Source: Dudresnaya verticillata
Taxonomy: Eukaryota
DNA: 64,000 nucleotides
Direction of reading: 5' to 3'
NCBI GenBank assembly: GCA_977862235.1
Contig: OZ374557.1
Location: 2,790,001-2,854,000 of the forward strand
The notes beneath the pieces are model-generated. The model saw only the letters and a list, made by a program, of their open reading frames with translations, had not been told where the DNA came from and made no database searches. Shown here piece by piece: positions 1 to 64,000 of the stretch (its first letter is position 1; the number at the start of each line of letters is the position of its first letter). Position numbers and translations under genes: made by a program.

Positions 1-1880
1 CCCTTGCCGGTTTTCTTATTTAGCGGTGCTGAAATCCGAGCGAAGTTGGGTACAAAGCGACGATACACGTTGCACATTCCCAAGAAGGATCGCAATTCCG
101 TTTGGTTAGTCGGCGGCTTCGCGACCTTAACGGATTGGATATTCCGATTATCCACTTCTAATTTTCCGGGACGGATAACATGCCCCAGGTATTGTACAGA
201 CGCGTTGAAGAAGTCACACTTTGACAATTTCAACGTTACCCCAGCGGATCGTAAAAGTGTAAGGACTTCCTTCAGGTGGTGGAAATGTTCCGTAGCGGTT
301 TTTGAGTAGACAATTACATCGTCTAGGTAGACGAGGGCGAATTGCCATTTAACCGTAGAAAGGATTATATCCACTGCCCGTTGGAAGGTTGCCGGTGCAT
401 TTTCAATCCGAATGGCATTCTCCGAAAACGATATAAGCCAAAATGGCTAGTGAAGGCAGTTTTGTCCCTTTCCTCTTCCGGAATCTCGACTTGCCAATAT
501 CCGCTATTGCAATCCAGGGTGGTAAATACAGTAGCTTCCCCAAGGGAATCTATGCACTCATCCATCCTGGGAAAGGGATATGAGTCCCTAACCGTTACGG
601 AATTGAGCCTTCTATAGTCAACACAGAACCGCATGGTGCCGTCCTTTTTTGGAACGAAAACCACGGGGCTGGCCCACTCCGATGAGGCTGGTTCAATTAC
701 CTTAGCGGAAAGCATGCGATCGATCTCTGTCTTTTCGAGATCTCGCTGCTTATGTCCGGCACGGTATGGGGCTTGATATACTGGCTTCGCTCCGGGAGTT
801 AACTCGATGCGGTGCTTGGCAGCTGTAATGTTGCCAAGATCGCCACTCCACATCGACTTATATTCCTCGAATAGGGTTAAAATTCGTTTACGGAGCGATG
901 CTTCTTCGGTGCCGATCTGGACTTGATCCTTCCAGTCGGTAGTATTTGTATTTTCCGTTATGGGTTTGCTTACTTCCTTGTCGTGAGGGGAGATGCTGCT
1001 GGCCTTTTCGGAGGTAGGGTTAGAATTAAATGATTGAATAATTCCTCCCCCCTTCTTAAATGGAGGTAAACCGTCAACGGTAAAAATAGCAGAAGGGGCA
1101 GCAGTAGAAAGGCCCACGACAGTACATTTGGGCAACCGTACCGGCTTGTTAGAAACATTAGAGACCCAGATCCAAAACGGTTTGTTAGGTACAACATCTA
1201 TAATACCATTAGCCATTAACGTAAGGTGCTTAAAAGCCGGCTTAGGATGATTTTGTAGAAAGCATAACCCACCCGTGGGGTATTAACCGTTACGGTGGTT
1301 TGAGTCGTAGGGGAATAAGGGTAGATCTTGCTAAACGAATTTTCTGAGAAACCGTAGCGGTGGATAGAGATGAGGGCTGTAGGGTTGCGGCGTTACCCGT
1401 CTTCGGATTTTTGGCTTGACCAACAAGGGGTACCAGTGGGTAATGATGAAAAACAACTTTCCGTAACGGAGGGAGGATTGCCTTCACGTAGCGGTCGATG
1501 AAGGTAGTTCCCAAAATACAGGGAGCCGCCAAGTTCGCGACCACTAGAAAATGGACGCGAGCACGGAGCTCTCCGATACGGACGAAAAGTTGGATCTGAC
1601 CAAGAGGGCGTATAGCGCGATTAGACGCATCCCGTAATGGAGGACTGGCTGCTGGGCGTATGAGTGGGAGCCATTGGCGCGGAAGGCGCCTGGCACTAAT
1701 GAGATTGGGCCCAGCGCCAGAGTCCAAGACGGAGATTAAAGGAAGCATCACGCTATCTGTCCGTCCCACGGTAATTTGCATCTTGTAATTTTGATGTTGC
1801 ATAAAGCAGATAGTATCATTGGTCTGATAAGCCAATGGGAGTTCCGTAACGGTATCTCGCCGATCCCCTGGCGGGTCCAC
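1..1880 (-). pseudogene. pol: pol (aspartic protease + reverse transcriptase), frameshifted
   Basis: ORF 1290-1880 has DSG protease; ORF 365-1216 has the RT N-half; RT continues (ALVYLDDVIVY) in another frame below ~400. Confidence 0.93.
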
Positions 1881-1924
1881 ACTCGCGAGAGGTGGAACGC
1901 CGTGAGGCGGGGATGGCGGCGCCC

Positions 1925-4400
1925 TTACGCATCCCCCCTTGAGTTTTCCGAATTCAAGGTTGCACCAGTCGGATCCGCCTCCATGGGCTCGCGCAATTCT
2001 GCGAGTTTCACTCCGTCATGGTCCTCCACCGATAGTATCGGGGCATTCCGTTGCAGACGGGTCGTATGCGGCTTGCCCCGATTCCCTTGTGGATTCGAAC
2101 TGGTGCCTACTACGAACCTGCGGCCTACAGGGTAATGCTTCTGGAAGTTGCGTTCGCGCTCTTCCATAAGCCTAACCCGATCAGAGTCATGTATCCATGG
2201 GCAAACAACGTGCTCTGGTGAAAGGCAGATGCGACAGTTACCACTTCCGTAAAGGCGTCGGACCCGAGGATCCGACTCATCCCGTAGCGGAGGTGCTGGT
2301 TGCTGCTGTCCTCGCCCATCGTGGTTATCATTTCCGTAACGGTGACTCGGCTGCTGTTGGGGGCCAGCCGGGCGAGATCCACCATAGGGGGGACCTTGCG
2401 CGCGTGGCATCCTGGGCGGAGTAGGGTGGACGCTTTGCGGGGGCGAGGAGTACGGGGTAGAAAAGGTAACCCCCGTGCTCGTTCCCGTAGCGGCACCGTG
2501 GCCTCCCTCGACAGCTAAGACTTGAGCATCCGTAACGGAAGGATCTGCTTGCGGATCATATTGTACATCCGAGACGGAGTGCAGCGATAACACCTTAGAC
2601 GGGCGTGCTTTAGTGCGCCCATCAAAGACGTGAGCCGGAACGGTTTGGCGTCGAGCTGCCCGATGGGACTGACCCAGGCCAGTCGCATAGCGAGTGATGG
2701 CCTGATAATCCAACTGGGAATGCGTCGCCAGATAATTTCTCATCTGTTGACGAGTGCCCGGTAGGAGTCCTTCAACGAACAGTGACTTCAATGCCCGATC
2801 GGAAAATACTGTACCGCAACGGAGAGCCTTGGCCCAGAGCTGGTTCGAGAACTGCTCTTCCGTCATGGCGGATGTTTGCCTGAAGTTGCTGACATCCGTA
2901 TAGGCTTCAGCAATCACTTCATCCGTAGCGTAGGTTCTCAATAAAAAGTTCACCACCTCGGAATATGTGCGGAGCATCTCGGCCTGCTCCACGTCAACCG
3001 TCATGGTACCTCCAGCAAGCCTAGCCTGTAGAAGGGCCTCGGCCTGTCCTTTAAGGAAAAACTGGAAGCACCAGACGGCAACCCCTTCGGCGATGCCGTT
3101 GATATTACAACCGTCACGGAACTTAGCGAGAAATCTCAAGACGGTAATAGGGCCCGTCCCATCGAATGTATGGGACGACATCTGGACGTCGAGTTTCTTC
3201 CGTATACGGCTCATGTTCTGTGAGAACTTAGAGCCGTAGGTTTTACTCCTCTTATCCAATCAGTAGGTGCGGTAGTCCAGCGCCTTGACAAACTTGTCAT
3301 GTAGCGGCCGGATTACCTTCACCTTTCCGGATTTGGCACCGTGTTTTCTGGCCCGGTGCCTATTCTCTCTATCTGTTACGGAAGAACTCTCTGAGTCTGA
3401 ATCCGTAGAGGTAGAGGAGTCATGCCTTTTTCGCGTTTCCGCGATCTTCTGTTTCTCCTCTTGCGGCGGCGGTGTTGGCTATCCTCTGAGCTGCTCTCAT
3501 TGGATTCCATACCGGATTGGTGGCGTCGTCGCTGGGTGTGGTCGCCCATGTGCGACCGACGGGGAGGATCAGAGCGGGAGTGTCGGGCATCTCGTTTATC
3601 CGACCTCGACCGATCCTCCGACTCGGATGGGGTGAGCTGGACGCATCGTTGAGATGGTCGCTGCCTCCACCTGATCGAACCGGAACGGGATAGCGCTCTT
3701 GCTGATAGCGCCCTGGCGTAGGCACATCTACGTGTCCAGGCGAATACCGTAACGGTGACTGAGTGTGTGTTGGCCCCGTAGGGGCGTGTTGATGTTGAGA
3801 ATCCGTTACGGGAGCCGGTGGTAGTGGCCCAGAGGGTACTGTGCCCGGCTGCAATCCCATAACGGGGGGTTGTTGCGGCTGCTGCGTTCTTCCCTCGACC
3901 GGGAATTCATTCCGTAACGGTGGTTGCTCAGTGAAAGCTTCCGTAGCGGGAGGCCTTGCCATGCCGGGAGCAATCTGGCTCTCGAGCTCGGCGGCCACCT
4001 TTTCCTGTTGGATCAAAGCTTGCACTATCCGAGGAAGGTGCTGCTCCAGATAGGAATTAACCAAAGACGGAACAGTTTCCGAGAGGGATATCTCCACCTC
4101 TTTTACCATTCCAGGTTGTACTTCCAGTCGGAGATGCTCTAACACCCTAAGAAGGACCTCCGACAGGACCCAATGGACCCGATGGGATTCCGGCTTGGGT
4201 TGCGGAGCTGCCTTCTTCGAGGCGTCTGATCCGACACGGGAACGGGGAGCTTTACCAGCAGCACCCTTTAGGATGTCTTCTGGGTTCTCCACTCCGGAAC
4301 GGATTTCACCTCCTTCACTGCGCAGACTGCGCGCAGCGGGGGTAGTGTCACCCGCTTTAGGTTCCGTAACGGGAGGGTCTGCGTGTTCTTCGTTCTGCAT
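1925..4400 (-). pseudogene. gag: gag-like polyprotein of family A, split by a frameshift
   Basis: ORFs 3420-4400 and 1925-3259 lie between PBS and protease; C-terminal CRICLSPEHVVCP knuckle-like motif; homologous to gag of family C (FLAKFRDGCN vs FLARFKDACN) and family B (HWVLSEVLLRVLEHLRLEV). Confidence 0.88.
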
Positions 4401-4526
4401 GATACCTTAACGGAACACAACGGTTGTTCTTGCTTGTCTATCCAATATTCCGTAACGGGTTGTCGGTACAGCCGAATTCCTACCGTAGCGGATTTCGACG
4501 GCTGTTTCTTCCAACCGTGACGGTGT

Positions 4527-4543
4527 TCTAGGTCGGGAGACCA
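4527..4543 (-). promoter_or_regulatory. primer-binding site of family A
   Basis: TGGTCTCCCGACCTAGA 5 nt inside the LTR end; identical 17-mers at 42423-42439 and 43993-44009. Confidence 0.85.
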
Positions 4544-4548
4544 AAAGA

Positions 4549-5128
4549 TGTGGTGTAGTGAAAACCCATGAACTCCGAGACGGACAGCTGGCCTGACTTT
4601 CCTTAACGGACGAGAGCAACACTACCTCCACGGGGTGGTAGAGCAAGTCGCACCGAGACGGGAGAACAGCGAGCGGCTAACCGAGACGGATATTGGGAAG
4701 CAACAGACAAGGGGGTGGTACAAGTGCCGGGACGGACTCCGTAACGGTGGTGGTGGTAGACCGCAACGGGCTCGGCGCGGGGAAAACCGTAAAGGATTGG
4801 GCTAAGGTTGCTTACCCGTTTACCTTAGGAGCCGCTGCGGTGCCGTACTGATATACAAGTCAGGGTGGCACCGAGCGGTCCGGTCCGTGGGGGCCAGACC
4901 CTAGTGGTCTGGTCCTATGGTGGAATCGGCCCTGCTGGTCCCAATCTCCGACACGGACATGCGCAGCATTCTCATTGGCTGGCGCACTACTCTACACACT
5001 GTACACAGACTCACTAAAAATAAAGAATAAATACTACAAATACTCCGCTTCGGTTGGTGCGCTCCACTGCTGCACAGCAATGTACGCCAGCCCACAACAA
5101 TGCACCCAAAACCGACACGGGTACACGT
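4549..5128 (-). repeat. 5' LTR of family A, outer ~90 bp missing
   Basis: Reverse-complement match to solo LTR 62453-63051; homology stops near 5128. Confidence 0.85.
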
Positions 5129-5196
5129 GCACACATCCCACAACGGTTCAGGCCACGCTATATGCATTTCCATCGTTTCGGATGCCGAATCTCAGT

Positions 5197-6515
5197 TCAC
5201 CACACGTTGCCGAACAGGTTCATGAACGACGGTCCACCGGACGGCATGAACTTAAGATCCATAAATGACAAACCCGTCGCAAACAGTGTGTTCAGCTGCA
5301 CTGACATCGTACGGAACGCCCGCATCTTGTACATTTCCTTCAGCTGACCCCACAAAAGCCTCCTTCGAAACGTCACACCCCATCCTGAAGTACTCCTCTT
5401 CCCACAGCACACTCCGTCGCTTTCTTTTCCGACGAGCATACTGCCACAGTACTTGCAAGTGCTGATGTACAGTACCCATCCCTTCAGCGGACAACGTCGT
5501 GAATTGTGTGTCGGATCTCCGCACTTCGAACACCTTCTCCTTGTATCCCTTGGATAGTCAAAGTCCGACGGAACTACGTCTTGCTCCTTTGATTCTTCAG
5601 CTCGGCTATCGAAAGCGTAGTAGACTTTAAATAGCCCACGTTCCACCTTCCCAACCTCTGACATCATCGTCCTGTCAGTGCTCCCAGGAACGGACTGTGC
5701 TATGTTCGGCTCAACACTTTCAACGGCCGGCCCGACGGGTACGTGCTCCCCTTGTTCCGCAACGCTTCCTTGGTCCGGCTCCGGAATCGTCCTTCTCCTC
5801 GGTCTCCCGGCCCCTCGCCGTGCCCCCCTGCATTCGACCGTGCCCCACCTGCATTCGACCGTGCTCCTCCTGCGTTCGATCGTGATCCCCCTGCATTGGA
5901 CCGTGCTCCTCCTGCGTTCGATCGTGATCCTCCCGCATTGGTTCGAACACCGCCTGAATTCTCACGTCGGCCTCCTGCGTTCTGTCGCGGTCCTCCTGCA
6001 TTCTCCCGTGGACCTCCTGTATTCAAATGCGACCCCCCCGCATTTTCACGCGGCCCACCTGCGTTCTGACGTGGGCCTCCTGTGTTCGGACGTGATCCTC
6101 CTGCGTTATCACGCGGTCCTCCTGCGTTTTCACGCGGACCTCCTGTATTCGGGCGCGACCCCCCGGCGTGCTGACGTGACCCTCTGGTATTCCGGCGCGG
6201 GCCTCCTGCGTTCTCACGTGAGCCACCAGCATTTGGACGTGGACCTCCAGTACTTGGACGGGCACCACCGGAGTTGGCACGGGCGCCACCAGCGTTGGCA
6301 CGGGCGCCACCAGCGTTGGCACGGGCGCCACCAGAGTTGGCACGGGCGCCGCCAGAGTTGGCACGAGCCCCTCCTGAGTTAGGACGCGGACACCCAGAGT
6401 TGGGTCTGGGGCCTCCGCGAACCATCTTGACCACCCATTGCTCTTGGAGTCTTCTCTGCTTCCCTCTTCTAACCCCCTTAACTTGTGTCCCCCCTTGGTC
6501 CGCACTGATTTCCAC
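5197..6515 (-). pseudogene. Helitron RepHel-like N-terminal fragment with heptapeptide repeat
   Basis: CSKCGDPTHNSRRC zinc knuckle, CKYC-x6-E-x4-CCGK motif, and FRTMSVQLNTLFA...GGPSF resembling the Helitron Rep N-region; no HUH or helicase motifs seen. Confidence 0.55.
5815..6420. repeat. 21-bp degenerate tandem repeat (~28 units) encoding N-A/S/T-G-G-x-R-x on the minus strand
   Basis: Units such as ccaccagcgttggcacgggcg; period of 7 aa in ORF 5700-6515. Confidence 0.9.
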
Positions 6516-7190
6516 TTAAGCATGGCGCGCCGCACCGTTGATTTTGGGCACACCGGACTGTCTTCTGTCTTATACCTTCTGCCTTCTCTCTTCTGCCTTC
6601 TCCTTTGGCGCAGGTCAATACGTACGTCAAGTACACAAAGTGTAACCTTTGTGCACCCAGAACCGTCCTGCGCTCCCCAGGGCAACGTGTGGATACCCTG
6701 ACGTTGGTGGTTCCACCGCAAAATACCCAAGGGCTCCTTGCCTTACTCCGCCTAGGGCCCGGCAGCGGGGGAGAGATATGCTTCTTTAACCGACAACACC
6801 GGAGCGGTGTTGCCCGTACACGTCTGCCCTCCAAAGAGACGCACTTAGACAGGGCTGCCGAAGCACTGTCCAAAGCAAACGGGTCGCCCTTTCGCCTCGC
6901 GGAACCAATAGGCTCAACGCAAAGGGTACTCAGAGTTGCCGAATTGCCGCCCCCCGAGTCACAATCTGTGGGGCTTGCACTAGCAGACGATTGGTCGCGA
7001 TGGTTACCAGGGGTCCGTCACCAAAGCGAAACTGAAATCGCAAAAAATGGTTAGCGCTAGTACGCAAACGACGACGATTTTTCAGAGCCCAATCCAGGAC
7101 GCGGACAGCAATGCGATTTTTTCCTAAGTCTTTTTTGACTTATGATTTATTTTTGCGCGTGCGGGCAGAGTCTAACTAGGCAACTATCGA

Positions 7191-7280
7191 TTTTGTTTTT
7201 CTTTTTTGTTTTTGTTTTTGTTTTTGTTTTTGTTTTTGTTTTTGTTTTTCTTTTTCTTTTTCTTTTTCTTTTTTCTTTTC
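7191..7280. repeat. (TTTTTG)n/(TTTTTC)n microsatellite
   Basis: Directly visible. Confidence 0.95.
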
Positions 7281-7736
7281 CTACCGTAAATGCCCTATGC
7301 ACTAAATTAAAAACAGTTTGTCGCGAGTCGCTGGATCTGGATTCGGGTCGCTGGATCTCGATTCGGGTCGCTGCGTCGCCGGTTTGTCTATTCGCGCTCG
7401 CACCGCTCTGAACTGCGCCCACCACGGATAACCGGTTGAACCCTCCCGCCCCCCCAGGGCGCGCCGCTACCACTCGGGGTAGCGACGACGGGAATCAAGC
7501 AGGATCTGTACCCGTTGCGAACGGGTCTGCTCTCGCCACAACTCAGCTTACCTGCCCCGGGCTTCCACCCGTGCTTGCGCGCTCCCGTAGAGGGAGGGGG
7601 GGAGGAGTCGTGCGGGAGCGTTCCGCGCCACCGCTCATATGGCCCTGTAGTTTGCGATTTACACGGCCTCAGCGAGATCACGGCGAGCTCACTTCGTACC
7701 AATTTAATTATGTAAAGTAGCTTTCTAGGCCCCTAG

Positions 7737-7939
7737 GACAGGTGCGGTTTAATCACATAAATTAAGAATGGAGGCGCACGGCGGGACTGTAAGATCGTAT
7801 CGCTGTAGCGCGGCGGCGCGTCTGTCAATTTACTGTCAGAAAATCGGAGCGCACCAATGCGCGCGCGTTGTTTGGTACCGCGGCAAAATGCAGCCAATCG
7901 GGTGGCGCGGCTTGGCGGTCAGCCAATGGGGTTGCAGCT

Positions 7940-7975
<36 letters not shown>

Positions 7976-8198
7976 ATGCTACTGATGCTGCTGATGCTGC
8001 TGCTGCTGCTGCTGCTGCTACTGAATTTTTCTATTGGGCGTAAAAGGGAGAACTAGAAATATTTTTAGGCGTGCGTAGAAATAGGTTTGGCGACGAGGGA
8101 TGGTAATGGCGGGCGGATGTTAATTTCCACAAATGTTTTACTTGTACGAAGCCCTCGAGGGGCCTCGTACACTCACAAATCATTACTATGGGGAGAAT
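7737..8198 (+). repeat. ~460-bp repeat with internal (GCT)n tract; inverted partner at 60777-61240
   Basis: GACAGGTGCGGTTTAATCACATAAATTAAGAATGG...GGGGAGAAT matches the reverse complement of 60777-61240. Confidence 0.9.
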
Positions 8199-8643
8199 CC
8201 CGCTCGTGCCTCGAATGTACTCTAGCTTCGGCACATTCATCGATTCCTTGTACCATTTGTAATACGTGCGTTTCTATTTTTTATCCACCTGTATTCTAGC
8301 CTTCGGACAATCGGGCTACTGAAATGCGCTGCCGGGTTGACGTTGACTGTTGACCTTGCCCCGCTGCCGGTGAGCGCGCTGGGGATAAGCGCGGTGTGGG
8401 CGAGGCTTCCCGGCATGGCTAGCTCCCATCCAGCGCGGAAGGGCAGATCGCGGAGGCGACAGCAGTCGATCTCACGCCACCCTGCGCTGCGTGCTGTGCA
8501 CAGCTGCGTGCTGTAACAACTTGTGGGTTCGAGAGTGGAGAAGTACGCAGCCAGACGCCGGGATTGATTAAAGTATCAGAGGGTAAAAGGGCGTACGCCT
8601 AGTTGTGTGTGAAAGGGGAGGCAAGGACACGAGTGTTGGCGAT

Positions 8644-8923
8644 GACGTTCAACCTCTTCACCTCATCGATGGAGGCTTCTTTGGAACGCTGCCTTCTATG
8701 TGTTCAGTAGATCAGTCCCCTACTCGGTTGTGGCGACGAGCAAGGCCTTGCTGGTGGTCAAGTCCTTTTCGCAGACGCGCCCGGACGTTCAACCTCTTCA
8801 CCTCATCGATGGAGGCTTCTTTGGAACGCTGCCTTCTATGTGTTCAGTAGATCAGTCCCCTACTCGGTTGTGGCGACGAGCAAGGCCTTGCTGGTGGTCA
8901 AGTCCTTTTCGCAGACGCGCCCG
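8644..8923. repeat. exact 140-bp tandem duplication
   Basis: 8644-8783 is repeated at 8784-8923. Confidence 0.92.
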
Positions 8924-9476
8924 GGAGTAGCCTTCTGAGCCAGTTGCCCAACTCGAGGGTGAAATATCTGACATCTGACACGGATTTTGGATAACTGATA
9001 TCCTTGTCTATCATTTTAACCATGTCCGAATGAAGCCGTTCAGGACCTCCATGCCCGATGCTACGAGTCATGGAGTGCTGTGGACCCCAGGTGTATGCCA
9101 AGCGCGAAAGCCAGAAGGCGCTAGATTCTACAGTGCATCGCAGCGCAACGGCGAGAGGAGGGGAATCAGCGCCGCTTTACACACGACGGGCTACCCTTTC
9201 GGCTGACGCAGTGCCCGCGGGTTGAGACATTCTTCTTTCACTCTCAGCGTCTGCGTGGTGCAAACGTCCTAGACGGAACACCGCCGAGCAGTTCGGGGCT
9301 CGGTGGGTAGCGACGCCCGTGGCGGTGAGAAGCCTCGCCTTGGGCGGCTTGTGGTAGAGCCGTTGACACGCCTTGGGCGGACTGTAAAAGCTCGAGGCGG
9401 AAAGGAAAAACAAAAAAAGAACAAAAAGGAAACACGTCAAGGACGGTGATGAACGTGGAAGCACGGGAGGTAGACG

Positions 9477-9691
9477 TGTGGTGAAGCGGCCGTTGTGGAA
9501 TGCCGACGACGGTTGAGCCGACTCGCGACCGGCCCACCGGTGAGGTGGCACCAAACACCGAACGGGATTGCAGCGACACAGTAGCACTGTACGCCTTGCT
9601 GGAGTCTGCGTGAACCACCAATAGGAGCCAAGTAGTTGATCTATTTGTAATTAGGTAATTGTAATGATTCTGTACAGTACATAGTGTCAGC
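9477..9691 (+). repeat. left part of the 5' LTR of family B (continues at 43523)
   Basis: Starts TGTGGTGAAG; matches the reverse complement of 43310-43522; ends in TCAGC, which is duplicated at 43523-43527. Confidence 0.9.
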
Positions 9692-9820
9692 TGTGGTGAA
9701 GTGAAAGGCACACCTGTAAGGAGAGCTGATCAGGCAATCCGAATAAGGAGTGATCTCACACGGCACCGGGGTGGTAGATGTCACAGTAGAGCTTAGTTCG
9801 TAGACCGAGGGAGTACCTCG
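9692..9820 (-). repeat. part of a reverse-oriented solo LTR-B (rest at 42961-43522)
   Basis: Reverse complement of ~43868-43986; ends in CCTCG, which is duplicated at 42961-42965. Confidence 0.9.
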
Positions 9821-10338
9821 TATAAGGAATACCTTTTAGGTCTCTTGTGAACTCAAAGAGTGCACTCAATGAGAAACCCACAGAGCGGGTACTTGGTAGC
9901 GGTAGTAGAGCGGGAGGAACCCAGAGGGTAGACGAGGGCACGTAACCTGATTGGAAGCACGATACTGAAGGTAGTTCACTGGGCGGGCGGTTAACCGGGC
10001 ACGGGTGACACGTGTGCTGCGGTGCCGATAGCTTGGAGACGTAGTTAGGGCCGGAAGGTGCTTGTCGTTACTGTTCAATGACCGCTACGGGAGATACCCT
10101 TATATGGTACTCCGACTGTCAGGCAGCACCCCTCATACTGGGCTATATACACGCTCCCTATCCTAAGCTATAATTTATAAACTAAATAGACAGATACTAA
10201 GCTACTGACCTGCAGGGTGACACTTGGACCAATCATAGGCTACCCATCTTGTCCCTGCTAGCGCCCTATAGGTAACGCTATTTCCGCGCATACACGCGGG
10301 CAGAGAGCCCACTTCTACAAGCCCGTCACTGTATTACA
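9821..10338 (-). repeat. 3' LTR of family C
   Basis: TATAAGGAA...GTATTACA (TG mutated to TA); purine-rich CGGGGGAG adjacent on the minus strand (putative PPT). Confidence 0.93.
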
Positions 10339-10414
10339 GAGCTCCCCCGAGATTGCAGCCCGTCCTCGGGACGCCAGGGCAGCCTGCACGTGTTTCGCGC
10401 GAAATCATAACCGT

Positions 10415-12308
10415 TTGGTATCCAGACGGCTCAACGCCCATGACCGTCGTCGGCCGGCAATCGATCCCGCGCGCAGCAGTACTTCTCTTCCGCAGCAGCA
10501 TCACCTCAAAGGTTTTTCCAACATGGTCCCACGTCAATCGCAACCAACACCACGCCGCTCGCCACCCCGTCGCCGTCGTCTCTCCAACCCTGACGTTGTC
10601 TTTCCAGTCACGACTTGCGTAGGCTGCGGAGGTTACTACGCGGCCACGGCCCAGTCTTCCCCCATGGGTGGACACAGAGGGTTGTCGGCGTTTTCCAATC
10701 AGGAGGTGCTGGAGCAGTTTCCGCTTCAAGGTTACCTTGTGGACACCCATCCGGACACCTACCGCTTCCGGGCGATCCCCGAGGGTAAGCGCGAGAACCA
10801 GTGGGTTGCGCGTTTGCGTCACTGTCCGCCGAGCGTCGTTATTCCGAATCACTACGGTAGTGACCTCAAGTGGCTGTGTGTCGGGTTTGAAGAAGACTAC
10901 GTCCCCTTGCTCTACCGCTTCCTTGAGGGTAACCAGTGGGTGACCGAAATCAAGTTACTTCCCGAGTCACTCCTGGAGTCTAAGCCTTTTCCCGACCTGT
11001 GGTGGCTTACCGAGCGGTGGGCGGTGGATATTTGGACGGAGACTCGCATTCGCAACCGTACCGATGGTCTCCTAGCGCGGTTTCACAACGTCGAAATGTG
11101 GAATATCCCCACGGGTCGGCGTCGCGATTACTATGTGAAGAAACCCAGCTGGTGGCACGCCATCGAAGGTCCGCGTTCCTTGCCGTCGTTAACTCCGGGA
11201 GTGTTGGCGTACTTCGGCGCCCATACGCGTGATTCCGCGGCGAAGTGGTATTACCCAGTGTGGTCAATCGCCAAAACCGAGCAGGTACTCCACGTAGCGC
11301 TGGCCTTTCTTCAGGCAGCCTACTTTGGCATATGGAACTCTTTGCCCTATACCGAAGCCGGTTACCATGCCCAAGATTGTCTACTGGATGGTCGTCTCTT
11401 CCGCTTGTCTAAGACACTCATCGAGTCAATCCGCACCCTTGGGGTTGACCTCATTTGTGGGGGTAGTACCTTTGTGGGTGACGACTTGGCGGGAATACTA
11501 ACCGCATCGGAGACCTTCAAGTGGGCCGCCGGCGAGGTTTGGGTTGCGTATGACCCAGAGGTTTCCGAAGCGGTGGACGGATTTGGTAGGCGACACAACG
11601 TTGATAACCGTCCTGGTCCGCCGCTCTACTCCTTTGGGGAGGTAGAGGGCATGGGTCGTGGCTTGGGTCACATGGGGCCGAACTCGGAGAGAAACCAAGT
11701 GGTCGAAGACGAGGAGACGCCAACCTACAGTGGTTACCCCGACAGGACGCGTACAGCGTCAGGGCATGTGACTCCAACGAGGACCTCGCGCCTGGGTCTG
11801 GGGGCGCGTCCAGGGACTCCAAAGCCACAAGCGGCACCGGGGACAGTAACGCACATGCGCGAGGCGCGTCCAGCGACACCCGCGCGGGCACCCTCCACTG
11901 GCATACCCCCGATGGTCACTCCTGAGGCAGCGACTCGACAAGTTAACCCGTTGGCTTCACCGAGTGGTCCCTCTGGTACAGCGACGGCCCCAACTGGAAC
12001 GACCCTATCTGCCTCGGGTCACCTTAAATTTGGGGGACTTCAAGAGGCGTGTCGCGCTGCGAAAATCCCGGTACCGGCAACCTCAGAGGATGCTCTGGAT
12101 GCCGCTCGGGAGTGGGTGTCGAAGGAGGCACTCCTCACGTGGTTATGGGGGGGGCCGCCTAAGGAGACTCCAGCTGGCTCCTCTACCTATCAGGTGACGC
12201 AGCCTCTTCCTGCCGGGGTCACTACCAGTGTGGCTACTCCCGTGGAGGCAGGGAGTCGAGCGGCGCTGCACGAAGCGACTTCTAGAGTTACCACGCGAGC
12301 GGAGACTC
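10415..12308 (+). CDS. antisense accessory ORF of gypsy family C, unknown function; interrupted at 12308, with its true C-terminus at 35906-36001
   Basis: Long open frame opposite to gag-pol; a second copy at ~57230-60086 (-); removing the insertion restores ...AET-RRASPFQ...HYQ* in frame. Confidence 0.8.
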
Positions 12309-12855
12309 AACACGCATTTGAGCGATTTCAGAATACGACGTTCGAAACAGACTGGAGTCGAATGCCTATTTTCTGGTATCATTGGAAAGGGGAGCGTCCC
12401 CTGAGTACGGTGGTCAAATCTGATTTGCTAACGGACCATTCCTTCGAAAGTTATGGCGGTTTGCGTGAATTTACCCAAAATATTTTCAGGTATTCTGAAT
12501 TTCAATTTCTTTGCGTCGATTTGGCCCGGGCGGCCCACTCCGCGGTCCGCACTGGGCCAAATTGGAAATTGCTGGCCCGCAGCATGCCCCTCGCCGCGCG
12601 CGCTGCATGCGCGCCACATCGCCCATCTGGCCCGCCCCGAGCGTGCTCGGCGCCGCCTGCAGACTACCCCGTCACCAGTTTTCGGCTTTCTGGTGCAACT
12701 GGTGCACTGTGCTGTGCGCGTCTGTGCACAAATCCGCACGCGACCGCATACAGACTGCCTCGTCACCCGCCCCCCCGCCCCGCCCCGCGACGCACAACTC
12801 CTTGGGCAAAATCTACTGTCGCGGTTGCCCACCCTCGTGCACACCGTGGATCCCG
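12309..12855 (+). repeat. left terminal inverted repeat (~547 bp)
   Basis: Matches the reverse complement of 35356-35905 with about 23 substitutions by eye. Confidence 0.95.
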
Positions 12856-15800
12856 CTGCAGTCACCTCGTCAGCGCGCCCTGCCCGTCGCTCCCCGACCG
12901 CGCTGCACGACCCGCCCGCCCGTATTTCTCTACGATGGGACGCCACATGCCGATTTCATGACAACTCGCAGACACAAGTATGGCCATTCCATGACACGCA
13001 CCCAAAACTACGTAGTTCGTTAGGTAATGATAATAAAATGTATAAGCCTGCAGCTGTTTCCCGGTTAACCACGCGCGCGAACGATTGCGTTTTCGACACT
13101 CCAAAGGTTCCCCGTTCCAACCATGTCCGTAGGCTCATACATTGAGGCAACTTTGCAAGCTCCGTTGGGGGAAAGTAAATGCGGCATTTGGTAAGCTCAT
13201 TCAACCTTGAGGGGGATCGCTTCCAGTCCACCACCATTGCGGTTGATAATAGCGTCCAAACTCCCACGACCCTGCTCCCCAGACGCGTCAGGGTTAATAA
13301 CATTCAGTGTACTCAATAACTGAAGCACTGACAATCTGCGGTGTTAAATGGGCAGGACGTGCTCATGAAAGGGACATGTTTCCGCTGTTGGCGACATTTG
13401 TTGACCCACTTCACATTGACTCGTCAGCTGCCATTGCGGGTTCCTGGTCCAGGTATGGTTCTGCCTGCAAGGCGTATATAGCCTCTTCATGAAAAGGATA
13501 TAGTACATGCGGCAATTGCCAATGCACCTCGGTTGCTTACTGCCTGTGCCATGCATCTCAGTGGGTCTTAATGCATAATTGTGCCCAGCTCGTTCCGTAA
13601 TGCCTGAACGGGTCTGAGTACAGTTGGGAGGGATACCATCAGCCGAGGTTGCTGAAATGAAGACGAGAACCCAGATAGGTCGTTCTGATACCACTATTGA
13701 TAACTCTATTTTGCCGGCGCATACTCCTCTTCCACAATACAGGGCTCGTGCTCGCACATGTATTGAAACAAGCGTCGATATCAACATGTGCAGCATTAAC
13801 TGCCCCGAATACGTGGCGAAGAAGGAATCAATTTGCTGGTCCCGGTTTCGAGAGGATAGTGGGTTAAACTTCGCGTGTCTGAACATTCGACGTGGCAGAC
13901 ATGATGAATCCAATCGTGTTTTTAGGTACAAAAAGTACACGGTATATATCCCAGCGGAACAATAGCGATCCAAGGTCCTGATGCATAAATCCCCCGCTGA
14001 TGTACTACCCCCTGTGCGAGTCCAAACGCAGATCCTCGTACGTAAGGGGAAGATGTCTGACTTCGTACCTAGGGAGCCTGCACGAGAAGTCAGTGATGAA
14101 CTGCTTGGGAAGAGCCAGGATCTGTCGTGTCTGGATTTCAATGCCCTGCGCAGACCAGAGAAAACTGACAAAGATATGGTCCGCCGCATTGGTGAGTCCA
14201 ACTTACTCGCATTAATTGACAACTGCATCTCCGAAGTCAAGCGGTTCACCGGCCTTGAGGCATTGGGAATCAGACTATTCGACCGGTCTGTTTTCCTACA
14301 TTTATGGAACGCGTTCATGGACAGGCAAATGCAAAGAACTACGGACAAACGGAACGAGTTGGAGGTTTGAAGGCCTTCCTAGTTGATATTCAGCAGAGAG
14401 AGGAAAATAATCTGATGTCAAATCCCGACACAGCTATTGTGCTGGAAGTACTCTCGCGGGGACATGGCAAATTCAAAAGCCGCCAGGAGCGTAATTCGTA
14501 TTACGTCGCTCGTCAATAATACAACCGTCGACGTCTTTTCGTTTCTAACATTACCGACGACGAAAGGTACGGCCATAAGCACACGTAGTCAAGACCGACG
14601 CGCGTCTCCAAGTACTACTCTTGCTACGCAATCAGATTGATTGGTCGACTTCATCCTTGGTCGATATTAAAAAGACTTGCACGACGAAGCTTTCTTATAC
14701 ATGACGCGCACGTCATGCTACGCACGGGCCACCCTTGCCTCCTTTACCTCCACAGTCCTTTCTGCGTTAGTTTTGGCAAAATGCCAAGTCAGGAGAGGGC
14801 GGCACATTCGCTCCATCTCCCGTACTGGCTCGCTTGCCAGGCGAATCGCCTCGACCAAGACGGCATCGATTTCATGAGCTTCGGATCGGGAGAAAGCATC
14901 CCCCGATACGTAATCAAGCTTCTTCGTACCCCCACGGTATACCACTGTGAGCATGTTCTGGTCATGATCGTATTGACCCATAACGACCTCAAACTCCCGA
15001 GCACGGTTCTGTTCCATGACTCTTTCTTCATCCTTCACCTCCAAGGATCGCATTATGCGTTCCGAAAATTGCAAAGAGTCACCATTAAGGCGGCGCTGCT
15101 GCTCTGCCAGTCGACGCCTCAATTCACAGCGCATGAGGTCATGAAATGCGCAGAAACCTGACTGTATGTCGTCCGGCAACACCGGGAGGTCAATGAGCAT
15201 GTCGATAGTAATAGGAATGACTACACTCCGGCAAGAAATCCTCTTCCCTGTGTGTACAGCCGTATTTCTGTTCCTCAGTACCGTAGAGGAGGTCTGTGAA
15301 ATGCAACGATTGCGCGCTTTTAAACGGAAAGTAACACTTGCAGCTAATGGTTTTTGCTGTGTACGAGGCTTAGGCATTCTATGTATACAAATAGGGATAT
15401 ATCTTCGATTGGACACGTTCACATTCCGGCAATCAGAATGACCGTACTGTACCGAAGCACTTATACCGGCAGCAGTATGAGGACCCTGCAAAAATGCAGC
15501 CACAACTTGCTGGATAGTTCACATACACCGCCCAGATATTAGGTGGATCCGCAGATCAGACTGTCTGAACCTCCGCAGAATAGGGCTTTTCTGTATTGCT
15601 AGAACGAGGACATGTTGACCTGTGCACAATTCTGGAACGTACTTACAGGGATCACTTGGACACACTGGTACATGCTGTATTATGGTCTCACGTATGGTAT
15701 TAATCATTTCCCTGACCTTGATATTACTTGTATCATTGGGTCACACGCATACTTACGTTTTTCGTGGCATCCGATGGCAGATTGTGATCATCAGTTTGTT

Positions 15801-16625
15801 TCGGTGCTGCAGTGGTCTTATGATGACCATATCTGCAGGGTGGAGGCGCAGGTTTCAGGAAATGCCAATGTTGAACGACTCTGTGAGGGCGGACAGTAAC
15901 CTCTTGCCAATTCGAAAACCCGAGGTTATTCCTATCGTTTCTGAGGAACACGTTCATGTTGGTACAATCTGAATGACTTTACGTTTACGAATCGTTCACA
16001 TCACCCCCAGTCCAAGGGAGTGTGCCTACGCAGGCACACGTACTTCCAATTTCCCCTCCACGTTGTGGAACTATTTCGTATGCCCATTTCTTACCCGCCT
16101 TGAGCATCGTTTAGATACCCTAGTAGGGGAGCTGTGAATCGGAATCACTGTACGGTTGGACGGTTAGAACTGACTTCCAAATATTTTCTGAGAAAGTACG
16201 AACTTAGGGTGAACACCGCTACCGCACAATACGTCGATATATTTACCGACGACCAATAGAACCCTGCAGTGATTTGTAGCTTCATGAAATCTCGCGGAAT
16301 GTATCAGGGCACCACCAATCGTACAGGGCTCTAACTATCTTTCCGGCAAAGTTAAAACCGTACGTGAGGCTTTTAGTCATGCGGACAAACTTCGTTTCCA
16401 GGTTAAAGCTGGAAACCTGCATGATATATCCTGTCTTTCAATGCCGTGACCACTGACCTGACTACGGACATATTGTTGTAAACCCGAAGTGCTCTTCGTG
16501 GAAACCGCAACGCTTATCCCGTGCTCATCAGCTTAACGCAACCAGTTGGAAACACCTACGGCAACCAGTTGGAAAGACGTACGGCGACCGTTTGTTCAAA
16601 AGTGCTGAATTACACTTTTGGCTGG

Positions 16626-19531
16626 ATGGGCAAGAAACGTTCAGGAAAGGGTGCTGTTACACAATCTGAAGCGGACCCAAATTGCTCTTCTGCAAGTATG
16701 GGGAGGGCATTGTTTTCTGACGTGATGGAGGGTTCCGTGAATATGAGAATTGACCCCAGGGCGTGCTTCCCGCTAACGGCAATAAGACCCGTGGTGCGCT
16801 CCGGAGTGGAACGCCTCAAAGCTCGCATTCATCTACACTCATCAGAGAAGAAAGGCGATGAAGGGACTATTGGGTACGTTGCCGGGTCTGACTCTCCAAT
16901 TGTCATCGAAATGACAGGGTCTCTGCGGGGTCACGTCGTTGCGTATTTCAAGAATATGAAAGGGGAAGGGAAGGAGTACACGGAGGAGGAGGCTTTGGAG
17001 AAGGCAAACGATCGCTCCAAATGGTACGGCATTGTTGACGGCTTGCATAGACCTTGCGTTATTTTGGAGTTAATGGAGGAGTTCCCAACAGTCTGGCAGC
17101 CTTTCGCATGGCCTGTAACGATTTTGAAGGGTGGGCACAACGTCCATGAGCTCCGGCAGCTGGAAAGACATCAGAATGAGAGACACGACCAGGGATACTT
17201 TATCGAGACTACATCTTTTGACCTGGTCCGCGGTCTGCGGGAGGAGGCGGAGAGGTTGCAGACCAAGACTGGGAAACAACCAAATGCCCGAAACATTGCG
17301 GAGGCGTATGACGGTTCGAAGTTATATCGTAACAACACCATTAAACAGACTGCTCAGACAGTTATGCGGTTGGATACGAGAGTAATTCACGCATTGGACA
17401 AATTGCAAATGAGGAGAGACCGGATCTAGCTGCAAAGATGACAGGAGACAAGGAAGGGACAACACTCGACAAGGACGGAGCAACGAGGACGGTTGACTGC
17501 CGAGTCTACAGAAAGTTCATCCACATTTCATCACGGAAGTCTGCAATCGCCTTCATGAATGGGAACAAACTTGATGATGGCGTAGAAATACAGATTTAAA
17601 CTTTGTACCGACTACGCGAAGTACATCGACTTCAGAGGTTCCGGTCAGTCACCAGCTTTCAGACTCTGGAACAATTTGGAAGGGCGAAGGCAGCAATAAG
17701 GGAATCACGGAAATTCTAACACCTTATCGAGAGCCAGAGTTGGCCTGAAGGTATGAACGTCATTCGCCATAATCTCCTTCGTTCCACGAAGCCGGACCAC
17801 GAGGTGCGTGCAAACTTCGGAAATGACCACGATGTGCTCAAGCCCTTGATAGCCGCTTATCGAAGGGAATGCCCGCAACAGGCTCCAGTTAAGGAAAAGA
17901 AGTTCAAGCACCAGTTCCAAGCAGAAACTGATTCTGGGAAGGATGCATCTCTAGACATAGGAGAAAGTGACAGGCCAATAGTTTCAGCTTCCGAGATTGA
18001 TAAGACGAGTTCTGAAGTTGATGGAAAAACTCAAGGGGGGAAAGAAAAAGACTCGAAGGGGGCCCTTGGTGGCCAAAAGCAGTCGGAAGCCGTTAAGGAG
18101 ACTGTAACTGACACGCAGAGGCAGATTACGCAATCGGTCCTGGATCCTACAGACGACAACGACACAGGCGCATTAGCTGGTAACAATGACATCCTGAACG
18201 AGTGTATTGGACCGGGTAGTCGTTCTGTTTCTTCAACACGCAAGTCGGAGAGACTGGATACCGGTTCTGATGTGGAGGAGAAGGACCCGCTTTCCAAATG
18301 CAGGATACGAACATATCAGATGAAGTGGGAGGAATATGACCAATCAATCAGGAATGAATTCAGTCCTCTATTTGACCTCGTGCTTGCTGACCCTCCGTAT
18401 GGTACCCCGAAGGGAATGTCAAATGCTGGAACTGCATACGCAAACCATTTCAGTGAAGAAGACATCAAGCGCCTTTGCGAGTTTTGTGGACGTGTTGTGA
18501 AGGAGGCTGGTTGGGTGTTTCTATTCTGCAGCTTCTTGAAATTCCCGTTGTTTCAAAAGGAACTTACCGGCAACAATTTCGATAGTCCGCAGTACCCTTT
18601 CTTACTCTGCAAAGACACAACTACTGTCCAGATAAGTCGCAAGAAGGGACTGCAGAATGGGGCTGAGGCAGCAGCCTTCGGAAGGCGCAAGGGTACATCC
18701 AAGAACTCTTTCTCTCCAGACCTCTCCAGCCCGTACCACTTCATCTCGTGTAAGGAGCGACGAAAGTTTGCTGTGATGACCTCTGTTCCCGTACCCAGAG
18801 ATAAGTTCATGAAGCCAGGGACTAGCAGGGCACCAGTTCTGATGGAGGAGAAAAATCCTGATGCACTTACTGAGATCATCACAACCTTCTGCCCTGAAGG
18901 CGGCTCGGTCCTAGACTCTCATGCGGGGACAATGACTACAGGAATTGCCTGCGTTCGGACAGACAGAGAGTGTTACCTCGTCGAAAGAAACCCGGAAACA
19001 TACAGACTGGCTCGTGCACGCCTGCACCGCATGGCAGAGGAGAAGCAGAACGGGTCGTCTCAAGATGCAGGGGTCCAAGCACAGAAGTGTTCGGCAAAAC
19101 AGATAGACAAACAGCCGGACACGAAGAGGGTACGCACTGATCAGTCTGAAAGGGAATCACAGGCTCTAATGATGTCCCCAGGTAAGCAACAGTCTGGGAA
19201 ACGTACAGGAAAACCTAGGGAGAAACCGCTGTCATGCGATCGACCGCAACGCAAAGGTGGTGACGCAGTTTGGCTGCTGTGTGGTCCAGATAAGGTTGGG
19301 AAGGCAGTACTGAAACCGGGTAACGAGGCCCACGGACTGAAGACAGAAGTACACCAGCACGGGTTGCGGGAGCTCGGCAAGAAGGGAGAGCATCTCGTGG
19401 CTGTATTTTCCTTCAAAGTTCGCGATGAGTTCGCGGAGAGGCCGTATAAGTACACTTTTAAGGGTCCAGAGGAACCGCCAGCACTGCTGCGAGACTTAAC
19501 GCATTCTTCGCATGGGATCTTCACATGATGG
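16626..19531 (+). pseudogene. ParB/Srx-like domain fused to a beta-class N6-adenine/N4-cytosine DNA methyltransferase
   Basis: WYGIVDGLHR (ParB-type DGxHR); FDLVLADPPYG at ~18370-18403; later EKNPDAL...PEGGSVLDSHAGTMTTG (SAM-binding motif I). One frameshift at ~17399 and TAA stops at 17597 and 17717 separate the two ORFs. Confidence 0.85.
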
Positions 19532-19650
19532 AGGGTTGTGATAGAGAGCCATGAAAGTCTGCTCCATCTATTTTTGGCCTATACCGGATGTACATTCTGC
19601 CAGTCGAGGACAGCGGACGGTCCACTGCACATTTCCAGCTGGAAGGAACT

Positions 19651-19974
19651 ATGGCATCCATGCACGCTCGTCGCGACCAAGGCAGCGGAAGTTCGGATGT
19701 CGACCCTGCTCGCCTACTGTCCGAATTGCGTACTCTTCGAGGCGAGGTGGAAGGATTAAGGACGGCAGTGGAAAGGCCTCGACAACGAATGAGGGCGGTG
19801 GTTGCCGCTGTTATGGACCGATTGTCCAGAGTAGTGATAAATGCCGTTCATATTGCCCGAAGTGCTAGAAGAAGGCTGCGGTCAATCGAAAGGGTATTGG
19901 GGATAAAACGCAACGAAGAAGATGAGCCCGACCTGGACTTCGACATTGAGAATCAGTTTCAAGCTTCCATGTGA
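19651..19974 (+). CDS. small predicted coiled-coil protein
   Basis: Heptad pattern LLSELRTLRGEVEGLRTAV; similar to the neighbouring ORF. Confidence 0.45.
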   Translation: MASMHARRDQGSGSSDVDPARLLSELRTLRGEVEGLRTAVERPRQRMRAVVAAVMDRLSRVVINAVHIARSARRRLRSIERVLGIKRNEEDEPDLDFDIENQFQASM

Positions 19975-19999
19975 CTTTTTCAGACTTCGTACAAAAACA

Positions 20000-20278
20000 A
20001 TGCCGCTACCTGTCAATCCAACAATGGCCGAAGTGCAGCGAGAGTTGGCACTTCTACGTGCTGAAATCTACCATATTCGCAACACTGTGCGGGAGCTAGA
20101 AACCGAAGTGCAAAGGGCATTTGAATTCGTAAGACGCCTTGTGCATGACTTCGGGAGAAGGACGTTGAGAACACTTCGCAACGTCAGGATCCGGATTCAA
20201 GACCTGCATAGTTCCGTTCGTGTCGTCAGAGGACGTCAAGATCGCAATGTAGAAGACCCTTCTTCCGATTCCGTCTAG
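20000..20278 (+). CDS. small predicted coiled-coil protein
   Basis: VQRELALLRAEIYHIRNTV; tandem with the previous ORF. Confidence 0.45.
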   Translation: MPLPVNPTMAEVQRELALLRAEIYHIRNTVRELETEVQRAFEFVRRLVHDFGRRTLRTLRNVRIRIQDLHSSVRVVRGRQDRNVEDPSSDSV

Positions 20279-21173
20279 AACTGAGTAGACTGCCATCGGG
20301 CTGTAGTAAAGATGAGAACGGTCCTAGCAATTGCCATCAAGGGTTGCCACTGCGGGAAGCCTGGAGACCAGCAGTGGAATCCATTGCACACATTTGTAAT
20401 GGGACACGGCCATTGCGAACTATTCGTCTTTGCCCTCTTCCGTGAATAACTCGCCCCGAAGGTCCTTCGCTTCGCTGCTCGCGTTTCGCGCATTCACTCG
20501 AGTTCCGCAGACTTAGAGATTCAGCCGTGCGGAATCAGGTCATCGATCAGCTCGAAATGCTTTTCGGTTTTGAGGCTCGCAAGAGACTTGCTAACTTCAA
20601 GCTCGATTTTAGTCGCCTGCCGTATCTCACGTTAGAGAGTTTGGCTCCTATTGCACAAGCGCAAAAGGCAGAGCCTGACCCGTTTCAGACACACACGCAT
20701 GTCTCCGAGCTCAGGAAGGAACTTAGAGAACTCCCTCTCTCGTTTGCGGGCACGGAAGTTGCGTCGGAGCATAGTGACTCGGTTGAAGGTGCGCTTATTG
20801 CCGCCTATGAGGCGATAGAGTATACCCTGCGCATTGGTTCGTGATGTATTGGAGCGCAGGCATCCGGAGCTTGACACCAGCTGTGGCTGTCCGGGTAGAG
20901 ATATGCGCCAGAGTCCACCCCTTGATATGATAAAGGCGTCAGACATGTCGACCTCACAAATGCACCGCCCCGAATCACTTACGTCTGAGGTTCCGGGAGT
21001 GGTGGTGATGAGCGCCTTGGTCATTTGCAGTTGGGCAGTGTCTCTACCAGCGGTTTATCAATTTTTCGCGCGGTGTGGAGCACTGAATCGTTGCAAGCTC
21101 TCTCGCCGAAAACCACAATACTGTTCATAAAACGGCTGCATGCCCTCCGTGTTCATTGGGTGATTCTCATCAT

Positions 21174-21833
21174 CTATGAAGCTACCTTCTGCAAGTCTCT
21201 CACCTCATCAACAACACGTAAAACATCGTCTGCAACCAGTCGCAGTAGCAACTCTTGCTTTCCTCTACTTTCAGCATCATGCCCATTGGTCGCCTTCTCA
21301 AAGTTTTCGATGCCAGTTGTTTTCTTCAGCAAGCGCATGCTTTCCATCACAGCAGCAACGCTTGTCTCTCCCTTCGCGGCACGCGCAAAGAACTCATGCT
21401 TGACAAAGACATTATCACCAGCTTCGTCAGAGGCTGCAAACAACGCTGCCTCATCTCCGAGGTAGTCCACATGCGCGCGATAGAACACAGGAACGATAGC
21501 TGGCACGCGGGCGAGAACTTTCGCAGCATGCGCGCAGCGTTTCTGAAAGCACATATCTGATATCAGCTCGCACATCGTCCAACGCTTGGCGGGAAACTCG
21601 GGTGATACAATGAAGACACCGACTCGAGCTTTCTCCATTGCCGTATCCATCGAGCCGTGTGCGTCATTGCCAACTGCGAGACTTTCCCTGTCTACGAATG
21701 CTGATACGCCCCGGTCGCGGAGCATCCTCCACAAAGGCATAGCCATCGTCTCCTTGTCCATCCCACTGTGGGACACGAACACGTCATACCCCGACGCATT
21801 GAGATAGACCTGCTTTTCCAGGTCCATCCGCAT
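21174..21833 (-). CDS. Toll/interleukin-1-receptor domain protein (possibly a fragment)
   Basis: YDVFVSHSG.DK...AFVD...L..G...A....RVGVFIVSPEF....W...EL pattern; start uncertain. Confidence 0.85.
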   Translation of the reverse strand: MRMDLEKQVYLNASGYDVFVSHSGMDKETMAMPLWRMLRDRGVSAFVDRESLAVGNDAHGSMDTAMEKARVGVFIVSPEFPAKRWTMCELISDMCFQKRCAHAAKVLARVPAIVPVFYRAHVDYLGDEAALFAASDEAGDNVFVKHEFFARAAKGETSVAAVMESMRLLKKTTGIENFEKATNGHDAESRGKQELLLRLVADDVLRVVDEVRDLQKVAS

Positions 21834-23149
21834 CTCGTGCTTCAGTGATGGGAAGCCTTTTCCGAGTATAATCGCGCTCTTGTGCAACGATCCCAACTCC
21901 AATCTTAGTGGGACTGTAGGTTGGGCGTCATCACGCTGCGACAGAGAGTTCCACTTCTGAGACTGCGGAGTAGCTTCGCGCAAAGTCCAACTTTCGTCCG
22001 GTACCCGCCGTCCCTTATGAATCTCAGTCCGACGCCGCCGCTCCCGCCCCCGGACCACAACACACTTCTCCTCTTGCTGCTGGTCTTCCTGGCTGCGCCG
22101 CTTCAGGTTTGCGCCGTCGAGCTTCCACGGTCACTGCTTGCTGCGCGCAACTATGCAGACTGCCCCGTCTTCCTGCCAGACGTCGCCCCCCGGGCGCCGG
22201 CCAGACCCGCATCGTCGGTGGCCAGCCCGCCATGGACTTTATGCGCTCCCATCTCGTTTCGTTCCATGCGGAGGGCTGCGGGGCCTCCCCCATATCCAGG
22301 CGTTGGGCTATCACAGCTCGTAGTGTATGCAGCTGACAAACGTCCTATGCAGATTGCCATCGTCTCTTTCGGCTATGGCTGCGCACGGCCGCGCACGGCC
22401 GAAAATCCCTGGCGGCTACACACGAAAAACATCACAAGCACCGACGCCGACGGACCCTCCAAGCGGAACAACGTCGCCGCCCACGCAGCCATCATCTGCA
22501 GCGAGCGCTAAACCGAGCACGACGCCGGATGCGAAGGGAGGAAGCAGTGGGGACGGGGCGGGGGCGAGGGCTCGACCTACGCTGTGAAAAGGGTTCCAGT
22601 CGTGTGCTGCCCTTGTCAAGGGCGCTGGTGTTGTGTGGTGTGCGTTTTCTTGAGTGGCATTCCAGTGCGTTTTCAGATGATGTCTGGCTCGGAGCGGTGC
22701 GGCTGGGCGTCTCGGGAAAAGTAGCAAACGCAGGAGGACCAAAGTGAAAAGCTATAAACGAATATGAATATCAGCCAATAGCTAATGGCGCCGGAGAAAT
22801 GTAATATCTTAGCTTTTTGATTTCCTCCTCCGCGGGAGCTACATAGCTCCCGTGTTTCCCGAAATCAAAATACCTAAGAAAATAGATATTTACACTCGCG
22901 GCATTCCGTTAGCTACATAGCTCCCATAGTCGCCGAGATGGGAAACCTAAGAAAATAGCTTTTCGAATCTGTCGGCGACAGGGAGCTATAAAAAATATCC
23001 ATATGCGCCGATAGCTCCGGCGGAAGTCTCACTGAATTAGCTATCCAGCTGCTGGTCACCCGCCTGCTGCGGAGCATGTCTCCACGCACCGCAACCTCAC
23101 CGCATGCACCGTCCTCGTGGTCACCACCGTCTCCTACCATCACCACCTC

Positions 23150-25004
23150 CTCTCTTTTCATGGTCGAGACGACACAGACGATGCCGATAATCCCGGGCGA
23201 TTCTTCCGCGGTATGCCGCGCGCGGTTGCGGAGGTAACCGCATTATCACGCCAATCCCTGCCAGCATGGATAGTTGACGAGACCATTCTTCGAGCTCCGA
23301 ACGTGATGCGTTACCTCGCTCCTCGCTATCCTTATCTCCTACGTCATCTACGAGGCCGTTCTGCTCCCCACGGCTCAGCTCCATTCTCGTCGCATTCCGC
23401 GAGTCATACTCGCTCTGCTCGTGGTCGGTTTCTTTGTCGTCGCAATGCACGCCGACCAACCCCTATCCGGTTTGCGCCATACATTCGTGCAACTCTGCCC
23501 TTGTTTCACTGGGGTTCCCTTTGTGAGTGTACGATGGGAATCCTTTCCGTTGTAAGCCCTTTCATCGATGTCGTGAGAGTCATCGCTCTATTTGCGTTCT
23601 TCTTCAGTTGGCTCGTGACCGTGCTGTTCCATGATGTTCCAGAGGTCGATTGCTACTTCGGCGACCTCACCTCTGGGCTCTACTAGTAGACAGTGGAGCT
23701 CCGCTTTCGCTTCGTTAACAACTGCGGATTGGCCGATGCAGATCATGGCTGTTTTGGATTTCTCGAGGGCAAGTGCGTTGATGTTCTTGGGGTTCATCAT
23801 CATTGGAGACTTTCTGTTTTTCAATGTCTTGCTCGCTGTTGTATACAACGCGTACACAGGCCATATCGAGGAATTTGTCATCGATAAGCTACAAGCGCGT
23901 AGGAATGGTATTACAACCATGGATTAGCGTACGACATCTTGGGTGGGGACGATGGAAATTGCATGGTCCCAGATATCAAACTCCTGTTTGACCAACTTTG
24001 GAAGAACAACAAGCACAGCCACATGGATGATGAGCGAGTGGATCTGGTCTTTACGGCCCTGGGCGGAAATCAGGACAACAGCCTTAGTCGTAAGGCGTTT
24101 TCGGACGTAGTCGACGTGCTTCAACTCAAGCTCATCATTGCGCTCGAGAGAATCTATCCGATGGCAATGTTTGCCCGGAACTATATGACGCATCGTGGTG
24201 GCAGTCTATTGCTTCTTATGCGCGTCATAATGCCCATACATATCAGATGTGCGTTGTCATGGCCGTCAATCTCATTGTCGTCGTGATTGAGACGACAATG
24301 GATCTGCGGAACAAGGACTCTCAAGGAATCCAGTTGGTTTTGTTGTTTTCGACTGTGGGTTCTCCGCTCTCTATATGCTGGAAATGGTTATGAGCGCTGC
24401 CAGTCTAGGTTTGATGTACGTCTTCGCGGCCACTGGAGTTGAGCTACTTGGTGGTCTGATCTATGCGTCGAAGCCGGCACTGAGTCCTAAAACCAATCAA
24501 ATCTTGGACGGGTATGTTGGCAACGACTACTGGCCACTCATCTTAACTTAACTAAACATACTGTTGATTTACACAGTATGGGATCAGGATGGTACACATT
24601 ATTTTCTTCCGTCATCGTTGCATCTCTTACAGAAATTGCAGAAGCGCAGAAGCGATTGCATCAGCGTCGAGTTATGGGAACTGGACCAAGTGGTTCGTCT
24701 TGCTTACCTTTATCGTGCATTCACGTGTTGCTGTTAACGGCAAGATTGTATATACAATTGGATATCCAACTACGTGGTAACGTTCGTTATGGACATCTTC
24801 GTGATGGAAGACGAGCAGGAATATGACGACGTTCAACTGTTACAAAATCGCTACGGTTCTGAGCGAGTCAATGTCTTGCAAGCTAAGACAACGGTTGACC
24901 AAGTTTACGTCGCTACATTCCGGGAAAGAGGCCAAGAAATTTTCGATTCGGACTCTCCAGACGTAGACCCATGGATGCTGCCCCATATGCCTTCCTACGC
25001 CTAG
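23150..25004 (+). pseudogene. TPC1: two-pore (TPC1-like) cation channel, multiply frameshifted
   Basis: RFAPYIRA (S4-like), pore FASLTTADWP, S6 FLFFNVLLAVVYNAY, EF-hand-like linker, and second-repeat fragments. Confidence 0.78.
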
Positions 25005-25949
25005 AAATGATTTTTCTGTCCAACATGTAAGTGCTCGTTAAAATAGTTCATGATAAAGAGTGCAGCGGATGGAGTATGGACTCTGGTAGGGATAGCATCC
25101 GCATGCGGATGCATTCGTAGTGAGAACTAAACCGCTGTGGTGGACTTGCAAGTCCAAAGATAAACTTTGCATTTCAAGAAAGAGCTGCAGTGCAGCATTG
25201 GTAGCTTTCTAAAAAGAGCTCCTTGCGATTACAAATTCGAGATGATACGCGTCCGCACCATTGAAAGCTCACGATGGGACCGTCTATCTCGAGATGTGGC
25301 ATGTATTCACTGTTTGGAAACGATAATGTTAAATCCCAATTGTCACCACAGGTGGCAACGCCATACATACTTCGATCTAGGCGACGCGGCAGCAGATGGA
25401 GGTTCCTTTCCTGGTGGGCTTCAGGTGTCATGTGAGTTGCTTGTCACAAGAATATGTTGAGCAGGCGTGTTGATGAGGAGGTTGAACCTCCTTCGTTTGG
25501 AAACCCTCACACTGAGCCCCAAGACGACATGAGCATCAAGGTTCTTTCAATCGAACACCGCAAGTTGACGTTACCCGTTCGTGACGTATAGACTCATTTC
25601 ACGCCTTATGCTGTGCACGAAAGCACTGGCGCAATGCCTCAATCTCCTTTTATTACTAGTGAAGACAATCGCATCCATTCTGCGATACCCCGAGTAGCTA
25701 CTCGCTAGCACGCTACCGTTCTCATGTGGCCAGCCGAAATTTCATACTGTACCAATGCAGAAGAGAGACCAGTGGTTCTGTTTCGCTTACTTCGTTTGCA
25801 TGCTGCAGGCATTGAAGGTGTTCATCTCACGACTGCTATTCTAAAAGTAATCCGATTTACCCAGCAACGATGCTGCCTCATGACGCAGCGTGCACGCTCT
25901 GTTCCATAGCGTTACATGCTTTCACTCTAACTCTTTCCCATTTCTGCAC

Positions 25950-28900
25950 CCAGAATATTGACACCCCTTTGACGCTTGTTTCGGCTTCACCTCCGTCTCA
26001 CTCGGGGCTAGTTGCTTTCCATGTCATTTGCTCCTGGTCCCCCGCCTCTACAGAAGTACTAATTTCCGGATCGTCTCCTCTCTTTCGCATCTCTAGGGCT
26101 TCCCTGATCTTTCGCTGCACCGTGACGGGTATTCCAGAGTTGGTTAAACGCGCGAACTCCACTAAAACCGAATTCCCCGGGACCGTATCGCTCCACGGTT
26201 TGACATGTCCATTTGCATCGGTTATTCTCGCCTTCCGATAACGCCCGGTGAAAGTATTCCCTCGAGTACTCCTTCTCTCGTACCACTCTACTTACAAATT
26301 GATAACCTTGCCCCCCGTCCGTCTCCCAATTCATCACCTGCCCAAGCCAGAACGGGGATCCTTCGGTACAGTCGTCGCCTAGTACGGCTACAAAGCCGTT
26401 CTTTGTGTAAGTGAGGTCCTGCTCCACTACATTCTCAGGGTCTGACCCGATTCCGTGGGTACGCTAGGGCCGCTCCCATCCGGTTTGTAAGCCCCTTCCA
26501 ACTCAAACACATCCGCCAATGCCCAGTGGAATGGGTCTTCACCGTCCTCGTAAACTCTATCACGAAGTGCCAACAGCTTCTGTAGCTTAAGGTGATTGTT
26601 GATTCTGGTCTCGGCGGATCGTAGACGCTTGGTTACTTCGTGTTCATCTGGCGGTGCTCGACAGGGAGTCGGTGGAGTCCGGTGCAGGTTGGGGGAAATA
26701 ACAAAAACCCCCCTGGCCATCTCGCGTATGTAACGGTTTCCAAGAGTCTTTGCAGCCCCTCTTCACTTCGCAGAGAGTCTTGAACGTACCGGCGTCTGTG
26801 TCCTTAGCTTCTTCGGCACTGAGCCTAAAGTACCGATATTCTGAAATGGGATCGGTACGCCCGAGGTATCTGGTCTCTTTGCACAACCCGGAGAAATTAA
26901 TAATGTGCAACATCTCCGTGACACGCGGTTGAGGAGTGTATGATTGCCGTAGTTCGTGCATGAGGTCATCCATGATAATGGCGTCTCGAACGCGTAATCT
27001 CTTCGAAGTGCAGCTGAAAACTTGATCGATATCGGCATGCGTGTGACCGATGGGGAGAAACGACGCATGCACTTCCGGAAATACACCCATAGCAACGAGA
27101 TACGCCAAGTAGCCGAACATAAACCTGTTCTTATTCTCCCTAGTACAGTTGTTGACCTGGAGGAACAACGTACCCTTCAGTGGCATCCTGTTTCTGCGTG
27201 CCATCAATACGCGATGCAAAGCTTCGATGACATAGTTTGCGCCTGTTCCGAACTCGACAGTCATCGTGAAAAGGTTTAGATGTGGGACTTGGCCATGCTC
27301 TAAAACGCCGATTACTTTGGCCATCATTCCGTGTCCGCGTGTTTCCTTCACCTTGATGTGGAAGTGTGGCAGTCCAAATGCGGACTGGTCAGCACCGTCG
27401 ATGATGAGTGAGCAATAGTTGTTCGGATACATCGAAGCCGTCTCACACTTCCTCCGATATTCTGTTCGCTCCTGCATGACCATTCTCACGTGCCTTGCCC
27501 GCTGCTCGCGAAGCGCTTCGGTTCCCGCTAGATCCGTTGCCGCTTTTGCGAGAAGATCTTTGATCTCCTCACACTCGGAGCATTTTGCAAACCGGTGAGT
27601 TCGCCTGACCTTAATTTGCGGACAGCTGCGGAGCCAGATACTATAAAAGTAGCTCTGTGATGGTGTTGCTCTGTTAGGGTACAGAGTGCGGTGCTCAGTC
27701 ACAAACGTGTTATAGACTGCGAGCTTCTCATAGAAGGGGAGGTGGATTTCAGCCTTGTCTGGTTGCGAATCACCATACACTTCTGCGAGGCGCTCCAAGA
27801 ACGACGTTATCACCTCCATCTGTTCCGTAGAAGTACCACCAACTATCAGCCCCCTCCCTTTCCTTTCGCGGCTCTTGTTTGTTCCTTTCACTGCCGACTG
27901 CAGGTCTCTAGAGAAACCGAAAGCCTTGTCCAGAAATGAGTAACAAACCGGCCGTCCGCTGAAGAAGTACATGTTGGAGTTGGGTTCCAGTAGTCCCGTG
28001 AGGTATCGCTTCCTTTCCGCGCGGTTCTTGTCCATCATTTTGCGTGACTCAACCCTGATGTAGACTGACTCGATGGTTCCGAAGCATTGTTTCGTTTGGC
28101 AGCAGAAAATGTTGAGATATCCTGCATCTCCATCACCTCCACTACCTTTCTCCTCTTCGCAGCCATCAAATGCCCCGATGGGGTTCCTTTCGGACGAGCA
28201 TCATGTCTATAATTCCTCTTCCGGCTCGTCCTAGCACTAGCCTGGCCGTCTCCACGCCCTTCTTTGCCATCTCCTCCCCCTCGGAGGGGTGCCATTCCGG
28301 CGTGTCGGAATCAGAATCCTCCCCATCGTCTGCAGTCCCGACGTCAGGATGCTCTTCTTCAGAAGCGTGATCACGACCTCCCGCACATTCTTCTGCTGTA
28401 TTTTCGACGGGAGTATTGTCTTCTTGTACGCCGTTCCCGGAATCTCCCTTCTCCCGTTCAGCTTCGGCTGGTTTTGGAGCCGCGTCATTTCTTCCCAGTT
28501 TTGATAACCCAGCTTCCGTGTTTTCTTTGCCCTCTAATTGGTACGACCGCGGGCACATACAGGCGGGACGCTCCGGGGTATAAACCAACGCGGTCTGAGC
28601 AACTGCAGCAGCAGGGGGTGTAGAAGGCTCACCTACTATAGCAGCCGGGGGTGTAGACGGAACACGTGGTGTTGCTGACGGTGTAGTAGTGCGGTCATGA
28701 CCTTCTTGATGTGGCTGAGCGCTGGGATCAGACTGACCGGTACGGGTGATTTTTTTCGTCACTGTCCGCTTATGAGCAAGTCCCTGACCCCCCTACGGCC
28801 TGACCGCCTAGTTGACGTCCTGGCACGAACAGTGTGCCTCCCACTCGGTTGCTCCATTTCTATCCGAGGGCAAGCTTCCCCGGTCGCCACGCCGGCTTCT

Positions 28901-29439
28901 CCAGCACCGCTTGTAGGTTGCGGCTTCACAGTGCGGACTTGCTCCCTGTCCCATACATGAATACCCACATTTAGACCAGTTAGAGTGGTGGGGGGAGACT
29001 CTATACTGGGATACTTATACATGTACCTCTTGTCCCCATGTCCATTCCGAATACGGACATTATAGATGACTGTCCATGTCTCCTTCCTCCGCTGCACCTC
29101 TCTTAACCACGTTCCATGCATCTTAACTTTGAATGAACCTGTACTGTCTGCCTCTTCCGGAGACGCCGGAGTCATTGGATCAGCCGTACCCACCTCCTCT
29201 CCGTTCAGCAGCAGCACTACTTTCTTCGACGCTGACATGATTTGCGTGCCAGGGCTGGTTACTGCGGGCGCGCTTCCGCCCCCCTGTTTGCGAATTGGTT
29301 CTTCCGCGGCCGTCTCCGCCGTCGTCTTACCGATAGTCTTGGCCGAGGAATTGTTCCCTCCCATCACGGAGACGGCATGTCTGTCGGCAGTGACCGGCCT
29401 TTGACGCAAAGCAGTGCGACGTTCTCTTGTGCGAGGCAT
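25950..29439 (-). pseudogene. Sola1-like DDD transposase, frameshifted; core at 26644-28038
   Basis: CC..KQC, VCYSFLDKAFGFS, FAKCSEC, IIDGADQ, LQV(N)NCTRENKN and FLPIGHTHADIDQVFS; consecutive overlapping ORFs 28759-29517, 28166-28762, 28035-28295, 26644-28038, 26427-26720 and 26059-26427. Confidence 0.82.
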
Positions 29440-30351
29440 TTTGTACCACGATAGCAGTAAGGGCCTCGTCTCGCTGGTATCAGTGCCGTCAATAGCGCTT
29501 TTGAGTACGCGTCGCACGAGCGTGAGAAAAGAAGGGGTGGGAGGTCAAAAGCGGCCTTTGGAGGCGGTCAGCGCAGCGCGGTGGAACAAGAATATCGGGA
29601 AGAGAACGCAGTGGGCGCCGGAGTGGTGTCACATGCTGAAACCTCGCCAGATAACCTCCTATGCTGTTCTGTGTGCATATGCGAAACGGAATCACCAGTG
29701 AGTGAGCAACGGTCTACCTATCGTTAGTCGTCTGACCCACTCAAAGGAGGCGTTTCTTCGTCCCCTAATTACAATATTGTCTGGTCCCCCGGTATGCTTT
29801 CGGAACATGTGTGGGCTGCAGGCAGTCGGTCACCGATTTGTGGCAAGTATTCTGCTTGTGAAGTGGAATCAGAACGACTGGTGATATTATGCGCTGTCCA
29901 TGTGAACCGTGCACGGTTCACCACGATCCGGACCTTGTACTAGTATTACCGGTGTATTGTAATACATAGCTATAGCGAAAGAATCATCTGAGTGCCGGGT
30001 TCCATACCCTTGAATTGGAATCACAGTGATGAGTGACTCGGGATCCCTGCACCACCCGCACTTCCGGGTGGGAGTCTCAGAATCAGCAGCGAATGGGAGA
30101 GCTCTATTATTGTCCAACAATACCCTGGGGCACCTGAGTTCTGACTTGTAGACCAGGAGACCTTGAGCGCTTGCATCACTCACGTTCACTGAAGTGCTAC
30201 ACAATACATAACCAGAATGCTGTACATGACAGGCTCGAAGTCTTCGCATCGCGAGCAAAGCTGACTGCGTGATCGGGGGTGCATTTGGGACTCCTCTACT
30301 ACAGCTTGCCTAACGTTTATTACAAGCGCGGGACTAGAGGCTGTTTCTGTT

Positions 30352-32562
30352 TCATTTCTGTGCTGCTGTATTCATATTCGCCAGTTCCGTGTCCCCTGCG
30401 CTAGGTACATCCACCATCGCGTCCATGCGAATGATCTTAGAAGCCAGCCTGCGCCCAGCCGCATCTTCCTCCTCTGAGAACGCCCCAGCGAACCGCCGCT
30501 TGTCCTCGGGTCGCACCGGGAACGGCCAGAATACGGGTGTGTATGTCATCCGTGATTCCTTATGCACCATGCCCGCATTGCAAGCATGTAGCTCGCCTTG
30601 CGGTGATATGCAAAACCGGCCGTCTAACCTGTCCATGGCCGCTGTTCCAATGCGTTGGGGTCGATAATGATCTCTCCGTGTGGAGTCAGCACCACCTTCT
30701 TCCCGACATGAGTGTACCCCACGTTTGGTAACTTGGCAAGCATGTCTGGATCCACAACTATGCGCCAGTGCAGAGGTACCACTTCTTTTTACACTCCTGC
30801 AAAGTCGTGATTCCCGACTCGAGGTGATCCAAACGTGGACACGAAAATTTCACGTCGGCTCACATCCAACTTCACCCATGGATCCAGGCTGCAGATTGTT
30901 GCGAGTGCACCTCCTAGACCGTATCCGGTCAAGAAGATAGGTCTTTATCTTCTTGCTCTTAATTGCCGCACCACTTCCCTCACTTCATCTGCAACACTCT
31001 TATAGGCAATCGCAAATCCCTTGTGAATCTTACCGTGTAGATATCTTCTGCCGAATAATCGCTTCAATCGAGTCTTCTCATCTTCACCATAGACACTTGA
31101 GTTCACGACATTACGAATATATTCATGGCTCATCCGTAATGATGTCTTCCAGTTTCGCATTGACGTTGTTCCCTTTAACGTCACAATGACCCTGTCACTG
31201 CAATCAACAACAAGTGCTTGAGTATCTGTTGCCTCGCTTCTCACAGCAGCAACGATATCATACTCAAATGGCAACGGGTTTTCTCTAGGAATGAAGCCGT
31301 CAAACTTTGCAGTCCCATAATAATAGACATACCCATGCAAAGGTGAACATAATGACGTGCGTCTGCATCGTGAACCAGTTTGCTTTCAGCTCAAGACTGT
31401 CCTTCGACTCTCTCTTTCTGTACGTAATCGGTTCAACGATTTGTTGTTCCAATTCATCATCATTGTCAACAACAGAGCGGGGGGTTTCTTCATCATTGGC
31501 CCATGTGACGTCTTTTCAGGCAACGGGTACTTGAGGCCGTTCATCGAAGCTTGCTGACTCGATGATGAGTCTGAACTGCTGAATGACCATCGAGACCCAG
31601 ATTCGCCCAGTTCTACGCTTCTGAAAAAAAGCTTTCACACCCCCGGTACAATTATGGGGAAGATTAACATAAGTAGTCACAATGACATAACCCAGCACCA
31701 AAAGCCCCGGGCCGTGCGTATAAATCCATGTCACATCTGCCCTCACCATGTTGAAGCCAATAACCAGAAGAATGATACTTTCACCTTTCGGTCTGCTAAA
31801 CAGCAGACGAGTGTTCAGACCAATAAACAAAGGGTAGAAAACAAATTTGGTATACAAGAAAAACCTGTATCCAACCCGTTTGCACCAATGCTTCATGTAT
31901 GGTGCCTTCTCCAACAAATTGGTTGTCTTCCATGCCTCATACCCAATAATTGCGATGAACAGCAATTCAATGACTGAAAACGGGATACAGAGGAGGAGCT
32001 CTACCTTCAAATGGCTCCACACGTGATACGCGTTGAAGTAGAACGAGAAAGCAGCAGCTGAGAGCATAGACACTTCAGACAGGGTCATGTCCAACACGTA
32101 CACAATCATAACCTTGGATACAACGTACGGGATAAGCACGAGCAACTTTGGGATATAGAAGCCCCAGACCAATCGCTTAGTGGCCTCCAGAATGCGGTAA
32201 GAGTGCAGTCTTGCCCAAAGGTAGAAGTAAGAGAATCCCGCAAAGGCCACATCACGCAGCACATCATTGGCCACATCCCAGTTGTTATAACAATCCGGGA
32301 AGGTACTGTAATCCAATGTGCTTTCGCCACCATTTGTTTCTATGAGACGGTTGATGGCATGAAGAGGGTTGAAGTAGAGGAATGCCATGAGAGCGAGGAA
32401 GAAGACCCAAACCTGCTCATGCGTAATATTTCTGCGCCCTTGTCTCAACAGCCGTATTCCATAGAGGATAGTGAGCGTTAAGAAGAACATACCCGTGAGC
32501 AATGTCATTCCGTGAGAGAAATTTTGATAACTCGCAGAGGGCAGGGCGAAAGATATGTTCAA
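30352..32562 (-). pseudogene. class-3 lipase with N-terminal multi-pass membrane domain
   Basis: VIVTLKGTTSMRNW, IHKGFAIAY, FLTGYGLGGALA (degenerate GHSLGG), TFGSPRVGN; internal stops and frameshifts. Confidence 0.85.
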
Positions 32563-32799
32563 ACTGTACGCATAGACAAACTTGCCCGGGGGGAACGGTG
32601 GTCGTTCCGGAACTCCTTCACCGCCACCACCTTCACCAATGATTGTCTAACGCAGAATTTTGAATCCGCCGTGGCAAACAGCGACTCCCCAGGTGAAACC
32701 AAGGCCCTTGGAGACGCGTTCATCGTCGCAACGGGTCTGCCGGTTGATGCCGACGGCCTAGGGTCGCTTCAAGGCTGTATGTAGGAGCTTTTGCTCTGG

Positions 32800-33779
32800 G
32801 TCAAGAAGGAGTGCTCTATGGACAATGATCTTGTGGACAAGATTGGCAAACGGCTCTGCTCAGGCGTCTCCAGCGGTAATTTCAGACTGCGTTGCATGGT
32901 TTTGATTTACAACAGAGTTACTCTGTCAACGAAGAGCACGTGCAAAAGCGGTGCTCGCTCCTTGCAGCTACAATTTCCTTAGCAGTCAGTGTTGGGCTAA
33001 TGCCGAAGACTGTCGACACCATTCTGCCGAAAATCGATACTTTCTCACGCCAGTTGCAGGTTGGTGTCCCAGAGAAGCGCAAATATGTATCGGGTGTGAT
33101 ATGAGGCTCTCAAGTTGGCAGACATGGCTAGGGACGCATTTTCTTTCAACATTAAGCAGCTTGGTTTGTATTGCAGTGATACGGATGAAGAGTATGGGCC
33201 CGTTGAAGATGCTGATGTAGATGTAATTGTCCAGGCTGTTCTACTCCCGAAGTTGTATCGATTTGACACCTTGCTTGAACTAGATTCAGTTAAGCGATTC
33301 GGAGCGCAGGACGGCGAACAAAGCTATTTTTCGAGCTCATGATCATCTTTGTCCGCGACGATCTTGCTGTTTTCACGGAGTTCAGAAGCAGGAATGATGC
33401 TCTTCTTGCAAAGTACGAGATTGACGTGGTGATTGCGGAAAACAAGATGAGCCTGCTCACATTTGCTTCACTTGGAATAGACTGTCAGGATCTCGCATAC
33501 AGTATGACTGCGACTGCTCTGCAAATTTCCGAGGGCGAGGTCGAGGATTGGGTTAGCCGTGCGATCAGCTCAGGTCTGGTGGATGCGATGATTAAGCAGC
33601 TGAATTCGTCGGTCGCGATTTATCGATCAACGCAGCGTATGTTTACGCGAGAAGAGTGGCAGACGCTGCCTGAGCGCACCAACATTTGGAAGACTAATAT
33701 CGGAGATCTACTTGCACAGCTGAGGGACACCCGACCAGCATCCGCTGTAGCGGGTTTTGGCAGGAACGAAGGGTTGTAA
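32800..33779 (+). pseudogene. eIF3m: eIF3 subunit M-like PCI-domain protein
   Basis: KMSLLTFASL...EVEDWVSRAISSGLVDAMIKQLNSSV.IYRSTQRMFTREEWQTL; upstream part broken into several frames. Confidence 0.8.
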
Positions 33780-33882
33780 ATTCGGTAGTTTATGTGCCGG
33801 CAAGACGTTCTGAGCATATGTGCATCACCTCACTTATTGTTCTAGCGGCTGCGATTACGCTGCATTGACCGCGAGAAGTTTG

Positions 33883-34659
33883 CTATTCTGAGTAGTGCTT
33901 ACCGCATGTACCCATGCAATGTACAGCTCTTGAAGCTTGCAAGGTATCGAGTGCATTTATACCCTCCTTCAGCATCTTGTCCCACCAAGGCCAGGAAAAA
34001 CCCTCAACAATGTGGTAGAACCAAGGCGTAAGACGAAGAGTCGAGGAGATCTGCGCCTCCTTGAAAAGCCCATTCAATTCTTCTCGAGTGACATAGCGTA
34101 CTGCTCGTACGTCGTTTGGTTCAGAAGCAATATCACTATAGCGCTACGTCCTTCACGCCCATGAACACGTAATCACTCTCATGCTCACCCCACACCCCTC
34201 CGTCATTTTCACCACGGTAATGAATGCGAGTCATGTAGTGCAGCTCGTCCATACCGACCTCTCCCCCTTTGTCACCGAGCTAGCTCATGAGACAGCTTCC
34301 GAATGGCAGCACGCATGACCCCTGCAAGCGCATCTCCACTGTCCTGCCGACCAAGCTCAGCAGGCGTGTGGAGCGGATGAGCGCATACGGTTTTCGTCCA
34401 GAACGACAGGAAGGTGATTTTCTTCGCTGCACGTTATTGGAGAAGCATGCACCCCTTGGTATCGAACAAAAACACGGAGAACGCACGATGCAGCGGCAGG
34501 TTGTTTGAAACCATGGTGTGTGTGCACCTGCAGGTGGGACTCCTTCTTCGACATGCTACCAACAACTCTGTCCTGTAGATCAGCGAGGACGACCACCTCT
34601 GACATTAGCCGAACTTGCTCTGGGTCCGACCCTGTCAACGCGTGCACAAACCCCGTCAT
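33883..34659 (-). pseudogene. IDI1: isopentenyl-diphosphate delta-isomerase type I
   Basis: EQVRLMSEVVVLADLQDRVVGSMSKKESHL, LHRAFSVFLFD...LLQ*RA.KKITF..FWT..VC.HPL, GEHESDYVF, and LTPWF...WWD. Confidence 0.88.
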
Positions 34660-34914
34660 GCTTCCTGCAAATCGTCGGCTTGTTCAGGAAGGATTCAGTT
34701 GATGATTGAAGTGGTTACAGCGATCGCTCGAAGCAGCGTCATGCGAGAGTCATGCGTCGCCTATTACTGTTGCATTGGCGAAGCTAACGCGCGAACGAGT
34801 GGATGTCGACCTCAGTCAATGTGCGAGGCTGTCTTGTAGGACTTGCAGTCCTGAAATAGGTGGTTACTGTTGCTTTGACGTGCACTACATCAACTACATC
34901 AGCCCTGCAGGTAA

Positions 34915-35322
34915 TTGCGTAACTTCATAACACAAAACCTGAGAGTTACATCTCTATCGGGATCATTTTCAGGGCCGCTACCAACATGGAGTGACATGCG
35001 TCTGAACGAAAGGAAGCTGGCCGAGGCCGGAGGTCGACGATACACAGCCAGAATGCTACCGACCGACCCAGCCCCGCTGGCGTTGGTTGAAGAGGTCCGC
35101 GCCCTGCGCGCTGAGGTGGACGAGGCTCGCGCGTTGGCTGCGGAGGAGCTGGACACAACTGTCTGGCTCCGGGTCCAGATGATGGGGTGGGCTCGCGACA
35201 TGATTGAGAGGGCTGGCCTGGTTGGAGAGGGGGTGATGCGAGGGGCTGTAGTGGTGATGGCTCTTTTAGGGTGGGAAGTGCCGGAGGAGTGGACGGTGGA
35301 GGACCCTGGTTCAGATGTGTAA
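34915..35322 (+). CDS. small hypothetical coiled-coil protein next to the right terminal repeat
   Basis: LVEEVRALRAEVDEAR resembles the ORFs at 19651 and 20000. Confidence 0.4.
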   Translation: MRNFITQNLRVTSLSGSFSGPLPTWSDMRLNERKLAEAGGRRYTARMLPTDPAPLALVEEVRALRAEVDEARALAAEELDTTVWLRVQMMGWARDMIERAGLVGEGVMRGAVVVMALLGWEVPEEWTVEDPGSDV

Positions 35323-35355
35323 GTAGCAAGAACAGTAAAGGGGTTAGTTGAGAAT

Positions 35356-35905
35356 CGGGATCCACGGTGTGCACGAGGGTGGCCAACCGCGGCAGTAGAT
35401 TTTGCCCAAGGAGTTGTGCGTCGCGGGGCGGGGCGGGGGGGGGGCGGGTGACAAGGCAGTCTGTATGCGGTCGCGTGCGGATTTGTGCACAGACGCGCAC
35501 AGCACAGTGCACCCGTTGCACCAGAAAGCCGAAAAATGGTGACGGGGTAGTCTGCAGGCGGCACCAAGCACGCGCGGGGCGGGCCAGATGGGCGATGTGG
35601 CGCGTATGCAGCGCGCGCGGCGAGGGGCATGCTGCGGGCCGGCAATTTCCAATTTGGCCCAGTGCGGACCGCGGAGTGGGCCGCCCAGGCCAAATCGACG
35701 CAAGGAAATTGAAATTCAGAATACCTGGAAATATTTTGGGTAAAATCACGCAAACCGCCATAACTTTCGAAGGAATGGTCCGTTAGCCAATCGGATTTGA
35801 CCACCATACTCAGGGGACGCTCCCCGTTCCAACAATACCAGAAAATAGCTATTCGACTCCAGTCTGTTTCGAAAGTCGTATTCTGAAATCGCTCAAATGC
35901 GTGTT
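35356..35905 (-). repeat. right terminal inverted repeat (~550 bp)
   Basis: Reverse complement of 12309-12855. Confidence 0.95.
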
Positions 35906-36198
35906 ACTCGTAGGGCGTCTCCTTTCCAACCCCGTCGCCTTGCGTCTTCTCGTTCGGGTGACTTCGAGGAGTCGGTTGGGAAACGTTCCCATTACCAGTA
36001 GGTATTCTGATTAGATGAGCCTCAAGGGTGACCTGAAGAGTGTCCTGTAAAACATCTTATGTCTTGTGTTGTATCTCCCTATATGGCTGTCCTTTGTCTT
36101 GGTTTCTTTGAGAGTACAGTATACTGTAGGCAAGTAGCGTAGAATGAATAGAAAAAGTGAAGAGGGGGAAAGACCTAGTGCCGATTCATTTGACTCCA

Positions 36199-39100
36199 TT
36201 AGATAACGCCGTCGCGAAGCCTTTTGATTGGGTGGCGCTGACTCTCTGAGTGACGATTCACGATGAATACTTTGGGGTCCGCGAAAATCCATGAACTACA
36301 CCCCCCAGCTCCGGGCGGTGGCGTCTGGTCAAGCCGGCGCCAGTAGCGTAACACAAAGTTGTGAGGGATTTGCGCGGGAGGCTCCCAAGTATCATCATTG
36401 GGGGCGTAACCATACCAGCGAACCTTATATTGGTAACCACTGCCTGTGACACGGTGCTTAACCAAATGGTCAACTGTATAGTAATCTGACTGGGGCGGGG
36501 TAGTATGCGGTGGCGGGGCCGAAGGCGGATCCTGCGTGATCTCAGGGTCGGCCAGGGGAGTGCGGGGACCACGATGAGGGTCAACCGAAATACGGTCCTG
36601 CGAAACGGTATTAAAAAGCCCGTATTGCTTAATCGTAACCGTATGGTTGGGATGAACGGCTGTAACCAAAAAGGGTCCGGTCGCTTTGGGCAAAAGTTTC
36701 CTAGAAAGGCTCTGCTCCGCGGCGGGGTCGACGAGGGAAGCCTGTCGTTCACCAACTTGCCGTTTAGTAAACTTAGGACGGTCAAGATAGACCCAATCAC
36801 CGATAGTAACCGAAAAAGGCCGTGCCACAGAGGTATCAAAGGCCGATTTGTACCGTTATTGGGCAGCCGTGAGGGTGACCCTAGCGGTTGCAATGGCCTG
36901 TTGAAGTTTCCGAATGGTTAAACGCTTGACAGAAGCAGCGGTGAGTTGAGAATCCAACTGATTGGTGAGACCCGTGGTGGGAGAACCCTGAAGAGGTATA
37001 ACCGGAGGTGGCCGGGATAGGACGAGATCAAAAGGTGAAGTACCCGTAGAGCGGTGAACCTGAAGGCTATACGCATAGGTAAGCGGATGCACGTAACTGT
37101 CCCAGTCACGCTGATGATCCGCGACGTAGTGACGTAACCGCTGGACAAGGGTCTTATTGAACCGTTCGACCTGACCGTTGGTCTGGGGGTGGTAAGCGGT
37201 CGTGAATAACTGGCGTAACCCCAGGGTTTGGCAGATCGTGGCGAAGAACTTTGACACGAACTGTGGACCAGTATCGGAAAGCACATATAACGGAACACCG
37301 TAAGGGTAGACCCAGTGGTCCAGAAAAACTTGCGCAACCGTGCGGGCATTGGTGTTCCGTAACGGTATGGCGCGCGTAAGCTTAGAAAACCTATCGGTAA
37401 TAACCAAGACGAAACGGTTGCCGTGCTCTGTTTTTGGGAAAGGCCCCGCGAGATCCATAGCAAGGAATTCCAGTAGGCCAGCGGCGGGAAGTAACTTACG
37501 GTAGTTCTGATGTTTCCGTAAGGTACCCCGATTTTGGACACGCTTAGTACAGTCACCCAAAACGGCATATGCGTCATTAGCCATATACGGCCAATAAAAC
37601 TGTCGCCGGAGGATGTAATACATTCTTGAACCACCAGGGTGTCCAGAAAGGAGAGGATAGTGGGCTACGTATAGGATGCGGGGACGCAGGGACTTTGGCA
37701 CCACTATCTGAAGTGCTCCATTGAGTGTCGCTTGGCGGATTAGAAAACCATTATGGTCCCACTGGAATTAGGAGCCAGCGATACCAACTTGGTTAGCCAT
37801 CTTTTGGCAGTACTCATCCCTTGGTTGTGCCTCGAGGAGTTCTTGTTTACTAATCTGACGAGGTAAACCCTTTCGGTTTGCCAAGTCACGGACGGTAGGT
37901 AAGTTGAGCTGACGCGGGGTGTTATTTTCAACCGCGAGGGTAAAACAGGGTATGTCATCGTCTAATGGTGTTTGGTCACTCCCTGTAGTCGAAAGCCGTG
38001 ACATGGTGTCCGCGAAATGATGTTCCCTTCCAGGATTGTAGGTGATCAGGAAGTCGAACTCCGAGAGTCTTAAACGCCAACGTGCTAGGCGACCCGATGC
38101 ATCCGAGAGGTTTAACAACCACTGAAGGGGTTCGTGGTCGGTTCTAACCGTAAAGCGGTCACCTTCAAGGTAAGGTCGGAGTGTTAAAAGACTCCATACA
38201 ACGGCGAGACATTCCCGTTCGGTGGCAGAATAATTACGCTCGGCGGAATTAAGAGTGCGAATCCAATAACCAATAGGCAGCTTATCCCCTTGTTCGGTTT
38301 CTTGGAGTAAGCAACAGCCAACCTGAAGGTCGCACGTATCGGTACCAACATAATAACGGAATCCCTTTCGAGGTAACGCCAATATGGGTGCCGTTAAAAG
38401 ACGACGCCAGAGTTCGTCGAAGGCGTCGTACTAATCCTCTGTGAGTGACTCAAAAGTGAAGGGTTGATCCTTGCGAAGTTTCCTGGAGAGGGGAGACGCA
38501 ATTCGGGCATAATTGGGGACGAAAAGTCAATAGACGTTACATACTCCAAGAAATGACCTTCACTCGGTTTGATCCATGGGAGGTTTCGCCTGGCGTAGTG
38601 CGGTAACGTTCTTGGAGGCGACTTCAAGCTTTCCTGGGCGTATGAAATGGCCGAGGTAATCGACGGACGCTTCGAAGAACTGACACTTAGACAACTTAAA
38701 CAGACAACTTAAGAGAAACCCCAACGGTTCTTAGTACATCGAGCACAGTACCTAAATGGTGGAAGTGGTCATTAATACTCCGAGAGTACACGATAACATC
38801 GTCGAGGTAAACCAAAGCGTATTGCCACTTGCATCGAGATAGTATAATGTCGACTGCCCGTTGGAATGTGGCGGGCGCATTCTTGAGACCAAATCGCATC
38901 CTGATAAAACGGTAAACCCTTCGTGGCAGGTGAACGTCGTCTTATCGCGATCGTCGGGATCGACTTCAACTTGCCAATAGCCACTATTACAGTCGAGCGT
39001 CGTAAATACCTTAGCATCTCCCAGTGAGTCAATACATTCGTCCATTCGAGGTAACGGATATGAATCTCGTTGAGTAATACTATTACGTCGGCGATAGTCG

Positions 39101-40268
39101 ACGCAAAAACGCAGAGACCCATCAGGTTTGGACACAAGGACTACAGGACGGGCCCATTCTGCCCCAGAGGGTTCAATAACGCCTTCGCGTAACATTCGTT
39201 GTACTTCCGCCTTTTCGGCTTCCCGAGCTTTACGGCCAGCTCTATAAGGGTGTTGATAGATGGGTTTTCCCCCTTCCATCAACTCAATCCTGTGCTGAGT
39301 GGCCTTAATGGTGCCCAGTTGGCCTGACTACATTTCTTGATACTCTTGAAGCATTTCCATGATTTGGGATCGAGTAGCACTGTCTTCGACACCTATATGG
39401 ACAGTATCTTCCCAACTGGGTTCCGCTTTTGACTTCTTCCCCTGGGTATCCGACCGGGGATCTTCTTGTAGAGCTCCAATACTCAAAACCTGATCCGGTC
39501 TTGGTAACGCATGGCCTACTACTTGAGTCTTTTTCAAGCGAGCAGGGCGATCACCAAAATTGGTCATTAGCGCAGGAAAAACTTCCATCGGAATAACATC
39601 TCTGATCCCGTTTGCCAGAATGGTTAACGACTTGTGTAGTGAGGCGGGGTATTATGAACCAGGCATAATCCAGATGTACTGGTTCTCACCGGCACGAACG
39701 AACGTGACCTAGGAGGTATGACCCAGTCTTTGGCTATTCTCACTTTGGTAGAAACCGTTGGTTGTGTAGCGTCGGGAACAGTAACTCCTCCCATGGAAAC
39801 ACCGAGGATAGGTACTGCTGGGGCATCCTTCAAGAGTACCATTCGGGGTCCCGGCATGATGGCTGTGACATGTCGATCGATGAACGCTGTACCAATTATA
39901 ACTTCGGCAGGCATATTAGCAACAACCAGAAAATGGGTCTTCGTATAGAGATTACCGACACGGATATATAAATGGATGACTCCTAGAGGTAATATTCGAT
40001 TATTAGAAGCGTTGACGATGCTACGCGTGGTTTCCTTACAGGGTTTGGCTCGCTTTTCCCAACGATTAGGTAACATTTTAACATGAACCAGATTGGGTCC
40101 GGCGCCAGAATCAATCACGCCCCTTGCGGATATCATCTGAGATGACCAGACCCCTAACGATAGATCCACTTTGTAGTTTTGCTTCTTAAATAAATATACT
40201 TCATCATAGTCATCACTCTCCAGGTTATCCACGATATCGGGTCGTAGCACGGGTTCTGGAAGGCGCAT
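36199..40268 (-). pseudogene. pol: pol of family C: protease, RT, RNase H, integrase, chromodomain
   Basis: VIDSGAGPN, YLDD, ERECLAVVW...TDH, integrase MDL...SD.GPQF...HPQTNGQVERFN, and chromodomain YKVRWYGY...DTWEP; stops and frameshifts. Confidence 0.95.
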
Positions 40269-40291
40269 ATTTGGGGAGGGGGCATGCGTCG

Positions 40292-42326
40292 TTATGCCTC
40301 CTCCTCCACGTTTTCCGTACTGGAAACTCCTTGAGCTGGCTTTGAGGGCTCCACTGAGGGTGATCCCGTGCGTCTAGCCTGGGTAGGGCCCGGATGGCCT
40401 GTTGAGGAGGAGGCCCCGGGGTTACCTTGTCGATTACCTTGTATAGCTCGGGATCGAGCTAAACGATAGAGGTTTTGCCTTCTGGAAGCAATTATGCCAG
40501 CGCGAACCGCGGGGGTTACCAATGGACATTCATGTGCCATATGGTCTGGGTTAGTACAGATCCAACATGCCCGTATCGGTGCACCATCTCGGGATCCCAC
40601 TGTGGTTATTGAAGACGGGGTGTCATAGACTGGTTGGATAAGTCTTCACCGAGTTGGAAAATCGCCTCTTCATGAATGTCTTCCATGCCCGGTAGACCCT
40701 CGGAGGCATCTGTCGACGTACTCAAGGAGTGAGACGGTGGTTTCTCGAAGCTAACCGCGGCGACGGGAATTACTCCCCTTTTACCATTTAGGTTTGTCGT
40801 CCCACGTGTACTCCTGTGAGCTTCCCCAAGATCTTGTGCATACTGTGTAATCTTAGTGTAGGACAAACTCTTTCAGGAAGCCAATCGGTTACGAACCGGT
40901 GCACGGATACTCGGGAGGAGCCCATCAACGAAGATCGCCTTGAGGCGGTGTTCAGTGAACACCGACCCACATCGGCGAGCTCTGGCTCTTACTAACTCTG
41001 CGAAATCCCGTTCCGTTTTTCCTTCTGCTTGTCGCAACGAGATCACGTCAGCATAGGCTAGCGCAATAACCTCATCGGTGGCATAAGTTTCGAAAAGGTA
41101 CTTAACCACTTCGGGGTACGTTGTTAACAAATCTCCCTCATCTTCAGAGTCTACGACCATACTGGTTCTTGTCTGTAGCCTCGCCTGAAGGTTGTCCCTT
41201 GCGGTTTCTGCCATAAAATATTGTAGTAACCAAACGGCAGCTCCTTCATGGACATCATTGTGATTACAGGCATCCTTGAACCTTGCAAGGAAACCCAAAA
41301 TGTTAATTGGGTCTACCCCCGAGAAACGAGAGGGTGGAATTTGAATAGCCATCCTCTTATAGTAGGTATTTACTTTCCGAGAGATCCTCGAAGAGTAAAG
41401 CCTTGAGCGGTTATCCAATCGGTAACTTTAAAAGCTAACCACTCTGGTAAATAGGTCATTGAGGGGTTTAATCCTCCTGACCTTTGTAGGTTTAGACAAC
41501 CGGCGACGACGCCGTCGGTCTTCATCGGATGAATCATCCGAACTTGAACTATCTGAGGTAACTGACGATGAGTCAGACTCAGAGGAGTAATGTTTCTTCT
41601 TATTTTTCTTTTGTTTGTCCTTCTTCTTCTTTTTTTAAGACTTCTTGGACGCAGATCCGTGTCGGTTACTCTTACTACCTTCGGGGTCCGACAAACCCCC
41701 TTCGGGTTTCTTGTTTGTATCACCAGTTTCGGTTGGTAGAACGATGCTAGGAGGAACGACATCTCATCCTCCTTATTTTCCACTTTGGTTTCCCCTGTGG
41801 GTATAGACTTTGGTCCAGTTGAAGGGTCCGCTGCTTGCCCATAGGCCTCGAGAGACTGAACGACCAACGGGGGAACCATTTCGGTAAGCATCCCATAGAT
41901 TGGACTACTGTCCGGCTGAGTGGTCCATGACTGGACTAACTTGTCAGTAGCCGTGGCGGCAAACTCTGAGAGTGTCCTTGGACCTTATTCTTCTAGAAAG
42001 TGTCCCACTAGTGGTTCAACCGTTTGAGGTAACCGAAGGGTCAACTCATCATGTAGCCAGTTGATCAGACGGGGCATCAGATCAGTATTGACCCAATGTT
42101 TACGGTTGGAATGTAGCGGGGGCTGCCTTGCGAACTCTTTCGAAGGACCTGCTAAGGGTTTACCTGTTACGGGATTGGTGGATGCTTGACCCGGCGGTTC
42201 CTCTTGTTCTACTCCAGGAGTTCTCGGAGGGTGGAGCAAAGACTCCGGATCCTCAACTGGGGGTACCAATGGGGTCTGCTCCGCCTTCTGACCACGACGG
42301 GAACTACTTTGAGAGTGAGTTGACAT
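40292..42326 (-). pseudogene. gag: gag of family C
   Basis: Fragmented ORFs homologous to family-A gag; CWICTNPDHMAHEC zinc knuckle. Confidence 0.88.
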
Positions 42327-42422
42327 CTTGGAGTAACACGGGCCTTGGTGGTTTGATTTTCTTCAGTATCCAATTGGGTTACGATATTCCTCGTCCTGTT
42401 AACGGCTCACCAACCTTGAAGT

Positions 42423-42439
42423 TCTAGGTCGGGAGACCA
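42423..42439 (-). promoter_or_regulatory. primer-binding site of family C
   Basis: TGGTCTCCCGACCTAGA 2 nt from the LTR end. Confidence 0.88.
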
Positions 42440-42441
42440 GA

Positions 42442-42960
42442 TGTAAGGAAGTACCTTTTAGGTCTCTTGTGAACTCAAAGAGTGCACTCAATGAGAAAGC
42501 CACAGAGCGGGTACCTGGTAGCGGTGGTAGAGCGGGAGGAACCCAGAGGGTAGACGAGGGCACGTAACCTGATTGGAAGCAGGATACTGAATGTAGTTCA
42601 CTGAGCGGGTGGTTAACCGGGCACGGGGGACAAGTGTGCTGCGGTGCCGATAGCTTGGAGACGTAGTTGGGGCCGGAAGGTGCTTGCCTTTACTGTTCAG
42701 TGACCGCTACGGGAGATACCCTTATATGGTACTCCGACTGTCAGGCAGCAACCCTCATACTGGGCTATATACACGCCCCCTATCCCAAGCTATAATTTCT
42801 AAAATAAATAGACAGATACTAAGCTACTGCCCTGCAGGGTGACACTTGGACCAATCATAGGCTACCCATCTTGTCCCTGCTGGCGCCCTATAGGTAACGC
42901 TATTTCCGCGCATACACGCGGGCAGAGGGCCCACTTCTGTAAGCCCTTCACTGTATTACA
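42442..42960 (-). repeat. 5' LTR of family C (519 bp)
   Basis: TGTAAGGAA...GTATTACA; direct repeat of 9821-10338. Confidence 0.95.
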
Positions 42961-43522
42961 CCTCGAGCGGCAACACCTGTAAGGAGCAAAGGGACGCAGC
43001 AGACAAGGGGGACGGTACAGTGCCAGGGGAGCTACACCGGGACAGAGGTAAGAGGAATCCGTGCATGGGGCTGGCGAGGGGAAACCGTGAAGGAGTATGA
43101 GGGTACGGCTTAGGGTAAGTCACTTTGCCCAGGGTTGCGTACCCGTTTACTGTAGGACTCGCGGTGGCCACCCATTACTATACTGGGAGATACGCCCCGC
43201 GGTCCGGTCCGTGTGGGCCAGACCCCAATGGGTCTGGTCCACTAGGTGGGTCCGGCCCTACTGGTCCCGATCACCGTTGCGGACATGCTCGGCATTCTTA
43301 TTGGCCGTCTGACACTACGTACTGTACAGCATCATTACAATTACCTAATTACAAATAAATCAACTACTTGGCTCCTATTGGTGGTGCGCGCCGACTCCAG
43401 AAAGGCGTAAAATGCTACTGTGTCGCTGCACTCCTGTTCGGTTTTTGGCGCCAGCTCATCGGTGCGCCGGTCACGAGTCGGCTCAACCGTCGTCGGCACT
43501 CCACAACGGTCGCTTCACCACA
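42961..43522 (-). repeat. remainder of the reverse solo LTR-B
   Basis: Joins 9692-9820 across CCTCG; ends CTTCACCACA before TCAGC. Confidence 0.9.
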
Positions 43523-44582
43523 TCAGCCGGCCAATTAGAATGCCGAGCATGTCCGTAACGGTGATCGGGACCAGTAAGGCCGCACCCACCTGGTGGACCA
43601 GACCCATTGGGGTCTGGCCCACACGGACCGGACCGCGGGGCGTATCTCCCAGTATAGTAATGGGTGGCCACCGCGAGTCCTACAGTAAACGGGTACGCAA
43701 CCCTGGGCAAAGTGACTTACCCTAAGCCGTACCCTCATACTCCTTTACGGTTTCCCTTCGCCAGCCCCGTGAACGGATTCCTCTTACCTCCGTCCCGGTT
43801 TAGCTGCCCTGGCACTGTACCGTCACCCTTGTCTGTTGCGTCCCTTTACTCCGTACAGGTGTTGCCGCTCGAGGTACCCCTTCGGTCTACGAACCAAGCT
43901 CTACCACCCCGGTGCCGTGTGAGACCACTCCTTATTGGGATTGCCTGATCAGCTCTCCTTACAGGTGTGCCTTTCACTAAACCACATCTTTCTGGTCTCC
44001 CGACCTAGAAGACCGTCAAGGTAGAAGAATCTCCGTTGGACTCCGCTTTGGTAGGAGATCAGCTTTGTGACAACTCCGTATTGGTGTAAAGGCAGGACAA
44101 GGCAAAACACTCGTTGAGACCGTTTTGGTATCCTCAGAATAGAAGAACACATGGACCCTACCGTACCGGATCAAGGTGAGGTGCTGTCAACCGCGAGATC
44201 ACGCCGCGGTGACGATAACACCGTCCCGGAGGTGCCCGCTACTGCGAGAACACGCCGCAGTGAGCCCACCGAACCGGAGGTAGCCTCAGCCACGAGAACA
44301 CGCCGTGGCCATGCTGCTGACCTGAAATCTGGTATGGAGAACCCCGGAGAACTCCTTAAAGGTGTAGCCAGTAAGCTCTCTAGATCCCGACCTGGTTCAG
44401 ATACTTCCCGCAAGGGTGTATCCAAGCCAGGTGACTCCCATCATGTCCATTGGATACTTTCGGAAGTAATCCCACGGGTGTTGGAGCATCTCCGTTTAGA
44501 GGTGTAACCCAACCTGGTCAAGGAGGTTGAGACCACGCTCGCCGACACCGTTCCGGTCATCGTTAGCTCCTACCTGGAGAGC
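43523..44582 (+). mobile_element. family-B gypsy: rest of 5' LTR (to 43986), PBS (43993-44009) and truncated gag start (44151-~44582)
   Basis: LTR ends AAACCACA; PBS TGGTCTCCCGACCTAGA; ORF homologous to the family-A gag N-terminus, then homology breaks abruptly. Confidence 0.9.
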
Positions 44583-46822
44583 CGCAGTACTTGCATAGCC
44601 TTGGTAAAGCTGGGCGGGGTCGACCGGAGCCGAAATTCTTTGCCCTTGAACTGTTCGCGGCGCTTCCTGTATCCATGCCTCAATAACAACTCCAGAAGTA
44701 ACATCACCGTATTGAATACCTCTCCCTGACGTAGCTCATCAAGGCTGTCGAAAATGAAGAGCAAAGGTTGCTTCATTTTGAGCTTGTCCGCAAGGTTAAA
44801 CCCGTCTGGAAACGGGTCAGCTTCTAAAAGCTCGTCGATTACGAAGCTGAGAACTATGGCAGATTTCCGCAATACCACCATCTCTTAGTGCTTTCCAGAT
44901 TCCCGATAAACAATAATGAATATCCATTCCTGAACCATGAGAAGAGGTATGCTCCCTTTTTGGATGTAGCGCGTTAGGCAGAGAGACAATTCCTCCTTCT
45001 CTACCCCGGCCTTCCATTCGTCTGAAAACCCCTTAGTAATTAAAGTATCTGCCATCAACGCGACGTCGGCTCTTCCTTCATGAAATGGAAAAATCCCACG
45101 TACTCTCTCCAAGCATTGGCCTGCTAGATGCAAGGACGAAGCATTGCATTTTGCGGTAGGGAAGCTAAAAAGGACCAAGTGCTTGCTCTGTAAGCGTCAC
45201 CGCATCATTCGTCTTAATACTAACTTCTCCTTCAGGCCAACCCGGAACTTTATGCTTCGTCGTATAGGAGATCTTCGCAGCAGCAAGAGATCCTTTTCTC
45301 TTCTTAGTGTTGACCAAACCGCTAACCATGACGACATCAGCAGACTCACTGCTTGTATGTCTCTCCAGGGCTACACCCTCTTTACTGCCCTGCTCCTGTT
45401 CTCCATCTTCATCCCTCCGTTTCTTCTGTCCTGATGTCTCACCCACTTTCTTCCCTTCCACATTCTCTTCGCAAGTATCAACAACTTTTGGGGCTGCGAC
45501 CTTGACCGCATCGGCTTTCTTGCCCACCTTCCCAATACCTAACTCCGTAGCCTTGTCAGCTTTGTCGACTTCAGCCTCTTGACTGCCCTTTCCATCATCC
45601 ATGGCGCTAGATTTCATAGCTTCAGTCTTTTCTATATCTGTAGACCCAACTGGGCCTTCTCCCTTTTCGACAACGACGGCAGCAACTTTTCCCGTACTGG
45701 CATTCTTGTCGCCCCTGCCAATATCGATAGATGAACACTTGCTTGCTCCAGATCTAGTCGCACCCTTGAAAGTACCGATGGCAGCAGACTTAGCTGCTCC
45801 GCCAGTCCCTTCATCCTTGCTAGCGTTCACAACGGCAGACTTCTCCGGAACGGTTCCCACTTTAGTCTTACTGCAATGTACAGCTGCCGTCCTCTTCGAC
45901 ATAGCCTTATTGCTGTCCTTGGGCACATCAATAGCAGTAGAATCATCCGTCCCTTCCACATTAGGAGCATCGGCTGGTAGTGATGATGGAACAGAAATGT
46001 TCTCAACATCCTTTCCAGCATGCTGTGAACTTCTATTTGGCACAGTCTTGCCAGCTTTGCCACTGGTCAAGTCAGTTTTGGACGCTTTCTCGTTTCCGGT
46101 CCGGTTATTCTCTCCATTGGGTTCTCCCGACTTGTCTTTCCAGAAGTTTTCTCTAGATTCCTGGGGACAGGTCCCCTAGCTTCCTTGTTCGCAGCCTTCG
46201 GTCGACTGGGCTTCTCAGTCTCGATTGGAACGTTGTCGGATGATTCCAATTCAACAGTACTGCGTCCTTCGGTCTTCTTCCTCTTCGCCACTTTTGTGCT
46301 TCTCGGTCTCTTTAATGCGGGCTCTGGCGAAGAAACGCACTGAGCAGACTTGTCCGTATTCCGCCTCTTCCTTTCCCCTTGTGCTCGTCTCGCAGCAGTG
46401 GGTGCGCCTTTCGCTGAACGTTCCGGAGAATCCTTCATTCCGTCCCTCTGAGACGTGCTCATGATCCCAGGCTCTGATGGCATATCGGACATCACCCTGG
46501 TTCCAAACACGCTCAGAAATGCGTCTGGAACAGGACCCCAGCACGGGGTGTGTGTTGCATACACCTCAAACGCATCGACAGTTAGAACCTTAGCACTATT
46601 GTCGTATACCCTTGCATGCTGAATAATGAGGTCTCCCAGGCTATCTGCACGCAAATATCCGCTGTAGAAACGCCTGCAGGCCTCTGCCTCCATCTCATGG
46701 AGCGCTAGACATTTGTTGCCTCCTTGAACATTCTCTTCGCCAATATCATATCCATCAGCGGAGTTGGGTTCTCCAGCGCCACCGACAGGCGAATCCTCTT
46801 TAGATTCACTAGAGTCAACCAT
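44583..46822 (-). pseudogene. decayed unknown gene with low-complexity K/A/S/D-rich middle
   Basis: Collinear abutting ORFs 46067-46822, 45165-46070, 44885-45178 and 44570-44881; no family recognised. Confidence 0.5.
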
Positions 46823-47954
46823 AGTTAGCCCCTGGCAACCTTGCAGCTGAATATTTCCGGCCGTCTATGTGCGTGAGACACACGACTTCAACAACAAGAA
46901 CAACAATAAATTCCGGGAGTGTTTGCCGCTTGCGCACGCGTCGAACGCCACCGCAGGATAGGGTTTCGAAAGATATATCTTGTGTATACACAGCAGGGGA
47001 TGCACAGCCGTGGAGCTGTAGTTGCCGCAGACACAACTACGCAAGATAGAGAGTTAGTGCGCGCAAGGCGCCTCGCGAGGCGGAGAGTAAACAATACAAT
47101 GCGAACAAAGGAGGAAGAACTAGGAGTTAGAGTCGGCGAAAGCGCAAACACAAATGGGACCAGAAGAGATTTTTGGAGTCCGTATGGCGTACATCTTCTA
47201 GTTTCAGAGTTCCTCCAGGCCAGCGCACGGAATCCACAGGTTTTCGGATGCCACAAGTGGCTACAATCCACAGTATGCCCTAGTGGAAGTTTTCATGGAG
47301 GGGTGAGGAGGGGTGAGAGGGGCGCCCACTGTACTGCATACCCTGGCAGTTTAAGTCGGGCGCCCGGTATTTGTGAGCAAAAAGCCCGAATATCCCCGAC
47401 TCGGCCGTCGAGACCGGTGCTGATTGCACGATTTTCTGATATTTCTGAAAATCAGTAAAAATACTGATTTCATTTCAATTCATGTCGATATAAGTACAGC
47501 CAAGCTCAGGATTGCACTATCTGGGCCCCTGTACCCCAGAAGCACAATTGAGGGCGCAATGGCTTTATACATTAACTTCATGGCCTGTGTGCCTGTGAAA
47601 TGTTTCTTTTGAGACCGCATGTTGCATTATGTACACTTTCACACTCCGGTGGGCGGTGAAATGCACTTCTCGTTCTTGACGTCTGAGAATCATGTTTCAC
47701 AGGCAAGCATACAGGTTTCTTGTCGGTAATTGCTTAAGCATGCAGCCGCTGCATCCATGGATGTGCATGTCCATGTACTATCGCGCGATTGCGCGAAGGG
47801 TAGCACCAGCGAGGGCCTCCGCAAAGCATGTTTTACGCTGCAGAAGTCGCAAACAACAATTAAATGACAACCGCTAGAAAGTTTTATATGAACAAGTTGA
47901 CATCTCTATGTTGTACTGAGCTCGGTCGCACATAAATGTACTACAGTACAATGT

Positions 47955-49518
47955 TTATGACGTACTGCCTCTCACTCTTCCGACGCGCAAAGGGGCTCTC
48001 GCAACTCTTTCCCCTGTTTCTGCGTCAAGTCTGTTGAGATAGAAAGCAGCAACTGTCTCTTCATACACACTGGACATAGTGAGGCGGAAACAAGGAAGGA
48101 CGATGCCCAATGATAACATTCGGATCGCAGTTGCTACCCATAGATCAGTCTTTTCCCTCCCCGTAACTCTATCCAAATCTTCAATGGATAAATGCACTGC
48201 ATCCAGAGCGTCACCACAATGAACGAGCAGCTCCTGGGCTGTGGACATTGCCTCCTTTAGAAAGGAAAGACCATCGCGCAGAGCAATCTTGACATCTTCA
48301 TACGCCCTAAATCGCTCCTTATCCACCACAATTCGCCCAATCGTTTTAACGGCTCGAGGATAAATGGGAATATATCTATCATCACATTCTTTTCGCAACG
48401 AAGCCAACAAAGAGGACTGAATACGAGCTCCAATTTCTTCTCTTGAGGCATAAGGGGACAATCCCGCTTCCGAAACACCTTCGCCTGAAGTTCGAAGTCT
48501 CTCAGCAGACTTCCAAATGTCTCCAAACATAGGTGTGCCTCTACGGAAAGGGTTGTTTTCAGCTTCGCTAGGATTCATCTTCTGTGTGGAGACAAGGATT
48601 CCACTTAGAACTCCAAGAAGACTGAAATCCAAATCCGCAGTATCAAGCTGACGTACTTGCTGCAGACAGTATCCATTTCGGTAATTGCAGTCCCCAGCGA
48701 TAAATGTGAACTATCATGTACAGTTTTGAAAGCAAGCTTGCGGTATCTGTCTGAACCACGAGCTGTGTACAGGAGGTTGAATAGGAACTTGAATAGGGAA
48801 GACACTATAAGAGCACGATTCAGCAGCGTATAGTTCTCATCGTCACCAAGGACAATGCTGCGGTCAGACTCTCTTACAATTAAGTTCGAGTCAATAAACA
48901 TCCTTTGCCATGAGGCATACACTCTGAGCACTCTGAATAGAACGTTTTGGGGCCCACCTGATGCTTTCCCAAACTTAACCTCAAGAGCGTGTGCAATTGC
49001 AGTTGAAAGTAACATCGACGGAGTGAAGCGCACATATACGGCTCCTGTAACTCGACCATCTCTTGCGAGTAAGTTCCGAAGAAACGATCTAGGAATCTCG
49101 TGCAGCTTGTCCAAGTTCTTATCCACCCTAAGCACCTTCTCCTTCCTCCCTCCCTTGCCACGACTTTCGCTTTTCTTTTTTTCCTCTATACGAGCCTCCC
49201 ATTGTAGAGACAACACAGAGGATAAGTCTTCCGCTGCTGTATTGCACAAGGACGTCTGATTGCGCCTGTAGATACGCTTCAAGTCTTTGTTAATACCGCT
49301 TTCGTTGTCCACATCTTGCTTCTGTTGGCCACGAATAAGAGAGCCTTTCGACGCGCTTCGTTACTTCGAAAATGCTTCCTGACAGTTTTTGTTAGCGACG
49401 ACGCAATCAGTAACGTATGCAATTGATCAAGACCGGAGTCAAAGCAGCGATAGCCATCGAATTTGCACCAAGAGGCAAATGAAATGTTAATGACCTCGAC
49501 GATTCTCCTCTTCAACAT
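47955..49518 (-). pseudogene. decayed unknown, probably helical, protein gene
   Basis: Collinear overlapping ORFs 49279-49518, 48605-49312 and 47955-48632. Confidence 0.5.
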
Positions 49519-51021
49519 TTCATGGCATGGACAAGCTTCTGAATATTCAGCTTGCTTTCCTCTCCTGCTGGACGGCGCTTATACGGTCCCCTCGTATTCT
49601 CAATAGTCTTTTCGCCTTGGGCGTTCTGGTCGCAGTATCAACAGACACACCTGAGTTACCCGTATCCTCTCCGAACCTGACTTTCTTGCTTGACACCATA
49701 TGTCAATACCCCCTTGTCAAACGATGTGGGATTCGAAAGATATCTGGGATTGATTGCCACCCGCTTGCGCGAGACATACAGTTCCGGGGCTGATTGCCGC
49801 TCGCACGCAACGTTGAGAAGCACAGGGGAGTAAAGGCGCTTCGCTCGCAATAGAGTACAGTACCGCAAGGAGGTTAAACGCAGCGCGTCATTTGACGCAG
49901 GTACGCAGGGTACGATTGACAGGTACACGCCCGGGCGTGTCGCTCGAGCTCGAGCGCTAGCGCTTGAGCGACACGCTGCGATTGACAAGTCGTGCTCGTC
50001 GTCGCGTGCGCGGAGGTCAATCAAGGAATACCTTCGCGAGATGCCACGACGAATCGCTCGATAGAGAATGTACGAACAGGGAGAGCACAGGGCAAAGGGA
50101 CACACAGCGCGCACCCAAGGGCAACGGTTTGGGGATGGCGGGGAGTTGCCAGAACACGTGCACGGGACGATCAACCGCGGTCGCGCGCGAATATTTGAGG
50201 CTATTGTAATTGATCGGAAATGGCCCCCGGATGGGGCCGTCGTTGATTCCCGATTTCCACTCAGCGGTGATCACCCATGCTGTCCCCCACAATCGAAAAT
50301 ATCATTATTAAATCCAAAGTTTGAAAATATGATCATTCTCTCCGAAAGCATTGTCTTTTCTATAGGATCCATAGCATCCCATATTTCATTCTACTGAAAC
50401 CGAGATGTCTGTAAAATATATTTCTGGGACTATTAGACTGATTATGAACTTCTACGGCCCTCTCGTCTGTGAAATGTATTTCATGGACACTGGGAAACAA
50501 CGTTGTTAAGTTACATTTTCATTGGCTTTAAATCGCGTGAATTGCGTTTCATAGTCATATGTGCCTGTCAAGAGCTGTTAATTGCCACGTATGCCTACTA
50601 AACACATTCTACAGACAAATGCACCTGTGAAACCATTTCTACAAGCAGTTTTGTCTGTGGATTTCTCTTTGCAAAATTGGGAAGACACTTAGTTTATATT
50701 AGTGACTACAGGACATGTCCAAAGACATGGAAACACACATCTTCACTAATTCATGCACGTAGTTCCGTGCTCGCACTACTGAACCACTACTGCAGAAGTG
50801 CGTTTTCATTTCTAGCATACCTGTGCGATGTATGCTACGCATATGTATAGGGAAGCGCGCAAAGTACGGACTTTTATCGGAAGAGATATATGTACAACAA
50901 ACACACGTTTATTGAATTGACAGAAGTACGCATGCTTACGCGTGCATCCAGATGCTTTCCGAGATGCTTTCACATAGACAATGACTCCTGCAAATAGAGT
51001 TGCTCACACTTGCGAATCTAA

Positions 51022-54000
51022 CTACCCTTGTCCATTGGATTGATTGTCTTGAGAACGCAAGCTGTATCCTCCGCGTGTTCGCATCGGGCGCTGCATGTCC
51101 TCAATATCTTTGCACCGCCGCACGTCCCTTCTTCCTCGTTCAGGAGCAACGAATTCGATGGCAGTCCCATTCGCCTTTTGCAGGCAGGCATTCCAGAACC
51201 CATGCAACATGCGACTCTTGGCACAGACTGTAGTGGTATCGCCTACCAAAATCAGCAGCTTCTTTGCGCGACTTGTTGCGACGTTGATACGGCGGAAGTC
51301 TTTTAGAAACCCTATGTTTCTGCCTGAGTTGCTTCGAGTCAAAGATATGATGACGATGCTGCGCTCAAGACCTTGGAGTGCATCAACAGAGTCGATGAGC
51401 ACATCGAAATCCTCCCTCGCCCTCTTGTCGGAAAGAAACCCGTCTCCATAGTATAGATGGTCCCTGATATTCTGAACTTGTGAGCGATACGGTGCGGTGA
51501 CAGTGATTTCGCTGCACAGCTCCTCGTAACCAGGCCTACCAGAATCCCTAGAACTAGACATGATGTTCTTGAATCTCCATAGAATCCGATCAATTTGCTT
51601 GACCTCGAAGTTATTCGTGAACTTCCCACCTCCAGCAGACACCTCGAATCGGTCCAAACCCTTGGAGGTATCCATAACGTGAATGGAGCAAAGCCATAGC
51701 GACCAGAATTTTAGGGACATTCGTACCGGTCAACCGAAGACGGGTGAAGAATGAGGTCACCATAAACCATTCTGCTTTGGATTCTGGCAATAGCAGGATG
51801 TGTACGATATTGCCGACAAAGCCATGCTACAGGACAACGATAGCGGTCTACCATGCGCTCAAATAGGGACCTAATTTGCATCTTGTAAGGCATACTGTAG
51901 TTGAAATGCCTCATCCTTGCAAGGAAGGACCCAACAGCAAACTGCGACAGCAGCACAGGGGGTAACGGCTTGTGGTCTCCGCATATGACGACATACAAGC
52001 GACCCGTCCCCTTCTTAGTGGTCTTGGCGGCTGCAGCGATAGGGATAAGATACTCCACTTCTGTAGAATTTGCACCCTCATCCACAATAACGATATCAAT
52101 GGATACCTTCAACTCCTGCAGGACAGCACTCGCTGCAGTTGAAAGCGTTGACAAGAACACGATGCATTCGCGTGCTATCGCCTTTCTTGCCTTGGTAGAC
52201 GCGAAGTTGCTTCCCTCGAAATTCTCCGATTCCTCCTTCTCCTTGTCGAAGATCTCTCTATCGAATACCAATGCCTTCTCATTCAGAGAAATGTCCAGCA
52301 AATCCTGGAACTTATAGCGCTGCCGACCGACCCTGAATATATCTGGTATAATCTTCCCACCCTTTCCATCCGCGAATCCCATCTTGAGCTTGCGAGAGAC
52401 GTTATCTACAGCTTGTTTGGAACTGCAGCACGCCAAAATACGCAGGCCTTGGGGGTTATTACTGCAACGCGTCCGACCATCTTCCTTCTTCAGACGGTTG
52501 CGCTCTTCAACGCCTTCACGCAAATGCCCTGCAGTAGAATGATGCAGTAAGGAAGCCACCAGAGTTGAAATTGTAGTCGTCTTTCCCGTTCCAGAAGGAC
52601 CAACGATCTCGCCGAAGGATGAGGATCCCCTCCCCATATCCCCCATTTCGTGCAGAACCATACTCACAGAATTTTTCTGAGAAGGGTTACATTCCACCTC
52701 CCCCAGGCCATCCAAAAACGTCCGACAGCCACTGTCAACACCAGTACTCAGCTCCTTTTCAATAACGCTTGAGCGGAGCGCCGGACGCCGAGCAGAAGAG
52801 CCAGTTCCAGGCTTGGATCCATGGCCTTGCGGTAGATTATCGCCGAAGAGATACTCTAGAAGTCTCTGCGGGGCCCTGCAGATGTTGTGGGCAGCTCTGA
52901 ACATGCGGTAGAATGCGACGAAGGACTGCAACGGTTCGAAGAAAATCGTATCGCCCACATCCGGACGCCACCTATCCAGATGACGCCGGTTTCCACACAT
53001 ACGCCCATTCACAGTCTCGATTCGCTTCTCTATCCCCATTTCGTCCACGGACGCGCTGTCATACGAGAGACTGCGGCACAGGAATAGCATCAAAGGCGAG
53101 TCTGGCCTTCGGATATTCTCCTTAGCAGTGTTTCTTATAACGCCTATGCACAGAGTCATGCCAGCCACGTCGTCAACTACCTTCTTGTTCAGAGTGAGAT
53201 TCTGGCTTGCGCACTTGAAATTGTAGAGTAGACTTGACGTTTGTGCCTTGTTGATACGAAACTGAAACATTGTGGATTCCTTCTCCACCAGGGTAGACAA
53301 GAACTTTTCTCTCGGCCACTTCCCTTCGAGCGTATCTCGAATCAATCGACATTTGGTATCGAGCAGGTGGCGGATGAGGAAATTCAGCTCAAGGTACAGG
53401 AACACTTTCAAATGATCACTGTATGAAGAGATATCTTTTGCGTAAGACGCATCAGGGAGCATAAAAGGCTTGTTCACCGAAAGGAAGTGCTCAAGCCAGT
53501 AGTCATCGTCAAGAGTTACACTCCAATTCTTTCTGTTGAAAGCCGTAGCTGACCTAGGATCAATAACCGGGAACGTGATGGCGGCATGCAGAATTTCCAA
53601 GTCAACATCAAGCTTTCTGTCTTCTACCTTGTTATTCATCCGGGCCACCTTCAACGTTGCGAGTTCCTCACGCGTATGCGTTCTGGAACTGGCGATTGAA
53701 CCAGAACTGCCGTCTTCATCTTCCATTTGGTTGTCCTGATCAGCTTTCATTTGTTTGTCCTGATCAGCTCGGTCTCCTTCTTCACCTTCAGCAACTTCCA
53801 AAACCATGTCCTCGTTATCCGACTCTGGCACTTCAACATCGAAGCCCTGATGTCCAACTTCGTAGCCTAATGCTCCGTTACGCATCTCCTGGAGATTTCC
53901 GCAGAACTATTCCTGGAGAGAAGCAGGATTACGCTTGAAGCGAGTGCGCCTAGGCTTGTCCGTAGATTTGGGAAGTGGTTTCCTAGCCTCCTCCATTAAT

Positions 54001-54383
54001 CCCTTTAGATAATCACTGTGTCCGGGATGTGACGGGTTCGCAGGGTCATTAGGATTATCCTCATTATGCTTGGGAATAAGCCCTGTCCAAGCAGGAAAAT
54101 CGTCAAACATCTGTAAGGCCTTCTTCCTGCGTGTTGCCGGGCCGCTTCCCCTCCCACGCGACAGCCAGGTTGGATTTCCCCCAGCGGGACCTGTGGATTG
54201 GGCCTGGTCGTGGCTCGACCCCGCGCGGTGAACTTGAAAAGCTGCAGTCTGCGTACGAGGGGCGACTTGAGCAGGGACTTCTGACAGCGTGCGGGCACTT
54301 GCAGCGCGTCCTATTGAGGGGCTCGGACCCATTAGATCCGTCCTTCTCCTCTTGTTGCCGAAGCCGTTTCCTTCCTGCCCCAC
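51022..54383 (-). pseudogene. UPF1/Sen1/DNA2-type superfamily-1 helicase
   Basis: GPSGTGKTT, ILACCSSKQAVD, IVDEGA, GDHKPLPP, SLFERM, QYRTHP, APYRSQV, VDALQGLER and RRINVATSRAK; frameshift at ~51715. Confidence 0.9.
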
Positions 54384-54390
54384 ATTATCT

Positions 54391-54660
54391 GTAGGGTGAT
54401 GCTTGGACCGCGGTCTGCGGGCTTCTTCTATGTCCGCCAGCTGCGCGTACGATGACCGCGCAGCGGGCTTGGCTACATCCGCCTGTGGGTCCGAGACATT
54501 CAGGAGCTCAGTATCCTTCTCCGTAGGGGTACTTAGACCGTTGTCTGCGGGCCTCTTCTAAGTCAGTCAGCTGCGCGTACGAGGAACGCGCAGCGGGCTT
54601 CGAAGCGATCACTGCATCAGCCGGTGGGTCCGCGACATTCAGGCGCTCAGTCTCCTTCTC
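54391..54660. repeat. diverged ~135-bp tandem duplication upstream of or within the helicase N-terminus
   Basis: gtagg...cagctgcgcgtacga...acattcagg.gctcagt.tccttctc occurs twice. Confidence 0.8.
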
Positions 54661-57109
54661 AATTTATCGCTCGATATCCCGTAGCTCCTGAGTCACCCGC
54701 ATACTTCTCTTGCGCAGAACTTCCATATTTTCCGAGCTACGCCGGCCAGTCTTCGCGATGATGGGTGTGACGGAGTCATCCGCATCTTCTCGTAACCCTG
54801 ATACGTCCATGACTCGCGCAGTGTAGAAGCGTACGCTGTGTGGATGTCCACGAGTAACAACGTGTATCGAAATTCCGGGGGTGTTTGCCGCACGTACGCA
54901 CACGCATAAACAGAATAGCCACTGAGCACGGAAGAGAGTGATGCGCCAGTGACTGGGCGGAAAGCCTCTGCTGTTGTGAACACAGCGGGGGGCTAGCCGC
55001 GCGCGGGCTCAGCCAACGCAAGCCTTGCCTTTCGCTGCAGCGTGGGTGCTTTCCAACGCTCGCAGAAGCAAGAAGTTGTGACAAAAGGGAGGCGTTTGGG
55101 GTGGGGGTGGGAGTCGGGATGTGGATGCAGGATAAGACTGGTCGCGCGCACACAGGGAATAAGAGTACAGGTTAGTGGTTCTGAAGCCGCGTCGGTTGCT
55201 GTTGAATGCGCGCCGGCGACAGCGGTTGACGAAACGTATGCGCGGACGACGACCATGGTTGCCGGTATGCCCTGAGCCGACGAACCGCCCGCGAGTGCAC
55301 CCGCCAAAATAATGCGACGGCACGCATACCCGTCGGGCACATTAGATCCACATGCCATCTGAAGTTGATCCTTGTGTTGTTAGGGCTTGGCCCGGGCCAT
55401 CGTAAAGCCAGGGGCGCTCATCGTAGTGGATCAAAAAACTAAGCGGATTTTCAAGTAAAACCGAAATAAAATGAATGAAACCAAAATCAGTGGGTTTCTG
55501 AGCTTTCCATACTTACGACCTGTGAACACCCGTTTTTAGGTTTCCGATACGGTGTAAAGACTGTGGTTGTACAGTCTGAAGACCGTGGTTGCAATTGTCA
55601 CAATAGTTCTGTTCGTACCATTTGAATGTAATTAGATTTCCTCTCTCGCGGTGCACCGCATGCTGAATTCCGGGATCATGGTCATGCTTCAAGTGCGAAG
55701 GCGCCTACATGAAAGCCCGTACACATTGTAGCTGCAGTGGCGTTTAAACCAAATTGTGGGATCGGAGATTGCATCGTTCCAAACCTGTGAAATACAATTT
55801 CGTAGACACTGAAACTGTGAAATGTACTCTCTCAGTTCAAACGTCTATTAAAATAGGATTTTCAGTTTTACGGTCTGTCAAATCATTCTTTGCAGACCTC
55901 TGAGACTTTTTAAGATATATCAAAGGAATGGACACTAAATCCAGTTCTTACTACGTTAGTATACAGAAATATACTATGTTTAGTACTGCAGTTCGATTCA
56001 TACTCGTTTGTTGAATAATTGAGAAGTTATAGCATGCTGAACATCGGGATATTACCCAAAATGCTATTCGGAGTCGAACAACGGGGAGAAAACGGTTTTT
56101 ATTGCAAAACAAAAGCATTTCATACTCATTCCACATTCATAGGGACCTACTGAAAGGATGGCTGGCATCTAGTTCCCAAAGTTAAAATCCAAGTTTGTTG
56201 TTCAGAAAGATGTAGCTAACTATAGCAGTTTGCTAAACATTGACAAGAGGATACTGTACTTTCGACTTCGGAGATGTTTCAAAATTAACACCACAATAAC
56301 ATTATAGGGACTGCGCTAGGTCGTCTAAATGCGATTTGTTTTAAGATGAAGGGTCTAACTACAGAGATGTGAGGCGAAATGCTACTTATTCTTCAAAGAA
56401 AGCGTGTATGGTCACGTCTACGAAACAATAAGGCCAACCTCAGCTTTCTAACCGACTTTGTCTTGCTCTATTGGAAGCAGTACATCCTTCGAATAATGTC
56501 GACGCAGACGGAAACAAATTAGCGTCTCTAGTTCGGGCACGCCGGAGGAACAACGACAAACATGCGGCAAAATTGGCCTTTTTAGGGTGTCAGGGACGGT
56601 TCTCTTACCGCCCCGAGGCGGCCATCTGTGCGCAAAAATAGCACATTGATGCAAATTGAATCCGAACTGCTCTTACCAGAAATTACCGGCCAGTATTATT
56701 CTGGGCCCTCATCATTTCGCGCGCAGCCAGATGCGCTCCATGCGCATGGCTGTGTATGTTGTTCGTATGTTCACACCTGTAGGCATTCAGAGAGAGATCT
56801 GATCTCACCCCTCGAGGCTTCACCCCCATCACACTCGAGTTGGGTGCAGTCAGGAGAAGAAAGATATCCTACCGTAATTCTCAGAGGAGCTCACCGGCAA
56901 CAGAACTTGAAATCTTGCTGGAGCCCCCGAGTTGTTACTGCCCATCTTCACGCACCCGCTTGCGCCCCGAGTCCTCATTGCTAATACATCTCTTCTCTCC
57001 CTGTCCTGCGACCTCGTATGATGGGTGGCCCTCACTTCCTGTTTGTTTCTTCCAATTCTGTGTCTGAACTTTCGTAGACGACCCGACCCGAGAACGCGTG
57101 CGAGCGGCA

Positions 57110-60100
57110 AAGTACGCTCACAGAAACCAAGACAAAGGACAGCCACACAGAGCGATACAACACGAGACATAAGATGTTTTATTGGACACTCTTCAGATCA
57201 CCCTTGAGGCCCATCTAATAAGAATACCTACTGATAACGGGAACGTTTCTCAACCGACTCCTCGAAGTCACCCGAACGTGAAGACGCACGGCGATGGGGT
57301 TGGAAAGGAGACGCCCGACGAGTCTCCGCTGGCGTGGTAACTCTAGGAGTCGCTTCGTGCAGCGCCGCTCGACTCACTGCCTCCACGGGAGTAGTCACAT
57401 TGACAGTGACCCCGGTACGAAGGGGCTGCGTTACCTGCTAGGTAGAAGGGCCAGCTGAAGTCTCCTTGGGCTGCTCCCTCATAACCACGTTGGTAATGTC
57501 CGCCGGAGGAACGGATTGCCGCTCAGCTCTCTGAACCGGCCCCGGCGACGCCAGAGCCAAAGGGCCACCCGGTTGGTAGTTCACCACTTGGGTAAGTGAA
57601 CCGGTCGCACCAAGGGCTGGAGTCCTCGGCTGAAGATCGCTCTTGCGCAATACCTCTCGGGTGAACTTGTTACAGGAAGTAACGAAACTCGTGGCGTTCT
57701 GCGGCATCGCAGCCGCCATACTCGCAAGAGAAGCCCTGAGTGTTGCCACTTCGGTTCCCAAACGGTCCATCGTCGCCATGTGGGTACCCAGTTGGTTCAC
57801 TTGGAAGTTCCCCATCTGGGCCACCTCCCGGAGTAGCCAAGTCGGGAGTGCCTCCTTCGACACCTACTCCCGAGCGGCATCCAGAGCATCCTCTAAAGTT
57901 GCCGGTACCGGGATTTTCGCAGCACTACACGTCTCTTGAAATCGCCCAAATCGAAGGGGAACCGAGGCAGATAGGGTCGTTCCAGATGGGGCCGTCGCTG
58001 TACCAGAGGGACCACTCGGTGAAACCAATGGGTTAGCTTGTCGAGTCGCTGCCTCAGGAGTTACCATCGGGGGTATACCAGTGGAGGCTGCCCGCGCGGG
58101 TGTCGCCGGACGCGCCTCACGCATTTGCGTTACTGTCTCCGGTGCCGCTTTTGAGTTCGGAGTCCCTGGACGCGCCCCCAAGCCCCGGCGCGCGGTCCTC
58201 GCTCGAATCACAGGCCCTGACGCTGCAGGCGTCCTGTCGGGTTAACCGCTGTAGGTTGGCGCCACCTCGTCTTCGACCACTTGGTTTCTCCCCGCGTTCG
58301 GACCCATGTCGCCCCAGCCACGACCTATTGAATAACTTGGCTTGCACAAGCCGTTCAGGTCACGAGGCTCATCGTACAAATGCGTAACTTTGAATAACTT
58401 GGCTTGCACAAGCCGTTCAGGTCACGAGGCTCATCGTACAAATGCGTAACTTGGCTTGCACAGCCGTTTTCTGGTTTGTCGTATCAAACGTTTATACAAG
58501 CTGATATTTGTTCTTCTGTTCAATGGAATACTGTTCTGTTGAAGCGTTACATTGGTACGGTTAACTTTCTCTTATAGCAGTTCACGGTATTATGTGTAGT
58601 GTTCTGTTTATGTTTCTTTGAGTCTTTGTGTCATAGTTTGAATAGCTTTCGTAGTACTTTGGTCTATTTATATTGACCATAGCTCGTAGTTCGGATGACC
58701 CAGATCATCAAAACACACACACACTCAACAATAATTGACTGCTTCCTATTTTTACCACTTGCAACACTCTACATCCACTGTTCTAACCTGTTTTCCTGCA
58801 GCTGCACCCTTCAATTTATTACCTATACCCTCTGCCTCCTCAAAGGAGTGAAGCGGCGGACCAGGACGGTTATCAACGTGGTGTCGCCTACCAAATCGGT
58901 CCACCGCTTCGGAAACCTCTGGATCATACGCGACCCAAACTTCACCGGCGGCCCACTTGAAGGTCTCCGGTGCGGTTAGTAGTCCCGTCAAGTCGTCACC
59001 CGCAAAGGCACTACCCCCACAAATGAGGTCGACCCTAAGGGTGCGGATTGACTCGATGAGTGTCTTGGATAAGCGAAAGAGGCGACCATCCGGTAGACCA
59101 TCTTGGGCATGATAACCAGCTTCGGTGTAGGGCGTTGGGTCCCAGATACCAAAGTAGGCTGCCTGAAGAAAGGCCCAGTGCTACGTGGAGTACCTGTTGA
59201 GTTTTGGCGATTGACCACACTGGGTAATACCCCTTCGCCGCGGAGTCACGCACATGGGCGCCGAAGTAAGCCAGCACTCCCGGAGATAATGACGGTTAAG
59301 TAGCCGGCGTTAATCACGGCAAGGAGCGCGGACCTTCGATGGCGTGCCACCAGCTGGGTTTCTTCACGTAGTGATCACGACGCCGACCCATGGGGGTATT
59401 CCACATCTCGACATTGTGAAACCCCGCTAGGAGACCATCAGTACGGTTGCGAATGCGCGTCTCCGTCCAAATATCCACCGCCCACCGCTCGGATAACCAC
59501 CACAGGTCCGGAAAAGGCTTCGACTCCAGGAGCGACTCGGGAAGTAACTTGATCTCGTTCACCCATTGGTTGCCCTCAAGGAAGCGGTAGAGTGAGGGGA
59601 CGTAGTCTTCTTCGAACCCGACGGACAACCACTTGAGGTCACTACCGTAGTGATTCGGGATAAGGACGCTCGGAGGGCAGTGACGCAAACGCGCAACCCA
59701 CTGGTTCTCGCGCTTACCCTCGGGATCGCCCGGGAGCGGTAGGTGTCCGGATGGGTGTCCACAAGGTAACCTTGAAGCGGAAATTGCTCCAGCACCTCCT
59801 GATTGGAAAATGCCGACAACCCTCCGTGGCCGCCCATGGGAGAAGACTGGGCCATCGCGGCATAGTAACCTCCGCGGCTCATGCAAGGCGTGACTGGAAA
59901 GACAATGTCAGGATTGGAGAGACGAAGGCGACGGGGTGGCGAGCGGCGTGGTGTTGGTTGCGATTGACGTGGGACCATGTTGGAAAAACCTTTGAGATGA
60001 TGATGCTGCGGAAGAGAAGTACTGCTGCGCGCAGGATCGATTGCCGGCCGACGACGGTCATGGGCGTTGAGCCGTCTGGATACCAAACGTTTATGATTTC

Positions 60101-60682
60101 GCGCGAATCACGTGCAGACTGCCCTGGCGTCCCGAGGACGGGCCACAATCTCGGGGCGAGCTCTGTAATACAGTGAAGGGCTTACAGAAGTGGGCCCTCT
60201 ACCCGCGTGTATGCGCTGAAATAGCGTTACCTATAGGGCGCCAGCAGGGACAAGACAGGTAGCCTATGATTGGTCCAGGTGTCACCCTGTAGGTCAGTAG
60301 CTTAGTATCTGTCTATTTATTTTAGAAATTTTAGCTTAGGATAGGGGACGTGTATATAGCCCAGTATGATGGATGCTGCCTGACAGTCGGAGTACCATAT
60401 AAGGTTATCTCCCGTAGCGGTCACTGTACAGTAAAGGTAAGCACCTTCCAGCCGCAACTACGTCTCCAAGCTATCGGCACCGCAGCACACTTGTCACCCG
60501 TGCCCGGTTAACCGCCCGCTCAGTGCACTACCTTCAGTATCGTGCTTCCAATCAGGTTACGTGCCCTCGTCTACCCTCTGGGTTCCTCCCGCTCTACCAC
60601 CGCTACCAGGTACCCGCTCTGTGGCTTTCTCATTGAGTGCACCCTTTGAGTTCACAAGAGACCTAAAAGGTACTTCCTTACA
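57110..60682 (+). mobile_element. 3' fragment of a second family-C element (antisense ORF remnant + 3' LTR 60164-60682)
   Basis: Reverse-complement homology to 35906-36120 and 9821-12308; LTR TGTAATAC...CCTTACA, 519 bp. Confidence 0.93.
58329..58820. mobile_element. 492-bp AT-rich insertion with 6-bp TSD and a terminal 62-bp tandem repeat
   Basis: ACCTAT at 58323-58328 and 58821-58826; absent from the paralog at ~11650; 58329-58390 is repeated at 58391-58452. Confidence 0.8.
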
Positions 60683-60776
60683 ATTTATATGCTACTACTA
60701 CCGCGATCCAGAGTTCAAACGCTGGAAACAACACATTGTGGGAAAACCAAGTCGAAGCTAAATCGTGGATGACATC

Positions 60777-61240
60777 ATTCTCCCCATAGTAATGATTAGT
60801 CAGTGTACAAGGCCCCTCGAGGGCTTCGTACACGTAAAAAATTACAAAAAATAAACATCCGCCCGCCATTACCATCCCTTGCTGCCAATCCTATTTCTAC
60901 GCACGCCTAAAAATATTAATAGTTCTCCCTTTTACGCCCAATAGAAAAATTCAGCAGCAGCAGCAGCAGCAGCATCAGCAGGATCAGCAGCATCAGCAGC
61001 ATCAGCATCAGCAGCAGCAGCAGCAGCAGCAGCAAAGCTGTAACTCCATTGGCTGACCGCCAAGCCGCGCCACACGATTGGCTGCATTTTGCCGCGGTAC
61101 CAAATCAACGCGCGCGCATTGGTGCGCTCCGAGTTTCTGACAGTAAATTGACAGACGCGCCGCCGCGCTACAGTGATACGATCTTACAGTCCCCCCGTGT
61201 GCCTCCATTCTTAATTTATGTGATTAAAACTGCACCTGTC
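60777..61240 (-). repeat. inverted copy of 7737-8198
   Basis: Ends GTGATTAAAACTGCACCTGTC; internal (CAG)n tract. Confidence 0.9.
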
Positions 61241-61423
61241 TCACGGCTTGGAAACAAATATCATTACAAAGAAATTGTAAGACACCTGTCGTTATCAAGC
61301 GACCCAAACCTACCCTGGTATCCCACAGTATCCCATCGTGCCACAGAGATTACAGGAGTCAGTCGCGCCTTCGGCGCGGCTGCCCGGCGCATAGCGGCGC
61401 GCAGCGCCGCGTCGTTGCCCTTG

Positions 61424-61930
61424 TTTACCTTATAGTAAGAATTTGTATGGGTATGACCGCCCAAAGGGTAGTATTAGCCCGCCCGGCCACGTCTCGAAAA
61501 ATAAACAAAATTCTATATCGATGCGCCAACAATTCCACTTGGCGCCACAATAGTTTCTACGCATCCGAAATTATACCTAGAATACACGGCCGCAGCGCCA
61601 ATGAAAAAAATCAGCAGCAGCAGCAGCAGCAAAGCTCACGATTGATTGGTGAGATGGTGCTCCTTACAGCCGACACCTTTGCTGTGCGCCTGATTTCTTA
61701 CTTTGGTCCTTTACTTTTGTGCGCGCGCGACCGCCGTTACACCCCGCGCCGAAGGCGCGGTGCTTATCATACCAGCACTCAGTGCCGTCCCGCGCCGAAG
61801 CGCGGGGTGTAGCGGCGCGCAGCGCCCCCCGCCGGAGGCGGAGCGAGTAGCGGCGCGCAGCGCGGCCCCCGCCGGAGGTGGAGCGAGTAGCGGCGTGCAG
61901 CCCAGCCCCCGCCGAAGGCGGTTCGACGTG
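61424..61930 (+). repeat. CAG-containing dispersed repeat, copy 1
   Basis: TTTACCTTATAGTAAGAATTTG... is repeated at 63522. Confidence 0.85.
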
Positions 61931-62359
61931 TTTGTGGTATAACGAATGTCCACGGAGACGCGGGGAAATCTCGCACTGTAAGGGATGGCCTCGGAGCCGA
62001 ATGTGTGGCCTCGTAGCATAAGGGAAAACGAAGGGAGGAAAAGGGGTGGTAGCGTGGTAGAGCGGGGCGACCGACGTGAAAGCCCACGGTGTCAATGTAT
62101 TCGTGCGCGGAAGCGAGAATTCGAGCAATCGATCACCGGGGATGCCTGCAGGTGCGCAGAGCCTTGGAAAGCGAGGCTCGACCGTATCCGCGGTCACTGA
62201 CACGAAGACATCTAACTCGAATAAACAGGCGCTAACCGAAGACCCCGGGGTCCGGGCGCCAGTCGCTTACCGTAAACTCTCGGAGTTCCTGTCAGACAAA
62301 TAGCTAAGTACTACTACGTGAGCACGAATACACGTCAACACGGTAGCTGGTTTGTACTC

Positions 62360-63051
62360 TGTGGTGAAGTGAGCCGTGGCGCGCATGCCGCACGCGACGG
62401 CGAGCCAACCGTAACGGGTGATGTGGCAATACGCCACGCTGATGATCTGGCAACGTGTAGCCGTGTCGGGTGTGTGCGCATTACTGTGCACTGGTACGCA
62501 TCGCTGTACTGTAAGCGGAGCGCGCCAACCGTAGCGGAGTATTTGTGGTATTTATTCTTTATTTTTAGTGAGTATCTGTACTGTATGTAGAGTAGCGCGC
62601 CAGCCAATGAGAATGCTGCGCATGTCCGTGTCGGAGGTTGGGACCAGCAGGGCCGATTCCACCATAGGACCAGACCACTAGGGTCTGGCCCCCACGGACC
62701 GGACCACTCGGTGCCACCCTGACTTGTATATCAGCGGCACCGCAGCGGCTCCTAAGGTAAATGGGCAAGCAACCTTTGAGCCTCAATCCCACTGTAGCTC
62801 TTTCCTTTACGGTTTTTTCCGCGCCGAGCCCTTTGCGGTCTACCACCACCACCGTTACGGAGTCCGTCCCGGCACTTGTACCAGCCCCTTGTCTGTTGCT
62901 TCCCAATATCCGTTTCGGTTATCCGCTCGCTGTTCTCCCGTCTCGGTGCGAACTGCTCTACCACCCCGTGGAGGTAGTGTCGCTCTCATCCGGTGTAGGA
63001 AAGTTAGGCCAGCTGTCCGTTACGGAGTTCGTGGGTTTTCACTACACCACA
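62360..63051 (+). mobile_element. solo LTR of family A (692 bp)
   Basis: TGTGGTGAAGTGA...TCACTACACCACA flanked by TACTC at 62355-62359 and 63052-63056. Confidence 0.95.
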
Positions 63052-63521
63052 TACTCTAATGATTCGTAACGGCCTCGATGCCAACGAACAGTCGTCTCAC
63101 GTATGATGGCGGTTACAAAGCACGCCAGCAATGCATATGGAGGTGCACTGTAGTAGAATGGCCACGGAGCCAGGTAGAACGGAAATAACCAGAACACCTG
63201 TCCTAGGGTCAACACTAGCTTTGGTAGCTCGGGGGAAAAGGGAGTTGGTAGAGACTTGGGGGAAAAGGCACAAAGCCTAGGAAAAAAGGGAAAGGGGAAG
63301 GGCGGCGCTACCCAGCTCGCGCAGAGCTTCCGTCATGCGGATACAAGGCTCGTAGAGCGCCTGAAAGGGGAAAAAGTACGGTGAGTCCGTGAATTCCAGA
63401 AAAAGGGCAAAAGACCCAAACCCACCGTAGGGTTCTATTCAGGAGGCCCCTGCTACTCAGGGGCCTATTAAGTATGGCAGAGCCGGAAATGCTCTTACCT
63501 CCTATGAGCTATTCTAAGCTA

Positions 63522-63705
63522 TTTACCTTATAGTAAGAATTTGTAGGGGTATGACCGCTCAAAGGGTAGTGTTAGCCCGGCCACGTCTCGAAAAATAAAC
63601 AAAATTCCATATCGATGCGCCAACAAATCCACTTGGCGCCACAATAGTTTCTACGCATCCGAAATTATATCTAAAATACACCGCCGCAGCGCCAATGAAA
63701 AAAAT

Positions 63706-63738
<33 letters not shown>

Positions 63739-63958
63739 AGGTCACCATTGATTGGCGGGATGTTGGTCATTACAGCCGACACCTTTGCTGTGCGCCTGAT
63801 TTCTTAATTTAGTTATTTTCTTTTGTGCGCGCGCGACCGCCGTTACACCCCGCGCCTGCCCTCGGCGTGGGGACTATCATACCACTCAGTGCCGTCCCGC
63901 GCCAAAGGCGCGGTCTAGCGGCGCGCAGCGCCGCCCCCGCCGAAGGCGGTGCGACTTG
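63522..63958 (+). repeat. CAG-containing dispersed repeat, copy 2
   Basis: Direct repeat of 61424-61930. Confidence 0.85.
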
Positions 63959-64000
63959 TTCTAGCTGTAATTATTAATCTAATAGTACTGTTGTCAGTTA

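What the first reader, a model, noticed from the sequence alone, without database searches (positions are those of the whole stretch)
12309..35905. 23.6-kb cargo-carrying Sola-like DNA transposon with 550-bp terminal inverted repeats
Seen: precise AACAC...GTGTT ends, long inverted repeats, a 4-bp TSD, and the empty target site in a paralog within this window, so the whole 23.6 kb moved as one unit. It contains a DDD transposase, a DNA methyltransferase gene and at least five host-like genes. Knowledge: Sola elements make 4-bp TSDs and are usually a few kb. Inference: a giant gene-ferrying Sola1-type element, which I do not recognise as described. It is the best candidate for a new system in this window.
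Basis: partly seen in the sequence, partly recalled or inferred. Interest (0 to 1): 0.92.

Follow-up and report, generated by a model that had tools for sequence, protein, structure and literature searches.

The report
Giant Sola transposon carrying DNA methylase
This 23.6-kb piece of DNA, likely from a red seaweed, jumped as one unit and carries a broken transposase, a broken gene predicted to bind and methylate DNA, and broken copies of ordinary host genes; the design is already described from a brown alga, but here the transposase and the methylase appear to share a small domain that might link them.

Summary
The structure is real: 547/550-bp terminal inverted repeats (95%), AACAC...GTGTT ends, a 4-bp ACTC duplication and the empty site in a paralogous repeat. 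The element encodes a DUF7869 DDD-type transposase and, facing it, a ParB-fold / N4-N6 DNA methyltransferase fusion. That design is in print: the 21.5-kb Sola1-1_Ec32 of Ectocarpus (AACCG ends, 4-bp TSD, ParB-methyltransferase on the opposite strand). It is not a new system. eIF3m is 72% identical to Chondrus, so the host is likely a florideophyte red alga. New here: a roughly 95-residue SH3-like domain ends the methyltransferase and also lies upstream of the transposase core, and one other transposase has it in frame at its N-terminus. It could dock the methylase on the transposase; this is untested. Sola1 membership could not be tested against reference sequences. Verdict: new member of a known kind.

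The parts
12305..12308 (+). Left target-site duplication ACTC
12309..12855 (+). Left terminal inverted repeat, 547 bp, begins AACAC
12856..16600 (.). Unassigned internal DNA with several 110-340-codon frames (13618-14370 +, 14718-15518 -)
   Evidence: no significant Pfam or NCBIfam hit
16626..19548 (+). ParB-fold / N4-N6 methyltransferase / SH3-like fusion gene, broken: frameshifts near 17390 and 19505, stops at 17599 and 17719; DPPY motif kept
19253..19530 (+). SH3-like domain at the C-terminus of the methyltransferase
   Evidence: HMM E 3e-14
19555..20278 (+). Two short coiled-coil-like frames, weakly like the one at 34915-35322
   Evidence: pairwise E 3e-4 and 5e-3; function unassigned
21174..22130 (-). 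TIR-domain frame, open for 318 codons; origin not tested
   Evidence: PF13676 E 1e-11; best solved relatives are bacterial TIR domains, E 9e-11
22990..25050 (+). Two-pore-channel gene piece, several frameshifts and stops; limits approximate, read by eye
   Evidence: PF00520 E 2e-5; TPC2 E 1e-4; translation
26094..28110 (-). DUF7869 DDD-type transposase, broken: second catalytic Asp reads Asn (27151-27153); frameshifts near 26715, 26458, 26319; stop at 26292
28111..29436 (-). Inferred N-terminal part of the transposase, split over three frames; holds the SH3-like domain at 28930-29223
   Evidence: HMM E 4e-16; same domain in frame at the N-terminus of transposase P0089; model pLDDT 88
30300..32646 (-). 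Membrane region plus class-3 lipase gene piece; stops and frameshift, nucleophile motif reads GYGLG; lower limit approximate
   Evidence: PF01764 E 3e-4; translation
32647..33779 (+). eIF3m gene piece, residues 55-420 of 427, 3 frameshifts and 2 stops; abuts the lipase piece head to head
33880..34660 (-). Isopentenyl-diphosphate isomerase gene copy, near full length, 3 frameshifts and at least 1 stop
   Evidence: three pieces hit human IDI1 at E 0.03, 4e-6, 2e-8
34915..35322 (+). Short coiled-coil-like frame
35356..35905 (-). Right terminal inverted repeat, 550 bp, ends GTGTT
35906..35909 (+). Right target-site duplication ACTC
57320..57323 (-). Empty target site (single ACTC) in the inverted paralog of the interrupted repeat

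Best explanation
This is a decayed copy of a giant DDD-type DNA transposon, likely of the Sola1 kind and likely in a red alga, that inserted as one 23.6-kb unit with a 4-bp duplication and carries a gene predicted to bind and methylate DNA plus broken host-gene copies. Shown: the ends, the duplication, the empty site, the gene content and the breaks. Inferred from known DDE chemistry: a transposase bound the 550-bp ends, cut the element out and joined it at a 4-nt staggered cut; this copy can no longer do so itself and would need a partner in trans. Inferred from domains and from the Ectocarpus and Bostrychia papers: the ParB-methyltransferase is an accessory protein of the element, which would load on its own DNA and write N6-adenine or N4-cytosine marks that favour its expression or movement (about 60% likely; a non-catalytic binding role is the main alternative). 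Inferred: the cargo was copied in piecemeal, Pack-MULE fashion, probably during gap repair (recalled model), and rides as neutral passenger. Speculative (about 25%): the shared SH3-like domain docks the methylase on the transposase.
For: TIRs, TSD and empty site. DUF7869 transposase with 95 homologues at 29-57% identity, 91 of 95 pre-annotated PF25273; D1, D2, D3 conserved in 78 of 78, 80 of 81 and 82 of 85 motif-matching homologues among the 95. No internal TIR pair around the transposase. ParB part: 303 cluster representatives; 36 of the 40 hits of 750 aa or more carry PF01555; intact homologues span both window frames; model pLDDT 91, top folds Noc, ParB, PadC. Same design in Sola1-1_Ec32. 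ParB-motif frames lie head to head with DUF7869 transposases in 3 of 86 fetched loci (34 had 700 bases or more upstream; 0 in 20 shuffles), on branches apart from this one. eIF3m named hits are all florideophytes and its match starts at 32647, where the lipase frame begins. Frameshifts are denser in eIF3m (3 in 1.1 kb) and IDI (3 in 0.75 kb) than in the core genes (5 in 4.9 kb) (small numbers).
Against: Only one copy seen; no genome was held, so pairing, TSD and cargo of other copies are untested. No Sola1 reference sequence was available. ACTC does not fit the AWWT target called a hallmark of Sola1. The ParB fold match did not reach E 0.001 (best 1.7e-3). Only 12 of 38 long homologues keep a [DNS]PP[YFW] motif, so catalysis may be dispensable. 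Of the three linked ParB-like frames only L030 scored with the family profile (E 7e-5), and all three loci are too short to show a methyltransferase. No tandem array of candidate ParB sites as in Bostrychia Plavaka. Source loci of the cargo were not seen.
Confidence: 0.8

Rival explanations
1. The ends belong to another 4-bp-TSD element, and the DUF7869 transposase (with or without the methyltransferase) is itself cargo or a nested insertion.
For: Nested insertions are common in giant algal transposons; accessory genes hop among red-algal TE families; no second copy was available.
Against: No inner inverted repeat or TSD around the transposase; ends begin AAC like Sola1-1_Ec32; transposase region and methyltransferase share a domain; no other transposase among 184 frames scanned, 173 of them in or overlapping the element.
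Confidence: 0.1
2. The element is intact and active and ferries working host genes; the breaks are errors of a long-read assembly.
For: Indels outnumber stops; two transposase frameshifts sit in G6 runs; the TIR-domain frame is open.
Against: Only 2 of 8 frameshifts lie near a run of four or more, against 15% of random sites; five in-frame stops in three genes; Asp-to-Asn at the active site; lipase nucleophile motif altered; eIF3m lacks its first 54 residues.
Confidence: 0.06
3. The accessory protein is a non-catalytic DNA- or chromatin-binding shield (anti-silencing by occupancy, as recalled for VANDAL VANC), the methyltransferase fold acting as a reader or decoy. This concerns the accessory gene only.
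For: 26 of 38 long homologues lack a canonical [DNS]PP[YFW] motif yet keep long open frames; inactive methyltransferase domains are described in DIRS1 elements.
Against: This copy and its closest intact relatives P0318, P0097 and P0100 keep DPPY and the SAM-binding segment.
Confidence: 0.3

Closest known systems
Sola1-1_Ec32 of Ectocarpus (PMC12477816; passages and supplementary table rows read)
   Same: 21.5 vs 23.6 kb; 4-bp TSD; long imperfect TIRs; ends begin AAC; ParB plus N4/N6 methyltransferase gene of about 1000-1100 aa on the strand opposite the transposase; carries an extra gene.
   Different: Red rather than brown alga (inferred); TIR 550 vs 282 bp; AACAC vs AACCG; five recognisable host-type genes; both core genes broken, whereas Ec32 is listed as autonomous. 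Its sequence could not be read, so homology and the SH3-like domain are untested there.
Giant Plavaka (EnSpm) elements of Bostrychia and Chondrus with PAG1-3 (bioRxiv 10.1101/2025.02.11.637652; PMC6431247; passages read)
   Same: Red-algal giant DNA transposons of 16-20 kb with ParB-like and PF01555 accessory domains that move among TE families.
   Different: There ParB is fused to a 2OG oxygenase and the methylase to SET, in separate genes beside tandem repeat arrays; here ParB and methylase are one gene, with no SET or oxygenase hit, no array and a DUF7869 transposase.
Pack-MULEs (described in PMC6431247; details recalled)
   Same: Long TIRs enclosing pieces of host genes; at least one junction between two truncated genes; would move in trans.
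   Different: 4-bp TSD, non-Mutator transposase still on board, kilobase-sized and near-whole gene copies.
Sola2 (alignment in PMC3627910 additional file 10, part 1 of 2 read)
   Same: DDD triad with similarly placed NK and GH motifs; 4-bp TSD.
   Different: Sola2 reads DF[AS]ENY / SDG..QYKN / ATSHGK..CDG; this family reads DGADQ / DNC.RENKN / FLP[VI]GHTH.D.DQ.

Membership tests
Sola superfamily | DDD transposase | tested here: met
   Three conserved Asp across the family; in this copy the second reads Asn
Sola superfamily | 4-bp target-site duplication | tested here: met
   ACTC, checked against the empty site; definition
Sola superfamily | TIRs within the reported 11-1124 bp; size mostly 2-9 kb, some over 15 kb | tested here: met
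   547/550 bp, 23.6 kb; ranges
Sola superfamily | Transposase clusters with curated Sola transposases | not testable with these tools
   No Repbase; Bao 2009 and Yuan and Wessler 2011 not held; no paper names DUF7869; the tree has no Sola reference
Sola1 | AWWT target preference | tested here: not met
   ACTC at the one site seen; hallmark stated in PMC3845634. Sola1-1_Ec32 is also noted with another bias
Sola2 | Sola2 catalytic motifs | tested here: not met
   Motifs compared by eye with the published alignment
Sola1-1_Ec32-type giant element | ParB plus N4/N6 methyltransferase gene opposite the transposase | tested here: met
Sola1-1_Ec32-type giant element | Sequence homology to Ec32 proteins | not testable with these tools
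   FASTA supplements cannot be read
Plavaka/EnSpm with PAG cassette | EnSpm transposase; methylase-SET and ParB-oxygenase genes; tandem arrays | tested here: not met
   DUF7869 transposase, no SET or oxygenase hit, no array
Pack-MULE | Mutator ends with 7-12-bp TSD | tested here: not met
   4-bp TSD; Mutator range
Pack-MULE | Gene fragments from several unlinked loci | tested here: inconclusive
   One head-to-head junction at 32646/32647; source loci not available
ParB/Srx superfamily | ParB/Srx fold and DG.HR motif | tested here: met
   Top ten Foldseek rows are Noc, ParB, PadC (best E 1.7e-3, prob 0.99); motif conserved. CTP binding not tested
SH3-like barrel (shared domain) | Structural match to a named SH3, Tudor or KOW family | tested here: inconclusive
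   Best Z 4.0, rmsd 3.5, 63 aligned; the listed rows are almost all SH3-like barrels; Foldseek best E 0.57; no Pfam hit

The most novel reading that the evidence does not exclude
A widespread algal family of giant Sola-type transposons encodes a two-protein self-marking machine: transposase and ParB-clamp methyltransferase carry the same SH3-like domain, pair through it, and so load an N6-adenine or N4-cytosine writer on the element at each transposition, protecting tens of kilobases including captured host genes from silencing.
Probability: 0.25. Interest if true: 0.75.

Novelty: new member of a known kind. Interest (0 to 1): 0.42.

Why it matters
Whether algal transposons write their own DNA marks is an open question raised in the Ectocarpus and Bostrychia papers. 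This element extends the Sola plus ParB-methyltransferase design to a likely red alga, shows the accessory protein to be a large unnamed family (303 representatives) with intact members, and points to a domain apparently shared with the transposase, which gives a concrete binding test. It also shows capture of kilobase-sized housekeeping gene copies, which can mislead gene annotation in seaweed genomes. This copy itself is decayed and its overall design is already in print.

Tried and rejected
No genome was held, so no copy survey. Sequencing runs: none was listed for 12309-22000. Word-index search with the methyltransferase frame found nothing; the profile-library search with the ParB part did. 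Viral contigs held no relative of the transposase or the ParB part. Metagenome loci were mostly under 6 kb; none matched the TIR or any other frame of the element by BLAST. The 640-bp inverted repeat in L071 gave no clear ends or TSD. Genome contigs gave 6 loci in MAGs, read as likely eukaryotic contamination. 144 further frames, 141 of them short, had no Pfam hit. The weak amine-oxidase hit at 20446-20841 (E 0.009) was not confirmed. No Rfam match. No solved relative of the transposase. The complex prediction for the shared domain was not available, so there is no verdict on binding. Earlier findings of the scan: none. Rejected: a 5-bp TSD (does not fit the empty site), Sola2, Plavaka, Mutator.
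Full report
Observation. The arms 12309-12855 and 35356-35905 align at 95.3% over 550 columns, with 23 substitutions and one 3-nt indel. The flanks read ...GGAGACTC|AACAC and GTGTT|ACTCGTAG. An inverted paralog of the interrupted repeat (57112-60680; 7-10.5% mismatches) reads through with one ACTC. The duplication is therefore 4 bp and the 23,597 bases are one insertion. Random flanks matched over 4 bases at 29 of 8414 pairs. The target repeat lies beside gag and reverse-transcriptase frames at 365-3259 and is likely part of an LTR retrotransposon; a chromodomain-bearing Ty3/gypsy pol follows at 36199-39327.

Host. The eIF3m piece found 56 relatives; those with a species name are Chondrus crispus (72%), Agarophyton chilense and Gracilaria domingensis. 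The host is likely a florideophyte red alga and this cargo gene comes from the host lineage. No genome was held.

Transposase. 26647-28200(-) is PF25273/DUF7869 (E 4e-44) with 95 homologues at 29-57%. Among those 95, the three acidic positions are Asp in 78 of 78, 80 of 81 and 82 of 85 sequences that matched each motif pattern; the rest did not match the pattern. This copy has Asn (AAC) at the second. A frameshift-aware alignment to P0001 gives three frameshifts and one stop in the C-terminal third. The motifs differ from the published Sola2 alignment. That DUF7869 of this type is Sola1 is inferred from the likeness to Sola1-1_Ec32 and from recall; it was not tested, since Bao 2009 and Yuan and Wessler 2011 are not held and no paper names DUF7869. 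ACTC does not fit the AWWT preference given for Sola1.

Accessory gene. 16482-17426 and 17720-19525 are one gene: intact homologues P0097, P0100 and P0318 cover both frames. It has a frameshift near 17390, stops at 17599 and 17719 and a second frameshift near 19505. The N-terminal part has 303 representatives at E 0.001 or better. Of the 150 listed I scanned the 40 of 750 aa or more; 36 carry PF01555. The model of the N-terminal part (pLDDT 91) ranks Noc, ParB and PadC first, best E 1.7e-3, none at 0.001 or better. The methylase has DPPY before the SAM-binding segment, as in beta-class enzymes (class recalled; NCBIfam hits to CcrM-like enzymes far below cut-off). Against catalysis as the conserved role, only 12 of 38 homologues of 800 aa or more keep a [DNS]PP[YFW] motif. 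None of the ParB-family proteins looked up carries a source name.

Linkage elsewhere. Of 86 fetched transposase loci, 3 (L019, L028, L030) have a frame with the ParB-type DG.HR motif head to head with the transposase; 34 loci had 700 bases or more upstream; 20 shuffles gave 0. Only L030 scores with the family profile (E 7e-5), Pfam support is weak (GmrSD_N E 0.03, DndB E 0.14) and the contigs are too short to show a methylase. In a quick tree of 86 rows (142 eligible, two thirds of the protein hits thinned out; careful search unfinished; no Sola references) the four linked transposases fall in three places: an old or repeated association.

Shared domain. A profile from the C-termini of 14 ParB-methyltransferases hits this element twice: the end of the methylase (E 3e-14) and the frame 28762-29544(-) upstream of the transposase core (E 4e-16), among 4600 sequences. 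It also hits residues 6-98 of P0089 (E 4e-12), whose residues 458-742 match the transposase. P0089 is the only one of the 95 homologues long enough at the N-terminus to show it; that search was limited to 812 aa. So the upstream frame is likely the N-terminus of a transposase of about 1100 aa now split over frames; introns or a separate small gene are not excluded. The domain folds with pLDDT 88 and resembles SH3-like barrels weakly (best Z 4.0; KorB C-terminal domain, chromo, Tudor and integrase C-terminal domains among the ties). Pfam has no match. It is present in 15 of 38 long homologues, 14 of them the training set. The passages I read do not mention such a domain; no search was aimed at it. 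Binding is untested.

Cargo. TIR-domain frame 21174-22130, open, closest solved relatives bacterial TIR domains. Two-pore-channel piece with several breaks. Membrane plus lipase-3 piece with stops and an altered nucleophile motif. eIF3m residues 55-420 of 427 with 3 frameshifts and 2 stops; its match starts at 32647, next to the first base of the lipase frame on the other strand, a chimeric junction. IPP isomerase near full length in four frames. Two of 8 frameshifts lie near runs of four or more bases against 15% of random sites, so most breaks look real, though reads were not available (none listed).

Mechanism. Shown: one-step insertion with a 4-bp duplication. Inferred: cut-and-paste by the DDD transposase acting on the long ends; present copy non-autonomous; cargo copied in piecemeal and carried as passenger; accessory protein binding and probably methylating element DNA; possible docking through the shared domain.

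Prior art. PMC12477816 (passages; supplementary rows; FASTA files unreadable) describes Sola1-1_Ec32: 21,549 bp, AACCG-CGGTT, 282-bp TIR, 4-bp TSD, best hit Sola1-1_PPa, a 1104-aa ParB plus N4/N6 methylase on the opposite strand, and proposes self-modification. The Bostrychia preprint (passages; 'Sola' absent from the main text; supplements closed, and its Table 6 may list red-algal Sola elements with such genes) describes giant Plavaka elements with related domains. PMC10741241, PMC3845634, PMC6431247, PMC4738411, PMC4455052, PMC10294476 and PMC3627910 (supplement 10 part 1) were read as passages. Iyer 2011 was not read. Ten searches listed no paper on a red-algal giant Sola; Repbase and Dfam could not be checked.

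Verdict. Real, well delimited, decayed; a new member of a described kind. The shared domain and the size of the unnamed accessory family are the parts worth following. Interest 0.42.

Noticed in passing
window 51022-53906 (-), with frames at 45165-49360 (-): SF1 helicase gene (AAA_11, AAA_12) split by a frameshift, among unassigned long frames between two retroelement remnants; possibly another large mobile element. No terminal inverted repeat found in 43900-57200.
   Followed up: partly
window 36199-40373 (-): Chromodomain-bearing Ty3/gypsy pol, broken, starting about 290 bases right of the element.
   Followed up: partly
window 10262-12308 (+): The interrupted repeat has a long frame with no Pfam hit, antisense to the nearby gag-pol; cut by the insertion.
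   Followed up: no
window 19555-20278 (+) and 34915-35322 (+): Three short coiled-coil-like frames inside the element resemble each other weakly; may be a further accessory family.
   Followed up: partly
window 21174-22130 (-): The TIR-domain frame is the only open cargo frame and has a Glu where TIR NADases have their catalytic residue (position recalled); closest solved relatives are bacterial.
   Followed up: partly
L019:1-966, L028:307-1200, L030:622-1307 (all -): ParB-motif frames head to head with distant DUF7869 transposases in metagenome contigs.
   Followed up: partly
P0110, P0111, P0115, P0116, P0121 and others: Many ParB-methyltransferase homologues keep long open frames but have EPP or other variants in place of DPPY.
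   Followed up: no
window 42960-43875: 353-bp inverted repeat with a 210-bp spacer inside retroelement-like DNA.
   Followed up: no
window 8644-8923 and 58328-58451: Perfect tandem duplications of 140 and 62 bases; the second borders a 500-base insertion in the paralog.
   Followed up: no
L084:8850-12500: A fragmented, AT-rich DUF7869 transposase with tandem repeats in a 732-kb contig of a bacterial MAG; looks eukaryotic.
   Followed up: partly

What the first reader, a model, noticed from the sequence alone, without database searches (positions are those of the whole stretch)
16626..19531. Eukaryotic transposon encodes a prokaryote/phage-style ParB + amino-DNA-methyltransferase fusion
Seen: a DGxHR ParB/Srx motif, then DPPY preceding the SAM-binding motif (beta order). 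One frameshift and two stops can be repaired to give a ~970-aa protein. Knowledge: ParB + N6/N4-methyltransferase fusions are typical of phages and prophages, and some eukaryotic transposons are reported to carry amino-methyltransferases. Inference: the element may write its own 6mA or 4mC mark, on its ends or on chromatin, to regulate transposition or evade silencing.
Basis: partly seen in the sequence, partly recalled or inferred. Interest (0 to 1): 0.87.

Follow-up and report, generated by a model that had tools for sequence, protein, structure and literature searches.

The report
Dead transposon ParB-methylase cargo gene
This is a broken copy of a gene that joins a bacterial-style ParB-fold domain to a DNA-methylase domain and whose intact relatives sit beside a jumping-gene transposase, where they likely bind and would chemically mark or shield the element's own DNA, a design already proposed for algal transposons but not found tested.

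Summary
16626-19528(+) reads through (one frameshift, two TAA stops) to 967 aa: ParB/Srx fold with DGLHR, helix-turn-helix-like and helical parts, linker, beta-order N6/N4 methyltransferase (DPPY before the SAM motif), and a ~90-aa tail domain. Intact 750-1190-aa relatives confirm the fusion. The copy is dead; a further stop hits the tail's conserved W and the SAM motif is decayed. The family travels with DUF7869 (Sola1-like) transposases: 4 of 29 fetched transposase loci carry it head-to-head, and the two genes co-diverge (Mantel rho 0.88). A broken transposase of the matching lineage lies 6.5 kb downstream here, tail-to-tail; no element ends were found. The design and the self-methylation idea are already in print (Ectocarpus Sola1-1_Ec32, PMC12477816; red-algal Plavaka accessory genes). 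Additions here: the tail domain is also the N-terminus of 7 of 42 related transposases and of the neighbouring one, and 31 of 50 full-length relatives have lost the catalytic motif (at least 4 changes on the tree), so binding may matter as much as marking. This copy belongs to a DPPY-keeping clade, favouring 6mA. New member of a known, untested kind.

The parts
16626..19528 (+). Pseudogene of the ParB-fold/HTH + beta-class amino-methyltransferase + tail-domain fusion (967 aa read through)
16728..17201 (+). ParB/Sulfiredoxin-fold domain (residues about 35-192); near-invariant R54 (16785) and DGLHR (17037-17051, a GxxR P-motif)
   Evidence: model pLDDT 88.5; VIA Z 9.3, rmsd 2.3, 97 aligned to PadC; conservation
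17202..17375 (+). Helix-turn-helix-like part after the ParB fold (residues about 193-250), predicted DNA-binding
   Evidence: KorB aligned over 38-245 (Z 7.2, rmsd 5.1, 129 aligned) and many HTH proteins at Z about 4; weak on its own
17393..17900 (+). Conserved helical middle domain, carrying the frameshift (about 17393-17400) and both TAA stops (17597, 17717)
18290..19042 (+). Beta-class N6A/N4C methyltransferase domain: DPPY 18389-18400, SAM motif 18914-18940 (H where all 19 motif-IV-intact relatives have Y/F)
   Evidence: PF01555; CcrM Z 23.9, rmsd 3.0, 225 aligned for the model of relative P0003
19247..19530 (+). About 90-aa tail domain of no Pfam family, shared with the N-terminus of related transposases
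16394..16620 (.). Upstream cluster: five TGGAAA[CG] words, including an 8-bp inverted pair (16394-16416), a 23-bp tandem pair (16538-16583) and another 8-bp inverted pair (16597-16620); candidate binding sites, weak
26088..29439 (-). Broken DUF7869 (Sola1-like) transposase, tail-to-tail with the gene; frameshifted, second catalytic D read as N; likely the same element lineage
   Evidence: PF25273 E 4e-44
28930..29238 (-). Second copy of the tail domain, at the N-terminus of the neighbouring transposase
   Evidence: 25% identity over 88 aa, E 4e-8; E 1.5e-21

Best explanation
This is a decayed copy of the accessory gene of a Sola1-like cut-and-paste DNA transposon, whose intact product likely loads on the element's own DNA through its ParB-fold and helix-turn-helix part and would methylate nearby adenines (6mA more likely than 4mC) to keep the element transcribed or protected from host silencing. 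Shown: the fusion, the folds, the lesions, and physical linkage and co-divergence of relatives with DUF7869 transposases. Inferred: DNA binding at element-specific repeats (the upstream TGGAAA cluster is a candidate), nucleotide gating by the ParB fold, methylation by the DPPY-keeping clade to which this copy belongs, and the benefit to the element. In the many relatives without the catalytic motif the protein would act by binding alone. The neighbouring transposase is probably, not certainly, the partner gene of the same element.
For: 564 relatives at E<=0.001; 50 near-full-length ones examined. ParB fold: all 8 chains at Z>=5 among 48,161 are ParB/Srx-type. Methylase fold: top matches are beta-class DNA N6-adenine enzymes. 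The copy sits in a supported 6-row clade in which all rows keep DGxHR and DPPY; all 19 motif-IV-intact relatives begin the motif with D, none with S. Linkage: 4 of 29 transposase loci carry the gene head-to-head, 4 of the 5 with at least 2.5 kb upstream; 5 of 25 methylase contigs of 5.6 kb or more match a transposase contig in source and exact length, null mean 0.03 (inferred pairing, 4 independent pairs). Co-divergence over 9 pairs rho 0.88, p 4e-4; 0.87, p about 0.002 without the window. Shared tail domain in 18 of 50 methylases and 7 of 42 transposases. Same design in Ectocarpus Sola1-1_Ec32.
Against: No activity, expression or methylome data. 31 of 50 full-length relatives lack a [DNS].P[YFW] motif, including the intact element L008, so marking is dispensable in several lineages. 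No TIR or TSD above shuffled background encloses the gene (best score 14, null 11-13). The window's two genes are tail-to-tail and 6.5 kb apart with unrelated fragments between, whereas all 4 directly seen loci are head-to-head. In the 4 length-paired elements only one of the two genes bears the tail domain, here both do, which fits two different elements. The upstream word cluster is modest: 33 of 1275 windows reach five copies of some 6-mer. DPPY does not exclude 4mC (established knowledge).
Confidence: 0.6

Rival explanations
1. The protein is mainly a DNA-binding transposition cofactor or shield (ParB-like loading on element repeats, bridging ends or blocking host silencing); the methylase fold is a scaffold or reader and methyl transfer is secondary even where DPPY survives.
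For: Catalytic motif lost in 31 of 50 relatives with at least 4 changes forced on the tree while the SAM-motif D and G stay in 25 of those 31 and the ORFs stay whole; L008 has a 994-aa open frame without the motif beside an intact transposase; tail domain shared with transposases.
Against: The clade of this copy keeps DPPY, DGxHR and the SAM motif across members only about 50-57% identical in the N-terminal part, which indicates selection on catalysis there.
Confidence: 0.25
2. The mark restrains the element or is aimed at the host: methylation of ends limits transposase access (self-limitation, like Dam on bacterial IS ends), or the enzyme marks host chromatin or RNA broadly.
For: Established knowledge of Dam control of IS10/IS50 (recalled); beta-fold relatives include RNA enzymes (METTL3, lower Z 14.8).
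Against: Closest folds are DNA enzymes (Z 20-24); fusion to a ParB/HTH module suggests local action; nothing here tests direction of effect.
Confidence: 0.1
3. The gene here is an orphan fragment or belongs to another element type (Plavaka/Mutator cassette), and the downstream transposase is a separate insertion.
For: Orientation differs from the 4 seen loci; no ends; such accessory genes are reported to move between TE families in red algae; the window is a patchwork of TE and gene fragments.
Against: The window's two genes rank their relatives almost identically (Spearman 0.95 over 8); no other transposase was found near the gene. This rival concerns this copy only, not the family's function.
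Confidence: 0.3

Closest known systems
Accessory gene of Sola1-1_Ec32, Ectocarpus (PMC12477816; passages and supplement table rows read, figures and FASTA supplements not seen)
   Same: ParB-like domain plus N4C/N6A methyltransferase in one protein (1104 aa there), on the opposite strand to a Sola1 transposase; the authors propose binding and epigenetic modification of the element itself.
   Different: That gene is transcribed and in a 21.5-kb element with 282-bp TIRs and 4-bp TSD; this one is a pseudogene without detectable ends. The passages read do not mention a tail domain shared with the transposase or catalytic loss. Sequence homology could not be tested.
Plavaka accessory genes PAG2 and PAG3 of the red alga Bostrychia (bioRxiv 10.1101/2025.02.11.637652; section 8 and passages read, supplements closed)
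   Same: Transposon-borne PF01555 methylase (PAG2) and ParB-like domain (PAG3) with adjacent inverted-repeat arrays; same self-modification idea.
   Different: There the methylase is described with a SET domain and ParB with a 2OG oxygenase, on EnSpm/Plavaka elements; here ParB and methylase are one protein, no SET family was hit in 47 relatives, and the partner is DUF7869.
Phage and bacterial ParB-N6/N4-methyltransferase fusions (bioRxiv 10.1101/2025.10.10.680097, passages; PMC4738411, section 8 and passages)
   Same: Same domain order; a 494-aa phage 'ParB/Sulfiredoxin' model aligns over both domains (E 2e-10); GxxR P-motif.
   Different: About 10% structural-alignment identity; tblastn matches in phages cover only the methylase, 24-28.5% in the 20 rows listed of 127; extra helical, linker and tail domains; no close prokaryotic or viral relative found.
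N4CMT of bdelloid rotifers (PMC8885841, search listing and abstract start only; PDB 8S9N)
   Same: Bacterial-type beta-class amino-methyltransferase in a eukaryote; fold Z 20.1, rmsd 3.7, 210 aligned.
   Different: A host enzyme making 4mC (SPPY motif and chromodomain, silencing TEs: recalled), not TE cargo; no ParB.

Membership tests
Beta-class N6A/N4C DNA methyltransferases (PF01555) | Profile score above the curated cut-off | tested here: met
   40.6 bits vs 26.7; 46 of 47 relatives hit at E<=0.05
Beta-class N6A/N4C DNA methyltransferases (PF01555) | Motif IV (D/N/S)PP(Y/F/W) before SAM motif I, permuted Rossmann fold | tested here: met
   DPPY residue 589, motif I residue 764; CcrM Z 23.9 for the relative's model. 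Motif I is decayed in this copy
Beta-class N6A/N4C DNA methyltransferases (PF01555) | Methyl transfer to A-N6 or C-N4 in DNA | not testable with these tools
   needs assay of an intact relative; this copy is interrupted
ParB/Sulfiredoxin (ParB-CTPase) fold | Fold and GxxR P-motif | tested here: met
   Z 9.3, rmsd 2.3, 97 aligned to PadC, all 8 chains at Z>=5 of this fold; GLHR present; GxxR in 22 of 50 relatives
ParB/Sulfiredoxin (ParB-CTPase) fold | Sequence profile match to a ParB-clan model | tested here: inconclusive
   none for this copy; DndB in 1 of 47 and a ParB PHROG in 1 of 47 relatives
ParB/Sulfiredoxin (ParB-CTPase) fold | NTP binding and site-specific DNA loading | not testable with these tools
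   nucleotide preference is not predictable from sequence
Sola1-1_Ec32-type ParB-methylase transposon cargo | [quoted passage not shown] | tested here: met
   met for relatives L006, L008, L013, L014; in the window opposite strand but tail-to-tail, one element not proven
Sola1-1_Ec32-type ParB-methylase transposon cargo | Sequence homology to the Ectocarpus protein | not testable with these tools
   FASTA supplements cannot be read
Sola1 DNA transposons | Sola1-type catalytic core | tested here: inconclusive
   DUF7869 with conserved acidic motifs DGADQ, DNCxRENK, GHTHxDxDQ in 42 relatives; the label 'Sola1-like' is recalled and from analogy; no Repbase comparison, defining paper not held
Sola1 DNA transposons | TIRs and 4-bp TSD | tested here: inconclusive
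   no TIR/TSD above background in the window; ends may be decayed or outside the ranges searched
Plavaka accessory gene PAG2 | PF01555 plus SET domain | tested here: not met
   no SET family among Pfam hits of this copy or 47 relatives; the tail is another domain

The most novel reading that the evidence does not exclude
Sola1-like transposons carry a two-protein self-marking machine: an NTP-gated ParB clamp loads on element-specific inverted repeats and its methylase writes 6mA on the element, while a previously unnamed ~90-aa domain, swapped between the methylase's C-terminus and the transposase's N-terminus, directs both proteins to the same sites or to each other; several lineages have since converted the enzyme into a catalytically dead reader or shield. 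This would be a eukaryotic transposon running a private bacterial-type epigenetic mark coupled to transposition.
Probability: 0.2. Interest if true: 0.8.

Novelty: new member of a known kind. Interest (0 to 1): 0.4.

Why it matters
If intact members do methylate their own element, this is a transposon-encoded DNA mark other than 5mC in eukaryotes and a second anti-silencing strategy beside VANDAL's VANC (cited as the only known case of a transposon modifying itself). The idea is in print but I found no test of it. This window is only a dead copy, but the work names intact, motif-complete relatives (P0157, P0158, P0237, P0250) and natural catalytic-dead counterparts (L008) that make the test straightforward, and it points to a domain shared with the transposase that the passages read do not mention.

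Tried and rejected
No host genome is held, so copy number and element ends could not be mapped. No sequencing run was listed (not evidence). The protein atlas did not answer. Word-based search with the N-terminal piece among longer proteins found nothing, a sensitivity failure given. Pattern scans for the methylase gene found no relative in metagenome, viral or prokaryote-genome contigs, and none for the transposase in viral contigs; the metagenome blank is a false negative for divergent members, since 4 were then found beside transposases. Foldseek gave no ParB match at E<=0.001 (best Noc 1.1e-3). Complex prediction of the two tail-domain copies gave no verdict. Fisher association of ParB-motif and motif-IV retention (p 4e-4) was rejected as evidence of co-evolution: only 4 independent pairs, not significant. 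One contig-length match (4334) cannot hold both genes and was treated as chance. A 2OG-oxygenase (PAG3-like) gene upstream was looked for and not found. A SET-like tail in the L014 protein, seen by eye, got no Pfam or PDB hit. The tail domain recalled the TNP1/En-Spm C-terminal domain (memory) but no Pfam hit at E<=10. The maximum-likelihood tree did not finish; FastTree was used. Iyer 2011 and the Sola defining paper are not held. No phylogeny against prokaryotic enzymes was built.

Full report
Observation. Frame 1 from ATG 16626 gives 267 aa with DGLHR; a second frame from about 17393 runs to TGA 19526 with two TAA stops, DPPY and then the SAM motif DSHAGTMTT. With X at the three breaks the product is 967 aa. 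PF01555 scores above cut-off. A HMMER search of 1.84 billion representatives with the second piece found 564 relatives at E<=0.001; 71 of the 150 listed also match the first piece, which ends where the second begins, so the fusion is real. The final TGA lies where relatives have a conserved W, and the SAM motif has H where all 19 motif-IV-intact relatives have Y or F: the copy is a decayed pseudogene. A profile of the family finds only this copy in the window.

Domains. No sequence profile recognises the N-terminus. Its model (pLDDT 88.5) matches ParB/Srx-fold proteins: PadC Z 9.3, rmsd 2.3, 97 aligned; all 8 chains at Z>=5 of 48,161 are of this fold; residues about 193-250 resemble helix-turn-helix units, weakly. 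Foldseek ranks Noc and ParB first, though none reaches E<=0.001. The model of intact relative P0003 matches beta-class DNA amino-methyltransferases, CcrM Z 23.9, M.BceJIV 22.8, rotifer N4CMT 20.1, PvuII 19.7. A phage ParB-methylase model aligns over both domains at 10% identity; tblastn in phages gives 127 records, none covering 80% of the query, the 20 listed at 24-28.5% over the methylase only. So the order is phage-like but the relationship is remote and origin was not tested.

Family. Among 50 near-full-length relatives (47 picked by length and coverage from the 150 listed, plus 3), 12 keep both DGxHR and strict motif IV, 7 only DGxHR, 4 only motif IV, 27 neither; with a relaxed motif 19 keep and 31 lose it. 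The tree needs 5 changes, at least 4 on supported branches; the window's copy lies in a 6-row clade (support 98) where all keep both motifs (FastTree, midpoint root; motif columns were not removed). Joint loss of the two motifs is not significant on independent pairs.

Link to a transposon. The window has a broken DUF7869 transposase at 26088-29439(-), with N where 41 of 42 relatives have the second catalytic D. A scan of metagenome contigs with its relatives gave 29 loci; 4 carry the ParB-methylase gene head-to-head with the transposase, 4 of the 5 that have at least 2.5 kb upstream. L008 has both frames open, with a methylase lacking motif IV. Over 9 pairs the two genes co-diverge (rho 0.88, p 4e-4; 0.87, p about 0.002 without the window), and the window's two genes rank their relatives alike (0.95). 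Against one element here: tail-to-tail orientation, 6.5 kb of other fragments between (small coiled-coil ORFs, a TIR-domain ORF, an ion-channel fragment), and no TIR/TSD above background.

A shared domain. The last ~90 aa of the protein match the N-terminal part of the neighbouring transposase. A profile built from 24 methylase tails finds it in 18 of 50 full-length methylases (partly by construction) and at the N-terminus of 7 of 42 transposases, including the two best. It has no Pfam family. In the four length-paired elements exactly one of the two genes has it, in L006, L008, L013 and L014 neither, in the window both. It is therefore a movable, dispensable module of these elements; its function is inferred only (DNA binding or docking).

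Candidate sites. Five TGGAAA[CG] words with two 8-bp inverted pairs and a 23-bp tandem lie in the 230 bases before the ATG. An inverted TTTCCA..TGGAAA occurs once in the window (expected 0.06, pattern chosen after the fact) and in 1 of 29 loci, between the two genes of L006. As 33 of 1275 windows reach five copies of some 6-mer, this is a lead only.

Mechanism. Most likely the intact protein loads on element DNA through the ParB/HTH part, possibly NTP-gated (ParB fusions to N6N4 methylases are common in phages and nucleotide choice is unpredictable), and the DPPY clade writes 6mA locally, favouring expression or protecting the element; dead-motif lineages would act by binding alone. All functional steps are inferred. 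The host looks like an intron-poor red alga (my recalled resemblance of the TIR ORF and TE content; not tested, and no relative carried an organism name).

Known work. PMC12477816 (passages, supplement rows; figures and FASTA not seen) reports a 1104-aa ParB-like plus N4C/N6A methyltransferase gene opposite the transposase of Ectocarpus Sola1-1_Ec32 and proposes self-modification. bioRxiv 10.1101/2025.02.11.637652 (section 8, passages; supplements closed) describes PAG2 (methylase + SET) and PAG3 (ParB + 2OG oxygenase) on red-algal transposons. PMC4738411 (section 8, passages) covers phage ParB-terminase methylases and eukaryotic transfers. Searches showed no experimental test and no mention of the shared domain; supplements I could not see may hold it. 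Earlier unchecked notes of this scan report the same design in plants and an invertebrate, which lowers the rarity of this window.

Verdict. Real, correctly read, but a dead copy of a design already described; new member of a known kind, with two useful additions (shared transposase domain, repeated catalytic loss). Interest 0.4.

Noticed in passing
window 22750-23050: AT-rich stretch with repeated AGCTACATAGCT / GGGAGCTA palindromic words and two CCTAAGAAAATAG copies, like subterminal repeats of a transposon end; no partner end found in the window.
   Followed up: partly
window 21174-22130 (-): TIR-domain ORF (Pfam TIR_2 E 1e-11) between the methylase gene and the transposase; possible cargo or host immune-type gene.
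   Followed up: no
window 19660-20278 (+) and 34915-35322 (+): Small coiled-coil ORFs with a similar 'DP..L..E.R.LR.EV' start by eye; no significant Pfam family.
   Followed up: partly
window 13600-15520: Two protein-like broken ORFs upstream of the gene (about 13966-14600 on +, 14721-15386 on -) with no Pfam or NCBIfam family; possible further cargo.
   Followed up: partly
window 23000-24800, 30900-32650, 33294-33779: Broken host-gene fragments: ion channel (Ion_trans), class 3 lipase, eIF3 subunit M, suggesting gene capture or decayed duplicates.
   Followed up: no
window 35906-57323: A 21.4-kb segment bounded by 212-bp inverted repeats interrupts a copy of the repeat also at 9823-12855; it contains a Gypsy element with chromodomain and a UPF1-like (AAA_11/AAA_12) helicase ORF at 51022-53906: a candidate giant DNA transposon with helicase cargo.
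   Followed up: no
window 4548-12855 and 35356-63052: Long collinear inverted homology (88-95%) in several blocks, including an 899-aa ORF of no known family at 10262-12961.
   Followed up: no
window 5803-6390: 21-bp tandem array (26 copies) in a zinc-knuckle-like ORF on the minus strand.
   Followed up: no
L014 1095-5099 (-): 1335-aa intact ParB-methylase (EGMHR, DPPF) in 34% GC DNA, head-to-head with a DUF7869 transposase, with an extra C-terminal part that looks SET-like by eye but got no Pfam or PDB hit.
   Followed up: partly
L008 19-124: Repeated inverted TTGGCCCG.TAAAA words beyond the 3' end of the methylase gene, likely subterminal repeats of an intact element whose methylase lacks motif IV.
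   Followed up: partly
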